Shown here: positions 1 to 64,000 of the stretch, piece after piece | Layout: each line of letters starts with the position of its first letter | Position numbering within the stretch: position 1 is the first letter of the stretch | NCBI RefSeq assembly: GCF_964204645.1 | Contig: NC_134028.1 | Coordinates: 16,623,653-16,687,652 of the forward strand | Reading direction: 5' to 3' | From: Tubulanus polymorphus | Taxonomy: Eukaryota; Animalia; Nemertea | DNA length: 64,000 nt | Notes under the pieces: generated by a model | Databases searched by the model: none | What the model was told of the DNA's origin: nothing | The model's input: only the letters and a program-made list of their open reading frames with translations | Program-made: the position numbers and the translations under genes

Positions 1-3000
1 ATCACAAAAACACCGCCAAAATTTGAGTAATAATGTTTTAGGAAAAGATTATTTTGATGATAAACCTCAAAAAGTAAAAAAACCAACTTCAAAAACTAAA
101 TCCATTTCAAATAAACCTTACATGGAAAATGTTAGAAATTATATTGATTCACTAGAAATAAAAGATACAATTGAAATTTTAGAAACATTACATAGTAAAA
201 TTGGTCCTGCAGCTATTATATTTAGATTTTTTAAAGGTACAACAATAGAAGATTATATTAAATTTAATGAAATAATAGAAAAAATACTAGATTTGATAAC
301 AGATGTTGAATATCCAAAAATTAGTATCTCTGGGAAAGTAAGTTTTATAAAGTCAGAAGAAAAAATGGATTATAATATTCAAACACACCCTGAAGAAATA
401 ATTTCAAAAACACAAATAAAAGAGAACTTAGAAAAAATATTTAATGAATTTAAACGTCATATTGAAGAAAGATATTTTGAGGGTTCTGGCTTAACATTGA
501 ATGAAATTATATATTTAGATTTAAATGTTTACAATACAAAAAGGAATAAAACATCAAAAAGTAATAAAATGTTTAAAAATGATTCAAACTTTACAACAGA
601 AAAGGATATTAAAGCATCATCTTATATTAAATTACCATTTACAACAAAAGCAGTAATAAATGTTCAAAATGAAGATAGTAAATGTTTTCTATGGTCAATT
701 ATTAGTTGTTTACACCCTACAGAAGATATGACGCATAGTTTTAGAATAACAAATTACCGGAAATATGAAACATTATATAAAATTGATCAATATCCAGTAA
801 CTATAAAAATGATTCCTAAAATAGAAAAAGTTAATAATTTAAAAATAAATGTATTTGAATTAATGCAATTACCAAAGACAAAAGGTGAAAATATTAAAGA
901 TTATACATTGGAAGCTTTATATTTAACAGAATATTATGATGATGAAAATGCTATAGATTTGTTATACTACAACAAAGATGAAAACTAAACTAACATTATA
1001 TGTGGTTAAAACAAATTGATTTATTCTTTAGAACAGAAAGTGATCACCATAATAAAATTTATCTACGTAGAAAATGTTTATCTAAATTTATGACTGAGAA
1101 TACATTATTAAAACATAAAGAATTATGTGATAATAAAGATTTTTGAAAATTAATAATGCCAACAGAAAAAGATTATAAATTGAAATTTACTAATCATAAA
1201 TTTAAGAATATTGTTCCATTTGTAATTTATGGGGATTTTGAATCGTCGAATAAAGAATTAACTGATCAAGATAGAAAAGAAATATATAACAAAAAGCAAT
1301 TATTAAAATCAATGGATAAAGGAAATGAATTAAATGAAGACACAATACAAGACCCACCAATTATAAATACAATTAAAAAAGTTCATCAAAGAGCTGCTGC
1401 TTATGGAATTTATATAAAATCAAATTATCCTGAATTATATGAAAGTCAATATATTTCTTTTAGAGGTGAAAATGTAGTTAATGATTTTTGTGATAAAATG
1501 ATTGAATTAGAAAGTGATTTTGCAAAATTATTAAACAAAAATAAAAGAATAATTATGACAAAAGAAGATGAAATTGATTTTAATTATGCAACTCATTGTT
1601 GTTAATGTGAAAAACGTTTTTATTCATTTGATAAAAAAGTTAGAGATCATGATCATTTAAATTCAAAATATCGTGGAGCTGCTCATGAAGATTGCAATTT
1701 ACAAGCTAAGAAAGTTAATTTCGTACCAATATTATTTCATAATTTATCAGGCTATGATACCCATCTATTTATAAAACAATTATCGGGAAAATTGGGAGCA
1801 ATTAATCAAGAAATAGAAGAATATAATGCTATGAATGGTGTAAATGTAAGAAAATATGATTTTAAACTATTAGCTAAAACATCTGAAAATTATATTTCAT
1901 TTCAATTTGGTTGCACAATGAACAAGATTTTAAATTATTGAGATATAAAGGCGCAATTCCTTATTCATTTTATAAAACACACAATGATTTTAATGTAACA
2001 GAATTATTAAAAGATCAATTTTATGATCAATTAAAAGAGGAGTATGTGAAAGACGAATTGTTTAATAGAACATTAAATATTTGGAACCATTTAAAGATGA
2101 AAAATCATGGCGAATTAGTTGATTTATATTTAAAATCAGATGTTATGATATTGACTGACATATTTGAAAAATTTAGAGAAGTTAATTTGAATCATTTTAA
2201 TGTTGATCCTTGTTATTGCTACTCTAGTCCTGGTTTAACCTGGCAATGTGGTTTAAAATATACAAATGTAGAATTAGATTTATTAAAAGAACCAGATATG
2301 GTTTTATTATTTGAAAAATCAATTAGAGGTGGAATTAGTGGTGTTATGGGAGATAGATATTTTAAAGCAAATGATGAATATTAATTATTATATATTGACG
2401 CCAATAATTTATATGGCTGGGCAATGATGCAACCTCAACCATATAAAAATTTTATATTAACAGAAGTTGAAAATGATGATAAAACTAATTGGGAAAGCGC
2501 AATTATATGAGTTTAGAAGATGAAGCACCAATTGGTTATTTCTTTGTAGTTGATTTAGAATATCCTGAAAATATAAAGTTTAAAACAAGAAACCTTATTG
2601 CCCAGAACATTTAACTGTAGATGATAGTTATTTAAGTGAATACCAGAAGAAAATAAAACCGAAAGATCATGTTTTTACAGAAAAATTAATACTTACTCAA
2701 AATAATAAATACAATTATATTGTTCATTATAGAATGTTAAAACTTTATCTAAAACAAGGAATGAAATTAAAGAAAGTACATAGATATATTGAATTTAATC
2801 AATCGAAGTGGTTAGAAAAATATATAGATTTCAATACTCAACAGAGAACCATATCAAAAACAGATTTTGAAAAAGATTTCTTCAAATTAATGAATAATAG
2901 TTTTTATGGTAAAACATGTGAAAATATTAGAAATAGAAATCATATTGAATAAGTAAATAATTCTGAACGATTAAGACATTTACAATCAAGTCCTAGACAT

Positions 3001-4708
3001 TTAGGAAATAAAAGATTTGAAGATTATTTAACAGCAGTTAAATTAAAAAGAACGTCAATGAAATTTAATAAACCTATATTTATTGGTTCAACTGTTTTAG
3101 AAGTATCAAAATTATTAATGTATGATTTTTATTATAATGTTTTACAACCACTTTTTGGGGAAAAGCATATTGAAATATTATTATTTTGATTCTGTTACAG
3201 CTGACACCCCAATATTATTAAAATGTAATGATAAAATATTGATAAGAAGAATTTCAGAAATAATTCCAAAACAAAATGAATGTTATATTTCATATGGTGA
3301 AAAAGAATTAATACAAATAAATGGATTAATGGATGTTTGGACAAGAAATGGATGGAAAAAATTAAAGAATATTATTAGACATAAAACAAATAAGAAAATC
3401 TATAGAGTTAGAACTAACTTAGGATTTGTAGATGTTACAGAAGATCATAGTTTAATTAAACGAAATGGTGATGAAATAAAACCAATTGATATAAAAATTG
3501 GAGATGAATTATTACATAAAAGATTTTTCCAAAGAATGAATCATATGTCATTCGATGAAATTATTGATAATATTTATAATATCGAACCCGAAACATTAGA
3601 AGAAAAAGAATATTTTATCAAAGGATTTTTCATGGGTGATGGTTCAGCAGGTGTGTATAATTATGTTTGGGGTAATAAATATTGTTGGTATTTATGCAAT
3701 CAAGACTTAAAATTATTAGAAAGAATTAAGAAATTCTGTGAAGAAGTTTATTCACATAAAACATTTAGAATCATGGATCATATGAAATCAACAGCAGTTT
3801 ATAGAATACTTGTAAATAACCCTAAAGATTTTGCTATAAAATATAATGATGAATTCTATATTCATGCAATAGTGAAAAGTAATACTTCAACTAAAGAAAA
3901 GATAGTTCCAGATTATGTATTAAATGCAAAAAATAATTTAAGAAAATGGTTCTTCATTGGGTTCTATGCTGCAGATGGTTCAAAAAGTTCCAAAAACCGC
4001 AAAACGATATCTTTAGCTCAAAAAGGAAAAGTTGCTATATCAGGATTGAATATATTATGCAATTCATTAGGTTTTAATATGAATATTGGATTGATTAAAT
4101 CTAAACCAAATTGCTTTAATTCAAGCCATGTAGAAAATGAGTTAACAGAAGAAGTTACAGATTTATTTGAAATATATAACCCAACAGATTATGTTTATGA
4201 TTTATCAACTGAAGATGGTACATTTAACTGTGGATTTCCATTAATAGCCAAAAATACGGACGCCTACATACTAAAAATCAAGACAAATGACATAACAAAA
4301 GACTTAAAAACATTAAAACATCATTTTGATTTTAGCAATTATCCCAAAGATCATGAACTATTTAGCAATGATAATAAAAAGATTCCTGGTAAGTTTAAAG
4401 ATGAATTAGGGGGTGATGAAATGATTGAATTTGTTGGGATAAGAAGTAAAATGTATAGTTACAGAACAAAAGATCATGAAGCTAAAAAGTTAAAAGGAAC
4501 AACAAAACATGTGGTTGATAAACATATAGAATTTCAAGATTATATAAAGTGTTTATATAACTCATTGTAATGAAACACAAAATGAATTGTTTAAGATCAG
4601 AAGATCACGAGATGTACATTAATGAAGTTGAAAAAACTAGTTTAAATCCATTTGATGTTAAAAGACATTTCAGATGATGGTATAAAAACATTACCTTATG
4701 GCCATTAA
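1..4708 (+). pseudogene. Protein-primed family B DNA polymerase of copy A, intein-containing, with multiple stops and frameshifts
   Basis: Fragments carry DSKCFLWSI, YGDFES, RDHDH, YIDANNLYGWAM, KLMNNSFYGK and YFD..TD motifs, collinear with the intact 1344-aa pPolB at 45406-49440. Confidence 0.93.
3191..4255 (+). mobile_element. Intein (355 aa) with LAGLIDADG homing endonuclease, inserted in the pPolB catalytic motif (YFD|intein|TD)
   Basis: Starts SVTADTP; block B VTEDHSL; two LAGLIDADG helices (FIKGFFMGDGS, FFIGFYAADGS); block F YVYDLST; ends AKN before Thr. Absent from the YFDTDS motif of copies B and C. Confidence 0.95.
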
Positions 4709-5691
4709 AACAGAAAATCAATATCATCATACTCGAAATCACTATTGGCTTCTTCATTTTCATTTAATTGTTCTTGTATAATTTGTTTAGGTTCTTCCAT
4801 TTCATTTTTCTCATTTAAATAACGTGTTATATTATTCCACATTTCATCTCGCTCTCTTTGTTTCTTTTTGTTTGTTAATTCATCAAATGGAATTATAATA
4901 TCTATGTTTAAATAATTTACAATCTTATTTAAAAAGAATTCATAATTTATTGAATCTGTTATTCTATTTTCCAAATGATACATTAATATTTGTTTAGATA
5001 TTTTTTTTTTATTTTCCATATCTTCTTCTGTTAATTTAGGTTTTTCATAATAATCGTTAAATAATAAATACAAATACATTTTCTTTTGTTTTGTGTTAAA
5101 TGTTGACTGAATAATTGTTTTTATAATATCTATTTTAGTTATTTCACCATTTTTATTTTCTATTATTTTCATTTTTTCAAGCCATTGCATATATTCTGGT
5201 GTATGATCTTCTATAGAAAATATTTTAAAAATTTCATCTAGATAATTTAATTTTGGATCTATGAGAAAATTTCTAGTTTTTTCTTCACCCCATAAATTCT
5301 TTTGCCATCCACAATCAACACAAAATAACACAGTACCTTCTTGTCTTAAGGTCGCATAACTACATTGTGGACATTTTCGTTTATAATTTATTGGTAATAG
5401 ATCTTCATTAAGCTCCAGGAACCAGTTCCACAGTTGTGAGTTAGAGTTAACTCTCAGTTAAAGTCAGTTCATTTTCAATGTTTTAACCCAGGGTCAAATC
5501 TTAACTCAGAACTGTGGAACTGGACCCTGGTATTTTCTTACGTTTTCTTTATGTTTTATTGTTCTATTATGTAGATTTGAATTACTTGTTGTAATAATCA
5601 ATTTACAATATTTACAATAATATGTTTTTCTTGTTAATTCATTATATTGTTTTTCTAACTTTTCAACTGTTTCTTTATTATCTGGTATCAT
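4705..5691 (-). pseudogene. Zinc-finger/Cys-rich hypothetical gene of copy A, interrupted by a MITE
   Basis: ORFs 5506-5691 (CKYC..H..H) and 4705-5331 (CVDC) flank an inverted-repeat insertion at 5415-5530. Confidence 0.55.
5415..5530. mobile_element. MITE-like short inverted-repeat element
   Basis: CCAGGAACCAGTTCCACAGTTGTGAGTTA at the left is an imperfect reverse complement of TAACTCAGAACTGTGGAACTGGACCCTGG at the right; more GC-rich than its flanks. Confidence 0.7.
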
Positions 5692-5695
5692 TTTC

Positions 5696-6145
5696 TCATA
5701 TTTTTATTTTTTCTAATAAACTATTTTTTCTTTCATTGAATTCAGTTTCAAATTTATTAGAAATTTTATCTATATGTACTTTACGAAATTGATGATTCTC
5801 CCTATCTTCTATATTTTCAGCGTTATATTTTATTCGACATGGCTCACAGAAATGATCTTTTATATTATCCTTATCATAGAATAAGAAAGGTCTTTTCCAA
5901 ATAATTTCAGGTTCAACTTCAACAGAATTACTATTACTTTCATTACTATCAACATTAGCCGTTGCGCCATTAATTTTACACTTCTCTGAATGTTTTTTAA
6001 CATAATTTCTTGAGAATAATTTATTACATTTTGGACAGTTTAGTTTAGGGGGTTTATAATTTTCATCATGTTTTTTCATATGTCGAGCCATATTACTTTT
6101 TCTTAGAAGTTCACCACAAATTTCGCATGGTATCTTCTCATCCAT
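5696..6145 (-). CDS. C2H2 zinc-finger protein (copy A accessory gene)
   Basis: CEICGELLRKSNMARHMKKH and CPKCNKLFSRNYVKKHSEKC fingers; TAAATG start context. Confidence 0.75.
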   Translation of the reverse strand: MDEKIPCEICGELLRKSNMARHMKKHDENYKPPKLNCPKCNKLFSRNYVKKHSEKCKINGATANVDSNESNSNSVEVEPEIIWKRPFLFYDKDNIKDHFCEPCRIKYNAENIEDRENHQFRKVHIDKISNKFETEFNERKNSLLEKIKI

Positions 6146-6213
6146 TTATTAAGGAAAAATTTTATTAAAATTAATTTTTAGTGATGAGCAGTAATTTTTT
6201 TATGTTATAAATC

Positions 6214-6971
6214 ATGGTAGAATTAAAAGAATACAGAATATTTGTTGATTCTAGAAAACTTACAAATTATAAATCACATAATTTAATAGTTCAATTAGAT
6301 AGAGAATTTAAGAATTGTGTTGATTTAAAATTAGTAAATATAAGTTTATGTAACTCATTTTACAATATATCGGATAAAAGTCTAGAACATTTAATTTTTT
6401 CAATCTTTTACAAAAAAGGAATAAATGGTTTTTTATATATTTAAAACCAGGATTATATAATTTAGATACATTAGCACAAGAAATTAATAGAAAAGCTCGA
6501 GCTAAATTAGGAAGTGATTCCGGATTTAGTATTAGAATTTTAAAAAGTGATAGTTCTAATAAAATAAAGATTAGGTTAGCTAATGACGAACAATTTAAAT
6601 TTACAGTAAGAAAACCTTTAGGTAAACTGTTAGGAATTAACCCAGATATTGTTACAGCATACGCAGAAGGTAAATCAAACTTAATACCTTTTACACATTT
6701 TTATATTTATTGCAATTTAATTGACCCAACAAAAACATTTGAAGCAACTAAAGATACAATTTGTAATTCTAGTATATTAAATATTTTACCATTAAAAAAT
6801 GTTAAACAATTTGGAACGCAAATAAATTATAATTTAACTGAATGTGATTTTAAACCTTGTATTCCACATTTCAATAATTTTAAATTAGAAATAAGAAATC
6901 ATAATGGTTATTTAATTGATTTGAATAACTTTCCTGTAATTTATGAATTAGTTATAAGATGTAAAGAGTAA
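6214..6971 (+). pseudogene. Minor capsid (penton-like) protein of copy A, frameshifted
   Basis: Homologous to the intact ORF at 44262-45020; frameshift near 6410-6440. Confidence 0.8.
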
Positions 6972-6987
6972 TTTTTTCACTATATAA

Positions 6988-7344
6988 ATGATTATAACTG
7001 TTGGACCGAGTATATGTTTTGGATTTGATTTTAAACGTGAGAAAGAAATGAAATTTAACATTAATGATGTAATTACACATATCAAAAATATTGCATTTTC
7101 TAATGAAACAACATTTGAGTATGAAACAACAATAGATAAAGAAACTTTAAATGTAGAAACGATTACTAATTTAATTAGAGAATCTTTAAGATTTTATGAA
7201 TTAGATGAAGATTTTATTATCGATGATATTAAAAAAATAATAATTGAAATATATACAAATGAAACTAGTAATGAAATAAATGTTGAATTAATCATAAATA
7301 AGTTTACTAAATATTTTGAAGTAATTTTTTTGATTAATAAATGA
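6988..7344 (+). CDS. Polinton hypothetical protein (homolog of 43904-44245)
   Basis: Shared ITVGPSICFGFDFK N-terminus; syntenic. Confidence 0.75.
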   Translation: MIITVGPSICFGFDFKREKEMKFNINDVITHIKNIAFSNETTFEYETTIDKETLNVETITNLIRESLRFYELDEDFIIDDIKKIIIEIYTNETSNEINVELIINKFTKYFEVIFLINK

Positions 7345-7562
7345 GTGATAATAAGTGGATAATAACTGGAATATATAATGACGCATTACTATCAGTTGGA
7401 ACTGTTGGTTATTCAATGGTATTAAAAAAAGTATTCAAAATGGGAAGTGTTAATGTTGATAGATTTGATATAAATGATATCTTAAAATTAACATTAGCAG
7501 TTACTTTATCTAATTTAACTATTGATTATTTAGAAAAACAAAAATATATTCCCCCCATATAA
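7341..7562 (+). CDS. Small hydrophobic Polinton protein (73 aa)
   Basis: Near-identical to 28525-28746 and 43682-43903; two hydrophobic segments. Confidence 0.8.
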   Translation: MSDNKWIITGIYNDALLSVGTVGYSMVLKKVFKMGSVNVDRFDINDILKLTLAVTLSNLTIDYLEKQKYIPPI

Positions 7563-7586
7563 ATGCATAATTTTTTTGCTAAATAA

Positions 7587-8009
7587 ATGGCTTCTGCAAT
7601 TATAACTATTATAGGATCGGCAATTGTTAACGCTTTAGCATTTACTGGTGGCGGTTATTTATTTAAGCATATTGATAAAAATAGTTCATTAGGAGAACAA
7701 AGAAGACATAATTTAGCATTAGAGAAATATAATAAAGCAGCAGAAGAATACAGAGAAAAACGACAAAACTATATGGATTATATTAACAAGGAATTATATG
7801 ATCAGAAGATTTCACATAGAGATTTTCAATCAGTTGATGATGCAATGAGTTTATATAACGCAGTAACCAATAAAGAAAAATTACATCTATACAAACCTAA
7901 ATTATCAGATTATCATACCCCAAGTAAAGAACAACAGAAATATGAAATAATTTGGATTTTAGGTGGAACAGTTATTGTTATATTTGTAGCATATAAATTT
8001 ACTAATTAG
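7587..8009 (+). CDS. Polinton membrane-associated protein (140 aa)
   Basis: Hydrophobic N- and C-termini with a central coiled coil; near-identical to 43234-43656. Confidence 0.8.
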   Translation: MASAIITIIGSAIVNALAFTGGGYLFKHIDKNSSLGEQRRHNLALEKYNKAAEEYREKRQNYMDYINKELYDQKISHRDFQSVDDAMSLYNAVTNKEKLHLYKPKLSDYHTPSKEQQKYEIIWILGGTVIVIFVAYKFTN

Positions 8010-8028
8010 TAATTTTTTTTCTAAATAA

Positions 8029-8463
8029 ATGGAAGATAAAGTTGATAGTATTGATATTATTCCTCATGATATAAATAAAAATAAATTAAAAATATATTTA
8101 GAAAAACAAATATTAGAATTTGAAAGTGACTTAAAGATAAAAAAGAAAAAATATTTAAAAAGTAAAATTATATGTTATCTTATTATTAGTGGTTCGGTTA
8201 CAATTAGTTCTGTTATAACATTTCTAGCAATATTCAGTCCATTAACACCTTTAGCTATATCAATTGGTGTATTAGGATTAAGTTCAAGTGTTTTAACTGG
8301 TATAAGTTCAAAATTAAATATAAAATGTAATAAAGAAAAAATTAAAACTAATATAAAAGAAATTAATAAATTGAAGAATACACTAGATTATATAATAAGT
8401 TTAAATGGTCATATAACAGTTGAAGAACAAGATAAATTATTAAAAGAATTAATAACTTATTAA
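8029..8463 (+). CDS. Polinton two-TM protein (144 aa)
   Basis: Hydrophobic hairpin flanked by coiled coils; near-identical to 27595-28029 and 42780-43214. Confidence 0.8.
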   Translation: MEDKVDSIDIIPHDINKNKLKIYLEKQILEFESDLKIKKKKYLKSKIICYLIISGSVTISSVITFLAIFSPLTPLAISIGVLGLSSSVLTGISSKLNIKCNKEKIKTNIKEINKLKNTLDYIISLNGHITVEEQDKLLKELITY

Positions 8464-8479
8464 TTTTTTAATTAAATAA

Positions 8480-9866
8480 ATGGTAGATGGTTTTCCAAAA
8501 GCTTTCCAGTATAGTAAATCAATTAAATATAATATTCCAGCAATAGATTTTAATAAAGATATCACATATAGAAATGAAGTTTTAGATTCATTAACTAATT
8601 TAGAAATTTATGTTACTGAAAATAATAATTTTAATGCAAAGATGGAAAATATATTTCATGTATATTTAATTAATTTAAAAAAATTGAAAGATGAAAAACA
8701 ATGGTTATTAAAATCTAATATGAAGTATTGGCAGAACCAATTAAATTTTGCTGTTTATTGTGCAACAACAGGATGTGGAATTAGCTGGAATGATCATTTG
8801 AATAATTCTAAATATAAATTAATTCAAAGTTTATTTAGATTTCATACATACTTTCAAATCAGAATAATATTAAATGAATTAGAGTGCGCTTTACCAGGAT
8901 CTAGGTATTTTAAAGAATTAGATAATAATATTAATTTATCAAAGTTTTATAAAATTTGTAATGAATTTAATATAGATATAAATAATTCCGATTTTAGAAC
9001 AAAAATTGGAACAATAAGATCACTTCCTTGCCCTAAAAAGATTGCAGAATATTGTGCACTTCCCATACCATCTAATAGTTTTTCATAATATCTATAGTAA
9101 TAAATTAGGTTATGGTAAAATAGAAACTAAGGATTTAGAAACATTAAATTTCAATAAATTACCGACATTTTATGATAATTTAAAACAAGAAAACAATAAT
9201 GGTTGGGTTTATTTCATTTTAGAAAATAATGAAGGTTTTACAAAATCAGGTATACAAAGAATAAATCAATCTATTAGAACTTATTTGATATGTATTTTAG
9301 GTGCGCAAGTTGAAACAAGATCCCAAATAATTGAAAATTTAAATACATCATTTGATGCACAGAAACAATTCAAAGTATTATTTGAAGATTCTATTCATAA
9401 TGATAAAAATAGATCGATTCCAGAAAACATTGTAAGATATCAAAATTATTTAGATAAATCTCGTGTAAGACTAAATTATTGTATAGGCCCTAATCTATTA
9501 ATTATTTCTAATGATTTAGTACTAAAGATGGGAAACATAATTGGTTACAATAATCTAATTAAAACTGCAACAATAAATAATTCATTTGGATTAAATGATA
9601 TAAATAAAAAGATTATTACCGCTCCAAAATTAATGGAAGGTGAAAAAAATAAAAAACATATTCAATCAACAGAAACTAAAACTAAGAATATTAAATTAAA
9701 TAATGATTCTAAACCGGATTATAATACATCAGAAAATATTAAAACTGATAATATTCAACATGATATAATTAAAACTGATAATGATAATTAATCCCATGAA
9801 AATACTAAATAAGCTTTAACTTGTATAGGAATTGTTATAGGAGGAATATTGTATTTTAAATTTTAA
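8480..9866 (+). pseudogene. Conserved Polinton protein (WQNQLNFAVYCATTGCG family), disrupted
   Basis: Two overlapping ORFs plus downstream stops; homologous to the intact ORF at 41375-42763. Confidence 0.8.
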
Positions 9867-9882
9867 TTTTTTTATTATATAA

Positions 9883-11330
9883 ATGGATGTAGAAGGTGGA
9901 GAAGATATTGGAATGGATAATTTTGATGAACCTGGCATAACTGATGAACAACAACCTGATTTTAGTGAAACAAGTTATAATGATGGTAATGAGCCAGGAT
10001 ATAATAATAATAATATAAATATGCCTGATTATATTAAAAATGCAGAATCACAATTAAATCCTGAAAATTTAGATCCAGATTTAGTAAAAAAAAGATTTAG
10101 ATAATTTAAACAAAATAGAGAAATTAGAATATATAATTGAAAATTCTAAACTTCACATAAATGATGAAGACGTTGGACCATTAGCAGATAAATTAAGATT
10201 TTTAGATAATGGTAAATGTTATTATCGTTTGAAAGGTGATTATTATATTGATATCACTAATCAAAGGACAAAACTAAAAAAAATATTAGCGGAATCAACT
10301 TTGAAAAATTTAGAAACATTTAGAATTAAGAGAATAAGTAATAGTTATGAAATAACTGATGTTACACAAAAAGAAATAGATGATAATATAGACGTATTTA
10401 AACAAAGAATTAATGAATTATTTGAAATAATCAAAAAGAAATCAGAAACAGAAACAACTTCTGAACAGAATATAACTTCCAAAACTAGTAAACTTAAATC
10501 AAATAAAGTTCCAATTGAAAAGCTTTTACCGAATGGATTAATTGATGCAACAGATCAAGAATTAGAAGATTTAGATAATATATTTTCTGTTGAAGCAATT
10601 AGAGAAATTAAAAGTATAAGACTTGCATCTGATAAAATTGCACATGATAAAAGTATAAGAGATTTTAAAATTAGAACTTTAGAAAAAGAATTAACTGATA
10701 AAAATAAAGAAATAGAACAATTAAAGTCTGATCTTGATCGTCAAGTAATTGATGAAATAGAGTAAAGGCAAAAAGAATTACGATTAGAAAAAGAAATTAA
10801 TAATTTAAAAGATAATTTAGAAGTACAGAAAGAAGAAATTCAATTATTATTAAAATCATATGATTATAATATTAATAGATTAAAAGTTATTTTTAAAGAT
10901 TTGTTGATAAAACCAAATTCTGAAATATCATTAAAAGATAGAATAAAGTTATTATTTAAATTAGAAGGAATAACAATTCTTTCAATTCTAACAGCTGTAA
11001 CTATGTTATTTACAACAATTGGTTTAGCAATATCAAATGCTTTAAAATCTACTCCTACTCCAAATAAACAATTCTATACAAGATAAAGTTAAAGATGGTT
11101 TAAAGAAATTAGCAAAATATTTATGGGAACTATCTACAAAATCTGCTGCAGCTTTACCAGGAATTATTGCATCAACTGTTGGTTTTATATTGAAATCTGC
11201 TGGGAATATTCTTAACTTTGCTGCTGAAAATATTATTTTATTTTTAATTACAGTTGTAAGTGCTATTATTTTTGGGTTAGTGAATATGATATCAGAAAGA
11301 TATCAAGAAAAAATAATAAAAAATAAATAA
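9883..11330 (+). pseudogene. Acidic/coiled-coil protein with C-terminal membrane domain (copy A), disrupted
   Basis: MDVEGGED start; C-terminal LKDRIKLLFKLEGITILSILTAV segment matches 39668-40513. Confidence 0.75.
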
Positions 11331-11481
11331 TTAATTTTTTTGTTAAATAAATGAGTGGGAGTCTCTCTGTCACCACATCTTCAAAATATTGTTTATTTAT
11401 GGTAACATCCAATTGGCCAGTACTTCAAATACTGTAAAAACAACCGACTGGGGTTGGGCCAGTAATCGCAAGCAAAGGTCA

Positions 11482-11587
11482 TGCAGTGAACCGACCTAGG
11501 CTACAATATTGTAGCCTCGGTCAGTGTTTACAAAAAAAGTTGTGCAGTGAACCGACCTAGCTTACAATATTGTAGCCTCGGTCAGTG
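11482..11587. repeat. Two-copy tandem repeat (about 61-bp period) containing a palindrome
   Basis: TGCAGTGAACCGACCTAG(G/C)(C/T)TACAATATTGTAGCCTCGGTCAGTG occurs at 11482 and 11543. Confidence 0.7.
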
Positions 11588-12344
11588 CTAACAGCTGAAT
11601 CACACGTTCTATGCAAACCCGCACTGCTATAGGAAACAAATTATCTATCATTCCTTAGACCGAAGCATAACCGTTTTCTTTTATCAGCTTTACAATTGAT
11701 TCCATGAATTTAATAATTCCATTTTCGAATAATAATGTGTTTTTAGTTATTTCAATTCTGAACTGAATTTTAAGTCGACTCGTCTTGTATACAGATTTAG
11801 AAATTTTGACAAATGTATTTTCACGCTTTGTGAGTTTAAAGCTTAGTTGAGGTACAAAAGTCGAAATGCGCGCTTTTTGGGTGTCAGTTCATTTTGTAAG
11901 TCGGCAGGAAGAGTGTCGTTCACTCGGGAATAAATCTTTGCAGGAATAATGTGTTGTAAGTACACGTACTATTAATTTTGTAATGTATCTAGGCGTTTGT
12001 CGACTTTTTGTGTAAATTTCGGTGGAGATTCAAGGATTTGAAAGCTCGTAGTTAACATTTTTGCAGTCAATTTCAGGATAAGTTTCGACTTATTTCTCTT
12101 TATCATTTGTCAACATTTATTTGCTGTAAGAGCGCTTAAATTTATCGTATTTTCTGCATGCGTCATAAATTTGAAACTTGTTCCTTTATGTATGAATTTC
12201 GTAGCTTGTTTGCATATTAGTTAAACATGTTAATTAAGGCTTGTAAGCGCTGTAGTATTTGCGTAGACTTAGTATGTTTACAATTTGTATTTTGTAGAAA
12301 CTGTGTCTTATCGTCGAATTAAACTGCATATATATAAACACGCG

Positions 12345-13540
12345 CGTTTACTCTGTTCCCGACGTCTCGTCTTGACCATTCAGTATATCTGGATCTCGAT
12401 TCAACTCATAATTTCGCCATAAGAATCGATGAGTTTGAGTATCGATACCTGGGCTAATGAGAACTTGATGGTACATCTTTTGACATCTCCGACAAATACA
12501 TACTCTCTTTCACGCCAACGAATCACCACTCCAAGTAAATTGTTGAGATGATCACCGCATTTACTCAAATAATCATTGAACACGTGACCTTTATAGTTCT
12601 CAGCTTGGTTGAAAACCATACGACACGGATGAGTTGGTTTATCTGGCCAAATTACTGCATGGTGACTTCTTCTGCTTCAAATTTCTTTGACGAACCGGAA
12701 TTCACTAATTGTTCAACTTGTTCATTATAAATCTCACCCAATTTCGGAGATTTCAGTTATCGCTGCTCCAAACCGCGCAATTTCGCAAACGCTTGATAAT
12801 AATTATCGGGTAGTTGGTTCGGATCCTTTTTCCACGGTAACGGAATGTGCCACCGACTTCCGATTCTAATAGCAGACGAATGAATTTCTGACACTTCGAC
12901 TGCAGTTTTGATTTTTCTGTCAAGTTGTCTTTTTGACAGCACCAGTTCAAACAAACGCCCATTTCTTCCCAGAATCTTGACATATCTGTGGGGTCGTGCA
13001 ATTTAGTCAAAATTACCCGGACTACAACGTTTATCTACTTTATCAGAACCACCAAACACTACTGTGCCTAAAATTGTTTCACGCAAACCATAATCACTCT
13101 CGTGAATTACAGAACCAGCATGACATTCGATATTATCGACACCGATTAAAATGTCAATTAAAATGTCAACCGGATCCGGTCCGGTATCAATAGCTTCTGA
13201 CGGAATCGCAAACAAGAAAATTAATTTTAGAAAATTATTTGACGCCTGGGAAAAAATGTAGAATTTCTGCGCTAAGCTAATGTGGAATTGCAAATTTGAA
13301 ATCGAAGTTTTAAGAAATTTGGGGAATGATGAGATTTGGCGATTAGGTAGATGATACAGGTCTTCGACTCTAGTAGTGGTTTAAATTTTTTTATTGAAAA
13401 TTCTCAATAATTGATCGCGAACTTGCGACCGACTTCATTTACTAATGCCTCTAAGCTGGTCTGCAACTTCATTGCCTCCATGGATGAAGAAAGAGCTCTT
13501 CTGATGTCTGCTTCATCATGACTTCGAGCATGTCGTGTGG
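12345..13540 (-). pseudogene. Bel/Pao LTR retrotransposon pol remnant
   Basis: Fragments LPWKKDPNQLPDNYYQAFAKL, VVFNQAENYKGHVFNDYL, LNNLLGVVIRWR..VGDVK and DILIGVDN are typical of the Pao protease-RT region; heavily frameshifted. Confidence 0.8.
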
Positions 13541-13639
13541 CCTAGCCAGCCGGCCCGGTCCCCGGGCCCGGGCCACGGGTTTGGCTGTCACTCGATATCC
13601 TAGAGTCTTGAGTCTGGGTGGGTTGAAGTAGACATTGTC

Positions 13640-13792
13640 ATTTAAAATAACATGCTCATGTTGTTCTGTATGAATTACCCGTGTGTCATGTATGTTGTAT
13701 TAATTTATTTTAAAATTTGTATTTATTGAATTTGGGAATTTTATCCCGGAATATCAATGTAATAAGGATCAATAAAGAATTGAATTGAATTG
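13640..13792 (+). mobile_element. 3' tail of a non-LTR retroelement
   Basis: AATAAA followed by GAATTGAATTGAATTG; a similar tail occurs at about 60676-60705. Confidence 0.45.
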
Positions 13793-16466
13793 TCACCTTA
13801 TACACATGCCATCAGAGGACATGGAGCCGTATATGACAGCTATGGTATTATAAATTGCTAATCTCACGAAACTTGCATACTCCTAATATCAAACATATTT
13901 TCTAAAACGTTTGAATATTGAAATTATATGTTTACACATTTTCATATTGACCGCTTGTAGCCGCTGATGAAATTCACGCCGGCCCTACACACATCGTAGA
14001 TAGCTTCGTCATTCCACCGGCATGCCCACGTCAGGGTCTGACTTTTATATCAGACTTCCGCATCGTGTATACATCCGCCATTTAACCGAATAATCCGATT
14101 TACTTATCATTTCTATTTATTCCTGCCGCTTCTGATATAATTATACATCCTTTACTATTACAATACGTCTTCTAATGATATTCAATGCCACATAACATTT
14201 CGACGTCCAAATATAGGTCATTATATAATCACAGGAAACCATTCTACATCTACGTCAATAATATTTTGCCAGATAGCTTGTTTGTGTACACATAAACCTG
14301 TGACGCTTTGCACATCGATTTACGGCTGTCGTTTGTAAAATGACGCTGAATGGTTAACATTGTTTAGGTTTCATAATGGTAACGTTTTATAAGGCGTCAA
14401 AAACGCATATTTCCGCTTTGTCAAGAGTATACAAACTTTCACAGATCAACGGAAAGCCGATAGCTTCATTTTGCGACTTTGGTCTCCGGATATCGCTGAA
14501 ACTTCGATTTCGTACAGTTTCGTTTTTAATTTTTGCACCGAATATCCAACCGTGACAATCCCCACTTCGGAATCATCGCCTTCTAAGTTCAACTCTTCAG
14601 CCACATCTTAACGAAAAAATTTTAACTTTCTAGGAGGCAGCGCGAGCGTTTATTTGCCACAACTACCGGCTAAATCGGTAGAAATGTAACCAACGGGATA
14701 TTTGAACTTCGCTTAGAGTGAAAATACCACAAAACGTCCAAGAAGAAAGAAGTCACAGCACGCAGAGTTCCTGTCTTCAGTATTACTTTATTCAGCGAAT
14801 TGATCCCAACGATCTAAATGGTAACAGCGGTCTCCCTCAACCGTCCAAAACAACTAGTATACATAGTTTACTTCTTAATTATCTTATCAATAAAGACCTT
14901 ACCAAAACAGTAAAAATTGTCGTTAGCTCAACCTGTGTTGGACGAAAAACCATTCAATCTAAAGTGACGTGACGATAAACGTGCCATTTTCTCATTAATT
15001 CCTGTCGATATACGTGACATTTTATCATTAAATTCTGACATAAAGTTTGAATTATAGTTAGCCACGGCAGTTGATGATCCCAAAAGCCGACATTTTCACA
15101 TTAATCTATGTCACAAAGTTATCTTTTGCAGCAGCAGTTCTATTTATGAATCGAACTGCTGTTGAAAATCAATAACACAAATCAATCAATAATACAAATC
15201 AGTAATACCGCTGTCACATATACCCCTTCCGCAAAGGCCCTGTCCTCAGGGACCGAAAAAATATATAAACGCATGTCAAGCAGGTTGAACCGTGACTTTA
15301 AGTCCTCAAAGATATAAGACAGGAAAAAACCTATTTCATCAATATAACAACACCGACACTAAGACATTAACATGGAATGATAACGATTGCGTGGTAACCA
15401 GAATTATCTTATGGTTATTCAAAAAGAAGTACAGAATCATACCGGTGCACAACGGCAGATGCAGTATACGCCATGGATTAGACCCATACAATATGATATA
15501 CAACATGTTTAAAATGTCCATTAAATCAAAATTTCCGTCAAAGATTAAATCCATAATCCATGTCCACAATACACAATACATAATAATACAACTAACATTA
15601 TACGAAGATAGATAAAAACAGCAACCTACAAAGACATCAAGATCAATTTTTTTTTAAACACGTATATGTATGTTAGAGACATTTATTGAATATTCCTCGG
15701 TTGTAACTTCTGATCTTATTGTGTTTATTAAATCCCATTGTTGAACTCTAATTCATAGCATTTGGCTAAAACCTACCATACAGTCCTCTCTCTATTGATC
15801 CGTTACCTGGTACATTTTATTGTTAAAAACCCTAAACCGGCAGTATTTTGATAAAAGCTATTTTAATACTTCATGATTCTTGCCTGTATATAAACCTGTG
15901 TAGAATTTGTACTGGGCAGTCAAATAAAGATCTCTCTCCAGCTGGACATCTAGTTTTCTGTCGTCGTCGTCGTTGTTGTCAGTCGCTGGTGGTCGCGTAT
16001 TCCACAATGTCATTACACCTAAATCATTAAATCAATCTAAAGGCTGCTTACATCAGAGTCACATAAGAGATGACTAGCACATTACGTGAAGGCCGAACGG
16101 GTCATCCGCACCCAGCCTCTCAAAACACTTCTGCGCCGCAAGAGCTCTGATGCTGCCTGAACGCTCGCATAGAAAAATACACTATTCAACATATAATAAC
16201 ATTTCATATCCACCATAATTTATTCACTCAAGTAAAATACACAGGCCTGTCATACACTATTGCAAACGTACAATCGAAATCGAGTACTCGTTACGCCTCT
16301 TCATTTCAATATGCCACATATCAAATAATTAATATATCCATTTAATATCCTTTAATCCATTTCATATCATCGTCAAATTATCGAATTTATACATATATTA
16401 TACATTATATACATTACATTACATTATATTATATATTATTTATACATTATCGCTTATATCGAAATA

Positions 16467-17847
16467 TCCCCCTCCCATCAAAATGTACGGAACGAACCTC
16501 TCTAAAACTTAAGGTCTTAAGGTCTCGACAACAACGAGGGATAGAGTAAATAGATGCCCCTTTGGGGAACCAATGGATTCGGAACACTCGGTGGCGAAGG
16601 AATCCGTGGGGATATTGCCGGAATGTTCCTATTAGGGGCAGCTACGTGAGCCGCCATCTGGGCCTCCCAGTCAGTATCATCGTTCCTGCGGAGCCTTCTA
16701 AGGCGTCGTGCCTTTTTCGCGGCCGGATCCCTCAGGAATTCCGCAATGCCTTTGACATGAATCCTCGCCCCATTAAATTCAATCCAGAAGAACTGACAAA
16801 AATCATCCGCTAGGATCCTCCTTACAGAACTAAATTTAAGTCACGGAATTGTGACCTTCGAAGGCAAATCCATCACCTTCTGATGATATGGACAATCGCC
16901 CAACGGTATCATAACCGACTCGTTAACATTACAAATAATCAATCGGTCAATACTACTCCACGGAGAGCAACATTTCAGGATCGCGCGAATCAAACGAACG
17001 ATATCCATGATCAATACCCGTACAACCAAAAAGGAACCCAAAACAAATATGACTTCCAACATGGGAATATCTGAAAGGTCAAACCGTTCGGTTACTACTT
17101 TAACAAAAACCGTTTCGTTGGTACCCTTGTCAAGAGAATGCAGTGTTAGTTCCCACGATTTATTTGAAACAACGGTAAATGCCTTCGCTAGAGGCATGGC
17201 AGTCGCCAACGCCATCATCCCCAAAACCTTCCTCGTTTTAATGTAGATAAAAAGACACAAATAGCATGCTAGCCGAAGACAGGGCGATGGCCACAATATT
17301 TACAACCCCCGGTGTATCGGAAATTGTCCACCCGCCTTCGATGCATACAAAGCGGTGCCATTCTTAATGTGATTTACCATCCTTTTAAAATCCTAAGAAA
17401 ACTTTTTATTCTTATCAACTATAGACCCGACCAGAGTTCCGTTTTTATGGGATATGTAACCGTAGTGCCCCCAAAAATGTTGTCTAGTTGTTCCCGGTTA
17501 TAAATATGTGATACCACTGGAAGATTCATGCAATAATATTTAACAGGTGCGACAGCACACGCACAAGCCGTAATTCGTGGACTAAGTTCAAAAGTGTTAG
17601 ATGTTAATCGGCACTTGCACGGCACTGATAACAAACAACTTTTAATTGCTGGGACTGGTTTCCCTGGACAGGTCAAATCCCATGTCGCTGGCTATCCCTA
17701 CATCAAGTATAAACTGTCTTTAACCTGCACTGCGCCTTCGCAGACGTTGGCTCGTACCTGATATCACACAATTGCGATACCAACTTAGGCTCGTCCCTAT
17801 AAATTGCCAATGCGCAACTGGGAATATTTCGCGACTTCATTGACACC
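16467..17847 (-). mobile_element. Gypsy LTR retrotransposon 3' portion (env C-terminus, 3' UTR, polypurine tract)
   Basis: Minus strand reads PSCALAIYRDEPKLVSQLCDIRY, CLLSVPCKCRL and a TM-like LEVIFVLGSFLVVRVLI; purine tract GGGAGGGGGA at about 16467-16476. Confidence 0.7.
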
Positions 17848-18115
17848 AGTAATAGGGAATATCTTGTTTCAGGCCAAAGGTCGAACGGTCGAGCTCGTAA
17901 AAAATGAAAAACATGAGAATAATAACAATTTCTACTTGAATTACTCGCGAAACTCATAAAAATGAAAAATAAATTCTCACACGCTCGAATTTATTTTTCA
18001 TTTTTATGAGTTTCACTCCTAATTCAAGTAGAAATTGTAATTATTCTCATGTTTTTCATTTTTTACTCACCCGCCCGTTCGACCTTTAACCTGAAACAAG
18101 ATATTCCCTATTAGT
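17848..18115. repeat. Terminal fold-back hairpin (268 bp) in the left TIR of copy B
   Basis: Arms of about 129 bp are reverse complements, with mismatch bubbles (CC/TT, TCGAGCTC/GCGGGTGA, CTCGC/GGAGT) around a TCACACGCTC loop. Confidence 0.95.
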
Positions 18116-18194
18116 CTTAAAATATTCATATATATGAATAAAATATAAATGAATAACTTCTAAAATCAATTTTAATAAAAAATTTATTATTAAA

Positions 18195-18446
18195 ATGGAA
18201 GCAAATAAGTACTCCTGCGCAACATGTAATATCAATATAGATAAATCCCAAAAATCAAGACACAATAAAACTAAAACACATTTAGAGAATAAATTGAAAC
18301 TAGAATATTTACAGTTATATTCAGAACAGTTAACAAAGGCAAAGAAATTTATTGAATTATGGAATAATGATCCAAATAATGAACAATACGTTGAGGAATT
18401 TGATATCAAGGATCCGATGTTTATACTAGAACATGATTCTATTTGA
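18195..18446 (+). CDS. Chimeric ORF: first 38 codons of pPolB (TIR copy) fused to an HNH-protein C-terminal remnant
   Basis: MEANKYSCATC...KLKLEY matches the pPolB N-terminus; LYSEQLTKAKKFIELWN resembles LYLDQLDKAKTFVELWN of 32805-33470. Confidence 0.6.
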   Translation: MEANKYSCATCNINIDKSQKSRHNKTKTHLENKLKLEYLQLYSEQLTKAKKFIELWNNDPNNEQYVEEFDIKDPMFILEHDSI

Positions 18447-19069
18447 ACCTATATACATTCAATGTACAGAGCTATGGAATAAATCTATAAATTCACAGCT
18501 GTTACAGCTGTTACTATGACGCCGAGACTTATGACTCACTATTACAAACGTGCAGAGAACACTCTAGAACCGGAACATACGCTGTAATATTGTGCTCAGG
18601 ATATTCTATCTTTCGAAACAAAATTAGGAGTTTATAGTTTACAATTATAAATCTAAATGTAAGTACTGTTTGTTGTAGTTATTAGGGCTATTAAATATGA
18701 AACCTTTAGATATATTTAAGTGTATTTAGTATATCTTTTAGATAGCTAGAGTTACCGCTAATATCTTTTAGATTAATAAAACGCCATACGCATCAAGAAG
18801 TGATAGAGAAACTCAAGATACTCTTTCTGACTGAGGAATCAACAGCACTGGATATCAAACCAATAGAATCACAAAAAATCGACGAAGAAACTATATAAGA
18901 ATTTCAAAAACATTAAGACTCCAATGATTAAGTTTAATATTTGTTGATGTAGTTAAATATTTACCAGCAATTGAAAAAATGTTTGTAATTATAAATTGTA
19001 TTTATAGAAATCAAATGATGTATTGGAAGAAACGGCCGAACAACTTGTATAATGTATTGTGTAAATCTG

Positions 19070-19310
19070 ATTGGTGAATTTTTATGTTCGGTCGTTTCTA
19101 TTCAGAATGAATATATAATTATGATTAGCGCATGCGCATTGATCAAAAACGCTCCTATAAGAGCGGTTTTGCCTAATGCGAACACGTTTTGATATTTTAT
19201 GTCGGTCGTTTCTATTTTACAGAATTTACAGAATGAATATATAATTATGATTAACGCATGCGCATTAAGCAAAAGCGCTCCTATAAGACTGAAAAGCGCT
19301 CCTTTATCTG
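19070..19310. promoter_or_regulatory. GC-palindrome repeat cluster (GCGCATGCGC-type units) of copy B
   Basis: Two ATTATGATTA(A/G)CGCATGCGCATT units plus GTCGTTTCTAT repeats; homologous to 32230-32680. Confidence 0.55.
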
Positions 19311-19544
19311 ACTGAAAATTATATAGTGATTTGAAAAATGACTACTTAAATATGCCTGAATTACAAAAATGGGTTGGTTATGCTTCATTTCAATTAGGAT
19401 CTGTTATGACATTAATTTCTACTGGTGTCATAACATTTTCGAACATCAAGCCTATGGAATATAAATCAGGTAAGAACGAAACAGATGTACTACAACCAAA
19501 CGTCGAAACAGAAAATGAATCAGAACAAAAATTAAGTAAAATAA

Positions 19545-19910
19545 ATGAGTGATGGAGTTAAGAAAAAGGCTAGATCCGAGAAACAAATTAAATGGGAAAG
19601 AGAATTAGGTAAAAGATCTTCAGAATTAAAAAAAGCTAAGAAAAAGAAATTAACTGATATAAATGAATCACAGACTTTATCTGATATTGATTCAAATAAT
19701 AATCCATCTAATTCTTCTAATGCTGGAAGTTATTATAAATTATATATTACAATTGGATTAGTAACAGTTATTATATTATCTGGTGTAATATATAAATCAA
19801 AATTCAAATCTGATGATAAAGATGATTCCAATGACAATAAACCTATTATACCAAATAAGTCAAATGATAAAGTCATTGAAAATAAACCAAGATTAATATT
19901 AATGGATTAA
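19545..19910 (+). CDS. Small basic single-TM Polinton protein
   Basis: Lys-rich N-terminus and TM LYITIGLVTVIILSGVIY; homolog at 34948-35307. Confidence 0.75.
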   Translation: MSDGVKKKARSEKQIKWERELGKRSSELKKAKKKKLTDINESQTLSDIDSNNNPSNSSNAGSYYKLYITIGLVTVIILSGVIYKSKFKSDDKDDSNDNKPIIPNKSNDKVIENKPRLILMD

Positions 19911-19916
19911 AATACG

Positions 19917-21019
19917 ATGAAAAAAGAACAATATTTAAGAGAGTTATATTATAACCCAGAAAGTGAAGTATCATATTCTAACGTTTCAGAATTATGGAAT
20001 AAAATTAAATCTGATAATGGTGGTATAAAATATAGTGAATTAAAATCATGGTTACAAAATCAACCAACATATCAAATCCACAAGAAAATGGATAAAACTT
20101 ATTTAACAAGAAAAGTTATGGTTTCATATATCGATCAACAATGGCAAGCAGATTTAATTGACATGAAGAACTTAGAAGAATACAACAAAGGATATTTCTG
20201 GATACTGAATGTTATAGACATATTCAGTAGATACGCATGGTCAATTCCAATCAAAAATAAAACTGGAATAGAAGTAACAAATGTTTTTAAATCTATATTT
20301 AAAGAAGCTATTCCAGATAAGATACAATTTGATGAAGGTAAGGAATTTTATAACAAACATTTCAAAAAACTATTATCTGATAACGATGTAGATTATTTTT
20401 CAACACACTCAGACAAAAAAGCATCTATTATAGAAAGATTTAATAAAACATTGAAAACTAGAATGTGGAAATATTTTACTGCTAATGAAACATATAAATA
20501 TATCGATGAGTCTATAAATATATTAGATGATTTAGTGAAAGGTTATAATAATTCTAAACATAGTTCTATAAATATGAAACCTATACAAGCTAGAAAAGAA
20601 GATAATTCGGAAATAGTTTGGAATAATTTATATGGTGCGTTTGTTACATATGATTTCGGAGAACCTAAATTTAAAATAGGACAACACGTTAGAATATCTA
20701 AATATAGAAAAACATTTTATAAAGGTTATACCCCAAATTTTAAGAATTTGAAGAAATATTCAAGATTAAAAAGATAATATTAACTAAACCTTTTGTTTAT
20801 AAATTAGAAGATCTAAAAGGTGAAGAAATATTAGGTTATTTCTACGAACAAGAATTATCACTTGTACCAAATCCAGATGAAATAGAATACAAAATAGAAA
20901 AAGTATTGAAAACAAAAACTCTTAAAGGAAAAAAGTATTCTTTGGTGAAATATAAAGGATATGATGATAAATTTAATGAATGGATTTTATCTAGTAAAAT
21001 TAAAAGAATAAATGAATAA
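19917..21019 (+). pseudogene. Retroviral-type (rve) integrase with chromodomain, copy B, frameshifted near 20740
   Basis: QADLID / QFDEGKEF / IERFNKTLK DDE triad; homolog of the intact ORF at 35314-36399. Confidence 0.9.
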
Positions 21020-21623
21020 AGATTTATTTATATTTGAACCGCATAATATGTTAGTTACTGGAGTAACAAACTGTGGTAAAACACATTTCATATTAGATTT
21101 GTTAGAAACTATTTATAAGAATCATTTTGATAATATAATATTATTCTGTCCTACTTATGAAATGAATAAAACATATAATAGAGATATAGTTAAGATGAAA
21201 AAGTTTATTATATTAGATCCTAAAACAGTAAAAGAAAATTTAGATAATTGTATAAAAATAGCAATTGATACTTATAAAGGATCAAATACATTATTCATTA
21301 TAGATGATTGTGCAAATTTACATGATTCAAAAGTTAGAGAAAGTGAGTTATGTTATTTAGCTTTCTCTGGAAGACATTTCGGGATAACAACATGGGTTTT
21401 AAATCAAAAATATAATTCAATTGTTAAAGATTTTAGGGAGAATATAAGATTTCTAGTTTTATTTTATAACAAAGATAAAAAATCTATGCAACAATCATTG
21501 GAAGAAAATCAAATTATACCTACTGAATTACATGATGAATATATGAATAAATTAAAGAATAATAAAGGTTCAAAATTATTAATTAGATTACAATTTCCAT
21601 ATGAATATAAATTTATAAAATAA
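21012..21623 (+). CDS. A32/FtsK-like packaging ATPase (copy B)
   Basis: Walker A GVTNCGKT, Walker B FIIDD, GRHFGI and NQ motifs. Confidence 0.9.
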   Translation: MNKDLFIFEPHNMLVTGVTNCGKTHFILDLLETIYKNHFDNIILFCPTYEMNKTYNRDIVKMKKFIILDPKTVKENLDNCIKIAIDTYKGSNTLFIIDDCANLHDSKVRESELCYLAFSGRHFGITTWVLNQKYNSIVKDFRENIRFLVLFYNKDKKSMQQSLEENQIIPTELHDEYMNKLKNNKGSKLLIRLQFPYEYKFIK

Positions 21624-21638
21624 AATCCTAATTTGGAA

Positions 21639-22024
21639 TATTATAGAAACTAATTTATATATCTATGTACTAGACGTACGAGTAAGTAAGATTCTTACCT
21701 TTTTACTTTCTTGGCAAGAATCTTGGATTCTTACGTACGTCTAGTCCATAGAAATATGAATTATTAAATGAAATATATAATAATGAATAAATCATATATT
21801 AAAACTATATTTATAATTTATGTTTATAATTTATATTTATAATTTATATTTATAATTTATATTTATAATTTATGTTTATAATTTATGTTTATAATTTATG
21901 TTTATAATTTATGTTTATAATTTATATTTCTTGGCAAGGATTCTTGGATTCTTACTTTCTTACTCATACGTCTAGTGCATAAATATATAAATATTTTTAT
22001 AGATATATAAATAGTTTTATAATA
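21639..22024. repeat. Fold-back intergenic spacer with an internal 12-bp AT minisatellite
   Basis: Ends are imperfect inverted repeats (TATTATAGAAACTAATTTATATATCTAT / ATAGATATATAAATAGTTTTATAATA); nested ACTAGACGTA/TACGTCTAGT arms; TTATAATTTAT(A/G)T-type repeats at about 21810-21925. Confidence 0.75.
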
Positions 22025-22025
22025 A

Positions 22026-23153
22026 TTATTCTAATTTTTTTTCTAATATATTTATAAAATCATCTTTTTTTATATCAAATTCATCAGAAGTATTTGGCAT
22101 ATTTATTAATTCTACTTCACCCTTCATTCTACGTTCATCATCACTTAATCCAGCTTTTATTCTTAATTTTTCAAAGTAATCATTAGAATTATCACCATCA
22201 AAATCAAATTCAAAATCATTTATTAAATTAAATAAATCTAGGTATCCATTATACGCTAATTTATATATTTGGACAGGATTATCTTCTGCATAAGCTAATA
22301 ATTTATCAAATAACATCTTAAAGAATATATAATATTGTTTAGTTTCAGGATTAAAATATTTGATATATTCATCTGGTTCATCTAACAATGGTAACATACC
22401 CACTTTTTTATAAACATTAATTAGATGTAATTTTGATTTATAATGAGTAATTTTATAAACAGGTTCAATTTCTTTATTACAATAATCACATATTAAGTCT
22501 TTTTCATTTTCTATGTGCCCCTTAGATTTTTTATGTTTAGAAAAATTACTTTTAGAAATATCTAAATTACAAATGTTACAATGTTTTTTAGAATCATCAA
22601 TTATTTCATTATCTGTTATATCATTATCATTAGTTTCAATTGGGTTAACATTATTTATTACATTATCTGTTATATTATCTATGGTATCATTAGTTTCAAT
22701 TGGGTTAACATTATCTTTTATATTACTAACTGATATATTATTATCATTATTATTCTTTTCTTTTTCTATATGTTTCTTTGATTTCTTATGTGATGCCCAA
22801 TTTTTATATGATATATATTTCTTACATACATCACAATATTTTTCATTTGTCTTTTTGGTTTTGATATCAGGTTCAATCTTATCATAATTCGATGTAGAAG
22901 GTATAACATTATCTTCTATTTTAGATTCAATATCATCTTCTATTTTATATTCAATATCATTCTTATCTTCTATTTTAGTTTCAATATTATTTTCTATTTT
23001 AGTTTCAATATTCTTATCTATTTTACTTATTCTATATTTGAATTGAATAAAGTAATCTCCAAAATACTTACTGTATTCATCATAAAGTAATATATAATAT
23101 ATATCTGATATCATTTCACTTGGAGTTTGTATTTCATATATTCCACCTTCCAT
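22026..23153 (-). CDS. Multi zinc-finger accessory protein (copy B)
   Basis: CDVC..HKKSKKH, CNIC..HKKSKGH and CDYC..HYKSKLH fingers; N-terminus shared with 37405-38367. Confidence 0.8.
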   Translation of the reverse strand: MEGGIYEIQTPSEMISDIYYILLYDEYSKYFGDYFIQFKYRISKIDKNIETKIENNIETKIEDKNDIEYKIEDDIESKIEDNVIPSTSNYDKIEPDIKTKKTNEKYCDVCKKYISYKNWASHKKSKKHIEKEKNNNDNNISVSNIKDNVNPIETNDTIDNITDNVINNVNPIETNDNDITDNEIIDDSKKHCNICNLDISKSNFSKHKKSKGHIENEKDLICDYCNKEIEPVYKITHYKSKLHLINVYKKVGMLPLLDEPDEYIKYFNPETKQYYIFFKMLFDKLLAYAEDNPVQIYKLAYNGYLDLFNLINDFEFDFDGDNSNDYFEKLRIKAGLSDDERRMKGEVELINMPNTSDEFDIKKDDFINILEKKLE

Positions 23154-23185
23154 TTATTATATATATTTTTATTAAAGTTAAAATT

Positions 23186-24431
23186 TTAATACATAACACT
23201 ATCTAATTGTGAATTTACAATATTTAATTGCGCGTCAGATATAATATAAATGTGCAATTTAAAATTTTTGATTCCTTTATTCTTTGTCATGAATAATTGT
23301 ATTCCATCTTTAGTGTTCTGTAGTTTTTTTCCAGAACCATGTAATGAATTATCCTCTGTTGTTCTAAAATCTAACCATAATGCATATTTATTACCGGTAT
23401 AATAATCAATTTGATTAATGTTACAATTTTCAGATGATTTTACTTTTTCATTCATAAAATGTTTTCTAATTTCTGGCCATTGATCTATCATTCTCATTCC
23501 TTGACAAAATATTTTATTTGCTATTCATTCGATAGTTATTTCTACTTTTGTTATTTCAGGATTATAATAATTATCAACATTTATTGCGCCATTAGTATAT
23601 GTTGCAATGGTAAAAAATATTAATATGCCTTTAATAGATCTTCTTGGGAAGTTAATATTCTCATTAATTATTTCATCATTTGCATTAATAGTTACGGTTT
23701 TAAATTTATCAATATAATCATATAATAATGAAAATCCTTGATTGTATTGAGTTTGAATTATACTTGAAATATTTTCATCAGTTACTGTATCATATTCTAA
23801 ATATATATTCGATAATTTATAACTCATATCTTTAACAACGCTAGATAATACAATTTCATTTACAGGAGCAAATGTTATTTCGAATATAACGTCTTCTTGA
23901 ATTGCATATTTATATAAAGGTGCATTGTTATTTATCAATTCAAAGTCTAATGGAATTTTATATTTGATTCCATGTATACTTTTTATCAATTTATCTACAG
24001 CATTAGTTAATATTGCGCTATTAGCTTCTGATCTTAATTTATTTTGGTTTTCTGATTGGATGCCTTGAAATATCATATTATTTCTATTTTCTTTAGTTAA
24101 CCATAAATCTTTATAATGCATAAATAAATTATAATCATCTAATGAGAAAACTGTTTCTGGACCAATCTTTAGTTAACTTTTTAATCAAATATCTTCCAAC
24201 ATTATCAACAACATAATTATTATTATTACCGATTACTTTTATATCGGCCGATAAATAAATACTATTTGGAACATAAAAAGTATTTTGTGTTAATCGAGGG
24301 ATTCTAACATATAAAGTTTCATCAGGATTAATATTAGAAGGGTTATGAGTAATTATATGATGTGATCTTTCTGCTTTAATAGCTTTAGATATTCTATGAT
24401 TCTTAGAAGGATTGATATAACTCCCACTCAT
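23186..24431 (-). pseudogene. Major capsid protein of copy B, two frameshifts
   Basis: Three ORF pieces collinear with the intact ORF at 38400-39647. Confidence 0.85.
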
Positions 24432-24471
24432 TTATTTAACAAAAAAATTAATTATTTATTTTTAATCATGG

Positions 24472-26174
24472 TTACTTTATATTTTTTGATATCATGTTTA
24501 CTAACCCAAAAATAATAGCACTTACAACTGTAATTAAAAATAAAATAATATGTTCAGCAGCAAAGTTAATAATGTTTCCTGCAGATTTCAATATAAAACC
24601 AACAATTGATGCAATAACTCCAGGTAAAGCTGCAGCAGATTTTTTAGATAGTTCCCATAAATATTTTGCTAATTTCTTTAAACCATCCTTAACTTTATCT
24701 TGTATAGAATTATTATCTGGGGGTTTATCTGGTTTATTGGGAGTGGGAGTAGATTTCAAAGCATTTGATATAGCTAAACCAATTGTTGTAAATAACATAG
24801 TTACAGCTGTTAGAATTGAAAGAACTGTTATTCCTTCTAATTTAAATAATAACTTTATTCTATCTTTCAATGATATTTCAGAATCTGGTTTCATCAACAA
24901 AACTTTAAAAATAACTTTTAATTTTTTAATATGATTAAGATCATATGATTTTAATAATATATCTCTTTCTTCTTTTTGTAATTTTATGTTATATTCTAAA
25001 TCATCTATTTCTTTTACTAAAGCTAACTTTCTGCTTTCATAATCAGCTTCATAAACTACTTGATGATCTCTATTTAATTCTAATTGTTTTAATTCTTCAT
25101 CTGCATTAACTAATTCTTTTTCTAACATGGTTATTTTAGAAAATCTCATCTTAATATTAGCAATTTCATCAGCTGATACTTGTATACCTTTAATTTCTCT
25201 ACGTATTTGTTCAGGAAATGTTTCTAATTCTTCATCAGTTAAATTAAGTAATCCTTTTTCTAGTAAATATTGCAGTCGATTTATTCCAGTTTCAGAACCA
25301 GATGTATCTGATATACTATTCATCAGTTCTTCTGAATCTCTTAATCTATCAATTGTTTTTCTAATTGTAATTGACTTGAATAATTATCAATTGGTTGAGT
25401 GTCTCTTCTCGATGTTTCGGGTGTTGAAGATCTTAATCTATCTAATCGATTTCTATTCTCTTCCATTTCTGGATCAAAATCAGTAGGATTTGGATTTGGA
25501 TTTTTAAATGGTGAATATTTGTTTATATCAATATTATGAATTGGTTCTTCTTCATTTATTCTATCGAGTGCATTCCATATAATTCTGAGAAATTCTCTAC
25601 CACCTTTTGAACCTTCAATTGTAGATAATGCTCGCATTTCAGGTTCAAAAATATTTTCTTGACCAATTTTAGATAATTGAATTGTTACAATATTCCTATT
25701 TAAATCAAGATTATAATACCATGAATCATTTTTAAATTCTAAATTATTCATGAAAAATGGGTCATCTTTTAAAATTTGTTCTACAACACCTTCTGAACCA
25801 ATTTCATGTATTACAACTGTTGGTAATAATTCGTTAACAATTGTATCTGTTACTCTAGATTTCATTTTAAATAATTCCATAGGTTTATCAGGATATTTTT
25901 CTTGTTGTTTTTCTAATAGTTCCATAAATTCTTTTCGTTCTCTTCTAGTTGAAATTCTACCAATTTCAGGAGCTTTTAAATATTTATTTAATTTTTCACG
26001 TAATTCGGGATCATCATCATCATCATAATCATCATCTTCACCTAAATTAATATTATATTCTGGCTCATTACCGTCATTAAAACTTGTTTCACTAAAATCA
26101 GGTTGTTGTTCATCACTTATACCGGGTTCATCTAAAGGATCCAATGGAATATCTTCTCCACCTTCTACATCCAT
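24472..26174 (-). CDS. Acidic domain (25341-26174) plus coiled-coil/membrane domain (24472-25323), separated by a frameshift
   Basis: Homologous to 39668-41359; 1-nt offset near 25350. Confidence 0.7.
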
Positions 26175-26190
26175 TTATATAATAAAAAAA

Positions 26191-27578
26191 TTAAAATTTA
26201 AAATATAATATTCCTCCTATAACAATTCCTATACAGGTTATAGCTAATTTAGTATTTTCATGGGATTTATTATTATCATTTAGTTTAATTATATCATATT
26301 GAATAATATCAGTTTTTATATCTTCTGATGTATTGTAATCTTTTATTTTAGAATCATTATTCAATTTAATATTTTTAGTTTTAGTTTCTGTTGATTGAAT
26401 GTGTTTTTTATTTTTTTCACCTTCCATTAATTTTGGAGCAGTAATAATCTTTTTATTTATATCATTCAATCCAAATGAATTATTTATTGTTGCAGTTTTA
26501 ATTAGATTATTATTACCAATTATGTTTCCCATCTTTAATACTAGATCATTAGAAATAATAAATAGATTAGGGCCTATACAATAATTTAATCTAATATGTG
26601 ATTTATCTAAATAATTTTGATATCTTATAATGTTTTCTGGAATCGATCTATTTTTATCATTATGAATTGAATCTTCAAATAAAACTTTAAATTGTTTTTG
26701 TGTATCGAATGATGTATTCAAATTTCCAATTATTGGGGATCTTGTTTCAACTTGTGCACCTAAAATACATATCAAATAAGTTCTAATAGATTGATTTATT
26801 CTTTGTATACCTGATTTAGTAAAACCTTCACTATTTTCTAAAATAAAATAAACCCAACCATTATTGTTTTCTTGTTTTAAATTATCATAAAATTTCGGTA
26901 ATTTATTGAAATTTAATGTTTCTAAATCCTTTGTTTCTATTTTACCATAACCTAATTTATTATTATAGATATTATAAAAACTATTAGATGGTATGGGAAG
27001 TGCACAATATTCTGCAATCTTTTTAGGGCAAGGAAGTGATCTTATTGTTCCAATTTTTGTTCTAAAATCAGAATTATTTATATCTATATTAAATTCATTA
27101 CAAATTTTATAAAACTTTGATAAATTAATATTATTATCTAATTCTTTAAAATATCTAGATCCTGGTAAAGCACACTCAATTCATTTAATATTATTCTGAT
27201 TTGAAAGTATGTATGAAATCTAAATAAACTTTGAATTAATTTATATTTAGAATTATTCAAATGATCATTCCAACTAATTCCACAACCTGTTGTTGCACAA
27301 TAAACAGCAAAATTTAATTGATTCTGCCAATACTTCATATTAGATTTTAATAACCATTGTTTTTCATCTTTCAATTTTTTAAAATTAATTAAATATACAT
27401 GAAATATATTTTCCATCTTTGCATTAAAATTATTAGTTTCAGTAACATAAATTTCTAAATTAGTTAATGAATCTAAAACTTCATTTCTATATGTTATATC
27501 TTTATTAAAATCTATTGCTGGAATATTATATTTAATTGATTTATTATATTGGAAAGCTTTTGGAAAACTATCTACCAT
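26191..27578 (-). pseudogene. WQNQLNFAVYCATTGCG-family protein of copy B, frameshifted
   Basis: Homolog of 41375-42763; frameshift near 27170. Confidence 0.8.
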
Positions 27579-27594
27579 TTATATAATTAAAAAA

Positions 27595-28029
27595 TTAATA
27601 ATCTATTAATTCTTTTAATAATTTATCTTGTTCTTCAACTGTTATATGGCCATTTAAACTTATTATATAATCTAGTGTATTCTTTAATTTATTAATTTCT
27701 TTTATATTAGTTTCAATTTTTTCTTTATTACTTTTTATATTTAATTTTGAACTTATACCAGTTAAAACACTTGAACTTAAACCTAACACACCAATTGATA
27801 TAGCTAAAGGCGTTAATGGGCTGAATATTGCTAGAAATGTTATTACAGAACTAATTGTAACCGAACCACTAATAATAAGATAATATATAATTTTACTTTT
27901 TAAATATTTTTTCTTTTTTATCTTTAAGTCACTTTCAAATTCTAATATTTGTTTTTCTAAATATATTTTTAATTTAGTTTTATTTATATCATGAGGAATG
28001 ATATCAATACTATCAACTTTATCTTCCAT
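27595..28029 (-). CDS. Polinton two-TM protein (144 aa)
   Basis: Near-identical to 42780-43214. Confidence 0.8.
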   Translation of the reverse strand: MEDKVDSIDIIPHDINKTKLKIYLEKQILEFESDLKIKKKKYLKSKIIYYLIISGSVTISSVITFLAIFSPLTPLAISIGVLGLSSSVLTGISSKLNIKSNKEKIETNIKEINKLKNTLDYIISLNGHITVEEQDKLLKELIDY

Positions 28030-28047
28030 TTATTTAGAAAAAAATTA

Positions 28048-28500
28048 CTAATTAGTAAATTTATATGCTACAAATATAACAATAACAGTTCCACCTAAAA
28101 TCCATATTATTTCATATTTCTATTGTTCTTTACTTGGGGTATAATAATCTGATGATTTAGGTTTGTATAGATGTAATTTTTCTTTATTGGTTACCGCGTT
28201 ATATAAACTCATTGCATCATCAACTGATTGAAAATCTCTATGTGAAATCTTCTGATCATATAATTCTTTGTTAATATAATCCATATAGTTTTGCCTCTTT
28301 TCTCTATATTCTTCTGCAGCTTTATTGTATTTCTCTAACGCTAAATTATGTCTTCTTTGTTCTCCTAATGAACTATTTTTATCAATATGTTTATTTTATT
28401 TATATTTTATTTTATATTTTATTTATAAATATCCACCACCAGTAAATGCCAAAGCGTTAACAATTGCCGATCCTATAATAGTTATAATTGCAGAAGCCAT
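28048..28500 (-). pseudogene. 140-aa membrane protein homolog of copy B, disrupted
   Basis: Matches 43234-43656 but carries an AT-rich insertion at about 28390-28425 and a premature stop. Confidence 0.75.
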
Positions 28501-28524
28501 TTATTTAGCAAAAATATTATGCAT

Positions 28525-28746
28525 TTATATGGGAGGAATATATTTTTGTTTTTCTAAATAATCAATTGTTAAATTAGATAAAGTAACTGCTAACGTTAAT
28601 TTTAAAATATCATTTATATCAAATCTATCAACATTAACACTTCCCATTTTGAATACTTTTTTTAATACCATTGAATAACCAAAAGTTCCAACTGATAGTA
28701 ATGCGCCATTATATAATCCAGTTATTATCCACTTATTATCACTCAT
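28525..28746 (-). CDS. Small hydrophobic Polinton protein (73 aa)
   Basis: Near-identical to 43682-43903. Confidence 0.8.
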   Translation of the reverse strand: MSDNKWIITGLYNGALLSVGTFGYSMVLKKVFKMGSVNVDRFDINDILKLTLAVTLSNLTIDYLEKQKYIPPI

Positions 28747-29088
28747 TTATTTATCCAAAAAATTACTATCATCAAAATATTTAGTTAACTTATTTATGAT
28801 TAATTCATCATTTATTTCATTACTACTTTGATGATTATCATATATTTTGGATAATATGTTTTTGATATCTTCAATAATTCCATCTTCATTTAATTCATAA
28901 TATTCTAAAGGTGTTTTAATTAAATCAATTACTTTTTCGATATTATAATTTTCTTTATCAATCATTGATGCATTGTTAAATGATTTACTTTTTATATCAG
29001 TAATTACATCATTTAGTTTAATTCTCATTTCTTTACCATGTTTAAAATCAAACCCAAAACATATACTCGGTCCAACAGTTATATTCAT
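28747..29088 (-). CDS. Polinton hypothetical protein (113 aa)
   Basis: Near-identical to 43904-44245. Confidence 0.75.
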   Translation of the reverse strand: MNITVGPSICFGFDFKHGKEMRIKLNDVITDIKSKSFNNASMIDKENYNIEKVIDLIKTPLEYYELNEDGIIEDIKNILSKIYDNHQSSNEINDELIINKLTKYFDDSNFLDK

Positions 29089-29105
29089 TTATATAGTGAA
29101 AAAAA

Positions 29106-29866
29106 TTACTCTCTACATCTTACAACTAATTCATAAATTACGGGGAAATTATTTAAATCAATTAAGTATCCATTGTGATTTCTAATTTCTAATCTAAAAT
29201 TATTAAAACGAGGAATGCATGGTTTGAAATCACATTCTGTTAAATTATAATTTATTTGCGTTCCAAATTCTTTAACATTCTTCAATGGTAAAATGTTTAG
29301 TAAACCAGAATTACAAGTTATATCTTTAGTTGCTTCGAATGTTTTTGTAGGATCGATTAAATTGCAATAAATATAAAAATGTGTGTAAGGTATTAAGTTT
29401 GGTGTAGTAGCGTCAATATTTGTAAAAGATCTATCTGGAAGAATTCCTAACAGTTTAGCTATAGGTTTTTTTACCATAAATTTATGTTTTTCACTATTAG
29501 ACAACCTTATCTTTATTCTATCAGAACTCTCACTTTTAAAAATCTAATACTAAACCCAGAACTACTACCTAATTTGTGCCAGGCTTTTCTATTAATGTCT
29601 TGTGCTAATGTATCTAAATTATATAACCCCGGTTTTAAATATATATAGGCCCATTCATTTTTATTTTTATTAAAAATTAAAAAAGCTCTATGTTCAATAG
29701 TTTTATTCGATATATTATAAAAAGAATTACATAAACTTATATTAACTAATTTTAAATCTACACAATTCTTAAATTCTCTATCTAATTGTACTAGTAAATT
29801 ATGTGATTTATAATTAGTAAGTCTTCTAGAATCAACAAATATTCTGTATTCTTTTAATTCTACCAT
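29106..29866 (-). pseudogene. Minor capsid (penton-like) protein of copy B, frameshifted
   Basis: Two ORF halves match 44262-45020. Confidence 0.8.
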
Positions 29867-29883
29867 TTATTTTACATATTTTC

Positions 29884-30234
29884 TCATTCGAAATCTATTT
29901 CATGGTGCCCTTTTTCATTCTTACCTTTGTATACGAAATAGATATCTCCAGAACATAATTCTTCTAAATCTTCACTTGATAATCTGTGAAATCTATCTGG
30001 TAAATATGTTCTGAATTTATATGTATTTCCTTTTAATCCTTCATATTCTAAGTGTATAACTAATTTATCTCCATAGTTATTAACTGTATCAATATTTGTA
30101 ATTAGATATTTCTTATGGATTGTAAATTCTGTTAACTTTTTGAATTTATAATCTACAGATTTTACATTTGTAGTATCTTTTATTTTATCTAGAAATAATT
30201 TGTTGTTCTCACTGTGCGCTTGTTTACTCTCCAT
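29884..30234 (-). CDS. Small beta-rich protein, possible OB-fold ssDNA-binding protein
   Basis: YG.KLVIHL...TYLPDRF pattern; directly downstream of pPolB; homolog at 45036-45377. The fold is inferred. Confidence 0.6.
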   Translation of the reverse strand: MESKQAHSENNKLFLDKIKDTTNVKSVDYKFKKLTEFTIHKKYLITNIDTVNNYGDKLVIHLEYEGLKGNTYKFRTYLPDRFHRLSSEDLEELCSGDIYFVYKGKNEKGHHEIDFE

Positions 30235-30263
30235 TTTAATAACATATTTTTATTAAAATTTGA

Positions 30264-30905
30264 TTAACACGTTAGAATTCTTTTCATTATCTCGTTCTCT
30301 TTTGTTTCTTCTCTTTTAAATTTTAAGTATTCATCTAAATTGCAACCGTAAGCAACTGTATGAATTCCATCATCTAAAATATATCTTTTATCATCAAATG
30401 GGTTTAGACTTATCTTTTCAATTTCTTCAATAAACATTTCATGATCTTCAGATCTTAAACATCTCATCTTATGTTTTCTAACTTCTTAATTGAATATACA
30501 ATTGATTTAATCTTTGAAATGAATATTCTTTTCTACTACACTTTTGGTTATTCCTTTTAACTTTTTAGCTTCATGTTCTTTAGTTTTATATGAATACATT
30601 TTAGATCTAATACCAATGAATTCAATCATTTCTTCACCACCTAATTCATCTTTGAATTTACCGGGAACTTTTTGATTATCATTGCTAAACAATTCATGAT
30701 TTTTAGGATAGTTACTAAAATCAAAATGATGTTTTAATGTTTTTAAATCATCAGTTATGTTATCAGTTTTTATCTTTAATATGTAAGAATCTGTATCAAA
30801 ATATAATATTTCTATGTGTTTTTCTCCAAAAAGTGGTTGTAATACATTATAATAGAATTCATACATTAGTAATTTTGATAATTCTAAAACTGAAGCGCCA
30901 ACATA
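30264..30905 (-). pseudogene. pPolB of copy B, 3' part (downstream of the copy C insertion)
   Basis: Resumes GASVLELSKLLMYEFYY...YFDTDSY where the 5' part stops at KPIYV; internal stops near 30490-30510. Confidence 0.92.
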
Positions 30906-31262
30906 AGTAATAGGGATAATAGGCTTTCAGGCCAAAGGTCGAACGGTCGAGCTCGTAAAAAATGAAAATAATAATAATTTACAGTTGAATTAGTCGCGCA
31001 CACTCCTAATTCAACTGTAAATTATTATTATTTTCATTTTTTACTCACTCGCCCCTTCAACCTTTGACCAGAAAGCCTATTATCCCTATTACTCTTAAAA
31101 TATTCACATATATGAATAAAATATAAATCATTGAACTTCTAAAATCAATTTTAATAAAAAATATAGTATTAAAATGGAAGCAAATAAGTACTACTGCCCA
31201 ACATGTAATATCGATATAGATAAATCCCAAAAAGCAAGACACAATAAAACTAGAACACATTT
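30906..31262 (+). repeat. Left TIR of copy C; its first 188 bp (30906-31093) form a hairpin
   Basis: Reverse complement of 49352-49708; self-complementary arms around a TCGCGCACACTC loop. Confidence 0.95.
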
Positions 31263-32229
31263 GTTTTTAGTCCAGTTGGTTAAAGCAAAGACATTTATCG
31301 AATTAAGGAACTCAACATATAGTGAAAAATATGTTGAATCGTTATAAACACCCGATAATACTCAGCTATATAGTTGGTTGCATTAGCTCTAGTAAACATA
31401 TGTTACCAGCTTATATTTCAATTGTAAAGAGTTAATTAATTTCATTGATCTAAATGCCTTTATTATTGATTTTTTTTTCAACTTCAACGCGTTGTGTATA
31501 CGGCGAACGTAGCGAATCACAAATCTCATAATTTACAAGTCTCAACACGCTTGTTCTAGATGTTTATACTAGAACATGATTCTATTTTAACCTATATACA
31601 TTCAATGTATAGAGCTATGGAATAAATCTATAAATTCACAGCCGTTACAGTTGTTACTATGACGACGACACATTATGACGTGTAGAGAGAGAACACTCTA
31701 GAACCGGAACTAGATGACGTGGCAAGAAATGAACATACGCTGTAATATTGTGCTCAGGATATTCTATCTTTCGAAACGAAATTAGGAGTTTATAGTTTAC
31801 AATTCTAAATCTAAATGTAAGTACTGTTTTTTGTAGTTATTGGGGCTATTAAATATGAAACCTTTAGATATATTTAAGTGTATTTAGTATATCTTTTAGA
31901 TAGCTAGAGTTACCGCTAATATCTTTTAGATTAATAAAAAGTCATATACATCAAGAAGTGATAGAGAAACTCAAGATACTCTTTCTACCTGAGGAATCAA
32001 CAGCAATGGATATCAAATCAATAGAATCACCAAAAGATCGAAGAAGAAATATAAGAATTTCAAAAACATTGAGACTCCAATGATTAAGTTTAACATTTGT
32101 TGATGTAGTTAAATATTTACCAGCAATTGAAAAAATGTTTGTAATTATAAATTATATTTATAGAAATCAAATGATGTATTAGAAGAAATGACTGAACAAC
32201 TTGTATAATGTATTGTGTAAATCTACTTG

Positions 32230-32680
32230 GTGAATTTTTATATTCAGTCGTTTCAATAATGATTCGTTTCAATTATGATTAGCGCATGCGCATTAAGCAA
32301 AAGCGCGCACGAATGCGCGCTTTTGCTCAGGTATGATTTGTGAATTTTTATGTTCGGTCGTTTCTATTATGATTAACGCATACGCATTAAGCAAAACCGG
32401 CCACAAATGGTCGCATGTGACGCATGTAACACATGTAACGCATGTGTTGTTTCTATTTTACAGAATTTATAGAATGAATATATAATTATGATTAGCGCAT
32501 GCGCATTGATCAAAAGCGCGCACGAATGCGCGGTTTGCTCAGTTGTATGATTTAGATATTTCATGTCGGTTGTTTCTATTTACATAATTATATATTCATT
32601 ATGTAAATATAATTATGATTAACGCATGCGCATTAAGCAAAAGCGCGCATGAATGCGCGGTTTTGCCCAGTGGTATTATT
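32230..32680. promoter_or_regulatory. Four-unit repeat array with CGCATGCGCA palindromes and small GC hairpins
   Basis: ATTATGATTA(A/G)CGCAT(G/A)CGCATT units at about 32272, 32367, 32485 and 32612; GCAAAAGCGCGCACGAATGCGCGCTTTTGC stem-loop. Confidence 0.6.
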
Positions 32681-32804
32681 TAGATATCAAGGAATCGAAA
32701 CAACTTATCAAAAGCAGCGAGGAATGAAAAAGGATGACGTTGATCGAAGAAATGGAAGAGGATTATAAATTATTAACCAATTTAGTAAAAAATATGTATA
32801 ATAA

Positions 32805-33470
32805 ATGGAACCAGAACAACCACAAATTATCAATATTACAAATAACACTGGCGTTATAAACATATATTACAAAAAGTGTTCTAAATGTGAATTAGATAAA
32901 TCATTAACAGAATTTAGTAAGCGTAAGATTAGCAAAGATGGTTTTCAATATTACTGTAAAAATTGCATTAAACTATATACCAAACAATATCGAGAAGATA
33001 ATAGAGAATCTTATAATGATTATATGACAGAATATATGAGAGAAAGATATCAAACAGATCTTAATTTTAGATTGAAACAATGTTTACGGTCTAGATTAAC
33101 ACAATTATTTAACAAAGAAACATATTCAGAAACACTATCTAATCTATTGGGTTGTTCAGATGAATTTCTCAAATCATGGATAATATATCAATTCGACGAT
33201 AAAATGAATATAGATAATTATGGTGAATACTTTCATATTGATCACGTGTTACCAATATCTAAATTTAACATGAATGATGAATACAATAAAAAACTTATTT
33301 GGAGTTGGAAAAATTTAAGGCCTTTAGAAAAGAAGGAAAACATAATTAAATCTAATAAACTAGATATGAAATTATATTTAGATCAACTGGATAAAGCAAA
33401 GACATTTGTTGAATTATGGAATAGTATTTCACAGAATCAACCGCATTCTGAGGTTTTGATCAGTGGTTAG
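32805..33470 (+). CDS. HNH endonuclease with an N-terminal Cys4 zinc ribbon
   Basis: CSKC..CKNC zinc module; HIDHVLP...NLRPL....N..KSNK HNH core. Confidence 0.85.
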   Translation: MEPEQPQIINITNNTGVINIYYKKCSKCELDKSLTEFSKRKISKDGFQYYCKNCIKLYTKQYREDNRESYNDYMTEYMRERYQTDLNFRLKQCLRSRLTQLFNKETYSETLSNLLGCSDEFLKSWIIYQFDDKMNIDNYGEYFHIDHVLPISKFNMNDEYNKKLIWSWKNLRPLEKKENIIKSNKLDMKLYLDQLDKAKTFVELWNSISQNQPHSEVLISG

Positions 33471-34352
33471 AAAGCTGGTAATTCTATTTGAGCTTTGTAT
33501 GTATATAATACATAGCTTTTGCTTACTACTAAAACATATGTTGCCAAATATATCTTGTTTTCAATTCTAAAGAATTAATTAACTTCATCACAAAGAACAT
33601 CTGTGCAGAAATAATTAGTTTGGTCGAACGTGCGCCACGTTGGTAGTTAGAAATCAACATTCACATACATAGATTAATAAAATATGAAAAATTCAAAATA
33701 TTAGGATTAGCATTTAGTGAAGTAGTAAGACATTTACCAGAAATTGAAGAAATGATTGTAAACAATCCAGTAATTAAAGAATTCTAGACAAAATTATAAA
33801 TTATAATACTGAAGGTCTTAGATCTCGATTGTATATATCTGTTTTAATATTGTATTGTTTACTGTTAACTGTGTATTGCGCAATAACCGGTCCGATTGGA
33901 CCGCATTTCTATTGTTCTCCATTGTTCTATTATCGATCGCTAAAATGTGTATAATAAATATATGTGTTTATGAAATAGTAATTCCACCAGTCGTTTCTTT
34001 GAATTTATTTTCAGTTTGAGGATTTATTATCGAGGATCCGAAATGACTTATCTGGACAGTTATAGTTACTGCTCCTAATAGATAGACAATAGTAGTGAGA
34101 TAATCTAAATCCTAATTTAAATAAAATATAATAAAAAAACAATAACTTCAACTAGCTAGTCAATTCTATTATATTTTCAATATTTTCTTTTGTTAATTCT
34201 AATTGACATTAGATTGAATAGATTTTGAATAGATTTGAATAGAAATTCTTTAACTTTAACTAACCTAGTCAATTTAGTATTAACCTAAAGAGATACTAGT
34301 ATCATTTGAAGAATACTTATAATACTATTCTTATTAAATTTCTCTAATATAA

Positions 34353-34955
34353 ATGTCAAAGAAATCTAATAAGAATAGTATTGATATTGAAAAAACATTA
34401 GATGATTGAGGTATTAGTGATAATAAGGATACAGTTGTTTCTAATTCTATTCAAGTTAATAACAATATAGATTATGAATACTATTTATATTGTAAGCATC
34501 ATCTAGAACTATTGATTGCTGGCGGGAAATCTAAGGACTTCTTAGGAAAAATAATAACTTTTCAAGAACTAGACTCTATGAAACCCGATAAAGTAATCAA
34601 ATATTTTAAGATTTATGAAGAGGCAAGATTAGCTAGAATAAATGATTCTATTTCAGATGGTATTGTCAAATGTTATTCTAAGTTATGTAACCAGTTAATA
34701 CCAATTGATGATGAAAATAAATTATATAATGATTTGAAAAATGACTACTTAGTTATGACTGAATTACAAAAATGGGTTGGTTATGCTTCATTTCAATTAG
34801 GATCGGTTATGACATTGATTTCTACTGGAGTTATAACATTTTCGAACATCAAACCTATGGAATATAAATCAGGTAAGAACGAAACAGATGTACTACAACC
34901 AAACGTCGAAACAGAAAATGAATCAAAACAAAAATTAACTAAAATAAATGAGTGA
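34353..34955 (+). pseudogene. Polinton hypothetical protein with an early in-frame TGA
   Basis: TAAATG start at 34353, TGA at about 34407, frame continues into ORF 34512-34955; 3' part is also present at 19331-19552. Confidence 0.6.
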
Positions 34956-35307
34956 TGGAGTTAAGAAAAAGGCTAGATCCGAGAAACAAATTAAATGGGC
35001 AAGAGAATTAGGTAAAAGATCATCAGAATTAAAAAAAGCTAAGAAAAAGAAATTAACTGATATAAATGAATCTGATGGTATTGATTCAAATAATAATCCA
35101 TCTAATTCTTCTAATAGTGGAAGAAATAATTACTTATATATTACAATTGGGTTAATCACAATTATTATATTCTCTGGTGTAATATATAAATCAAAATTCA
35201 AATCTGATGATAAAGATGATTCCAATGATAACAAACCTATTATACCAGAAAATAAGTCAAATCATAAAGTCATTGAAAATAAATCTAAAATATTATTAAT
35301 GGATTAA
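34948..35307 (+). CDS. Small basic single-TM Polinton protein
   Basis: TM YLYITIGLITIIIFSGVIY; homolog at 19545-19910. Confidence 0.75.
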   Translation: MSDGVKKKARSEKQIKWARELGKRSSELKKAKKKKLTDINESDGIDSNNNPSNSSNSGRNNYLYITIGLITIIIFSGVIYKSKFKSDDKDDSNDNKPIIPENKSNHKVIENKSKILLMD

Positions 35308-35313
35308 AATAAT

Positions 35314-36399
35314 ATGAAAAAAGAACAATATTTAAGAGATTTATATTATAACCCAGAAAGTGAAGTATCATATTCTAACGTTTCAGAATTATGGAATAAA
35401 ATTAAATCCGATAATAGTGATATAAAATATAGTGAATTAAAATCATGGTTACAAAATCAACCCACATATCAAATTCATAAAAAGATGGATAAAAAATATT
35501 TAACAAGAAAAGTAATGGTTTCATATATCGATCAACAATGGCAAGCTGATTTAATTGACATGAAAAACTTAGAAGAATACAACAAAGGATATTTCTGGAT
35601 ATTAAATGTTATAGACATATTCAGTCGATACGCATGGAGTATCCCGATTAAAAATAAAACTGGTATAGAAGTTACAAATGCTTTTAAATCTATATTTAAA
35701 GAAGCTATCCCAGATAAAATACAATTTGATGAAGGTAAGGAATTTTATAACAAACATTTTAAAAAACTATTAACTGATAACGATGTAGAATATTTTTCAA
35801 CACATTCAGATAAAAAAGCATCCGTTATAGAAAGATTTAATAAAACATTGAAAACTAGAATGTGGAAATATTTCACCGCTAATGAAACATATAAATATGT
35901 CGATGTGTTAGATGATTTAGTTAAAGGTTATAATAATTCTAAACATAGTTCTATAAATATGAAACCTATACAAGCTAGAAAAGAAGAAAATTCAGAAATA
36001 GTTTGGAATAATTTATATGGTGCGTTTGTTACACATGATTTTGGAGAACCTAAATTTAAAATAGGACAACATGTTAGAATTTCTAAATATAGAAAAACAT
36101 TTTATAAAGGTTATACCCCTAATTTTACTGAAGAAATATTTAAAATTAAAAAGATAATATTAACTAAACCATTTGTTTATAAATTAGAAGATCTAAAAGA
36201 TGAAGAAATATTAGGTTATTTTTATGAACAAGAATTATCACTTGTACCAAATCCAGATGAAATAGAATACAAAATAGAAAAAGTATTGAAAACTAAAACT
36301 CTTAAAGGAAAAAAGTATTCTTTGGTGAAATATAAAGGATATGATGATAAATTCAATGAATGGATTTTATCTAGTAAAATTAAAAGAATAAATGAATAA
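35314..36399 (+). CDS. Retroviral-type (rve) integrase with C-terminal chromodomain
   Basis: DDE triad QADLID / QFDEGKEF / IERFNKTLK; chromodomain YKIEKVLK...LVKYKGYDDKFNEWI. Confidence 0.95.
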   Translation: MKKEQYLRDLYYNPESEVSYSNVSELWNKIKSDNSDIKYSELKSWLQNQPTYQIHKKMDKKYLTRKVMVSYIDQQWQADLIDMKNLEEYNKGYFWILNVIDIFSRYAWSIPIKNKTGIEVTNAFKSIFKEAIPDKIQFDEGKEFYNKHFKKLLTDNDVEYFSTHSDKKASVIERFNKTLKTRMWKYFTANETYKYVDVLDDLVKGYNNSKHSSINMKPIQARKEENSEIVWNNLYGAFVTHDFGEPKFKIGQHVRISKYRKTFYKGYTPNFTEEIFKIKKIILTKPFVYKLEDLKDEEILGYFYEQELSLVPNPDEIEYKIEKVLKTKTLKGKKYSLVKYKGYDDKFNEWILSSKIKRINE

Positions 36400-37006
36400 A
36401 GATTTATTTATATTTGAACCACATAATATGTTAGTTACTGGAGTTACAAATTGTGGTAAAACACACTTCATATTATATTTATTAGAAACTATTTATAAAA
36501 ATCATTTTGATAATATAATATTATTCTGCCCAACTTATGAAATGAATGAAACGTATAATAGAGATATAGTTTTTAAAGATAAAAAGTTTATTATATTAAA
36601 TTCTAAAACAGTGAAAGATAATTTAGATAATTGTATAAAAATTGCAATAGATATTTATAAAGGATCTAATACATTATTTATTATTGATGATTGCGCAAAT
36701 TTACATGATTCAAAAGTTAGAGAAAGTGAGTTATGTTATTTAGCTTTCTCTGGTAGACATTTTGGGATAACAACATGGGTTTTAAATCAGAAATATAATT
36801 CAATTGTGAAAGACTTTAGAGAGAATATAAGATTTCTAGTTTTATTTTATAACAAAGATAAAAAATCTATGCAACAATCATTGGAAGAAAATCAAATTAT
36901 ACCTACTGAATTACATGATGAATATATGAATAAATTAAAGAATAATAAAGGTTCCAAATTACTTATGAGATTACAATTTCCATATGAATATAAATTTATA
37001 AAATAA
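36392..37006 (+). CDS. A32/FtsK-like genome packaging ATPase
   Basis: GVTNCGKT, FIIDD, SGRHFGI and LNQ motifs. Confidence 0.92.
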   Translation: MNKDLFIFEPHNMLVTGVTNCGKTHFILYLLETIYKNHFDNIILFCPTYEMNETYNRDIVFKDKKFIILNSKTVKDNLDNCIKIAIDIYKGSNTLFIIDDCANLHDSKVRESELCYLAFSGRHFGITTWVLNQKYNSIVKDFRENIRFLVLFYNKDKKSMQQSLEENQIIPTELHDEYMNKLKNNKGSKLLMRLQFPYEYKFIK

Positions 37007-37017
37007 AATCCTAATTC

Positions 37018-37405
37018 AAAAGATTATAGAATTCACTGTATACTAATGGATGAGTGGATGAATTGGATGAATTGGATGAATTGGATGAGTGGATGAATGG
37101 ATGAGTGTAATAATATATAATTTACATATGTTTTTTATTTTTAAAACAGTAAGAGTTTGATTTGAAGTTATTTTATTAATTTTATACTATATTTAAATAT
37201 TATTTTAATAATATATATATATTGTGTTAAATTTAATAAAGAATATAAATATTATATTTATACTCATACTATTCTTCCAATTTATGTGTTAAAAAGTAAA
37301 ATATATATATTATTATACTCATCCACTCTTCCACTCATCCAACTCATCCAACTCTTCCAACTCATCCATTCATCCATCAATATACAGTGAATTCTATAAT
37401 CTTTT
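37018..37405. repeat. Long inverted repeat filling the convergent intergenic spacer
   Basis: AAAAGATTATAGAATTCACTGTATA+(TGGATGA)n at the left mirrors (TCATCCA)n+TATACAGTGAATTCTATAATCTTTT at the right; arms about 100 bp. Confidence 0.85.
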
Positions 37406-38367
37406 TAATTTTCATTTTCATATTTTTCTTTAAGCTTATTGTATTCTAACCATAAATTCCTTTGCATTTTCATTGGTATAGGTCCTAAATGATTCTCGAG
37501 TTTATATTTATTGAATGTTTTTCTTGAAAATATTTTTGGAATATAATTTTCGATTTCAGTTTTAGATGGATGTTTATTTAAAAATTCTCTAAAATTATAC
37601 CACCGATAATCTAATATATTCTTATTATTAAATTTTGGATTTATAACTGTTGGATTTTCTATTACATTATCTGTACCAATATGTTTAATTGAGTATTTAT
37701 GATTCAATTGTTTATCATATATTACATATTCTTTACATTTTTCACACCAAGATTTAAATACCTGTATTGCATGGGCTGAATCATTTCCACCTTTTGTTTT
37801 TAATTTATAATGTTTTGCCCAATTAGCCTTTGTTATACATTCATTACAGAAGGCACAATAATTCTGATACTCTTTGCATTTATCTTTATATATATTGGCA
37901 TATGTTTTTACTAATTGTAAAATATGTTCATCTTTTTTGATGTGTAATAAATAATCATTATAATTATCAAAATCTTCTTCACAATACATACATCTGATGT
38001 TATCTTTTGGTTGAACATTTGATTTTTCTATTTTAGGTTCAATATTATATTCTATTTTTGTTTCAATCTTATCATCATTCGATGTAGAAGGTATAACGTT
38101 ATCTTCTATTTTAGATTCAATATCATTCTTATCTTCTATTTTAGGTTCAATATTATCTTCTATTTTAGGTTCAATATTATCTTCTATTTTAGGTTCAATA
38201 TTATCTTCTATTTTTGTTTCAATATTCTTATCTATTTTACTTATTCTATATTTGAATTGATTAAAGTAATCTCCAAAATACTTACTGTATTCATCATAAG
38301 GTAATATATAATATATATCTGATATCATTTCACTTGGAGTTTGTATTTCATATATTCCACCTTCCAT
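37405..38367 (-). CDS. Zinc-finger accessory protein with 8-aa IEPKIEDN repeats
   Basis: CMYC..H..H, CAFC and CEKC fingers; 24-bp tandem repeats at about 38130-38225. Confidence 0.8.
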   Translation of the reverse strand: MEGGIYEIQTPSEMISDIYYILPYDEYSKYFGDYFNQFKYRISKIDKNIETKIEDNIEPKIEDNIEPKIEDNIEPKIEDKNDIESKIEDNVIPSTSNDDKIETKIEYNIEPKIEKSNVQPKDNIRCMYCEEDFDNYNDYLLHIKKDEHILQLVKTYANIYKDKCKEYQNYCAFCNECITKANWAKHYKLKTKGGNDSAHAIQVFKSWCEKCKEYVIYDKQLNHKYSIKHIGTDNVIENPTVINPKFNNKNILDYRWYNFREFLNKHPSKTEIENYIPKIFSRKTFNKYKLENHLGPIPMKMQRNLWLEYNKLKEKYENEN

Positions 38368-38399
38368 TTAATATAAGATTTTTTATTAAAGTTAAAATT

Positions 38400-39647
38400 T
38401 TAATACATAACACTATCTAATTGTGAATTTACAATATTTAATTGCGCGTCAGATATAATATAAATGTGCATTTTAAAATTTTTGATTCCCTTTTTCTTTG
38501 TCATGAATAATTGTATTCCATCTTTTGTATTTTGTAATTTTTTCCCAGAACCATGTAATAAGTTATCTTCAGTTGTTCTAAAATCTAACCATAATGCGTA
38601 TTTATTACCGGTATAATAATCAATTTGATTAATGTTACAATTTTCAAATGATTTTATTTTTTCATTCATAAAATGTTTTTTAATTTCTACCCATTGATCA
38701 ATCATTCTCATTCCTTGACAGAATATTTTATTCGCTATACCTTCGATAGTTATTTCTACTTTTGTTATTTCAGGATTATAATAATTATCAACATTTATTG
38801 CACCATTAGTATACGTTCCAATGGTAAAAAATATTAATATACCTTTAATAGATCTTCTAGGAAAGTTAATATTCTCATTAATTATTTCATCATTTGCATT
38901 AATAGTTACAGTTTTAAATTTATCAATATAATCATATAATAATGAAAACCCTTGATTGTATTGAGTTTGAATAATACTTGAAATATTTTCATCAGTTACT
39001 GTATCATATTCTAAACATATATTCGATAATTTATAACTCATATCTTTATTAACGCTAGATAATACAATTTCATTTACAGGAGCAAATGTTATCTCAAATA
39101 TAACGTCTTCTTGAATTGCGTATTTATATAAAGGTGCATTATTATTTATCAATTCAAAGTCTAATGGAATTTTATATTTACTTCCATATATACTTTTTAT
39201 CAATTTATCTACATCATTTGTTAATATTGCGCTATTAGCTTCTGATCTTAATTTATTTTGGTTTTCTGATTGAATACCCTGAAATATCATATTATTTCTA
39301 TTTTCTTTAGTTAACCATAAATCTTTATAATGCATAAATAAATTATAATCATCTAATGAGAAAACTGTTTCTGGACCAATCTTTATTGTTAACTTTTTAA
39401 TCAAATATCTTCCAACATTATCAACGACATAATTATTATTATTACCGATTACTTTTATATCGGCTGATAAATAAATACTGTTTGGAACATAAAAAGTATT
39501 TTGTGTTAATCTAGGAATTCTAACGTATAAAGTTTCATCGGGATTAATATTTGAAGGGTTATGAGTAATTATATGATGTGATCTTTCTGCTTTAATAGCA
39601 TTAGATATTCTATGATTCTTAGAAGGATTGATATAACTCCCACTCAT
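38400..39647 (-). CDS. Major capsid protein (probable double jelly-roll)
   Basis: 415 aa, beta-rich, conserved between copies, in Polinton context; C-terminal LWLDFR...MHIYIISDAQLNI pattern typical of Polinton MCPs. Confidence 0.8.
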   Translation of the reverse strand: MSGSYINPSKNHRISNAIKAERSHHIITHNPSNINPDETLYVRIPRLTQNTFYVPNSIYLSADIKVIGNNNNYVVDNVGRYLIKKLTIKIGPETVFSLDDYNLFMHYKDLWLTKENRNNMIFQGIQSENQNKLRSEANSAILTNDVDKLIKSIYGSKYKIPLDFELINNNAPLYKYAIQEDVIFEITFAPVNEIVLSSVNKDMSYKLSNICLEYDTVTDENISSIIQTQYNQGFSLLYDYIDKFKTVTINANDEIINENINFPRRSIKGILIFFTIGTYTNGAINVDNYYNPEITKVEITIEGIANKIFCQGMRMIDQWVEIKKHFMNEKIKSFENCNINQIDYYTGNKYALWLDFRTTEDNLLHGSGKKLQNTKDGIQLFMTKKKGIKNFKMHIYIISDAQLNIVNSQLDSVMY

Positions 39648-39667
39648 TTATTTAACAAAAAAATTAA

Positions 39668-41359
39668 TTATTTATTTTTTATCATATTCACTAACCCAAA
39701 AATAATAGCACTTACAACTGTAATTAAAAATAAAATAATATGTTCAGCAGCAAAGTTAATAATGTTTCCTGCAGATTTCAATATAAAACCAACAATTGAA
39801 GCAATAACTCCTGGCAATGCAGCAGCAGATTTTTTAGATAGTTCCCATAAATATTTTGCTAATTTCTTTAAACCATCTTTAACTTTATCTTGTATAGAAT
39901 TATTGCCTGGAGGTTTATCTGGTTTATTTGGAGTAGGAGTAGATTTCAAAGCATTTGATATTGCTAAACCAATTGTTGTAAATAACATAGTTACAGCTGT
40001 TAGAATTGAAAGAATTGTTATTCCTTCTAATTTAAATAATAACTTTATTCTATCTTTCAATGATATTTCAGAATTTGGTTTAATCAACAAATCTTTAAAA
40101 ATAACTTTTAATTTTTTAATATGATTAAGATCATATGATTTTAATAATATATCTCTTTCTTTTTCCTGTAATTCTTTGTTATATTTTAAATCATCTATTT
40201 CTTTTTCTAAAGCTAACTTTCTGCTTTCAAAATCAGCTTCCTCGATTAATTGAAGATCTCTATTTAATTCTAATTGTTTTAATTCTTCATTTGCATTAGT
40301 TAATTCTTTTTCTAACATGGTTATTTTAGAAAATCTCATCTTAATATTAGCAATTTCACCAGCTGATTCTTGCATACCTTTAATTTCTCTACGTGTTTTT
40401 TCAGGAAATGCTTCTAATTCTTCATCAGTTAAATCAAGTAATCCTTTTTCTAGTAAAGATTGTATTCGATTTATTCCAGTTTCAGAACCAGATGTATCTG
40501 ATATACTATTCATCAGTTCTTCTGAATCTCTTAATCTATCAATTTGTTTTTCTAATGTTAATTATAATTGACTTGAATCATTATCAATTTGTTGAGTGTC
40601 TCTTCTCGATGTTTCGGGTGTTGAAGATCTTAATTTATCTAATCGATGTGCAAAATCTTCATCAGTTTCTGGATCAACATCAGTAGGATTTGGATTTGGA
40701 TTTTTAAATGGTGAATATTTGTTTATATCAATTTTAGGAATTGGTTCTTCTTCATTTATTCTATCGATTGCATTCCATATAATTCTGAGAAATTCTCTAC
40801 CACCTTTTGAACCTTCAATTGTAGATAATGCTCGCATTCCAGGTTCAAAAATATTTTCTTGACCCATTCTAGATAATTGAATTGATACAGTATTCCTATT
40901 TAAATCAAGATTATAATACCATGCATCATTTTTAAATTCTAAATTATTTGTGAAATATGGGTCATCTTTAAAAATTTGTTCTACAACATCTTCAGTATCA
41001 ATTTCATCTATTACAACTTTTGGTAATAATTCGTTAACAATTGTATCTGTTACTCTAGATTTCATTCTATATAATTCCATAGGTTTATCAGGATATTTTT
41101 CTTGTTCTTTTACTAATAGTTCCATAAATTCTTTTCTTTCTCTTCTAGTTGAAATTCTACCCCTTTCAGGAGCTTCTAAATATTTATTTAATTTTTCACG
41201 TAATTCGGAATCATCATCTTCACCTAAATTAGTATTATATGCTGATTCATCATTTGTATCAATATTAGTTTCTGCATCATTATAATCATCATCAATATAT
41301 CCTTCATTATTATTTCCCATTTCTCCCATTTCATAATCTTCTCCACCTTCTACATCCAT
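39668..41359 (-). CDS. Acidic domain (40562-41359) plus coiled-coil/multi-TM domain (39668-40513), in one frame separated by a single TAA
   Basis: Reading through the TAA at 40562-40564 continues LTLEKQIDRLRDSEELMNSIS in frame. Confidence 0.75.
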
Positions 41360-41374
41360 TTACATAATAAAAAA

Positions 41375-42763
41375 TTAAAATTTAAAATATAATATTCCTC
41401 CGATTACAATTCCTATACAAGTTATAGCTAATTTAGTATTTTCATGGGATTTATTATCATCATTTAGTTTAATTATATCATGTTGAATATTATCAGTTTT
41501 TATATTTTCTGATGTATTGTAATCTTTTATTTTGGAATCATTATTTAATTTAATATTCTTAGTTTTAGTTTCTGTTGATTGAATATGTTTTTTATTTTTT
41601 TCACCTTCCATTAATTTTGGGGCAGTAATAATCTTTTTATTTATATCATTTAATCCAAATGAATTATTTATTGTTGCAGTTTTAATTAGATTATTGTAAC
41701 CAATTATATTTCCCATCTTTAATACTAAATCATTAGAAATAATTAATAGATTAGGGCCTATACAATAATTTAGTCTTACATGAGATTTATCTAAATAATT
41801 TTGATATCTTATAATGTTTTCTGGAATCGATCTATTTTTATCATTATGAATTGAATCTTCAAATAAAACTTTAAATTGTTTTTGTGTATCGAATGATGTA
41901 TTCAAATTTCCAATTATCGGTGATCTTGTTTCAACTTGTGATCCTAGAATACAAATCAAATAAGTTCTAATAGATTGATTTATTCTTTCTATACCTGATT
42001 TTGTAAAACCTTCACTATTCTCTAAAATAAAATATACCCAACCATTATTGTTTTCTTGTTTTAAATGATCATAAAATTTCGGTAATTTATTGAAATTTAA
42101 TGTTTCTAAATCCTTTGTTTCTATCTTACCATAACCTAATTTTTTATTATAGATATTATAAAAACTATTAGATGGTATAGGAAGTGCACAATATTCTGCA
42201 ATCTTTCTAGGGCAAGGAAGTGATCTTATTGTTCCAATTTTTGTTCTAAAATCAGAATTATTTATATCTATATTAAATTCATTACAAATTTTATAAAACT
42301 TAGATAAATTGATATTATTATCTAATTCTTTGAAATACCTAGATCCTGGTAAAGCGCACTCTAATTCATTTAATATTATTCTGATTTGAAAGTATGTATG
42401 AAATCTAAATAAACTTTGAATTAATTTATATTTAGAATTATTCAAATGATCATTCCAACTAATTCCACAACCTGTTGTTGCACAATAAACAGCAAAATTT
42501 AATTGATTCTGCCAATACTTCATATTAGATTTTAATAACCATTGTTTTTCATCTTTCAATTTTTTAAAATTAATTAAATATACATGAAATATATTTTCCA
42601 TCTTTGCATTAAAATTATTAGTTTCAGTAACATAAATATATAAATTAGTTAATGAATCTAAAACTTCATTTCTATATGTAATATCTTTATTAAAATCTAT
42701 TGCTGGAATATTATATTTAATTGATTTATTATATTGGAAAGCTTTTGGAAAACTATCTACCAT
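41375..42763 (-). CDS. Conserved Polinton protein (462 aa) with a C-terminal TM anchor; function unknown
   Basis: Intact ORF with WQNQLNFAVYCATTGCGIS motif; present in copies A, B and C. Confidence 0.85.
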   Translation of the reverse strand: MVDSFPKAFQYNKSIKYNIPAIDFNKDITYRNEVLDSLTNLYIYVTETNNFNAKMENIFHVYLINFKKLKDEKQWLLKSNMKYWQNQLNFAVYCATTGCGISWNDHLNNSKYKLIQSLFRFHTYFQIRIILNELECALPGSRYFKELDNNINLSKFYKICNEFNIDINNSDFRTKIGTIRSLPCPRKIAEYCALPIPSNSFYNIYNKKLGYGKIETKDLETLNFNKLPKFYDHLKQENNNGWVYFILENSEGFTKSGIERINQSIRTYLICILGSQVETRSPIIGNLNTSFDTQKQFKVLFEDSIHNDKNRSIPENIIRYQNYLDKSHVRLNYCIGPNLLIISNDLVLKMGNIIGYNNLIKTATINNSFGLNDINKKIITAPKLMEGEKNKKHIQSTETKTKNIKLNNDSKIKDYNTSENIKTDNIQHDIIKLNDDNKSHENTKLAITCIGIVIGGILYFKF

Positions 42764-42779
42764 TTATATAATTAAAAAA

Positions 42780-43214
42780 TTAATAATTTATTAATTCTTT
42801 TAATAATTTATCTTGTTCTTCAACTGTTATATGACCATTTAAACTTATTATATAATCTAGTGTGTTCTTTAATTTATTAATTTCTTTTATATTAGTTTTA
42901 ATTTTTTCTTTATTACTTTTTATATTTAATTTTGAACTTATACCAGTTAAAACACTTGAACTTAATCCTAATACACCAATTGATATAGCTAATGGTGTTA
43001 ATGGACTGAATATTGCTAGAAATGTTATTACAGAACTAATTGTAACCGAACCACTTATAATCAAATAATATATAATTTTACTTTTTAAATATTTTTTCTT
43101 TTTTATCTTTAAGTCACTTTCAAATTCTAATATTTGTTTTTCTAAATATCTTTTTAATTTAGTTTTATTTATATCATGAGGAATAATATCAATACTATCA
43201 ACTTTATCTTCCAT
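42780..43214 (-). CDS. Polinton two-TM protein (144 aa)
   Basis: Intact; conserved in three copies. Confidence 0.85.
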   Translation of the reverse strand: MEDKVDSIDIIPHDINKTKLKRYLEKQILEFESDLKIKKKKYLKSKIIYYLIISGSVTISSVITFLAIFSPLTPLAISIGVLGLSSSVLTGISSKLNIKSNKEKIKTNIKEINKLKNTLDYIISLNGHITVEEQDKLLKELINY

Positions 43215-43233
43215 TTATTTAGAATAAAAATTA

Positions 43234-43656
43234 CTAATTAGTAAACTTATAAGCAATAAATATAACAATAACTGTTCCACCTAAAATCCATATTATTTCA
43301 TATTTCTGTTGTTCTTTACTTGGGGTATAATAATCTGATAATTTAGGTTTGTATAGATGTAATTTTTCTTTATTTGTTACTGCGTTATATAAACTCATTG
43401 CATCATCAACTGATTGAAAATCTCTATGTGAAATCTTCTGATTATATAATTCTTTATTGATGTAATCCATATAGTTTTGTCTTTTTTCTCTATATTCTTC
43501 TGCAGCTTTATTGTATTTCTCTAACGCTAAGTTATGTCTTCTTTGTTCTCCTAATGAACTATTTTTATCAATATGTTTAAATAAATAACCACCACCAGTA
43601 AATGCTAAAGCGTTAACAATTGCCGATCCTATAATAGTTATAATTGCAGAAGCCAT
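43234..43656 (-). CDS. Polinton membrane-associated protein (140 aa)
   Basis: Intact; hydrophobic termini. Confidence 0.85.
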   Translation of the reverse strand: MASAIITIIGSAIVNALAFTGGGYLFKHIDKNSSLGEQRRHNLALEKYNKAAEEYREKRQNYMDYINKELYNQKISHRDFQSVDDAMSLYNAVTNKEKLHLYKPKLSDYYTPSKEQQKYEIIWILGGTVIVIFIAYKFTN

Positions 43657-43681
43657 TTATTTAGCAAAAAAAATTATGTAT

Positions 43682-43903
43682 TTATATGGGAGGAATATAT
43701 TTTTGTTTTTCCAAATAATCAATAGTTAAATTAGATAAAGTAACTGCTAACGTTAATTTCAAAATATCATTTATATCAAATCTATCAACATTAACACTTC
43801 CCATTTTGAATACTTTTTTTAATACCATTGAATAACCAACAGTTCCAACTGATAGTAATGCTCCATTATATAATCCAGTTATTATCCACTTATTATCACT
43901 CAT
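43682..43903 (-). CDS. Small hydrophobic Polinton protein (73 aa)
   Basis: Intact in three copies. Confidence 0.8.
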   Translation of the reverse strand: MSDNKWIITGLYNGALLSVGTVGYSMVLKKVFKMGSVNVDRFDINDILKLTLAVTLSNLTIDYLEKQKYIPPI

Positions 43904-44245
43904 TTATTTATCAAAAAAATTACTATCTTCAAAATATTTAGTTAACTTATTTATGATTAATTCAACATTTATTTCATTACTAGTTTTATGATTATCATAT
44001 ATTTTGGATAATATGTTTTTAATATCTTCAATAATTCCATCTTCATTTAATTCATAATATTCTAAAGGTGATTTAATTAAATCAATTACTTTTTCTATAT
44101 TATACTTTTCTTTATCAATCATTGATGCATTGTTAAATGATTTACTTTTTATATCAGTAATTACATCATTTAGTTTAATTCTCATTTCTTTACCATGTTT
44201 AAAATCAAACCCAAAACATATACTCGGTCCAACAGTAATATTCAT
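43904..44245 (-). CDS. Polinton hypothetical protein (113 aa)
   Basis: Intact; homologs in copies A and B. Confidence 0.75.
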   Translation of the reverse strand: MNITVGPSICFGFDFKHGKEMRIKLNDVITDIKSKSFNNASMIDKEKYNIEKVIDLIKSPLEYYELNEDGIIEDIKNILSKIYDNHKTSNEINVELIINKLTKYFEDSNFFDK

Positions 44246-44261
44246 TTATATAGTGAAAAAA

Positions 44262-45020
44262 TTACTCTTTACATCTTATAACTAATTCATAAATTACAGG
44301 GAAATTATTTAAATCAATTAAGTATCCATTATGATTTCTAATTTCTAATCTAAAATTATTAAAACTAGGAATGCATGGTTTGAAATCACATTCTGTTAAA
44401 TTATAATTTATTTGCGTTCCAAATTCTTTAACATTTTTTAATGGTAAAATATTTAATATACTAGAATTACATGTTGTATCTTTAGTTGCTTCAAATGTTT
44501 TTGTTGGGTCAATTAAATTGCAATAAATATAAAAATGTGTAAAAGGTATTATATTTGAAATACCTTCTACGTTTACTGTAACAACATCTGGTTCAATTCC
44601 TAGCAATTTAGCTATAGGTTTTTTTACCATAAATGCATGTTGACTTTCATCAAATACCTTTATTTTAATTCTATTTGAGCTATCACTTTTTATAAATCTT
44701 ATTAAAAATTTATCATCTTTTCTAATTTTCAACCGTGCTCTACGATTAATTTCTTGAGATAATGTTTCTATATTATATAATCCTGGTCTTAGAAATAGAT
44801 GAAACCATTTATTTATACTTCTAATATGAATTAAAAAAGTATTATGTTCAATAGTTTTATTCGATATATTATAAAAAGAATTACATAAACTTATATTTAC
44901 TAATTTTAAATCTACACAATTCTTGAATTCTCTATCTAATTGTACTAATAAATTATGTGATTTATAATTTGTAAGTTTTCTAGAATCAACAAATATTCTG
45001 TATTCTTTTAATTCCACCAT
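44262..45020 (-). CDS. Minor capsid protein (penton-like single jelly-roll)
   Basis: IFVDSR N-terminal strand, YIYCNLI, and LEIRNHNGYLIDLNNFPVIYELVI C-terminal pattern typical of Polinton/NCLDV pentons. Confidence 0.8.
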   Translation of the reverse strand: MVELKEYRIFVDSRKLTNYKSHNLLVQLDREFKNCVDLKLVNISLCNSFYNISNKTIEHNTFLIHIRSINKWFHLFLRPGLYNIETLSQEINRRARLKIRKDDKFLIRFIKSDSSNRIKIKVFDESQHAFMVKKPIAKLLGIEPDVVTVNVEGISNIIPFTHFYIYCNLIDPTKTFEATKDTTCNSSILNILPLKNVKEFGTQINYNLTECDFKPCIPSFNNFRLEIRNHNGYLIDLNNFPVIYELVIRCKE

Positions 45021-45035
45021 TTATTTTACATATTT

Positions 45036-45377
45036 TCATTCGAAATCTATTTCATGGTGCCCTTTTTCATTCTTACCTTTGTATACGAAATAGAAATCTC
45101 CAGAACATAATTCTTCTAGATCTTCACTTGATAATCTATGAAATCTATCTGGTAAATAAGTTCTGAATTTATATATATTTCCTTTTAATCCTTCATATTC
45201 TAAATGAATTACTAATTTATCTCCATATTTATTAGTAATTGTTTCAATGTTAGTAATTAAATATTTCTTGTGAATTGTTAATTCTGTTAACTTTTTGAAT
45301 TTATAATCTACAGATTTGACGCTCGAAGTATCTTTAATTCTATCTAAGAATTCACTGTGTACTTGTTTACTCTCCAT
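45036..45377 (-). CDS. Small beta-rich protein, possible OB-fold ssDNA-binding protein
   Basis: TNKYGDKLVIHL...TYLPDRF; adjacent to pPolB. The fold is inferred. Confidence 0.6.
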   Translation of the reverse strand: MESKQVHSEFLDRIKDTSSVKSVDYKFKKLTELTIHKKYLITNIETITNKYGDKLVIHLEYEGLKGNIYKFRTYLPDRFHRLSSEDLEELCSGDFYFVYKGKNEKGHHEIDFE

Positions 45378-45405
45378 TTATTATACAAATTTTTATTGAA
45401 ATTTA

Positions 45406-48400
45406 TTAACACGTTAGAATCCTTTTCATAATCTCATTTTCTTTTGTTTCTTCTCTTTTGAATTTTATATATTCATCTAAATTGCAACCATAGGCGACTG
45501 TGTGGATTCCATCATCTAAAATATATCTTTTATCATCAAATGGATTCAAACTTATCTTCTCTATCTCTTCAATATACATTTCATGATCTTCAGATCTTAA
45601 ACATTTCATTTTATGTTTTCTAACTTCTTCATTAAATATACAATTGATGTAATCTTTAAAATGAATATTTTTTTCTACTACACTTTTGGTTATTCCTTTT
45701 AACTTTTTAGCTTCATGAGTTTTGGTTTTATATGAATACATTTTAGATCTAATACCAATGAACTCTATCATTTCTTCACCACCTAATTCATCCTTAAACT
45801 TCCCAGGAACTTTTTTATTATCATTGCTAAACAATTCATGATTTTTTGGATAGTTACTAAAATCAAAATGATGTTTTAATGTTTTTAAATCATCTGTTAT
45901 GTTATCAGTTTTTATCTTTAATATGTAACTGTCGGTATCAAAGTATAGAATTTCTATGTGTTTTTCTCCAAAATGGGGTTGTAATATGTTATAGTAAAAT
46001 TTATACATTAGTAATTTTGAAATTTCTAAAACCGATGCTCCAACATAAATAGGTTTATTGAACTTCATAGAAGTTCTTTTTAATTTAACTGCTGCTAAAT
46101 TTTCATCGAATATTCTATTACCTATGAATTTCGGATACGATTGTAAATGTCTAATTCTTTTACCATTACTAACTAACTCAATATCATTTCTATTTCTTAT
46201 GTTTTCACAAGTCTTACCATAGAATGCATTATTCATTAGTTTGAAGAAATCTTTTTCAAAATCAGTTTTAGATTTAGTTCTCTGTGTAGTATTAAAATCT
46301 ATATATTTTTCTAACCATTTAGATTGACTGAATGAAATATATCTATGTACTTTTTTTAATATCATTCCTTGATTCAAATAAAACTTCAACATTCTATAAT
46401 GTACTACATAATTATATTTATCTTCTTGAGTTACCATTAACTTTTCAGTATGAATATGATTATCGGGTTTAATTCTTTTTTGATAATTTGATAATTCTTC
46501 ATGAGTTACAGTTTTATGTTCGGGACAATATGCTAGATTTCTAGATTTGAATTTAATATTTTCAGGGTATTCTAAATCTACAACAAAGAAGTAACCAGTA
46601 TCTGAATCATCTGCAATATCTAGTATTCTTTTCTTCCAATCAAATTTATCAATTTGTAAAACTTCAGTTATTTCAAACATCCCATAAGGTTGTGGTTCCA
46701 TCATTGCCCAACCATAAAGATTATTTGCATCTATGTATAATAATTTATATCCAGGATTATCATTTACATTGAAATATCTATCACCCAATACACCTGAAAC
46801 ACCTCCTCTTATAGATTTTTCAAATAATAGTAATTGATCTATATTTGTTAACAAATCCATTTTTATATCTGTAAATTTTAATCCACAATCCCATGTTAAT
46901 CCTGGTGATGAATAACAATGACAAGGATCAATGTTAAAATATTTTAGGTTTACATCTCTAAACCTTTCGAATATATCGGTTAATAATAATACATCTGATT
47001 TTAAATATAAATCTACTAATTGACCATGATTTTCTATTTTGAAATGATTCCAAATATTCAATGTTCTATTATATACTTCATCTTTAACATATTCATTTTT
47101 TAATTCATCATAAAATTGTTCTTTTAATAATTCAGTTATATTAAAATCATTATGATTTTTATAGAAAGAATATGGAATTGCTCCTTTATATCTCATTAAT
47201 TTAAAATCATCATAATTTGGGTAATATTCTTTTAATATCTTTAATTCGTCATCAACTAATGATTTTGATAAGTTATCTAATGAACTACTTAAAAATCTAT
47301 ATGAATCTATAAATCTTAAGCATCCAAATTGGAATGATATATAATTCTCAGATGTTTTAGCTAACATTCTAAATTTATAAGTTGGTATTTTATCTTTTGA
47401 TCTATTTGAATTTAATATTTCTATTTCATTATTGATTTCTTCTATTTTATGACATAACTGTTTGATGAATAAATGCGCGTCATACCCCGATAGATTATGA
47501 AATATAACTGGTACAAAATTAATTTTCTTAGCTTGTAAGTTACAATTCTCATGTGCAGCGCCTCTAAACTTTCCATTCAAATGATCATGATCTCTTACTT
47601 TTTTATCTTTATAATTAAATATCTTTTCACAATAATAACATTTATCTGCAAACTCAAATTCTTCTTTATCTTCTTCTGTCATAATTATTTCTTTATTTGT
47701 ATTCAATAATTTACTAAATCTTATTTCATATTCAATTAATAAGTCACAAAAATGATTGATAACATTTTCATTTCTATAATTATAATATTCACTTTCGATT
47801 AGTTCTGGATAATTAGATTTAATATATAACCCGAAAGCTGCAGCTGATTGATGAATCTTTTTAATTGTATTTGTTTTTGGTGGGTCTTCTGAATAATCAC
47901 TTTCATTAGAATTTAATTTCTTTCTTTTATAATATATATCTTTTCTATCTTGATCAGTTAATTCTTTATTTAATGATTCAAAATCTCCATATATTACAAA
48001 TGGAACTTTATTTTTGTAATCATATTTTTTGAATTCTAATATTTTATCTTTTTCATTTGGTAAAACTAATTTACAATAATCATGATTATCACATAATTGT
48101 TTATGATTTAATAATGTACTTTCATTACTAAATTTATGTAAACATTTTCTACATAGATATATTTTATTATGGTGATCATTTTCTGTTCTAAAGAATAAAT
48201 CTATTTGTTTAATCCACATATAATGATTCTCATAATATAATATATCTATAACATCGTTTGAATCATAATCTTTTGATAGGTATAAAGGTTCTAATGTATA
48301 ATGTTTAATATTATTTCCTTTTGTATTTGGTAATTTGATTAAATCAAATACATTTATTTTAAGATTATTATCTCTTTCTATTTTTGGGATGTTTTTAATT

Positions 48401-49440
48401 CTAACAGGATACTTATCTATCTTATAATTATTTTCAAATTGTTTATAATGAGTTAATCTATAAGTATGTTTATTATAATCTTCAACTGGATGTAAACAAC
48501 TTATTATAGCCCATAGAAAACATTTATCATCTTCATTTTGTATATTTATTACAGCATTAGTTTTAAATGGTAGTTTAATATAACTTGATGCTTCAATATC
48601 GGGTTCTTTATAATATGATAAATTATTATCATCAATTGGTTTTGATTTAGTTAACTTATTATATTTTGTGTTATAAACATGTAAAGTTATAAATATTATC
48701 TCATCAAATATTAAACCAGATCCTTCAAAATATTTTTCTTCTATTTTAGTTTTTATTTCATTATAACATTTATTTAATTTATCATCTATATGTTGTTTAG
48801 ATATAATATGTTGTGAATGAGAATTTATATTATATATTGGTTTATCTTCAGATTTTATAAACTTTACTTTAACTAATATACTAATTTTAGGATATTCAAC
48901 ATCTGTAATTATTTTTATTATTTCTTTCATATTTTCTAAATGTTTTTTATTTTCTTCTATTGTTTTACCTTCATGAAATTTAAACTCGATAGCTGCTGGA
49001 CCAATATCACTTTTAAATGCTTCGGTTATCTCTATATCTTTTTTATTATCTAATGAATTAATATAATTTCTTACATCTTCCATATATGGTCTTTTATTGT
49101 TTAATTTATTTTTTATTCTTTTAATTGTCTTCTGTTTCTTATCGTTATCATTATCAAAATAATCTTCACCTAAAATATCATTATTCTTATTTCTAATATG
49201 ACTTATAGATTTTAAATGTTCTTTATAATATCTTTTATCACTGAATGATTGATTACATGTATCACATTTGTATGTTTCTTTTTCATCCTTTAATTCTTCT
49301 AATTTATTTTCTAATATATCATCTTCATATTCTAATTTCAATTTATTCTCTAAATGTGTTCTAGTTTTATTGTGTCTTGCTTTTTGGGATTTATCTATAT
49401 CGATATTACATGTTGGGCAGTAGTACTTATTTGCTTCCAT
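45406..49440 (-). CDS. Protein-primed family B DNA polymerase (1344 aa) with N-terminal zinc fingers, OTU-like and endonuclease VII-like domains
   Basis: ExoI YGDFES, ExoII FHNLSGYD, PolA YIDANNLYG, PolB KLMNNAFYGK, PolC YFDTDS; DDKCFLW..H; CYYC..RDHDH..HENCN. Confidence 0.96.
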   Translation of the reverse strand: MEANKYYCPTCNIDIDKSQKARHNKTRTHLENKLKLEYEDDILENKLEELKDEKETYKCDTCNQSFSDKRYYKEHLKSISHIRNKNNDILGEDYFDNDNDKKQKTIKRIKNKLNNKRPYMEDVRNYINSLDNKKDIEITEAFKSDIGPAAIEFKFHEGKTIEENKKHLENMKEIIKIITDVEYPKISILVKVKFIKSEDKPIYNINSHSQHIISKQHIDDKLNKCYNEIKTKIEEKYFEGSGLIFDEIIFITLHVYNTKYNKLTKSKPIDDNNLSYYKEPDIEASSYIKLPFKTNAVINIQNEDDKCFLWAIISCLHPVEDYNKHTYRLTHYKQFENNYKIDKYPVRIKNIPKIERDNNLKINVFDLIKLPNTKGNNIKHYTLEPLYLSKDYDSNDVIDILYYENHYMWIKQIDLFFRTENDHHNKIYLCRKCLHKFSNESTLLNHKQLCDNHDYCKLVLPNEKDKILEFKKYDYKNKVPFVIYGDFESLNKELTDQDRKDIYYKRKKLNSNESDYSEDPPKTNTIKKIHQSAAAFGLYIKSNYPELIESEYYNYRNENVINHFCDLLIEYEIRFSKLLNTNKEIIMTEEDKEEFEFADKCYYCEKIFNYKDKKVRDHDHLNGKFRGAAHENCNLQAKKINFVPVIFHNLSGYDAHLFIKQLCHKIEEINNEIEILNSNRSKDKIPTYKFRMLAKTSENYISFQFGCLRFIDSYRFLSSSLDNLSKSLVDDELKILKEYYPNYDDFKLMRYKGAIPYSFYKNHNDFNITELLKEQFYDELKNEYVKDEVYNRTLNIWNHFKIENHGQLVDLYLKSDVLLLTDIFERFRDVNLKYFNIDPCHCYSSPGLTWDCGLKFTDIKMDLLTNIDQLLLFEKSIRGGVSGVLGDRYFNVNDNPGYKLLYIDANNLYGWAMMEPQPYGMFEITEVLQIDKFDWKKRILDIADDSDTGYFFVVDLEYPENIKFKSRNLAYCPEHKTVTHEELSNYQKRIKPDNHIHTEKLMVTQEDKYNYVVHYRMLKFYLNQGMILKKVHRYISFSQSKWLEKYIDFNTTQRTKSKTDFEKDFFKLMNNAFYGKTCENIRNRNDIELVSNGKRIRHLQSYPKFIGNRIFDENLAAVKLKRTSMKFNKPIYVGASVLEISKLLMYKFYYNILQPHFGEKHIEILYFDTDSYILKIKTDNITDDLKTLKHHFDFSNYPKNHELFSNDNKKVPGKFKDELGGEEMIEFIGIRSKMYSYKTKTHEAKKLKGITKSVVEKNIHFKDYINCIFNEEVRKHKMKCLRSEDHEMYIEEIEKISLNPFDDKRYILDDGIHTVAYGCNLDEYIKFKREETKENEIMKRILTC

Positions 49441-49708
49441 TTTAATACTATATTTTTTATTAAAATTGATTTTAGAAGTTCAATGATTTATATTTTATTC
49501 ATATATGTGAATATTTTAAGAGTAATAGGGATAATAGGCTTTCTGGTCAAAGGTTGAAGGGGCGAGTGAGTAAAAAATGAAAATAATAATAATTTACAGT
49601 TGAATTAGGAGTGTGCGCGACTAATTCAACTGTAAATTATTATTATTTTCATTTTTTACGAGCTCGACCGTTCGACCTTTGGCCTGAAAGCCTATTATCC
49701 CTATTACT
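49352..49708 (-). repeat. Right TIR of copy C; hairpin at 49521-49708; contains the pPolB upstream region and first 30 codons
   Basis: Reverse complement of 30906-31262. Confidence 0.95.
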
Positions 49709-52700
49709 AACATAGATTGGTTTATTAAATTTCATTGATGTTCTTCTCATCTTAACTGCGGCTAAATTTTCATCAAATATTCTGTTACCAATGAACTTAG
49801 GATATGTTTGTAAATGTCTAGTTCTTTTACCATTACTAACTAACTCAATATCATTTCTATTTCTAATATTTTCACAAGTCTTACCATAGAATGCATTATT
49901 CATTAACTTGAAGAAATCTTTTTCGAAATCAGTTTTAGCTTTAGTTCTCTGTTTGGTGTTAAAATCTATATATTTTTCTAACCACTTAGATTGATTGAAT
50001 GAAATATATCTATGTACTTTTTTAAGAACCATTCCTTGATTTAGATAAAACTTCAACATTCTATAATGTACTACATAATTATATTGATCTTCTTGAGTTA
50101 CCATTAACTTTTCTGTATGAATATGATTTTCGGGTTTAATTCTTTTTTGATAATTTGATAATTCTTCATGAGTTACAGTTTTATGTTCGGGACAGTAAGC
50201 CAGATTTCTAGATTTAAATTTAATATGTTCAGGATATTCTAAATCTACAACAAAGAAGTAACCAGTATCTGAATCATCTGCAATATCTAGGATTCTTTTC
50301 TTCCAATCAAATTTATCATTATTTTCATTCTGTAAAACTTCAGTTAATTCAAATACTCCATAAGGTTGTGGTTCCATCATTGCCCAACCATACAAATTAT
50401 TTGCATCTATATATAATACCTTATATCCAGGGTTATCATTTACATTGAAATATCTATCACCTAATACACCTGAAACTCCTCCTCTTATAGATTTTTCAAA
50501 TAATAGTAATTGATCTATATTTGTTAACAAATCCATTTTTATATCTGTAAATTTCAATCCACAATCCCATGTTAATCCTGGTGATGAATAACAATGACAA
50601 GGATCAATATTGAAATATTTTAGGTTTACATCTCTAAACCTTTCGAATATATCGGTTAATAATAATACATCTGATTTTAAATATAAATCTACTAATTGTC
50701 CATGATTTTCTATTTTGAAATGATTCCAAATATTCAATGTTCTATTATAGACTTCATCTTTAACATATTCATTTTTTAATTCATCATAGAATTGTTCTTT
50801 CAATAATTCAGTTATGTTAAAATCATTATGATTTTTATAGAAAGAATATGGAATTGCTCCTTTATATCTCATTAATTTAAAATCATCAATATTTTGGTAA
50901 TGTTGCTTTAATATTTTTAATTCATCATCAACTAATGATTTTGATAAGTTATCTAATGAACTATTTAAAAATCTATATGAATCTATAAATCTTAGGCAAC
51001 CAAATTGGAATGATATATAATTCTCAGATGTTTTAGCTAACATTCTAAATTTATAAGTTGGTATTTTATCTTTTGATCTATTTGAATTTAATCTTTCTAT
51101 TTCATTATTAATTTCTTCTATTTTATGGCATAACTGTTTGATAAATAAATGTGCATCATATCCTGATAGATTATGAAATATAACTGGTACAAAGTTAATT
51201 TTCTTAGCTTGCAAATTGCAATTCTCATGCGCAGCGCCTCTAAACTTTCCATTCAAATGATCATGGTCTCTTACTTTTTTATCTCTAAAATTAAATATCT
51301 TTTCACAATAATAACATTTACCTGCGAACACAAATTCGTCTTTATCTTCTTCTGTCATTATAATTTCTATATTTGTATTCAATAATTTACTAAATCTTAT
51401 TTCATATTCAATTAATAAGTCACAAAAATGATTGATAACATTTTCATTTCTGTAATGATAATATTCACTTTTAATTAGTTCTGGATAATCAGATTTAATA
51501 TATAACCCGAAAGCTGCAGCTGATTGATGAATCTTTTTAATAGTATTTGTTTTTGGTGGTTCATCTGAAAAATCATTTTCATTAGAATTTAATTTCTTTC
51601 TTTTATAATATATTTCTTTTCTATCTTGATCAGTTAATTCTTTATTTAATGATTCAAAATCTCCATATATTACAAATGGTACTTTATTTTTGTAATCATA
51701 TTTTTTGAATTCTAATATTTTATCCTTTTCATTTGGTAAAACTAATTTACAATAATCATGATTTTCACATAATTGTTTATGATTTAATAATGTACTTTCA
51801 TTACTGAATCTATGTAAACATTTTCTACAAAGATATATTTTATTATCAACATCATTTTCTGATTTAAAAAATAACTCAATTCTTTTAATCCACATATAAT
51901 GATTCTCATAATATAGTATATCTATAACATCGTTTGAATCATAATCTTTTGATAGGTATAAAGGATCTAATGTATAATGTTTTATGTTGTTACCTTTTGT
52001 ATTTGGTAATTTGATTAAATCAAATACATTTATTCTTAAATTATTATCTCTTTCTATTTTTGGGATGTCTTTAATTATAACAGGATACTTATCTATCTTA
52101 TAATTATTTTCAAATTGTTTATAATTTGTTAATCTATAAGTATGTTTATTATAATCTTCAACTGGGTGTAAGCAACTTATAATTGCCGATAGAAAACATT
52201 TATCATCAAAATTTTGTACATTTATTACAGCATTAGTTTTAAATGGTAGTTTAATATAACTCGATGCTTCAATATCTGGTTCTTTATAATATGATACATT
52301 ATTTTCATCAATTGGTATCGATTTAGTTAACTTATTATATTTTGTGTTATAAACGTGTAAAGTCATAAATATTATCTCATCAAATATTAAACCAGATCCT
52401 TCAAAATATTTCTCTTCTATTTTAGTTTTTACTTCATTATAACATTTATCTAATTTATTATCTATATGTTGTTTAGATATAATATGTTGTGAATGAGAAT
52501 TTATATTATATATTGGTTTATCTTCAGATTTTATAAACTTTACTTTAACTGATATACTAATTTTAGGATATTCAACATCAGTAATTATTTTTATTATTTC
52601 TTTCATATTTTCTAAATGTTTTTTATTTTCTTCTAATGTTTTTCCTTTATGAAATTTAAACTCGATAGCTGCTGGGCCAATATCACTTTTAAATGCTTCG

Positions 52701-53116
52701 GTTATCTCTATATCTTTTTTATTATCTAATGAATTAATATAATTTCTTACATCTTCCATATATGGTCTTGTATTGTTTAATTTATTTTTTATGCTTTTAA
52801 TTGTCTTCTGTTTCTTATCATTATCTTTATCAATATAATCTTCACCTAAAATATCATTATTCTTATTTCTAATATGACTTTTAGATTTTAAATGTTCTTT
52901 ATAATATCTTTTATCACTGAATGATTGATTACATGTATCACATTTGTATGTTTCTTTTTCATTATTTAATTCTTCTAATTTAGTTTCTAATATATCATCT
53001 TCATATTCTAGTTTCAATTTATTCTCTAAATGTGTTTTAGTTTTATTGTGTCTTGATTTTTGGGATTTATCTATATTGATATTACATGTTGCGCAGTAGT
53101 ACTTATTTGCTTCCAT
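49709..53116 (-). pseudogene. pPolB of copy B, 5' part, interrupted by copy C
   Basis: Open reading frame to ...MKFNKPIYV, then reads into the TIR of C (SNRDNRLSG...). Confidence 0.93.
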
Positions 53117-53195
53117 TTTAATAATAAATTTTTTATTAAAATTGATTTAAGAAGTTATTCATTTATATTTTATTCATATATATGAATATTTTAAG

Positions 53196-53328
53196 AGTAA
53201 TAGGGAATATCTTGTTTCAGGTTAAAGGTCGAACGGTCGAGCTCGTAAAAAATGAAAAACATGAGAATAATAACAATTTCTACTTGAATTACTCGCGCAA
53301 CTCATAAAAATGAAAAATAAATTCTCAC
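53196..53328. repeat. Half-hairpin at the right end of copy B, broken at the loop
   Basis: One arm AGTAATAGGG...AAATTCTCAC, then an abrupt switch to Gypsy env sequence. Confidence 0.9.
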
Positions 53329-53647
53329 GCCGGAGAAGGCGCTGGTCGAGGATAATGGAATGTTATATACAAATTATCGTTTGTCTTAGACAATATCTTG
53401 GGCCTGATAATAAAACCCTAACTCATTATGCTGGATGGTGAAACCAACAAATTTGGCCTGTAAATCTTCTCGCACGTGTTGCAAGACCCTTTTTAAATCT
53501 TTCGGGGATACAAACTTCATGGGTAGATAGCCCTCTAAAAGTGTCTGAGTTGCTAACAGCCATTGTTGCGTGGTTCCGTGTTAAATCTATCATAGATGAT
53601 AGTCAAGCATTAATTGCTTGATAACTAGTAAAATTAATCTATTGTAA
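53329..53647 (-). pseudogene. Gypsy env, middle fragment
   Basis: Minus strand reads QWLLATQTLLEGYLPMKFVSPKDLKRVLQHVREDL...GFYYQAQD; lies between the Harbinger element and Polinton B. Confidence 0.7.
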
Positions 53648-53945
53648 AGCCTAGCGCACATCGACACTGCGATTGGAGACAACTAGTTGCAAGGCAGTTT
53701 TTGGCGCATGAGAGGAACTAGCTGGATACGATCAGTTGCTTGAATGTGTCGATGTGAGCGAGCTTACGATTGGTAAGCGTCGATTTATCTCCAGTTCCAG
53801 CCAGTTGCTCATGTTCTACTTTTGAGCAACTGGCTGTACTCAATCGCAGTCATATCCGTCGATGTGAGCGCTCCATGCGCGCTCCGGCGCTGCTGACGGT
53901 CATGTGACTAAAAATAAAGATTGAATTTAATTGTGATTGAGCAAA

Positions 53946-56418
53946 ATGGCAGCAACCGACAAAATGACTGATGAATGGACGGAGCTCGCTGAGTGGAAAA
54001 GTGGCGTGAAAGACCTTGCCTATATGATACATCGTGCAAGGCATATGCAAATAGGACAGCTAGACGCGCGGCCCTCGAAGAAATGTCTTTTAGCCTGGAA
54101 AAAACAGGTAATTCCTTCACTAAAACAATGATGGTCGCTTGGAATCAATTCAGATCAATTCATTTTATTACAATAGATTTACTAAAAAATACAATGCAAA
54201 CTTAAACACGCCTTTTCATTCAAACAATACGGTGGTCTTATTCATACATTCATGCTCTCTCGATGCATGAATAAACCTGTTGTATCTCGAGGTATGAGTG
54301 AACTTGTATCACTACACCTCAGTTGGAGGCAGCATTTTGATTGATGTTCACGCATTGTTGTTGTTTATGTCTCACTGATTTTGATCGCGGGCGCCGCCAT
54401 TGATAATTTAAAAGAAAATGATTGGCCTTCCAACTACGTACATAGCCCATATGTATTCAAGGGAGGAACAAAATTTCGAGAAAGCTAATTTTAGGTCTAG
54501 CCCTATTTGTCAATTTGAAAAACACGTGAATATGTTGACTATATTAGAAATTGGCTAAAGGTTTAATGATCCTTATTTTCTTTTAGTTAATGAAATCAGC
54601 AAAAAAATGAAAAATATGCGCAAGCAGTTTTCTAGAATTGCGAAGAACTAGTGGTAGACGAGGACTGACCAGTCACCACCAGTGGATTCTGAAAAACCTG
54701 GAAATCCTTCGGCCATTTATGAAAGCCAGGGATACGCAGTCATCATATCAGGTACAATATTATTGAAGCTAACTTTTCAAAAGTAAACAATGTTTATAGG
54801 ATTTACTGATAATTATGTATTTCTCAAATTGTTACATTAATCAATATTTTCAACACAATGGAGATATATGAGTCAAGTAGATACACAATCTCCGTGTAAG
54901 ATCCGTGTAACGAGAAAAATCCTACAATTTTTCAGTAAAAAAAAAACACTATTAGCCATCATCAGGTCATCACAGATGGCTAATAGTATTTAGCCGAAAC
55001 GTTGCTCGAAATAAATACGATTCTACTATACAACTTTTCATTTTTTTGGCTGAAAAATTGTGGGATTTCTCTCGTTAATGGAGATACATGTATTGTAACA
55101 TCATAAAAGTAGGCTAAAATGTATACAAATCAAATTTTACTTTCTTGCCATTCTACAGCGCCCTCAGGGCTTACAAAAAGTTCATCAATGTTTCACGTTT
55201 TTCTTTTGGTCGTTGGCCACTGTTGTTACTGTGGGGTATTCCAGTGGACCCTGGCTGATTTTCCTCTCTCCATGATCCAGGGGTTACTTCGTGAGTGGTG
55301 GACGATTCTTGGTCAACAATCCCACCGAGATAGTGCCCATCATTTTTGACAATCAAATAATTGTGTAGCACGCATGCACACAAGACGAGTTTCTCTACTA
55401 CATTCGGCTCCAATGATATCCTACTAAGAAAAACTAAAACAAGAACAAAGAATGCCAAACGCATTCTCCACTACACGTCTAGCACGAGACAGCGATAATT
55501 ATAAACGCCTATTTAGAGCTTCCGCCACAGAACACCCTGCAAATACACCTCTATCAGAGATCCGGCCATTACAACCGACATCAACATATATGAATTTGTA
55601 GTCCGCATCTACAAGCCCCATGAGAACAACACTAAAAAAACTTATAATTGTAATAAAGTGACCCAGAGTTCTTTGGGGGACGTACAGCTATGTGTTTCCC
55701 ATCCACAGATCTGAGAGTATTTGGGAAGTTCCATCTCTCCATGAATCTTTTCGATATTTTCAGCCAGTCTTCCTGTGATTGCGGCATCTGAAAGTAAAGT
55801 AATTTATCAATAATTAGTATTTTCTTGTCACTTCAGGTTGAGAATACCCAAGAGGATGAGGAGGATGAACCCGGCGAGTCATCATCCGATGATGAAGGCA
55901 CTCAGGCAAAAGAAACTCCCTGTACAAGCCCCATCCCATCATCCAGCAGCTCAAATCACGAAAGCGGGCCAGTCACTAATACCCCAAAAGGCTTCACATT
56001 CAGTTGTGATCGACCAGCTGCTAAAAAGAGGACAAATCCGGGACCAACTGAGAGGGGGAATGATCTCTTTAACAGGGAGAAGCTTGCGGCACTGAGTAAA
56101 ATCGCTGAAACCATATCAACACCAATCAGCAAGATTATAGAGAAAGAAGATGAAGATGATGTCTTCGGTTACTATGTGGCAAGCAGAGTCCGGAAAATTA
56201 CAGATGTGAGGACTAAAACTAGACTTATTGCTACAATTAACAGTTCAATATCTGAAGCTGAGTTGGCACTTTTAGATTTGACAGCTTTTCAAAACCAGTC
56301 ACAACAGCCACCGCATTTTCAAGGCTATGTGAACTTAATGAACTCCGAGTCAAATGTCTCATCTTACACACAGTGCCGGAATCCAAATTACAATTCTACA
56401 TTTTCTAGATCATCATGA
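53946..56418 (+). pseudogene. Harbinger MADF/Myb-like DNA-binding gene (exons about 53946-54107, 54587-54751, 55837-56418)
   Basis: PCLYDTSCKAYANRTARRAALEEM and KMKNMRKQFSR MADF pieces; DDVFGYYVASRVRKI C-terminal motif; GT-AG junctions; frameshifts. Confidence 0.75.
54907..55077. mobile_element. MITE-like inverted-repeat insert within the Harbinger element
   Basis: TAACGAGAAAAATCCTACAATTTTTCAG / CTGAAAAATTGTGGGATTTCTCTCGTTA ends; internal ACTATTAGCCATC/GATGGCTAATAGT stem. Confidence 0.55.
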
Positions 56419-56681
56419 AGCGTTCTCATATCATAAGGAAAAGTAAAAATTGGGATCACGTCATTGATTCACGTGATTTTTCTCAACATAAAACCATCAA
56501 ATTAATGAAATGTTTTGTTGACCAAATTATAAGATTATATATCAAGATAATATCTGTACATGTACATAAAATGACGAAATCTTTTTATTAATCGTAAATG
56601 ATTTTATGTTTATATTGACTCGGGGACATAAAATCTAATTTAGAATACCTAATTAATGATGTCTATATAGCGACATCATTC

Positions 56682-56853
56682 CTCGCCTGCCAGGATTTGA
56701 TTGCCTCATGCCAACACAAAGCCTGGCCACAGGTGCTTCATTGGACTATTACACTTGGGAGTGTATCAGACTTATGAAGTAACTGCAGCCAGGGTTGGTT
56801 TGAGTTACTCGGCGTGACCTTCGGTGGGAGGCAATCAAACCCTGGTAAGCGAG
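56682..56853. mobile_element. MITE-like insert in the transposase intron
   Basis: CTCGCCTGCCAGGATTTGATTGCCTC / GAGGCAATCAAACCCTGGTAAGCGAG imperfect TIRs. Confidence 0.6.
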
Positions 56854-56992
56854 ACAACCTAGGATATTAATAAGCCTGTGAATTATTTCTTACTTTCATA
56901 TAATCATCTTTTAGACAATTGTATATGGCCAAACAGGTATCAGGAACAATCTGCCCAACTGTTGTAGCTCCAATACGAAACGAATAACCCAG

Positions 56993-57200
56993 ACTTTTAT
57001 ACGATTCACCTGAAAATACAATAATAACAAAGTATTAGTAGGCAGTATTATGTTTTTTTTAAACTTTTATACGATTCATCAAAAATACAATAATCACAAA
57101 GTATTAGTAGGCAGTACTATGTTTTTTTTAACTTTTATACGATTCATCAAAAATACAATAATCACAAAGTATAAGTAGCCAGTATTATGTTTTTTTTAGA
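56993..57200. repeat. Three-copy tandem repeat (about 68 bp) at a transposase splice acceptor
   Basis: ACTTTTATACGATTCA..AAAATACAATAAT.ACAAAGTAT.AGTAG.CAGTA.TATGTTTTTTT occurs three times. Confidence 0.75.
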
Positions 57201-58790
57201 ATTTATAATACAATATTACATAAATTTGGTATTTTTCAGAGTTTTGTCTTCAAATAAATAGTTCATAATAAAGAAATTCTTTTGTTACATCAACTGTGTT
57301 TCAGTACATACCTGTCGCCAAGAATCTCAGTGTCAATGCAAGACGTTCATCGTGTGGCACTGCCCGACGAAAGTTTGTGTCCTGTCTGACTATATGAGGC
57401 TTTATCTTCTCGAGTAATTCATTAAATAGGTCTGGACTCATTCGAAGAAAATTCACATATGAATCCTGATCAGATGCCTCCATCTCTTTCACTAAATTGG
57501 TAAAAATCCCTTGCTGACCATGTCACTGCAACCATGGTTTCATCCACAATCTCCTCCTTTCATCTTCATTGTCAACATCATCATCGAGTAGAAATATTGC
57601 AACAGCCGCCCCGCAGCTGCACGTCGGTTTCGCTCCATCTACAGTAAATACCTCTTCCTGACACTTCGCTTTATTACCTATACAGTAAAGAAAACATTTT
57701 AAGTTTCTATTTGGTAAAAAAGTAATTAGATCTATAAAAATATTGTTTATCTAGGGTACATTGTTTGAATTGACCTCGATGTGTTCATGGATTGGAAGAT
57801 AATGAGTTAATTCCAGACTAAATGGAGACAGCAGACCAGATAATAAATTCTATTTGTTAGGTATCATTTTTGGGCTATTTCACTTAATTTTTAATACCTT
57901 AAATTGGTCTCAATAATAATAGGATCAGTGTTGTGCAGCGTAAATACACAATCGTTTTTATATTCATTTCGTACCGAGTTGGAAGGTTGCCCAAAGTCTA
58001 CATTCTTTCATGTTAAAAAGATAAAAGATCAGCCACTTTAAAATTTTAACAATATTTTTCAAGCCTATGTCATCATTATGAACCATGATTTTTGATGATC
58101 TAAAAATAGTTTTAAATGGAGGCATGAGAACTGAGAGAGTTGATTTAGTCCAAAAAATACCTGATCTTTTCCTGATTTAAATGAGTAATAGAAGATTTTT
58201 AGCAATCCTTCAATACACTGCAAAATGGATATAAAAACGATCATGAGCCGAGGGTCGTCACTCACTCTACTACTAGTCGTTAATTGACAATCTGTACAGA
58301 TTATGATGAATACATTTAATTCAATTGAATAATAGCTCAAGAAATCAAGCAATATTCACGGCAAAAATCGATGATGCCACACAAACAAGTAGCAGGCCTA
58401 GATACTGGAGTGTGTGTTTGTACTTCTAGAATAAGAATAAGTCAAGTAATCAAATTTGAAACAGCGAAATACAACGCTCAGGCTATTTTTACGACCAGTT
58501 GTCAAAAACAAACCTTTGACACGAATAGCGCCATTTTGGAACAGCCACGTGGCGCCCTATTGATTTTGCCTTGGAATTCAATTAAATTCAAATTCATTTA
58601 GATAGCGCATCTCAGTTGCTTCTCAGTTGCTTCTCAGTTGCTGTCGATGTGCGCGCTCTGGATCTCGACGATCGACACGTGCCATGCAGTTGCTGCAACT
58701 GACCGGTTGTAACTAGATTTCGATGTGCGCGGGGTAATCGTTCGGTAGCAACTAGTTGTCTCCAATCGCAGTGTCGATGTGCGCTAGGCT

Positions 58791-60540
58791 TTATAACCTT
58801 GGTTTTGAAAATTAGCCGCAACATCTTTCGCCAACTGGTCCATATTTCTAGAATTATTCTTTACCCCAGCGACGACGCTGGTTATTTGAGCATCCGCAGA
58901 CGACATATACGAAGTCAGGTCGTCTGAAATCGTTTTTATTTGCTTCGTATTTAGCTTTGCCATATTCTCCACGTCAGTGACGTGCTTCGAAATCTTTGCG
59001 AGATCCTCATCGGTCGCTAAGCCAAAGAGGTTTTTCATGAACTTTCCCATAAACAGGGCTAAAGCTCTCTTCGGGCGTTTCGACTTGGTTACCTCGGCTT
59101 TAGTTATAGTTACCGGAATGAGATCTCTAATCGTATTAATATCTATTGACTATCTGGCCAACCAATTCATTATGGTGATCCCTCATAGAGGACATCAAAC
59201 TGGTACCGACCTTACAAAGTTCATCCCCGCCTTTATTAAAATCACAGTCCGGAATTAAGGCCTTATATTTCGGCACTTGTAAAAAGGGGACAACAAAAGT
59301 ATGCTTCCACGTGCTCGCACCATTGTCTACCACACCGATTTTTTTGAAGTAACACGCCATATCCTGGGCGTATTACGGTCGGTCGCTAACGATCCCTGGA
59401 TAAAAATCATAACTAGTGTTGTCCCTGAAAAAAGGATCGGACACATTGTGAGTACAACGTAATTAGAAAATGGAACTTCTTCCGTCGTTTGTCCTTCTTT
59501 TGCCTCCGAAATATCTCCAAGGGCGTTTTATCAATAAAACTATAATCTTCGAACTCCCATGTGCAATCTTTCATACCATAATCCTTCCATTTGACCAGGA
59601 ATTGTTCATTTCCCCCCTTATTAAAACGCGATTTCAAGATCTTTTCTACCGTATAGATATCATCTTCATCTTCCAAATTATCACCGGAATCAACTGAATC
59701 GGATTGATTCCTTTTATCCGCTACGGGGTCAGGTAACGATTCGTTCTTATCTGATGGTACAATTTCATTCGATTGCAATGAACTATTTTCGGAATGTCAT
59801 TACTCTTTCTCGTATGAACGATTTTATAATTCACTGGCGAAGTCTGCTGTAATATTTCATAAAGGTCCTAAATAGTGGTGCACGAATTTCTTACAATGCC
59901 CTTTCGAGACAAAAGGGTTGTAAAGTCAGAATCAGGTTCCTTACTACCCGGATCATAATAGCCTTTCATACGCGCTTGCGCTTTATCGATATTCTGACTA
60001 GTTATCTCGTGAACGACCTTGATTTTGCTTACTACATCATCATAATAGTCCTTATAGGAACCTGTCAGATCAGGTATAGTAGGGAGCAAAGTCACATCGA
60101 TCGGCAAAACTGCCTTCCTGCCATAAATCCATTCAAACGGTGAATACCCAGTAGATTCGCAAATAGATGCGTTATGAGCAAACGTGATGCTAGGAAGGAA
60201 ATCTAGCCGATCTCTGATGTTTATCTGTATACTGAGACATAATGTTGCAAATATTTTTGTTACCTCGCTCAACTAAACCATCCGCCTGGGGATGATACGC
60301 AGACGTTCTGACGTTAGTCGCATTGCATAATTTGCATAATTCGTGTATCAATTTCGCGTTGAAATTCGCACCTTGGTCTGTTAATAAAGTTTTAAAACAC
60401 GAATGTACGCAAACTATTTTGTCAAATATGACTCGAGCGATGGTGATAGCATCAATTTCTTTTAATGCAAATGTGTGTCCATTTAGTTAAATATTCAGTA
60501 CACACTAATATATACTGGTACCCTTCGTATGATTTCTTCA
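58791..60540 (-). mobile_element. Gypsy LTR retrotransposon: integrase, chromodomain and 5' part of an F-like env, degraded
   Basis: LTDQGANF, TSAYHPQADG, FAHNAS..ESTGYSPF integrase motifs; YTVEKILKSR..FLVKWKDY..CTWE chromodomain; furin site RPKR followed by hydrophobic ALALFMGKFMKNLFGLA. Confidence 0.88.
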
Positions 60541-61091
60541 AAAATGATGCAAAACAGGGTTAGTTCTAAACCTGGCATGGCATGACATTTGGAATTTTTT
60601 CTTCGTTTTTCAGAATCAACTTATTATACTGAGTTATAGATAACCAGTATATTGATAACCACTTATATAACCACCAATAAAATAAAGAATTTGAATTGAA
60701 TTGAATCAGAGGGGCCACAATTACAGGTGGCGCCACAAGACGAATTCTCTCTTGTTTGCCTGGCCACGCGCTTCATCAACGAAGTTGTCGGTTGTAGACT
60801 ACAAAAACCTGAAAATATCGTGGAAAGTGCACGACGGGTCTGGGCATAAGAAGCTTGGATTTATCACACCCCCCGTCACAGTGCAGGTCCTTTCTTGAGA
60901 TTAGAAGTAAATCCAAAAACATGGAACCCCCCAAAAAAACTAGCCTGCTGGGTGCTGTGCTGAGCCCTGACCAGTGGCAGAGCCTTGTAAGTGTAGCTAT
61001 GTCTGGACCCGGCGTTGCAAGGCCTCAATTTAAGACTGAATTATCAAAGAAATTGAATTGATTTAAGAGTTAAACCTACATACAGGTCCGG

Positions 61092-61425
61092 AGTAATAGG
61101 GATAATAGGCTTTCAAATCAAAGGTCGAACGGTCGAGCTCATAAAAAATGAAAAACATGAAAATAATAACAATTTCTACTTGAATTAGTCGCGAAACTCA
61201 TAAAAAATGAAAAATAATTCTCACACACTCGAATTTATTTTTCATTTTTACTCGCTAGAAAAAAGTGTGAGTAAAGTGTGAGTGAAATAAATTCGAGTGT
61301 GTGAGAATTATTTTTTATGAGTTTCACTCCTAATTCAAGTAGAAATTGTTATTATTTTCATGTTTTTCATTTTTATGAGCTCGACCATTCAACCTTTAAC
61401 CTGAAAGCCCATTACCCCTATTACT
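61092..61425. repeat. Terminal hairpin (334 bp) of element D with an internally duplicated loop
   Basis: Outer arms are complementary; the centre has AATAATTCTCACACACTCGAATTTATTT and its reverse complement AAATAAATTCGAGTGTGTGAGAATTATT. Confidence 0.9.
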
Positions 61426-61584
61426 CTTAAAATATTCATATACATGAATAAAATATATATGAATAACATATAAATTGATAGATTATTCAATATAAAAGTG
61501 TGAGTGAAATAATTCATATTTAAAACCGTGAATATTTATATTTATATGCGTTGGATTCATTTTAATAAAAGTTTTGTTATTAAA

Positions 61585-62031
61585 ATGAAGACAGGAGAAG
61601 AAGAACCCAACTTTAAAATCGAAATCAATGAAACCAATAAATCATTTTCATTATTTAACATTAAAAATTATATTTCAGCAACAAATTTAGTGTCCGCAAG
61701 ACATTATAAAATCGATAACATAACTATGATTAATCAAATATTATCAAATGAAACTTATTTAATTACTGAACTAGTAGATACTTTTGATAATGGCGTTAAA
61801 AATCCTAAAATATTCAATACAGTTTTAAAATTAAAAAGAATTTTAGATGAAAACATAATAAATATTCTTAAAACTCCTTTCAATGAAAGAAATGATGATA
61901 TAATACTTTCAAAAGATTACAATGATTTGATTAACTTAAGAATTGAAAAAAGACAATTATATTATTTCAATTTTGATAATAAATTATCTATAATGAAAAT
62001 TCGTCAAATATTGGAATTCAATGTGAATTAG
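61585..62031 (+). CDS. Hypothetical protein of element D
   Basis: ATG at 61585 in the same AATAAAA-N-TTATTAAAATG context as pPolB; no recognisable domain; a HCYCGGKY..H...H zinc-finger-like remnant follows at about 62115-62180. Confidence 0.55.
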   Translation: MKTGEEEPNFKIEINETNKSFSLFNIKNYISATNLVSARHYKIDNITMINQILSNETYLITELVDTFDNGVKNPKIFNTVLKLKRILDENIINILKTPFNERNDDIILSKDYNDLINLRIEKRQLYYFNFDNKLSIMKIRQILEFNVN

Positions 62032-62251
62032 ATAATGAAAAATCATATAAAGATATTGTAGTTCAATGTAATTTAGATGATGAATTTAGAAAATTCAATC
62101 CTAATGAAAAAGTGCATTGTTATTGCGGAGGTAAATATTTAAAATCACATAAATCAAAGCATTATGAAACAATTAAACAAAAACTGGCGTAAAGAGTAAC
62201 AATTCTACATTCTAATTATTGAATTGGGTTAAATGATTTAAATATCTAATA

Positions 62252-63747
62252 GACTGTTAAAATGTTAAATTGTTTGACAGTTAAAATGATAAATTGTTTG
62301 ACAGTTAAAATGATAAATTGTTTGACAGTTAAAATGATAAATTGTTCGACTGTTGAAATGATAAGACAGTTGAAATGATAAATTGTTTGACAGTTGAAAT
62401 GATAAATTGTTTGACAGTTGAAATGATAAATTATTTGACAGTTGAAATGTTAAATTGTTTGACAGTTGAAATGTTAAATTGTTTGACAGTTGAAACGTTA
62501 AATTGTTTGACAGTTGAAATGTTAAATTGTTTGACAGTTGAAATGATAAACTGTTTGGCAGTTGAAATGATAAATTGTTTGACAGTTGAAATGATAAATT
62601 GTTTGACAGTTGAAATGATAAGACAGTTGAAATGATAAATTGTTTGACAGTTGAAATGTTAAATTGTTTGACAGTTAAAATGATAAAATGTTTGACAGTT
62701 GAAATGATAAATTGTTTAACAGTTGAAATGATAAATTGTTTGACAGTTGAAATGATAAATTGTTTAACAGTTAAAATGATAAATTGTTTAACAGTTGAAA
62801 TGATAAATTGTTTAACAGTTAAAATGATAAATCGTTTAACAGTTGAAGTGATAAATTGTTTAACAGTTGAAATGATAAATTGTTTGACAGTTCAAATGAT
62901 AAATTGTTTGACAGTTGAAACGATAAATTGTTTGACAGTTGAAATGATAAATTGTTTGACAGTTGAAATGATAAATTGTTTGACAGTTAAAATGGTAAAT
63001 TGTTTGACAGTTGAAATGATAAATTGTTTGACAGTTAAAATGATAAATTGTTTGACAGTTGAAATGATAAATTGTTTGACAGTTGAAAGGATAAATTGTT
63101 TGACAGTTGAAATGATAAATTGTTCGACTGTTGAAATGATAAGACAGTTGAAATGATAAATTGTTTGACAGTTAAAATGATAAATTGTTTGACAGTTGAA
63201 ATGATAAATTGTTTGACAGTTGAAATGATAAATTGTTTGACAGTTGAAATAATAAATTGTTTGACAGTTGAAATGATAAATTGTTTGACAGTTGAAATGA
63301 TAAATTGTTTGACAGTTGAAATGATAAATTGTTTGTCAGTTGAAATGATAAATTGTTTGACCGTTGAAATGATAAATTGTTTGACAGTTGAAATGATAAA
63401 TTGTTTGACAGTTGAAATGATAAATTGTTTGACTGTTGAAATGATAAATTGTTTGGCAGTTGAAATGTTAAATTGTTTTAGTTGAAATGATAAATTTTTT
63501 TACAGTTGAAATGATAAATTGTTTGACTGTTGAAATGATAAATTGTTTGGCAGTTGAAATGTTAAATTGTTTGACAGTTGAAATGATAGATTGTTTGACT
63601 GTTGAAATGATAAATTGTTTGACAGTTGAAATGATAAATTGTTTGACTGTTGAAATGATAAATTGTTTGGCAGTTGAAATGATAAATTGTTTGGCAGTTG
63701 AAATGATGAATTGTTTGACAGTTGAAATGTTAAATTGTTTGGCTGTA
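62252..63747. repeat. 24-bp minisatellite (about 60 copies), unit TTGAAATGATAAATTGTTTGACAG
   Basis: Direct tandem array with occasional 17-bp deletion units (TTGAAATGATAAGACAG) at about 62353, 62610 and 63131. Confidence 0.97.
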
Positions 63748-63865
63748 AATTTAATTGTTATTTGATTTAATCATTTAAAAGTTTAATATTTTAAAAATGA
63801 TTATAAAATATTTATATAAAGACTAGCAAATATTTTGTAAACTGTTTAATTTTTCTCTTAAATGA

Positions 63866-64000
63866 ATGGATGGTTTCATCCCAACTGGTAAAAGTGATTT
63901 GAAACATTATTTAGTTGCTGGAGGTTTAATATTGGCAGCATTATATTTTTACTATGAGAATATTTCAAAAGATTTGATGAATGAAAATAATAAATTGAGT
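63866..64000 (+). CDS. Partial ORF with an N-terminal TM segment (element D)
   Basis: MDGFIPTGKSDLKHYLVAGGLILAALYFYYENISK... is open to the window end; preceded by TTTTTCTCTTAAATG. Confidence 0.45.
   Translation, partial: MDGFIPTGKSDLKHYLVAGGLILAALYFYYENISKDLMNENNKLS

Follow-up and report, generated by a model that had tools for sequence, protein, structure and literature searches.

The window analyzed here, 64,000 nucleotides of the genome of the nemertean Tubulanus polymorphus (contig NC_134028.1, positions 16,623,653 to 16,687,652, forward strand), carries an intein-like open frame inside the polymerase gene of a Polinton, which raises the question of how such an element came to lie in an animal genome and whether elements of its kind still move. 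A preliminary description, made from the letters alone, had proposed an intact intein that passed from a DNA-primed giant-virus PolB to a protein-primed PolB (pPolB) while both replicated in one cell. We place a probability of about 0.74 on the following reading: the feature is a pol-c LAGLIDADG intein in a broken Polinton pPolB, and it belongs to a Polinton-wide clade that likely stems from one old entry from the inteins of large-virus DNA-primed PolBs and is likely still homing.

Translation, profiles, an AlphaFold model, and Foldseek searches all bear on the identity of the insertion. Positions 3191 to 4255 (forward strand) translate without a stop into 355 residues, Ser1 through Lys354-Asn355, lying between YFD (3182 to 3190) and TD of the polymerase, which is the pol-c site. 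An N-terminal HINT (splicing) region with a beta-strand fold covers approximately residues 1 to 110 (3191 to 3520), matches TIGR01445, the profile of intein N-terminal regions, over residues 2 to 88 (29.4 bits against a cutoff of 24.5), and contains T83 and H86 in VTEDH (T83-x-x-H86; 3437 to 3448). A two-domain LAGLIDADG endonuclease follows at approximately residues 136 to 313 (3596 to 4129), as indicated by PF14528, secondary structure, and matches to I-DmoI and PI-PkoII. In the predicted structure, its two LAGLIDADG helices lie within two alpha-beta-beta-alpha-beta-beta domains and end in acidic residues, D150 of GFFMGD150G (3638 to 3640) and D262 of GFYAAD262G (3974 to 3976). Translation and model place the C-terminal HINT region, YVYDL...FNCGFPLIAKN, at 4151 to 4255; it includes YVYD337L and K354-N355 and is directly followed by Thr+1 of the C-extein (4256 to 4258). 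Every element named in the preliminary description, from Ser1 through VTEDH, the two LAGLIDADG motifs, and VYDL to the terminal KN|T, was recovered in this 355-residue insertion.

The residues of class 1 splicing are present (Ser1, T83/H86, D337, N355, and Thr+1) except for the penultimate His, whose place is taken by Lys354. Some active inteins can do without a His at this position. Among aligned relatives, penultimate Lys is found in all 13 inteins of the viral group that is sister to the Polinton inteins and in 10 of 19 other viral inteins, and His in 6 of 10 Polinton inteins. S1, T83, and H86 are invariant in all 48 aligned inteins. Pfam profiles gave LAGLIDADG_3 above the cutoff (E value of 1.4e-8) and Intein_splicing below it (4.3e-7). 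The AlphaFold model was of high confidence (pLDDT of 89.7, pTM of 0.91), and its top Foldseek match was 7qsu (E value of 3e-18), followed by PI-PkoII, PI-PfuI, PI-SceI, and I-DmoI; the endonuclease part matched I-DmoI at a TM score of 0.72 on the target. Among viral models, the best structural matches were PolB inteins. The feature is thus a real pol-c intein with HINT and LAGLIDADG endonuclease motifs, and it is an in-frame insertion at a site that is empty in a paralogue within the window and in homologues. We infer from sequence and model that the Polinton inteins probably splice themselves, and from sequence that their endonucleases probably cleave.

The host gene is another matter. A tblastn comparison with the intact paralogue traced the Polinton pPolB over positions 2 to 4668 (forward strand; start beyond the window edge) as a pseudogene with 4 stops (1144, 1603, 2382, and 2950) and about 6 frame changes (near 970 to 994, 1887 to 1914, 2495 to 2507, 2596, 3181 to 3186, and 4561 to 4567); the intein is immediately preceded by one of these frame changes. 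Because the host gene is broken, the word "intact" in the preliminary description fits the open frame of the intein only; the window copy is a fossil and cannot make the fusion protein itself. We considered selective preservation of the intein in this dead copy and rejected it, since an unbroken intein at the observed density of breaks has a probability of ~0.05 to 0.075, compatible with chance.

The intact intein-free paralogue (1,344 amino acids; 45406 to 49440, reverse strand) was recognized by homology, its close homologues carrying PF03175. It runs uninterrupted through the empty pol-c site as HIEILYFD-TDSY, and its residues 1168 to 1271 match the C-extein at 80%; it and the flanks of the database matches agree with the site named in the preliminary description. 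Residues 588 to 636 of this protein (45409 to 49440, reverse strand) form an HNH-type Endonuclease VII domain that is common to many homologues. Beside it lies a tandem second pPolB copy (49649 to 53116, reverse strand), 93% identical and ending at residue 1133, shortly before motif C. Self-comparison located a second intein-free remnant, a pPolB C terminus, at 30267 to 30926 (reverse strand); relative to the intein-bearing flank, its 9 nucleotides upstream of the site are identical and 4 of 15 downstream differ. Positions 30906 to 31262 are a 100% inverted match of 49352 to 49708. Recent local conversion within the window was also considered and rejected, as the segments next to the site match the intact paralogue (46/60 and 50/60) about as well as the rest of the gene does.

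The Polinton hallmarks pPolB, RVE integrase, and A32 ATPase are all present in the window; Pfam profiles place the integrase (with chromodomain; rve E value of 2.5e-9) and A32-like packaging ATPase (Pox_A32 E value of 6.9e-12) at 35314 to 37006 (forward strand). The window pPolB itself missed PF03175, which its homologues P0002 and P0003 match. A candidate for the double jelly-roll major capsid protein at 38400 to 39647 had no Pfam or PDB sequence match, and its single-sequence model reached a pLDDT of 31. A further Polinton frame (32805 to 33470, forward strand; 221 amino acids) has zinc-binding motifs and a weak HNH match (E value of 0.06) and is possibly a free-standing endonuclease. By self-blastn, the gene block beside the intein-bearing pPolB (6214 to 10011, forward strand) is 91 to 92% identical to blocks of intein-free elements at 26046 to 29866 and 41326 to 45020, whereas pPolB positions 19 to 3190 and 45937 to 49192 are only 73 to 78% identical, a contrast that suggests swapping of replication modules. 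The intein-bearing element breaks off near 11360, and its other end lies beyond the window. Within this element, ~5416 to 5527 shows ~2,000-fold read depth and many back-jumps of 37 to 40 bases, apparently a small inverted-repeat or satellite insert. Overall, the window consists of several rearranged Polinton copies between other mobile-element debris, and a search for host genes within it found none. The debris includes a decayed LTR element (58787 to 60486, reverse strand) in which a chromodomain, pieces resembling an integrase, and part of an F-type envelope protein (Baculo_F E value of 4e-5, below the cutoff) can be made out, as well as fragments without a Pfam match that we take, from a motif, to be Bel/Pao-like. 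Positions 62250 to 63760 consist of imperfect tandem repeats of 24 bases and have a strong GC skew.

Sequencing reads of the same species bear on the other copies. In run X6, which has the same species label but comes from a different study than X1 to X4, depth was 236 and 156 over the intein, 253 and 267 over the flanks, and 21 in the lowest bin of a 16-kb stretch; intein depth is therefore 7 to 11 times the lowest bin, a ratio that understates the number of copies if the sequence in that bin also occurs more than once. Several intein-bearing copies are thus present in this species. Most same-species reads lack the four host-gene breaks that lie within 2400 to 5200, and the empty pol-c site was seen in 36 reads. 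Judging by depth, most close copies of the window copy's subfamily carry the intein. From read depth and the reads without breaks, we conclude that a largely intein-bearing subfamily has left the window copy as one of its fossils. The marine-metagenome run X5 yielded scattered short pieces only and was left out.

The closest listed matches of the window intein are other Polinton inteins, at ~61 to 62% and then 42 to 51% identity. Among the best 120 of 363 longer matches, 10 pPolBs have the same insertion: P0002 (~61 to 62%), P0003 (50%), P0004 to P0007, P0009, P0011, P0012, and P0093. Almost all other matches in this set were DNA-primed PolBs (28 to 41%), together with three topoisomerase II proteins, an ADP-ribosylglycohydrolase, and a Chloropicon primus protein named as Pol delta; fragments of up to 74% identity occur among 43 shorter matches. 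The intein is a minority state, since only 2 of the best 120 pPolB homologues of the intact paralogue carry it. The 136 new proteins of a 50%-representative search held no further pPolB-hosted full-length intein, and a metagenome scan with P0003 returned no relative. A junction-pattern scan returned one locus, L054 (2 to 4168, reverse strand), a pPolB with an intein of the Polinton-clade type and a frame change in the endonuclease region. In scans of IMG/VR (37 and 16 loci), the extracted inteins grouped with DNA-primed PolBs and none fell in the Polinton clade; 14 of the 16 loci found with the FN[CST]GFP junction pattern were giant-virus MAGs. Phage records gave two weak matches (25 to 27%).

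The kinship to giant-virus PolB inteins proposed at the outset was borne out, with identities of 35 to 43% to giant-virus-type PolB inteins versus 22 to 25% to archaeal pol-c inteins. The special closeness to Mimivirus was not: Megavirus courdo11 PolB matched at 26%, compared with 29 to 31% for the top two viral-library matches, in a comparison that included no Mimivirus sequence. Inteins of the pol-c family also sit at look-alike D|TD-type sites in topoisomerase II (P0008, P0106, P0112, P0352, and P0424) and an ADP-ribosylglycohydrolase (P0038), showing that the family jumps to new genes. Another is carried by the Chloropicon primus protein (P0108), which is named DNA polymerase delta and is a cellular replicative polymerase of a eukaryote, a green alga.

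All 13 full-length pPolB inteins fell in one branch (SH-aLRT of 100) in trees of 134 and 81 rows; two long-branched sequences (L043 and L047) were dropped after the 134-row tree, of which 81 rows were kept. A tree of 48 rows, comprising 42 of the 81 and 6 archaeal pol-c inteins as the outgroup, likewise united 10 of 10 Polinton inteins with support of 100/100. The maximum-likelihood (ML) tree nests this clade among viral DNA-primed PolB inteins (branches of 88/91 and 89/97), and its sister (81/84) is a group sharing the C-terminal motif G-[FYTS]-[PA]-[LI]. Three T4-gp43-type phage polymerases belong to the sister group, P0017 having been checked and P0016 and P0018 placed by grouping. These three and P0328 are T4/RB69 gp43-type polymerases whose inteins group with those of giant viruses, which suggests phage-NCLDV exchange. 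In an approximately unbiased (AU) test, forcing together all non-Polinton viral inteins, meaning those of any DNA-primed PolB host with phage gp43-type hosts included, was not rejected (P = 0.28). A viral-to-Polinton direction is therefore likely, not proven; on sequence grounds, we favor an origin of the Polinton inteins from PolB inteins of large DNA viruses.

The same Polinton clade might instead have another origin, either as sister of all large-virus pol-c inteins, drawn from an old pool, or through a T4-like phage, or through a pPolB virus that the sampling missed; an origin of this kind would be silent on giant-virus co-infection. The AU result just given leaves room for Polinton inteins outside the rest. 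Two further observations suit such an origin, the phage gp43-type hosts within the sister group and P0197, whose intein is distant (25%) and whose C-extein resembles a pPolB on inspection, with no pPolB profile match. We nevertheless regard such an origin as unlikely, given that the ML tree takes three branches in succession to set the clade within the inteins of viral DNA-primed PolBs, that its C-terminal GFP-type motif is common to one viral subgroup only, and that the 50%-representative search added no pPolB-hosted full-length intein.

We then compared inteins with their exteins, as the preliminary description had suggested. Across 36 pairs of 9 elements, the two identities track each other (Pearson coefficient of 0.94, Spearman coefficient of 0.65, mean difference of 1.4 points), which means that inteins and polymerases have for the most part diverged together. 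This, on sequence evidence, points to an old residence of inteins in pPolBs; the stem of the clade measures 0.45 to 0.6 substitutions per site. A widespread, vertically inherited Polinton clade unrelated to NCLDV inteins had been named as the outcome that would speak against a giant-virus source. A widespread and largely co-diverging Polinton clade is what we found, but one that is not unrelated to NCLDV inteins. The intein of P0006 departs from the general pattern, with 43 to 49% intein identity versus 19 to 23% extein identity to the other hosts of the clade, and this contrast points to a jump between pPolB classes. It groups with the window intein (97/87), and an AU test placing it outside the rest of the clade was not rejected (P = 0.24).

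If a working element behaves as its motifs predict, the intein would be translated within the pPolB, and Ser1 (aided by T83/H86), Thr+1, and Asn355 would bring about excision that restores the catalytic YxD-TD motif, making the Polinton dependent on exact splicing. Once released, the endonuclease would cleave pPolB genes that lack an intein at their YxD|TD codons. Repair of the break on an intein-bearing template would then insert the intein together with some flanking extein, whether among integrated copies or among co-replicating genomes.

Presence and absence of the intein are patchy. On a 51-row pPolB tree, intein state needs 13 changes (mean of 13.2 when shuffled), at least 7 of which are forced by starred branches, and the nearest extein of each of 15 intein-bearing rows is an intein-free or same-cluster copy. 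The P0003 family (136 members, 15 listed) occurs in 1,537- and 1,191-residue forms. Between 7 intein-plus and 6 intein-free proteins of this family, all 10 fixed differences in 1,191 columns lie at residues 1035 to 1085, a tract that contains the insertion site (1041|1042). P0129 and P0134, for example, are 99.8% identical over residues 1 to 1030, 80% identical in the tract, and 97% identical after it; the 60-residue window for this tract was chosen after seeing the data. Three outgroups are ~95% identical overall, two of which keep the intein-free tract at 95% and the third at 87%, and the sharing of the intein-free tract therefore polarizes the intein-plus tract as a recent gain. A search for the donor of the converted tract found none, the best outside match being 72%. 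The tract points to the pattern expected of homing that carries flanks in from a diverged donor, and together with the patchy distribution and the jump suggested by P0006, it makes homing in related families likely on sequence evidence.

A second alternative holds that the intein splices and no longer homes, with presence and absence arising from precise loss and ordinary recombination between Polinton families that swap modules. The replication-module contrast in the window would suit this account, as would module swapping reported for nematode Polintons in the available text of PMC10748475. So would the endonuclease-region frame change of L054 and the pair P0139 (intein-plus) and P0142 (intein-free), which are 99.8% identical with identical flanks, so that direction cannot be polarized. 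Against it stand the sole recombinant tract of the P0003 family, which is short, contains the site, and is polarized as a gain, and the retention of the catalytic D150 in 10 of 10 Polinton inteins. Variation within the species is also skewed to synonymous changes: of 15 listed variant rows in the intein (40 of 422 rows are shown), 11 fall on third codon positions and 9 leave the amino acid unchanged, versus 19% expected, an expectation that ignores transition bias. We consider a loss of homing improbable.

The start codons of the Polinton genes bear on where such exchange could have taken place. The sequence TAAAT(G) is the late initiator of poxviruses. In one element of the window, TAAATG marks 9 of 12 ATG-started genes, many of them behind a T-run ~10 bases upstream; over all copies (5696 to 53116), which are not independent, the count is 20 of 26 ATG-started Polinton ORFs. 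Background frequencies were 55 of 728 for ATGs and 6 of 79 for short ORFs (P = 1e-8). Depletion of TTTTTNT was weak (6 versus 10.0 expected; 32 of 500 shuffles as low). The starts fit a life cycle in which these Polintons replicate alongside a helper virus in the cytoplasm, a setting in which inteins could pass from one to the other, and from them we infer a probable helper dependence; Polinton-like viruses (PLVs) associated with entomopoxviruses are described in the available text of PMC11296320. Giant-virus loci of the intein's sister group showed TAAATG at 8 of 103 ORFs, with no enrichment, and the present presumed helper is therefore probably not of the donor lineage. Independently of the tree, the starts also fit the co-replication in one cell that was first proposed, with a cytoplasmic DNA virus as partner. 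One can go further and speculate that this group of animal Polintons lives, much as virophages do, as parasites on large DNA viruses of the cytoplasm, and that a virus-derived intein acts as an active endonuclease drive among their germline copies, the first self-splicing, homing intein inside animal genomes. We offer this tentatively and think it somewhat more apt to prove wrong than right.

If a giant virus had recently passed its intein straight to this single element, that would account for identities of 37 to 43% to giant-virus-type inteins and for the TAAATG starts. Such a transfer is very improbable given closer Polinton relatives at 62 to 74%, the absence of a GC shift between the intein (25.5%) and the host gene (23 to 27%), and the rejection (AU test, P = 4e-114) of a topology grouping the window intein with its viral sister group apart from other Polinton inteins. 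What stands of the proposed move from giant virus to pPolB is the nesting in the ML tree, with a likely direction (AU test, P = 0.28); capture by the window element itself does not stand. An assembly artefact or contaminating viral contig can practically be dismissed, for although no listed read piece spans the whole stretch, runs from two studies with the same species label cover the intein and its flanks, an independent contig (X2, 2919 to 3324) bridges the N-terminal junction, the copy shows decay and lies amid the debris of LTR elements, and the same architecture recurs in many other assemblies.

We return to the Polinton-wide clade of likely old viral derivation, whose members are of a known kind, pol-c inteins, and occupy a class of host gene and a setting that are new for it. 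Searches of freely accessible full-text papers listed no description of an intein in a Polinton or other protein-primed PolB, and the family is apparently undescribed. The main text of PMC8502044, on Polintons/Mavericks (adintoviruses), does not mention an intein, nor does the available main text of PMC11296320. PMC5784728, in its available part, describes metazoan genomes as without inteins and lists NCLDV PolB inteins, iridoviruses included, so inteins of animal-infecting viruses were already known. Relative to the absence reported there, a clade of complete inteins rides in Polintons at several copies per genome, and the pol-c allele is extended from DNA-primed to protein-primed polymerases. 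The clade bears the mark of genes passing between Polintons and large DNA viruses, which matters for the question whether the Polintons of animals are viruses that depend on a helper. With filled and empty alleles that are almost identical and a conversion tract that can be measured, homing becomes accessible to direct test in a eukaryote with many copies, and the family supplies predicted new LAGLIDADG nucleases and Ser/Thr inteins.

The nearest known systems are the pol-c inteins of NCLDVs (Mimivirus R322, an uncultured phycodnavirus, and giant-virus MAGs). The available text of PMC549080 defines the pol-c site and gives the Mimivirus R322 intein as 351 amino acids at YGD|TDS, and the window intein shares with this group the site, a similar length (351 versus 355 amino acids in the window), Ser1, the terminal Asn, Thr+1, the block-B Thr/His, and the LAGLIDADG motifs. 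Unlike them, it is hosted by the protein-primed PolB of an integrating Polinton, and the Polinton inteins form their own clade, whose targets occur many times over on the chromosomes of a single genome. Archaeal pol-c inteins, in Promethearchaeota/DPANN MAG loci (L055 to L065) and as PI-PkoII and PI-PfuI, share insertion site and fold but are 22 to 25% identical, longer (394 to 420 amino acids), and in cellular hosts. Endonuclease domains inside Polinton pPolBs are also known as HNH and VSR insertions from PMC10748475, whose available main text holds no intein, HINT, or LAGLIDADG; nuclease insertions of this kind have been speculated to stem from inteins (PMC11071308, citing PMC10748475, in the text available). 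The window feature differs from the insertions described there in being a complete HINT and LAGLIDADG intein in polymerase motif C. The element around it resembles Polintons/Mavericks (adintoviruses) and, as far as the available text of PMC11296320 describes them, the entomopoxvirus-associated PLVs in its pPolB, RVE integrase, A32 ATPase, and mosaic replication modules, and it resembles the latter also in a possible dependence on a poxvirus-type helper.

What the first reader, a model, noticed from the sequence alone, without database searches (positions are those of the whole stretch)
6960..11362. Poxvirus-like promoter grammar: T-tract plus TAAATG before structural genes, A-tract plus TAAA(A)TG before replication genes
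Seen: six consecutive starts in A read T6-8, a short spacer, then TAAATG (6988, 7341, 7587, 8029, 8480, 9883), as does the MCP start at 11351, and most homologous starts in B and C. pPolB (49440, 53116), the putative SSB (45377), the zinc-finger gene (23153) and ORF 61585 instead read AATAAAA(A)-N~9-TAAA(A)TG. Spacers are only about 15-25 bp. Known: TAAATG overlapping the start codon is the poxvirus late initiator; intermediate promoters have an upstream A-rich core; T6-N7-9-TAAAT is the poxvirus concatemer-resolution/late-promoter consensus. Inference: the element is transcribed by a helper-virus RNA polymerase in two temporal classes.
Basis: partly seen in the sequence, partly recalled or inferred. 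Interest (0 to 1): 0.85.

Follow-up and report, generated by a model that had tools for sequence, protein, structure and literature searches.

The report
Polintons wired with poxvirus-type promoters
Virus-like jumping elements (Polintons) in this DNA, and their closest relatives, begin nearly every gene at a short signal matching the start signals of poxvirus genes, so they likely borrow the transcription machinery of a co-infecting poxvirus-like virus that has not been identified.

Summary
The motif is real. The window holds four Polinton copies or fragments. In copy C (30906-49708), 15 of 16 gene starts read TAAA(A)TG, against 54 of 747 other ATGs. It is a clade trait: 32 of 37 homology-checked starts in related contigs, 7 of 43 in AT-rich outgroup Polintons, 2 of 159 in GC-rich ones. 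It puts T at -3, the reverse of Kozak context. The T-run class matches the published vaccinia late promoter. The AATAA-N11-13-TAAA class has the spacing of the intermediate G8R promoter. New here: copy A carries a broken zinc-finger gene with a domain resembling poxvirus late factor VLTF3 (top fold match cowpox VLTF3), behind an intermediate-type promoter. Likeliest reading (0.55): a virophage-like Polinton lineage transcribed by a pox-type helper polymerase. Not shown: any transcript, start site or helper. The structural-versus-replication split has a counter-example (L001), and the concatemer-resolution link fails. Helper-promoter mimicry is known for virophages, and poxvirus-associated PLVs are known, but six literature searches found no pox-type promoters in Polintons. 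This scan noted the same idea earlier in another genome (e1-8580207, unchecked).

The parts
1..11362 (+). Polinton copy A: decayed, left end outside the window, cut off four codons into the capsid gene
   Evidence: pPolB in fragments with intein/LAGLIDADG hits
6972..6990 (+). late-type start T6-N7-TAAATG (118-aa gene)
7325..7343 (+). late-type start T7-N6-TAAATG lying inside the 3' end of the upstream ORF
7571..7589 (+). late-type start T7-N6-TAAATG (140-aa gene)
8013..8031 (+). late-type start T8-N5-TAAATG (two-TM gene, weak SLATT hit)
8464..8482 (+). late-type start T6-N7-TAAATG (homologue of C's 462-aa gene, broken in A)
9867..9885 (+). late-type start T7-N6-TAAATG (long membrane-protein gene, broken)
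11335..11353 (+). late-type start T7-N6-TAAATG of the truncated capsid gene
6143..6170 (-). intermediate-type start TTTT-AATAA-N13-TAAATG of the zinc-finger/VLTF3-like gene
4705..6145 (-). broken zinc-finger + VLTF3(A2)-like gene in three pieces (6145-5696, 5691-5506, 5415-4705), with a short inverted-repeat insert near 5416-5531
   Evidence: Pfam Pox_VLTF3 E 7e-4 on the 161-aa piece, not on the 236-aa piece; Atlas 0.95; BFVD top hit cowpox VLTF3 E 1.2e-6; all three pieces match the A2 profile in order; first piece matches P0176
17848..53329 (.). Polinton copy B, interrupted by C inside its pPolB; right end truncated at the hairpin loop
30906..49708 (.). Polinton copy C, 18.8 kb, 357-bp identical terminal inverted repeats, 6-bp target duplication; two genes broken (34353 and 41359)
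38400..39647 (-). [quoted passage not shown]
   Evidence: model pLDDT 84.6; Foldseek PBCV-1 capsid E 1e-15
35314..36399 (+). rve integrase-chromodomain gene; the one start in C without TAAA(A)TG
36392..37006 (+). A32-like packaging ATPase; TAAATG inside the integrase 3' end, no T-run
45406..49440 (-). protein-primed PolB of C with Endo VII insert; intermediate-type start inside the TIR (49438-49465)
53114..53141 (-). intermediate-type start of B's pPolB
45375..45400 (-). intermediate-type start of the 113-aa putative SSB gene
38365..38390 (-). intermediate-type start of C's zinc-finger gene (B homologue at 23153)
32780..32807 (+). AGTAA-N13-TAAATG variant start of a 221-aa gene, labelled HNH-like by eye only
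   Evidence: no HNH Pfam hit
61559..61587 (+). intermediate-type start in fragment D
30906..31093 (.). terminal imperfect palindrome (also 17848-18115, 49521-49708, half at 53196-53329, 61092-61425)

Best explanation
These Polintons carry poxvirus-type start signals at almost every gene and are likely transcribed by the RNA polymerase of a co-infecting poxvirus or close relative, which would read the A-type signals first and the T-type signals later. Shown: the element type, the motif, its clade restriction, its match to published vaccinia geometry, and a VLTF3-like gene behind an A-type signal. Inferred: (1) free element DNA reaches the helper's cytoplasmic factory. (2) Pox early transcription uses machinery packaged with the helper's own core (established knowledge), so the first class open to foreign DNA would be the intermediate one; this would explain why the polymerase, the putative SSB and the VLTF3-like factor carry AATAA-N12-TAAA signals. 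(3) Late factors, perhaps aided or redirected by the element's own VLTF3-like protein where present, then drive the T-run/TAAATG cassette with the capsid gene. (4) Initiation within AAA with slippage would replace the -3 T by a poly(A) leader, which resolves the poor Kozak context. (5) The integrase parks copies in the host genome; how a nuclear copy would be reached again is unexplained. Copies in this window are partly decayed, so the signals may record past dependence.
For: 15 of 16 starts in C against 54 of 747 and 49 of 514 controls. Capsid tree (59 rows, quick IQ-TREE search): clade SH-aLRT 99 with TAAATG at 14 of 15 capsid starts, against 1 of 41 labelled starts outside it. All genes, 13 near-identical loci dropped: 32 of 37, 7 of 43, 2 of 159 (P 2e-10 against AT-rich outgroups). 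The motif persists in contigs of 40-44% GC (L007, L008). A -3 purine occurs at 4 of 37 clade starts against 34 of 43 and 122 of 159. T peaks at -13/-12 (78%, 84%; AT outgroup 63%, 51%); -13 is the 10th base upstream of TAAAT, the conserved T of vaccinia late promoters (PMC11980589 passage). A-type spacing is 11-13 nt at 9 of 9 starts; vaccinia intermediate promoters have a 12-bp spacer, and the printed G8R scaffold reads AAATAA-N12-TAAAATG (PMC12917281 passages). A-type starts have T at that 10th position in 0 of 4 cases, as described for intermediate promoters. Head-to-head CATTTA...TAAATG pairs 13-28 nt apart lie between divergent starts in at least 9 of 16 pattern matches. VLTF3-like domain. 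It sits behind an A-type start in copy A and in L001, and vaccinia A2L is an intermediate gene (PMC5294985 passage). Precedents: virophages share helper promoters (bioRxiv 2022.07.28.501842 passage); PLVs occur in entomopoxvirus occlusion bodies (PMC11296320).
Against: No transcript, start site or helper sequence was found. The class-to-function map breaks in L001, and A-type matches occur only in the nearest subclade (5 of 61 TAA-preceded ORFs, all in L001 and L003-L005). Deeper clade members often keep TAAATG without a T>=5 run (27 of 61 match the T pattern). The integrase start lacks the motif. AATAAA inside coding regions is undepleted in the clade (ratio 0.95) but also in outgroups (0.96, 1.01), so that test does not separate nuclear from cytoplasmic transcription. 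VLTF3 is common to many nucleocytoviruses and is already reported in coral Polintons (PMC11131425). The fold model is modest (pLDDT 67, four sequences); non-pox VLTF3s also rank in the top 13; and the A2 profile found no VLTF3-like domain in B or C. TAAATG also marks L049/L050/L053/L073/L074 and 7 real-looking starts of the differently built Polinton L085, so it may have arisen more than once for reasons other than a pox helper. The host is unidentified, so a poxvirus of this host is not known to exist.
Confidence: 0.55

Rival explanations
1. The element is autonomous in the nucleus: its own VLTF3-like or other factor redirects host RNA polymerase II to start at TAAAT, as polymerase-less small nucleocytoviruses with VLTF2/VLTF3 presumably do.
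For: VLTF3-like gene in A and in L001/P0176. Mriyaviruses have VLTF2 and VLTF3 in 35-45 kb genomes (10.64898/2026.06.19.733378 passage). The integrase implies nuclear access. Unchecked scan notes report TBP-bearing Polintons with private promoter boxes.
Against: The factor was not detected in B or C, which carry the same promoters, and only L001 among the 82 capsid loci hit the profile, though most are short contigs. Pol II starting inside TAAAT would give almost leaderless mRNA.
Confidence: 0.15
2. The motif is a translation or 3'-end feature of tightly packed genes: in-frame TAA next to ATG, stop-restart coupling, or an AATAAA poly(A) signal for the upstream gene.
For: Gaps are 0-32 nt, the T-run often follows the upstream stop codon, and 9 of 16 starts in C have AATAAA across the start.
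Against: AT-rich outgroup Polintons with the same gene set mostly lack it (7 of 43). The bases before TAAATG vary (ATA 10, AAA 10, eight other triplets 12), so AATAAA is not what is conserved. pPolB has the A-type signal with no gene upstream, inside the TIR. Divergent head-to-head starts carry it on both strands. The first-ATG control removes the stop-codon bias.
Confidence: 0.12
3. A helper polymerase is used, but that of a non-poxvirus nucleocytovirus or a cytoplasmic linear element whose promoters happen to look alike.
For: Non-pox VLTF3s are among the 13 fold matches with E<=0.001. Palindromes lie at the ATPase 3' end in C, L001, L003, L004 and L005 and recall the mimivirus hairpin 3'-end rule (recalled). 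Yeast virus-like elements make untemplated 5' poly(A) leaders (PMC6831550, listing only). Egovirus promoters are not discussed in the preprint searched (0 hits).
Against: Among families reviewed in PMC5294985 (passages), TAAAT(G) over the start is described for poxviruses; ASFV uses TATATA and CroV uses TCTA. The two-class geometry matches vaccinia in spacing. Ranks 1, 3 and 6 of the fold search are poxvirus proteins.
Confidence: 0.13
4. Chance pattern in AT-rich DNA, amplified by recent duplication.
For: The elements are about 22-25% GC and near-identical in part; the composite patterns were post hoc.
Against: retention at 51-57% capsid identity and 40-44% GC.
Confidence: 0.02

Closest known systems
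Vaccinia late promoter (T-rich core, spacer, TAAATG; PMC11980589, PMC5294985 passages)
   Same: TAAATG over the start codon; T peak at the 10th base upstream; 5-7 nt spacer; tight gene packing
   Different: Found in an integrase-bearing Polinton with no RNA polymerase gene detected; no transcript evidence
Vaccinia intermediate promoter, G8R (PMC12917281 passages)
   Same: T-run, then AATAA, 11-13 nt spacer, TAAA(A)TG; no T at the 10th position
   Different: Used here for the DNA polymerase gene; the paper calls the core AT-rich without a fixed consensus, so the match is in geometry
Virophages and PLVs sharing helper promoters: Sputnik, mavirus, Gezel-14T/PgVV (bioRxiv 2022.07.28.501842 passages)
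   Same: Small DJR-capsid element without its own polymerase, carrying the helper's promoter motif; mavirus also has pPolB and rve integrase (recalled)
   Different: Their helpers are mimivirus-type viruses of protists and the motifs differ; here the signals are pox-type, in two classes, in what appears to be invertebrate DNA
Entomopoxvirus-associated PLVs (Barth et al. 2024, PMC11296320; abstract, sections 5-6)
   Same: Proposed hyperparasites of poxviruses; PolB, A32 ATPase, DJR capsid
   Different: About 12 kb, with an adenovirus-type protease and no rve integrase; the main text has 0 hits for promoter, motif, TAAAT and transcription (supplements not seen). Relationship of the capsids was not tested.
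Mavericks/Polintons (Polintoviricetes)
   Same: pPolB, rve integrase, A32 ATPase, DJR capsid, long TIRs starting AGT, 6-bp target duplication
   Different: No maturation protease detected; clade-specific pox-type starts; terminal palindromes
VLTF3-bearing coral Polintons (PMC11131425 passage)
   Same: VLTF3 homologue in a Polinton
   Different: That text has 0 hits for promoter; here the domain is fused to zinc fingers and tied to a promoter class

Membership tests
Maverick/Polinton | protein-primed PolB | tested here: met
   1344-aa ORF; 35-39% tblastn matches over about 800-1150 residues to ORFs of outgroup capsid loci; Pfam gave only the Endo VII insert, so the polymerase motifs were read by eye
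Maverick/Polinton | rve integrase | tested here: met
   PF00665 E 2.5e-9 plus chromodomain
Maverick/Polinton | packaging ATPase and DJR major capsid protein | tested here: met
   PF04665 E 7e-12; fold matches
Maverick/Polinton | long TIRs and 6-bp target duplication | tested here: met
   copy C: 357 bp, 100% identical; same 6 bp on both sides
Maverick/Polinton | maturation cysteine protease; minor capsid protein | tested here: inconclusive
   no protease family hit among the ORFs scanned; the minor-capsid label for 45020 is recalled, not tested
Poxvirus late promoter | TAAAT(G) overlapping the start, with T-rich core peaking 10 nt upstream | tested here: met
   against PMC11980589
Poxvirus intermediate promoter | AT-rich core, about 12-bp spacer, TAAA initiator | tested here: met
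   9 of 9 A-type starts at 11-13 nt against PMC12917281
Poxvirus post-replicative promoter | initiation within AAA with untemplated 5' poly(A) leader; stage-specific activity | not testable with these tools
   no RNA holder listed; needs 5' RACE or reporters
Poxvirus concatemer resolution site | T6-N7-9-TAAAT next to the terminal hairpin | tested here: not met
   no match within 400 nt at 4 of 5 palindromes; one inside D's loop insert; position requirement from PMC8956199 passage
Virophage (functional sense) | replication depends on a co-infecting large DNA virus | not testable with these tools
   no helper sequence; no whole genome held
VLTF3 / poxvirus A2 family (PF04947) | N-terminal C4 zinc ribbon plus helical domain matching the family | tested here: inconclusive
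   fold and language-model evidence agree; Pfam score 19.8 is below the cut-off of 25 and absent on the longer piece; Atlas recognition 1953 is below its 2300 mark

The most novel reading that the evidence does not exclude
A whole lineage of animal Polintons are endogenous virophages of poxviruses: they copy the helper's intermediate-to-late promoter cascade, place their polymerase and a captured A2-like late factor in the first class open to foreign DNA, end in mismatched flip-flop hairpins, and so mark undiscovered poxviruses in their hosts and may act as inherited anti-poxvirus defence.
Probability: 0.35. Interest if true: 0.92.

Novelty: new variant of a known kind. Interest (0 to 1): 0.76.

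Why it matters
Whether animal Polintons are autonomous viruses, transposons or helper-dependent parasites is an open question. A promoter grammar readable from sequence alone would name the kind of helper, turn the question into a simple reporter assay with vaccinia, and let genomes be screened for hosts of unknown poxviruses. It would extend the virophage model from protists and mimivirus-type helpers to animals and poxviruses.

Tried and rejected
No whole genome is held, so no search for helper genes or copy number was possible. No RNA holder was listed, and no reads were laid, so 5' ends and end isomers in other copies are untested. Viral contigs gave no capsid, ATPase or VLTF3-like relatives and no match to the pPolB promoter pattern; pPolB gave 3 distant loci. 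Word-indexed searches for the VLTF3-like piece gave nothing or only P0178. The PDB sequence search gave nothing meaningful, and the wide structural search never ran, so no solved-structure match was obtained. Pfam scans of 49 further clade, outgroup and window ORFs found no poxvirus RNA polymerase subunit. AATAAA and splice-donor depletion tests did not discriminate. TTTTTNT is depleted in clade coding strands (17 against 43.6, z -5.2) but also somewhat in outgroups (0.75, 0.61); it was one of 8 patterns tried, and was 7 against 10.7 in C, so it is kept only as a lead. The concatemer-resolution reading was rejected. My recollection that these polymerases carry an HUH domain was dropped: PMC11161782 describes TP-vOTU and has 0 hits for HUH. 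Rfam: 0 matches. The host was not identified; flanks gave only weak F-protein and chromodomain hits. The careful capsid tree did not finish, so the quick tree was used.

Full report
What the window holds. Self-comparison and ORF annotation show four Polinton copies or fragments in higher-GC flanking DNA. A spans 1-11362 and is cut four codons into its capsid gene. C spans 30906-49708, with 357-bp identical TIRs and a 6-bp target duplication. C sits inside the polymerase gene of B (17848-53329), so the apparent pair of polymerases is a nested insertion. D (from about 61092) is a terminal fragment. C encodes an rve integrase (E 2.5e-9), an A32 ATPase (E 7e-12), a 1344-aa PolB and a 415-aa protein whose model (pLDDT 84.6) matches double jelly-roll capsids (E 1e-15). 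No RNA polymerase or protease family was hit. The host is unidentified; weak F-protein and chromodomain hits in the flanks fit invertebrate retroelements.

The observation. The copies are largely redundant, so I used C alone for statistics. 15 of its 16 curated starts read TAAA(A)TG (14 strictly TAAATG), against 54 of 747 other ATGs. TAA before ATG is an in-frame stop, so I also used first-ATG-after-stop controls: 49 of 514. No one of 2000 dinucleotide shuffles reached the observed count. With the initiator fixed, the T-run and A-core patterns still exceeded every shuffle (7 against a maximum of 4; 4 against a maximum of 2). Those two patterns were post hoc.

Independent sequences. A capsid alignment (39 rows) retrieved 82 loci (the best 80 of 144 metagenome hits were kept). 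In a quick tree of the 59 with long enough ORFs, the window groups with 14 contigs (SH-aLRT 99). 14 of these 15 capsid genes start at TAAATG; outside the clade 1 of 41 labelled starts does. Over all genes with homology-checked starts, the unfiltered counts for TAAA(A)TG were 39 of 49 (clade), 12 of 60 (AT-rich outgroups) and 8 of 379 (GC-rich outgroups). After dropping 13 near-identical loci, the window, and fragment or shadow ORFs, strict TAAATG counts were 32 of 37, 7 of 43 and 2 of 159. All seven AT-rich exceptions come from L049, L050, L053, L073 and L074, a possible second lineage. L085, a differently built Polinton, has it at seven real-looking starts. The motif survives in L007 and L008 at 40-44% GC.

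Not Kozak, not poly(A). TAAATG puts T at -3. A purine at -3 occurs at 4 of 37 clade starts, against 34 of 43 and 122 of 159 in outgroups. AATAAA overlaps only 14 of 37 clade starts, and the three bases before TAAATG vary. The polymerase signal lies in the TIR with no upstream gene to terminate. Divergent genes carry the motif on both strands 13-28 nt apart. A -3 T is harmless if transcription starts in the AAA and adds untemplated A's, as poxviruses do (established knowledge).

Match to poxvirus architecture. PMC11980589 (passages) describes late promoters as TAAAT(G) over the start codon, with a conserved T ten bases upstream among other Ts. It describes intermediate promoters as TAAA, lacking that T and with an AT-rich block further upstream. 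In the clade as a whole, T peaks at -13 and -12 (78%, 84%); -13 is that tenth base. The four A-type starts in C have no T there. PMC12917281 (passages) gives a 12-bp core-initiator spacer and prints the G8R promoter as AAATAA, 12 nt, TAAAATG. The nine A-type starts in the window have A(A/G)TAA, 11-13 nt, TAAA(A)TG. TAAATG is annotated at many conserved genes of salmon gill poxvirus (PMC4542343, table passages), so the motif reaches the deepest chordopoxvirus.

Copy A has a broken minus-strand gene in three pieces (6145-4705). Its last piece scored weakly against Pox_VLTF3 (E 7e-4, below cut-off; no hit on the longer piece). The Atlas placed 29 of its 30 nearest clusters in the VLTF3 family (0.95; recognition below the reliable mark). 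A model from four sequences (pLDDT 67) matched cowpox VLTF3 best (E 1.2e-6), with entomopoxvirus VLTF3s at ranks 3 and 6 and other nucleocytovirus VLTF3s among them. An intact 697-aa natural homologue (P0176, 45%) covers the pieces, and its first 68 residues are 96% identical to an L001 ORF. In both A and L001 the gene starts at an A-type signal; vaccinia A2L is likewise an intermediate gene (PMC5294985 passage). VLTF3 in Polintons is already reported (PMC11131425 passage; PMC8502044 lists it for MELD viruses); its tie to a promoter class is what is new. B and C have other zinc-finger genes behind A-type signals, and the profile found no such domain in them.

Results against. The neat split (A-type for replication, T-type for structure) holds in C but not in L001, where the SSB homologue and a deoxynucleoside kinase are T-type and the homologue of 45020 is A-type. 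Of 61 TAA-preceded clade ORFs, 27 match the T pattern and 5 the A pattern, the latter only in the nearest subclade. No clade contig includes a polymerase start. Most cassette genes have no tested function, so 'structural' rests on the capsid gene and position. Tests for avoidance of AATAAA or splice donors did not discriminate. No transcript or helper was found.

Mechanism. Most likely (0.55) a pox-type helper polymerase reads free element DNA in a cytoplasmic factory: intermediate-type signals first, since vaccinia polymerase, capping enzyme and VITF-3 suffice for that class in vitro (PMC12917281), and late-type signals afterwards. These steps are inferred. The rivals are self-directed host Pol II (0.15), another kind of helper (0.13), a translation or 3'-end feature (0.12) and chance (0.02).

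Novelty. Helper-promoter sharing is known for Sputnik, mavirus and PgVV (bioRxiv 2022.07.28.501842 passages). PLVs in entomopoxvirus occlusion bodies are known (PMC11296320: abstract, sections 5-6; term search with 0 hits for promoter, motif, TAAAT; supplements not seen and could bear on this). Searches listed no paper on pox-type promoters in Polintons. Term searches found 0 'promoter' hits in PMC8502044, PMC11131425, PMC10748475, PMC11161782, 10.64898/2026.10.13.758929, 10.64898/2026.06.19.733378 and 10.1101/2024.03.23.586382; PMC11464507 (passages) held nothing relevant. The library lacks most subscription papers. PMC6831550, PMC6211774, PMC10945749 and PMC1079961 were seen as listings only. 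It is unchecked, I found no such subunit in the ORFs scanned here, and it is not counted as support. Verdict: a real, clade-wide feature; a new variant of the virophage-type promoter mimicry, with the helper inferred; interest 0.76.

Noticed in passing
window 17848-18115, 30906-31093, 49521-49708, 53196-53329, 61092-61425: Each element end starts with a 188-335 bp imperfect palindrome whose mismatch bubbles recur between copies. B's two ends are opposite isomers (right inner arm matches the left outer arm, score 256 against 223), while C's are the same isomer. This may reflect flip-flop hairpin replication or template switching; it is one case only.
   Followed up: partly
terminal palindromes, e.g. 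window 17900, 30958, 49573, 53248, 61144: AAAA(A/T)TGAAAA, resembling the vaccinia early promoter core, occurs 17 times in the window, 14 of them inside the hairpin arms. Function unknown.
   Followed up: partly
window 37005-37418; L001 9082-9359; L003 3183-3255; L004 3787-3822; L005 3143-3178: A palindrome lies just past the ATPase gene, between convergent gene ends in C, L003, L004 and L005; a possible 3'-end signal.
   Followed up: no
window 3122-4570: The PolB of copy A carries an intein with a LAGLIDADG domain (E 5.5e-7, 2.6e-8), not seen in the PolB of C.
   Followed up: no
window about 5416-5531: A short inverted-repeat insert (MITE-like) interrupts the VLTF3-like gene.
   Followed up: no
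L001 10340-10981; L007 2895-3377: Two clade members encode a deoxynucleoside kinase (PF01712, E about 1e-31).
   Followed up: no
L085; L049, L050, L053, L055, L073, L074: Further Polinton lineages have TAAATG starts and head-to-head pairs; L085 has a long N-terminal extension on its integrase.
   Followed up: partly
clade coding regions: TTTTTNT, the poxvirus early terminator pattern (recalled), is depleted (17 against 43.6 expected), less so in outgroups.
   Followed up: partly
window 18195 and 31174: Because the TIR includes the polymerase promoter and first codons, the opposite end carries a second copy that drives a short zinc-finger stub.
   Followed up: no
window 62252-63741: A 24-bp tandem array of 63 copies gives spurious repetitive ORFs.
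   Followed up: no
P0046 cluster: Capsid homologues (54%) are filed under several Bartonella sp. labels on short contigs, probably co-assembled eukaryotic or viral DNA.
   Followed up: no

What the first reader, a model, noticed from the sequence alone, without database searches (positions are those of the whole stretch)
30906..49708. Candidate hairpin-ended, virophage-like polintovirus family (integrated model)
Seen: copy C is a near-complete 18.8-kb element with 188-bp fold-back ends, a TAAATG-based start motif on almost every gene, an HNH nuclease, a pPolB with an endonuclease VII-like insert, at least six hydrophobic proteins and no recognisable adenain. Sister copy A carries an intein that resembles giant-virus PolB inteins. 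Known: Polintons encode pPolB, rve integrase, ATPase and capsids with 6-bp TSDs, and virophages such as mavirus and Sputnik share transcription signals with their helper viruses. Inference: this lineage alternates between an integrated state and replication alongside a pox-like or other large cytoplasmic DNA virus, using hairpin ends.
Basis: partly seen in the sequence, partly recalled or inferred. Interest (0 to 1): 0.9.

Follow-up and report, generated by a model that had tools for sequence, protein, structure and literature searches.

The report
Polinton wired with poxvirus-style promoters
A multi-copy virus-like jumping element starts nearly all its genes at a sequence matching the poxvirus late promoter and ends in long fold-back hairpins, which likely means it borrows the transcription machinery of a pox-like virus not yet seen, much as virophages exploit giant viruses.

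Summary
Copy C (30906-49708) is a Polinton/Maverick with 357-bp perfect TIRs, a 6-bp TSD, pPolB, integrase, A32-like ATPase, double-jelly-roll capsid and a likely penton. It sits inside the pPolB gene of sister copy B. 14 of its 16 genes start at TAAATG. The motif is clade-specific: 50 of 58 ORFs in 16 close metagenomic relatives, against 4 of 290 in 63 distant ones, AT-rich ones included. It has a second element, T 9-10 bases upstream (65 of 73 starts), which matches the vaccinia late promoter. The ends are 188-334-nt imperfect hairpins, and copy B carries flip and flop isomers. Best reading (0.6): a helper's pox-like RNA polymerase transcribes it. No helper, transcript or free genome was seen. 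The intein, endonuclease-VII insert, VLTF3-like gene and missing adenain do not support the helper claim: they occur outside the clade or trace to other Polintons. Hairpin-primed replication is unproven, because pPolB keeps its priming domain. Searches found no paper on these promoters in Polintons. Terminal palindromes (2026 preprint) and entomopoxvirus-associated PLVs are in print. The scan noted the same promoter idea earlier in another genome.

The parts
30900..30905 (.). Target-site duplication AACATA, left copy
49709..49714 (.). Target-site duplication AACATA, right copy
30906..31262 (+). Left TIR, 357 nt. 30906-31093 is a 188-nt imperfect fold-back; the rest duplicates the pPolB promoter and first codons
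49352..49708 (-). Right TIR, identical to the left; hairpin 49521-49708 is the same isomer
32805..33470 (+). HNH-type nuclease, 221 aa, TAAATG start; found only in clade loci among those fetched
34353..34955 (+). Conserved gene of unknown function, TAAATG start at 34353, broken by a premature stop near 34407; distal ORF 34578-34955
34948..35307 (+). 119-aa protein with one predicted membrane segment, TAAATG start
35314..36399 (+). rve integrase with C-terminal chromodomain, 361 aa; no TAAATG in this copy (present in L001 and L037)
36392..37006 (+). A32-like packaging ATPase, 204 aa, TAAATG start
37005..37418 (.). Long inverted repeat at the junction of the two convergent gene blocks; unrelated hairpins lie at the same junction in copy B, L001, L002 and L005; likely a terminator or 3'-end signal
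37405..38367 (-). 320-aa zinc-finger-like protein of variable sequence, TAAATG start
38400..39647 (-). Major capsid protein, 415 aa, double jelly-roll (pLDDT 88; Foldseek E = 1e-16 to PBCV-1 capsid), TAAATG start
39668..41359 (-). Coiled-coil and membrane protein gene, TAAATG start, broken by a premature stop near 40562 (one 485-aa ORF in L003)
41375..42763 (-). 462-aa conserved Polinton protein with C-terminal hydrophobic segment, function unknown, TAAATG start
42780..44245 (-). Four small genes (144, 140, 73, 113 aa), the first two with membrane segments; all four start at TAAATG
44262..45020 (-). Likely minor capsid (penton) protein, 252 aa, TAAATG start; homologue profile hits PBCV-1 P1v1, E = 9.6e-5
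45036..45377 (-). 113-aa protein of unknown function, TAAATG start
45406..49440 (-). pPolB, 1344 aa, TAAAATG start: N-terminal zinc fingers, terminal-protein-like and vOTU-like motifs, endonuclease-VII insert
17848..53328 (.). Sister copy B (92-94% identical), split by copy C inside its pPolB. Left hairpin about 268 nt; right end cut at the hairpin loop and in the inverted (flop) form
1..11362 (+). Sister copy A, partial and broken; intein with LAGLIDADG domain at 3191-4255; VLTF3-like ORF at 4705-5190 (-)
61092..61425 (+). Terminus of a fourth copy (D): 334-nt hairpin with the same outer arms and a longer apex

Best explanation
This is an integrated, multi-copy Polinton whose genes start at a poxvirus-type late promoter sequence, and it likely depends on the RNA polymerase of a co-infecting pox-like cytoplasmic virus to express them, which would make it a virophage-like satellite. 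Shown: its own integrase machinery, 6-bp TSD, many insertion sites, capsid, ATPase and pPolB genes, a bipartite T(-10/-9)...TAAATG motif on 14 of 16 genes, and imperfect terminal hairpins with flip and flop isomers. Inferred: the element stays largely silent in the chromosome. When a helper supplies post-replicative transcription factors and polymerase, transcripts start in the AAA of TAAAT and gain a 5' poly(A) leader by slippage. The element then replicates as a linear molecule with its own pPolB, is packaged, and re-integrates. Less certain (about 0.4): during replication a displaced strand folds back at the terminal palindrome, and resolution of that hairpin inverts it. The HNH nuclease or the endonuclease-VII domain are candidate resolvases.
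For: Motif far above chance in copy C (13 of 17 ORFs vs 45 of 746 other ATGs) and kept in copies A and B. Clade-specific: 50 of 58 ORFs in 16 close loci and 10 of 10 in L037, vs 2 of 46 in 17 AT-rich and 2 of 244 in 46 GC-rich distant loci; 7 of 9 in the 3 clade loci with GC of 35% or more. Copy C and 14 loci form one capsid clade, SH-aLRT 99. Second element, not selected for: T at -9 in 65 of 73 and at -10 in 56 of 73 starts, vs 51 and 48 of 142 non-start TAAATG hexamers (p = 2e-14 and 2e-9). Vaccinia late promoters are TAAAT(G) overlapping the start codon with a conserved T ten bases upstream (PMC11980589 passage). 12 of 14 divergent gene starts carry the motif, and only 1 of 13 TAAs ends an upstream ORF. 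T at -3 is unlike the AAAATG context of AT-rich outgroup elements. Precedent: helper-matched promoters in endogenous virophages and PLVs in entomopoxvirus occlusion bodies. One clade member carries a deoxynucleoside kinase. Flip/flop: copy B's right end matches its inverted left hairpin at 130 of 133 positions vs 116 of 127 uninverted.
Against: No helper virus, transcript 5' end or free genome was observed, and the host genome was not available. No poxvirus-specific gene was found in 28 unassigned proteins of the window and clade loci at Pfam E <= 0.5; the only pox-named hit is the VLTF3-like ORF, which also occurs in non-TAAATG relatives. Hundreds-fold read depth with diverse flanks means frequent germline integration, which needs nuclear access and could run without a helper. 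The integrase gene of copies B and C lacks the motif. The intein gives no link to a TAAATG-using virus. Both ends of copy C are the same isomer, the two bases nearest the end of B's right hairpin are not inverted, and the flip/flop evidence rests on one copy. pPolB keeps the priming-loop Ser and the vOTU Cys/His motifs, so it may not need hairpin priming. No pox concatemer-resolution motif (pattern recalled) lies in the TIRs.
Confidence: 0.6

Rival explanations
1. An autonomous nuclear Polinton transcribed by host RNA polymerase II, in which T-run...TAAATG is a clade-specific compact initiator that resembles the pox promoter by convergence.
For: High copy number and diverse insertion sites. 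Polintons are otherwise regarded as nuclear integrating elements of animals (passages). TBP takes part in pox intermediate and late transcription (PMC8400408 passage), so an AT-rich TBP site could converge. No helper seen.
Against: The match covers both the hexamer fused to the start codon and the upstream T spacing. A TATA box at the ATG would put the start site inside the ORF (established knowledge). Gaps between tandem genes are 0-32 nt. 63 sister loci do without the motif.
Confidence: 0.2
2. Relic wiring: the lineage was a satellite of a pox-like virus, but in this host it now spreads as a nuclear transposon and the promoters are unused.
For: All four copies in the window are broken or partial, and they nest in one another. 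The integrase gene lacks the motif in copies B and C.
Against: The motif is intact at nearly all orthologous starts in copies 6-9% diverged and in relatives with 50-77% capsid identity, which implies recent selection. Copy C has identical TIRs and intact pPolB, capsid, ATPase and integrase ORFs.
Confidence: 0.12
3. TAAATG is a stop-start coupling signal or an overlapping AATAAA polyadenylation signal in a compact genome, not a promoter.
For: One junction (43904/43903) is a true TAA-ATG abutment. 31 of 73 starts read AATAAATG.
Against: 12 of 13 TAAs in copy C end no ORF. 12 of 14 divergent starts have the motif, and 42 of 73 starts lack AATAAA. The upstream T element is unexplained, and there is no conserved AG for a splice or trans-splice acceptor.
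Confidence: 0.04
4. For the ends only: replication is ordinary protein priming by pPolB, and the hairpins are by-products of fold-back synthesis or serve packaging; inversion in copy B came from recombination between the arms.
For: Terminal-protein-like loop (FEGSG, 238-242) and vOTU-like Cys/His are retained. Hairpin length varies from 188 to 334 nt by growth at the apex. The Halocafeteria preprint offers accidental annealing as an alternative and finds palindromes mostly with non-pPolB elements. Vaccinia hairpin mismatches serve packaging (PMC8956199 abstract).
Against: The mismatch bubbles are kept between copies whose arms have otherwise co-varied. B's right end inverts the loop and two bubbles together.
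Confidence: 0.45

Closest known systems
Maverick-Polintons, class Polintoviricetes (likely group 2 / Mavpol2; 'adintoviruses', PMC8502044; 10.64898/2026.06.19.733378)
   Same: pPolB, rve integrase, A32-like ATPase, DJR major capsid, likely penton, TIRs starting AG, 6-bp TSD, 15-20 kb; lineage without maturation protease; VLTF3-like genes known (PMC11131425).
   Different: Pox-late-type promoter on nearly every gene, absent from 63 sister loci; 188-334-nt terminal fold-backs with flip/flop; a Pol-c-type intein in some pPolBs.
Entomopoxvirus-associated PLVs AHEV_PLV1/2, CBEV_PLV1, Ca_PLV1 (PMC11296320)
   Same: Polinton-related capsids tied to a poxvirus; proposed hyperparasites.
   Different: Those have an adenain and no rve integrase, were found in occlusion bodies of Lepidoptera, and their promoters are not discussed in the main text (0 hits for 'promoter' or 'TAAAT'). 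Here the link is by promoter only, and the element is a high-copy rve integrator whose closest relatives are environmental metagenome contigs.
Mavirus/EMALE and Halocafeteria endogenous virophages and PLVs (10.64898/2026.07.28.741278; 10.1101/2025.10.09.676808)
   Same: Integrated small dsDNA viruses whose promoters match a helper's late motif; terminal palindromes beside the TSD with a hairpin-priming model.
   Different: Protist hosts, CroV-type motif, virophage or PLV capsids, 52-nt palindromes mostly with non-pPolB replicases; flip/flop isomers not mentioned in the section read.
Poxvirus late promoters and flip-flop hairpin telomeres (PMC11980589; PMC8956199)
   Same: TAAATG over the start codon with T about 10 bases upstream; AT-rich imperfect hairpins in two inverted forms.
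   Different: No RNA polymerase or capping genes; hairpins lie unfolded in integrated DNA; no concatemer-resolution motif in the TIRs.
Yeast cytoplasmic virus-like elements pGKL1/2 (PMC6211774)
   Same: pPolB-bearing linear elements using a TAAAN initiator read by a pox-related RNA polymerase; shows that a helper need not be a full virus.
   Different: They encode their own polymerase and have no capsid or integrase; their main promoter element resembles pox early promoters.

Membership tests
Polinton/Maverick (Polintoviricetes) | [quoted passage not shown] | tested here: met
   1344-aa ORF, 36% identical over 1181 columns to a relative that matches PF03175 at E = 7e-14; motifs YIDANNLYG, KLMNNAFYGK, YFDTDS
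Polinton/Maverick (Polintoviricetes) | rve integrase | tested here: met
   PF00665 E = 2.5e-9, above cut-off
Polinton/Maverick (Polintoviricetes) | TIRs and 6-bp TSD | tested here: met
Polinton/Maverick (Polintoviricetes) | Double-jelly-roll major capsid protein and A32-like ATPase | tested here: met
Polinton/Maverick (Polintoviricetes) | Minor capsid protein | tested here: inconclusive
   Profile of the 252-aa protein's homologues hits PBCV-1 P1v1 at E = 9.6e-5 over about 107 positions; that P1 is the penton is recalled; not folded
Group 1 Mavericks / adenain-bearing adintoviruses | Adenain-like maturation protease | tested here: not met
   No hit in the window or in L001-L080 with a query that finds 15 other Polinton loci; many of the 80 loci are fragments
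Group 2 Mavericks (Mavpol2) | Capsid falls in the Mavpol2 profile | not testable with these tools
   Reference HMMs not on hand. Inferred from missing protease and from a capsid relative with an SF1 helicase in place of pPolB (L016), as described
Virophages (Virophaviricetes) | Virophage-type capsid and protease | tested here: not met
   Mavirus capsid ranks 40th in PDB at 10% identity; no protease
Virophage lifestyle (functional sense) | Promoters shared with a large cytoplasmic DNA virus | tested here: met
   Sequence match to the vaccinia late consensus; activity untested
Virophage lifestyle (functional sense) | Replicates only with a helper virus | not testable with these tools
   No host genome, RNA reads or infected material
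Hairpin-primed replicons (parvo/pox type) | Flip and flop terminal isomers | tested here: inconclusive
   Seen between the two ends of copy B, not in copy C
Hairpin-primed replicons (parvo/pox type) | Free linear form with snap-back ends | tested here: inconclusive
   No pile of read ends at the terminus and no strand-changing joint among the 15 of 294 joints shown; such libraries can miss blocked ends

The most novel reading that the evidence does not exclude
A widespread clade of genuine Maverick-Polintons are endogenous satellites of an undiscovered family of pox-like viruses. They wait in the host germline, are switched on by the helper's late transcription machinery, and replicate with poxvirus-like flip-flop hairpin ends while keeping a protein-primed polymerase and an integrase. 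That would explain why Polinton virions have never been seen, and point to an inducible anti-poxvirus defence.
Probability: 0.3. Interest if true: 0.9.

Novelty: new variant of a known kind. Interest (0 to 1): 0.72.

Why it matters
No virion of a Maverick-Polinton has been observed (10.64898/2026.06.19.733378 passage), and what activates these elements is open. A helper-type promoter on every structural gene gives a direct test: a short promoter reporter in poxvirus-infected cells, and 5' A-leaders in RNA. It predicts pox-like viruses in the hosts of this clade and offers TAAATG frequency as a cheap screen for helper-dependent Polintons. A second, protease-bearing lineage (L179) also uses TAAATG, so the wiring may have arisen or moved more than once.

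Tried and rejected
No host genome was held, so a genome-wide census and a helper-marker search were impossible. Sequencing runs: no RNA holder listed; one run guessed to be RNA laid nothing, which says nothing about expression. Reads were laid on the left part of copy C only. IMG/VR scans with the capsid, the single pPolB and a terminal motif found no clade member. The intein was rejected as evidence for a helper: 13 pPolB-borne inteins form one clade (support 100, FastTree, 56 rows; hits not covering the whole intein were left out), and 80 viral loci with the nearest giant-virus-type inteins (32-40% identity, 36 named GVMAG) use TAAATG at 76 of 779 ORFs. Endonuclease VII, VLTF3-like and loss of adenain were rejected as clade markers. 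The poly(A)-signal test was uninformative: neither clade (19 of 76 vs 16.2 expected) nor outgroups (9 of 42 vs 6.0; 4 of 236 vs 5.5) are enriched. TTTTTNT strand counts were also uninformative. An A-rich versus T-rich promoter split by gene class is only suggestive: ATPase A-dominant in 6 of 6, capsid T-dominant in 9 of 13 intact starts, other genes mixed. The single-sequence fold of the pPolB N-terminus was unusable (pLDDT 34). The Atlas gave no hit for the 462-aa protein. Sequence search of PDB with the capsid profile found nothing. The careful capsid tree did not finish; the quick IQ-TREE tree is reported.
Full report
Anatomy. Copy C spans 30906-49708. Its TIRs are 357 nt and 100% complementary, begin AGTAAT, and are flanked by the 6-bp duplication AACATA. 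It lies inside the pPolB gene of a sister copy B (17848-53328; 92-94% identical), whose polymerase is split into 49649-53116 and a tail ending near 30264. Copy A (1-11362) and the terminus of copy D (61092) complete four copies in 64 kb. The element is about 20-31% GC and the flanks about 33-41%. The host is not identified: no genome was held and run labels are coded. An animal host is inferred only from the statement that Maverick-Polintons are almost always found in animals (10.64898/2026.06.19.733378, passages).

Genes. Pfam identifies an rve integrase with chromodomain, an A32-like ATPase and an endonuclease-VII segment in the 1344-aa polymerase. The polymerase is 36% identical over 1181 columns to a relative that matches PF03175. 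The 415-aa protein folds at pLDDT 88 and matches double-jelly-roll capsids. A profile of 27 homologues of the 252-aa protein hits PBCV-1 P1v1 at E = 9.6e-5, so it is likely the penton (that P1 is the penton is recalled). The 221-aa HNH call is weak but consistent. Five proteins have a membrane-like segment. Two genes are broken by premature stops, near 34407 and 40562. No adenain is found. In 1.93 Gb of raw DNA reads the capsid gene is covered about 800-fold, and 1796 reads run from the terminus into mixed flanks (agreement 0.34). The family is multi-copy and integrated at many sites; the copy number cannot be fixed without a genome size.

The start motif. TAAATG precedes 13 of 17 ORFs against 45 of 746 other ATGs (p = 1e-12; Markov null 5.6%), or 14 of 16 genes once the broken genes are counted by their true starts. 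I fetched the best 80 of 218 metagenomic loci encoding the capsid. TAAATG starts 50 of 58 ORFs of 100 aa or more in the 16 closest loci and 10 of 10 in L037, but only 2 of 46 in 17 distant loci of 40% GC or less and 2 of 244 in 46 GC-richer ones. I drew the group after seeing the counts. The capsid tree then recovered it independently: copy C plus L001-L014, SH-aLRT 99 (quick IQ-TREE, 68 rows; 13 loci with under 300 aligned residues, including L026 and L066, left out; L037 is a long branch of unsure place). Three clade loci at 36-44% GC keep the motif (7 of 9), so composition does not explain it. Among 73 distinct TAAATG starts (three near-duplicate loci dropped), T stands at -9 in 65 and at -10 in 56, counting from the T of TAAAT, against 51 and 48 of 142 non-start TAAATG hexamers in the same DNA. 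A review of vaccinia and mpox promoters describes late promoters as TAAAT, usually followed by G overlapping the start codon, with a conserved T at the 10th base upstream and weaker Ts around it. It describes intermediate promoters as TAAA with A-rich upstream sequence (PMC11980589, passages). The match is within one base, depending on how one counts. The pPolB start (TAAAATG, A-run upstream) looks intermediate-like; a split by gene class is only suggestive. Stop-start coupling and poly(A) overlap fail: 1 of 13 TAAs ends an ORF, 12 of 14 divergent starts have the motif, and 42 of 73 lack AATAAA.

The ends. The outer 188 nt fold back (z = -20). Copies B and D have the same outer arms with longer apices, about 268 and 334 nt. 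Copy B's truncated right end matches its left hairpin inverted (130 of 133) better than as it stands (116 of 127): loop and two mismatch bubbles are switched, a two-base bubble near the end is not. Copy C has the same isomer at both ends. Flip/flop is what hairpin resolution produces in poxviruses (PMC8956199, abstract) and parvoviruses (recalled), but this is one case, and recombination between the arms would give the same. No clade relative includes a terminus. Of six outgroup loci with TIR pairs (L018, L031, L163, L180, L188, L193), none shows a long terminal fold-back beyond a 59-nt subterminal stem-loop in L031, though assemblies may lose true ends. The reads show no free end (15 of 294 joints shown). 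pPolB keeps a Ser/Gly loop where the priming residue is expected and the vOTU Cys and His (PMC11071308, section 7 and passages), so protein priming is likely intact.

The intein and other cargo. Copy A's intein (355 aa) sits in the FD|TD motif, empty in copy C. Its closest relatives are in other pPolBs (61% to P0185), and these form one clade; giant-virus-type PolB inteins follow at about 30-43%. In IMG/VR the best 80 of 466 confirmed hits are 32-40% identical and 36 are named GVMAG. Those loci use TAAATG at 76 of 779 ORFs and are not the helper. Endonuclease VII, VLTF3-like genes and lack of adenain also occur in non-TAAATG relatives; VLTF3 in polintoviruses is published (PMC11131425, passages).

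Mechanism. Most likely (0.6) the genes are read by a pox-type post-replicative RNA polymerase supplied in trans. The element encodes none. The helper could be a poxvirus, a deeper relative, or a cytoplasmic element such as the yeast pGKL plasmids, which use a TAAAN initiator and slippage (PMC6211774, passages). Integration, capsid genes, the motif and the hairpins are shown. Silence in the chromosome, induction, 5' A-leaders, packaging and hairpin resolution are inferred. Host Pol II autonomy (0.2) and relic promoters (0.12) remain. For the ends, plain protein priming with incidental or packaging hairpins is as likely as hairpin priming.

Relation to the literature. It is a member of the Polintons, likely group 2; it is not a virophage by capsid, but likely works like one. 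PLVs in entomopoxvirus occlusion bodies are known but have adenain, lack rve, and their promoters are not discussed in the main text (PMC11296320, passages and section 5; supplements not read). Terminal palindromes with a hairpin-priming model, and helper-like promoters, are described for protist virophages and PLVs (10.64898/2026.07.28.741278, passages and section 7; 10.1101/2025.10.09.676808, passages). Searches for pox-type promoters in Polintons found none: (1 unrelated paper, listing only; 2 papers, passages read; 30 of 79 listed, none holding TAAATG), and listings. Word searches in PMC8502044 and two 2026 preprints (the introduction of one read) gave no 'promoter' or 'hairpin'. Passages of 10.1101/2022.05.25.493380, PMC8400408 and PMC4542343 added little. 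Subscription papers (the original Polinton papers, the 2024 taxonomy review) were not read, and bioRxiv supplements are closed, so a mention there cannot be excluded. An unchecked note of this scan (e1-8580207) reports the same promoter wiring in another animal genome, with a pox RNA polymerase subunit in some copies.

Verdict. Observation confirmed; interpretation partly supported. New variant of a known kind, interest 0.72.

Noticed in passing
L179 (IMGVR_UViG_3300020002_000020) 1-9034: A different Polinton lineage (protease-like domain fused to the integrase, 242-aa ATPase) starts 7 of 7 genes at TAAATG but mostly lacks the T at -9. It has a 184-nt branched hairpin (z = -13) between divergent genes just upstream of pPolB. 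The other 30 pPolB loci from the same scan use TAAATG at 16 of 308 ORFs.
   Followed up: partly
window 3191-4255: A full LAGLIDADG intein in the pPolB motif-C site. At least 13 pPolB-borne relatives form one clade beside giant-virus PolB inteins. A search for 'polinton' plus 'intein' listed 15 of 18 papers, none about this by title or abstract start.
   Followed up: partly
window 37005-37418; 21615-22030; L001 3684-3875; L002 3092-3181; L005 3183-3255: Unrelated long hairpins recur at the junction of the convergent gene blocks, suggesting a structure-based 3'-end signal.
   Followed up: partly
L003 10340-10981 (-): Deoxynucleoside kinase gene (PF01712, E = 1.7e-31) under a TAAATG start in a clade member; nearest Atlas clusters are mixed viral and bacterial.
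   Followed up: partly
L058 2448-2858: Bcl-2 family gene (E = 2e-18) in a non-TAAATG Polinton relative.
   Followed up: no
window 30906-31093: Reads show deletions symmetric about the hairpin axis (30968 to 31031, 72 reads; 30952 to 31046, 13 reads): shorter hairpin variants or library artefacts.
   Followed up: partly
window 1-64000: Four copies lie within 64 kb and one is nested in another; the integrase chromodomain may steer insertion into heterochromatin or into other copies (inference).
   Followed up: no
window 62099-64000: 24-bp tandem array downstream of copy D's terminus.
   Followed up: no
L195-L197; P0046; P0192: Relatives of these Polinton genes sit in prokaryote-labelled MAGs or records, most likely binning contamination.
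   Followed up: no
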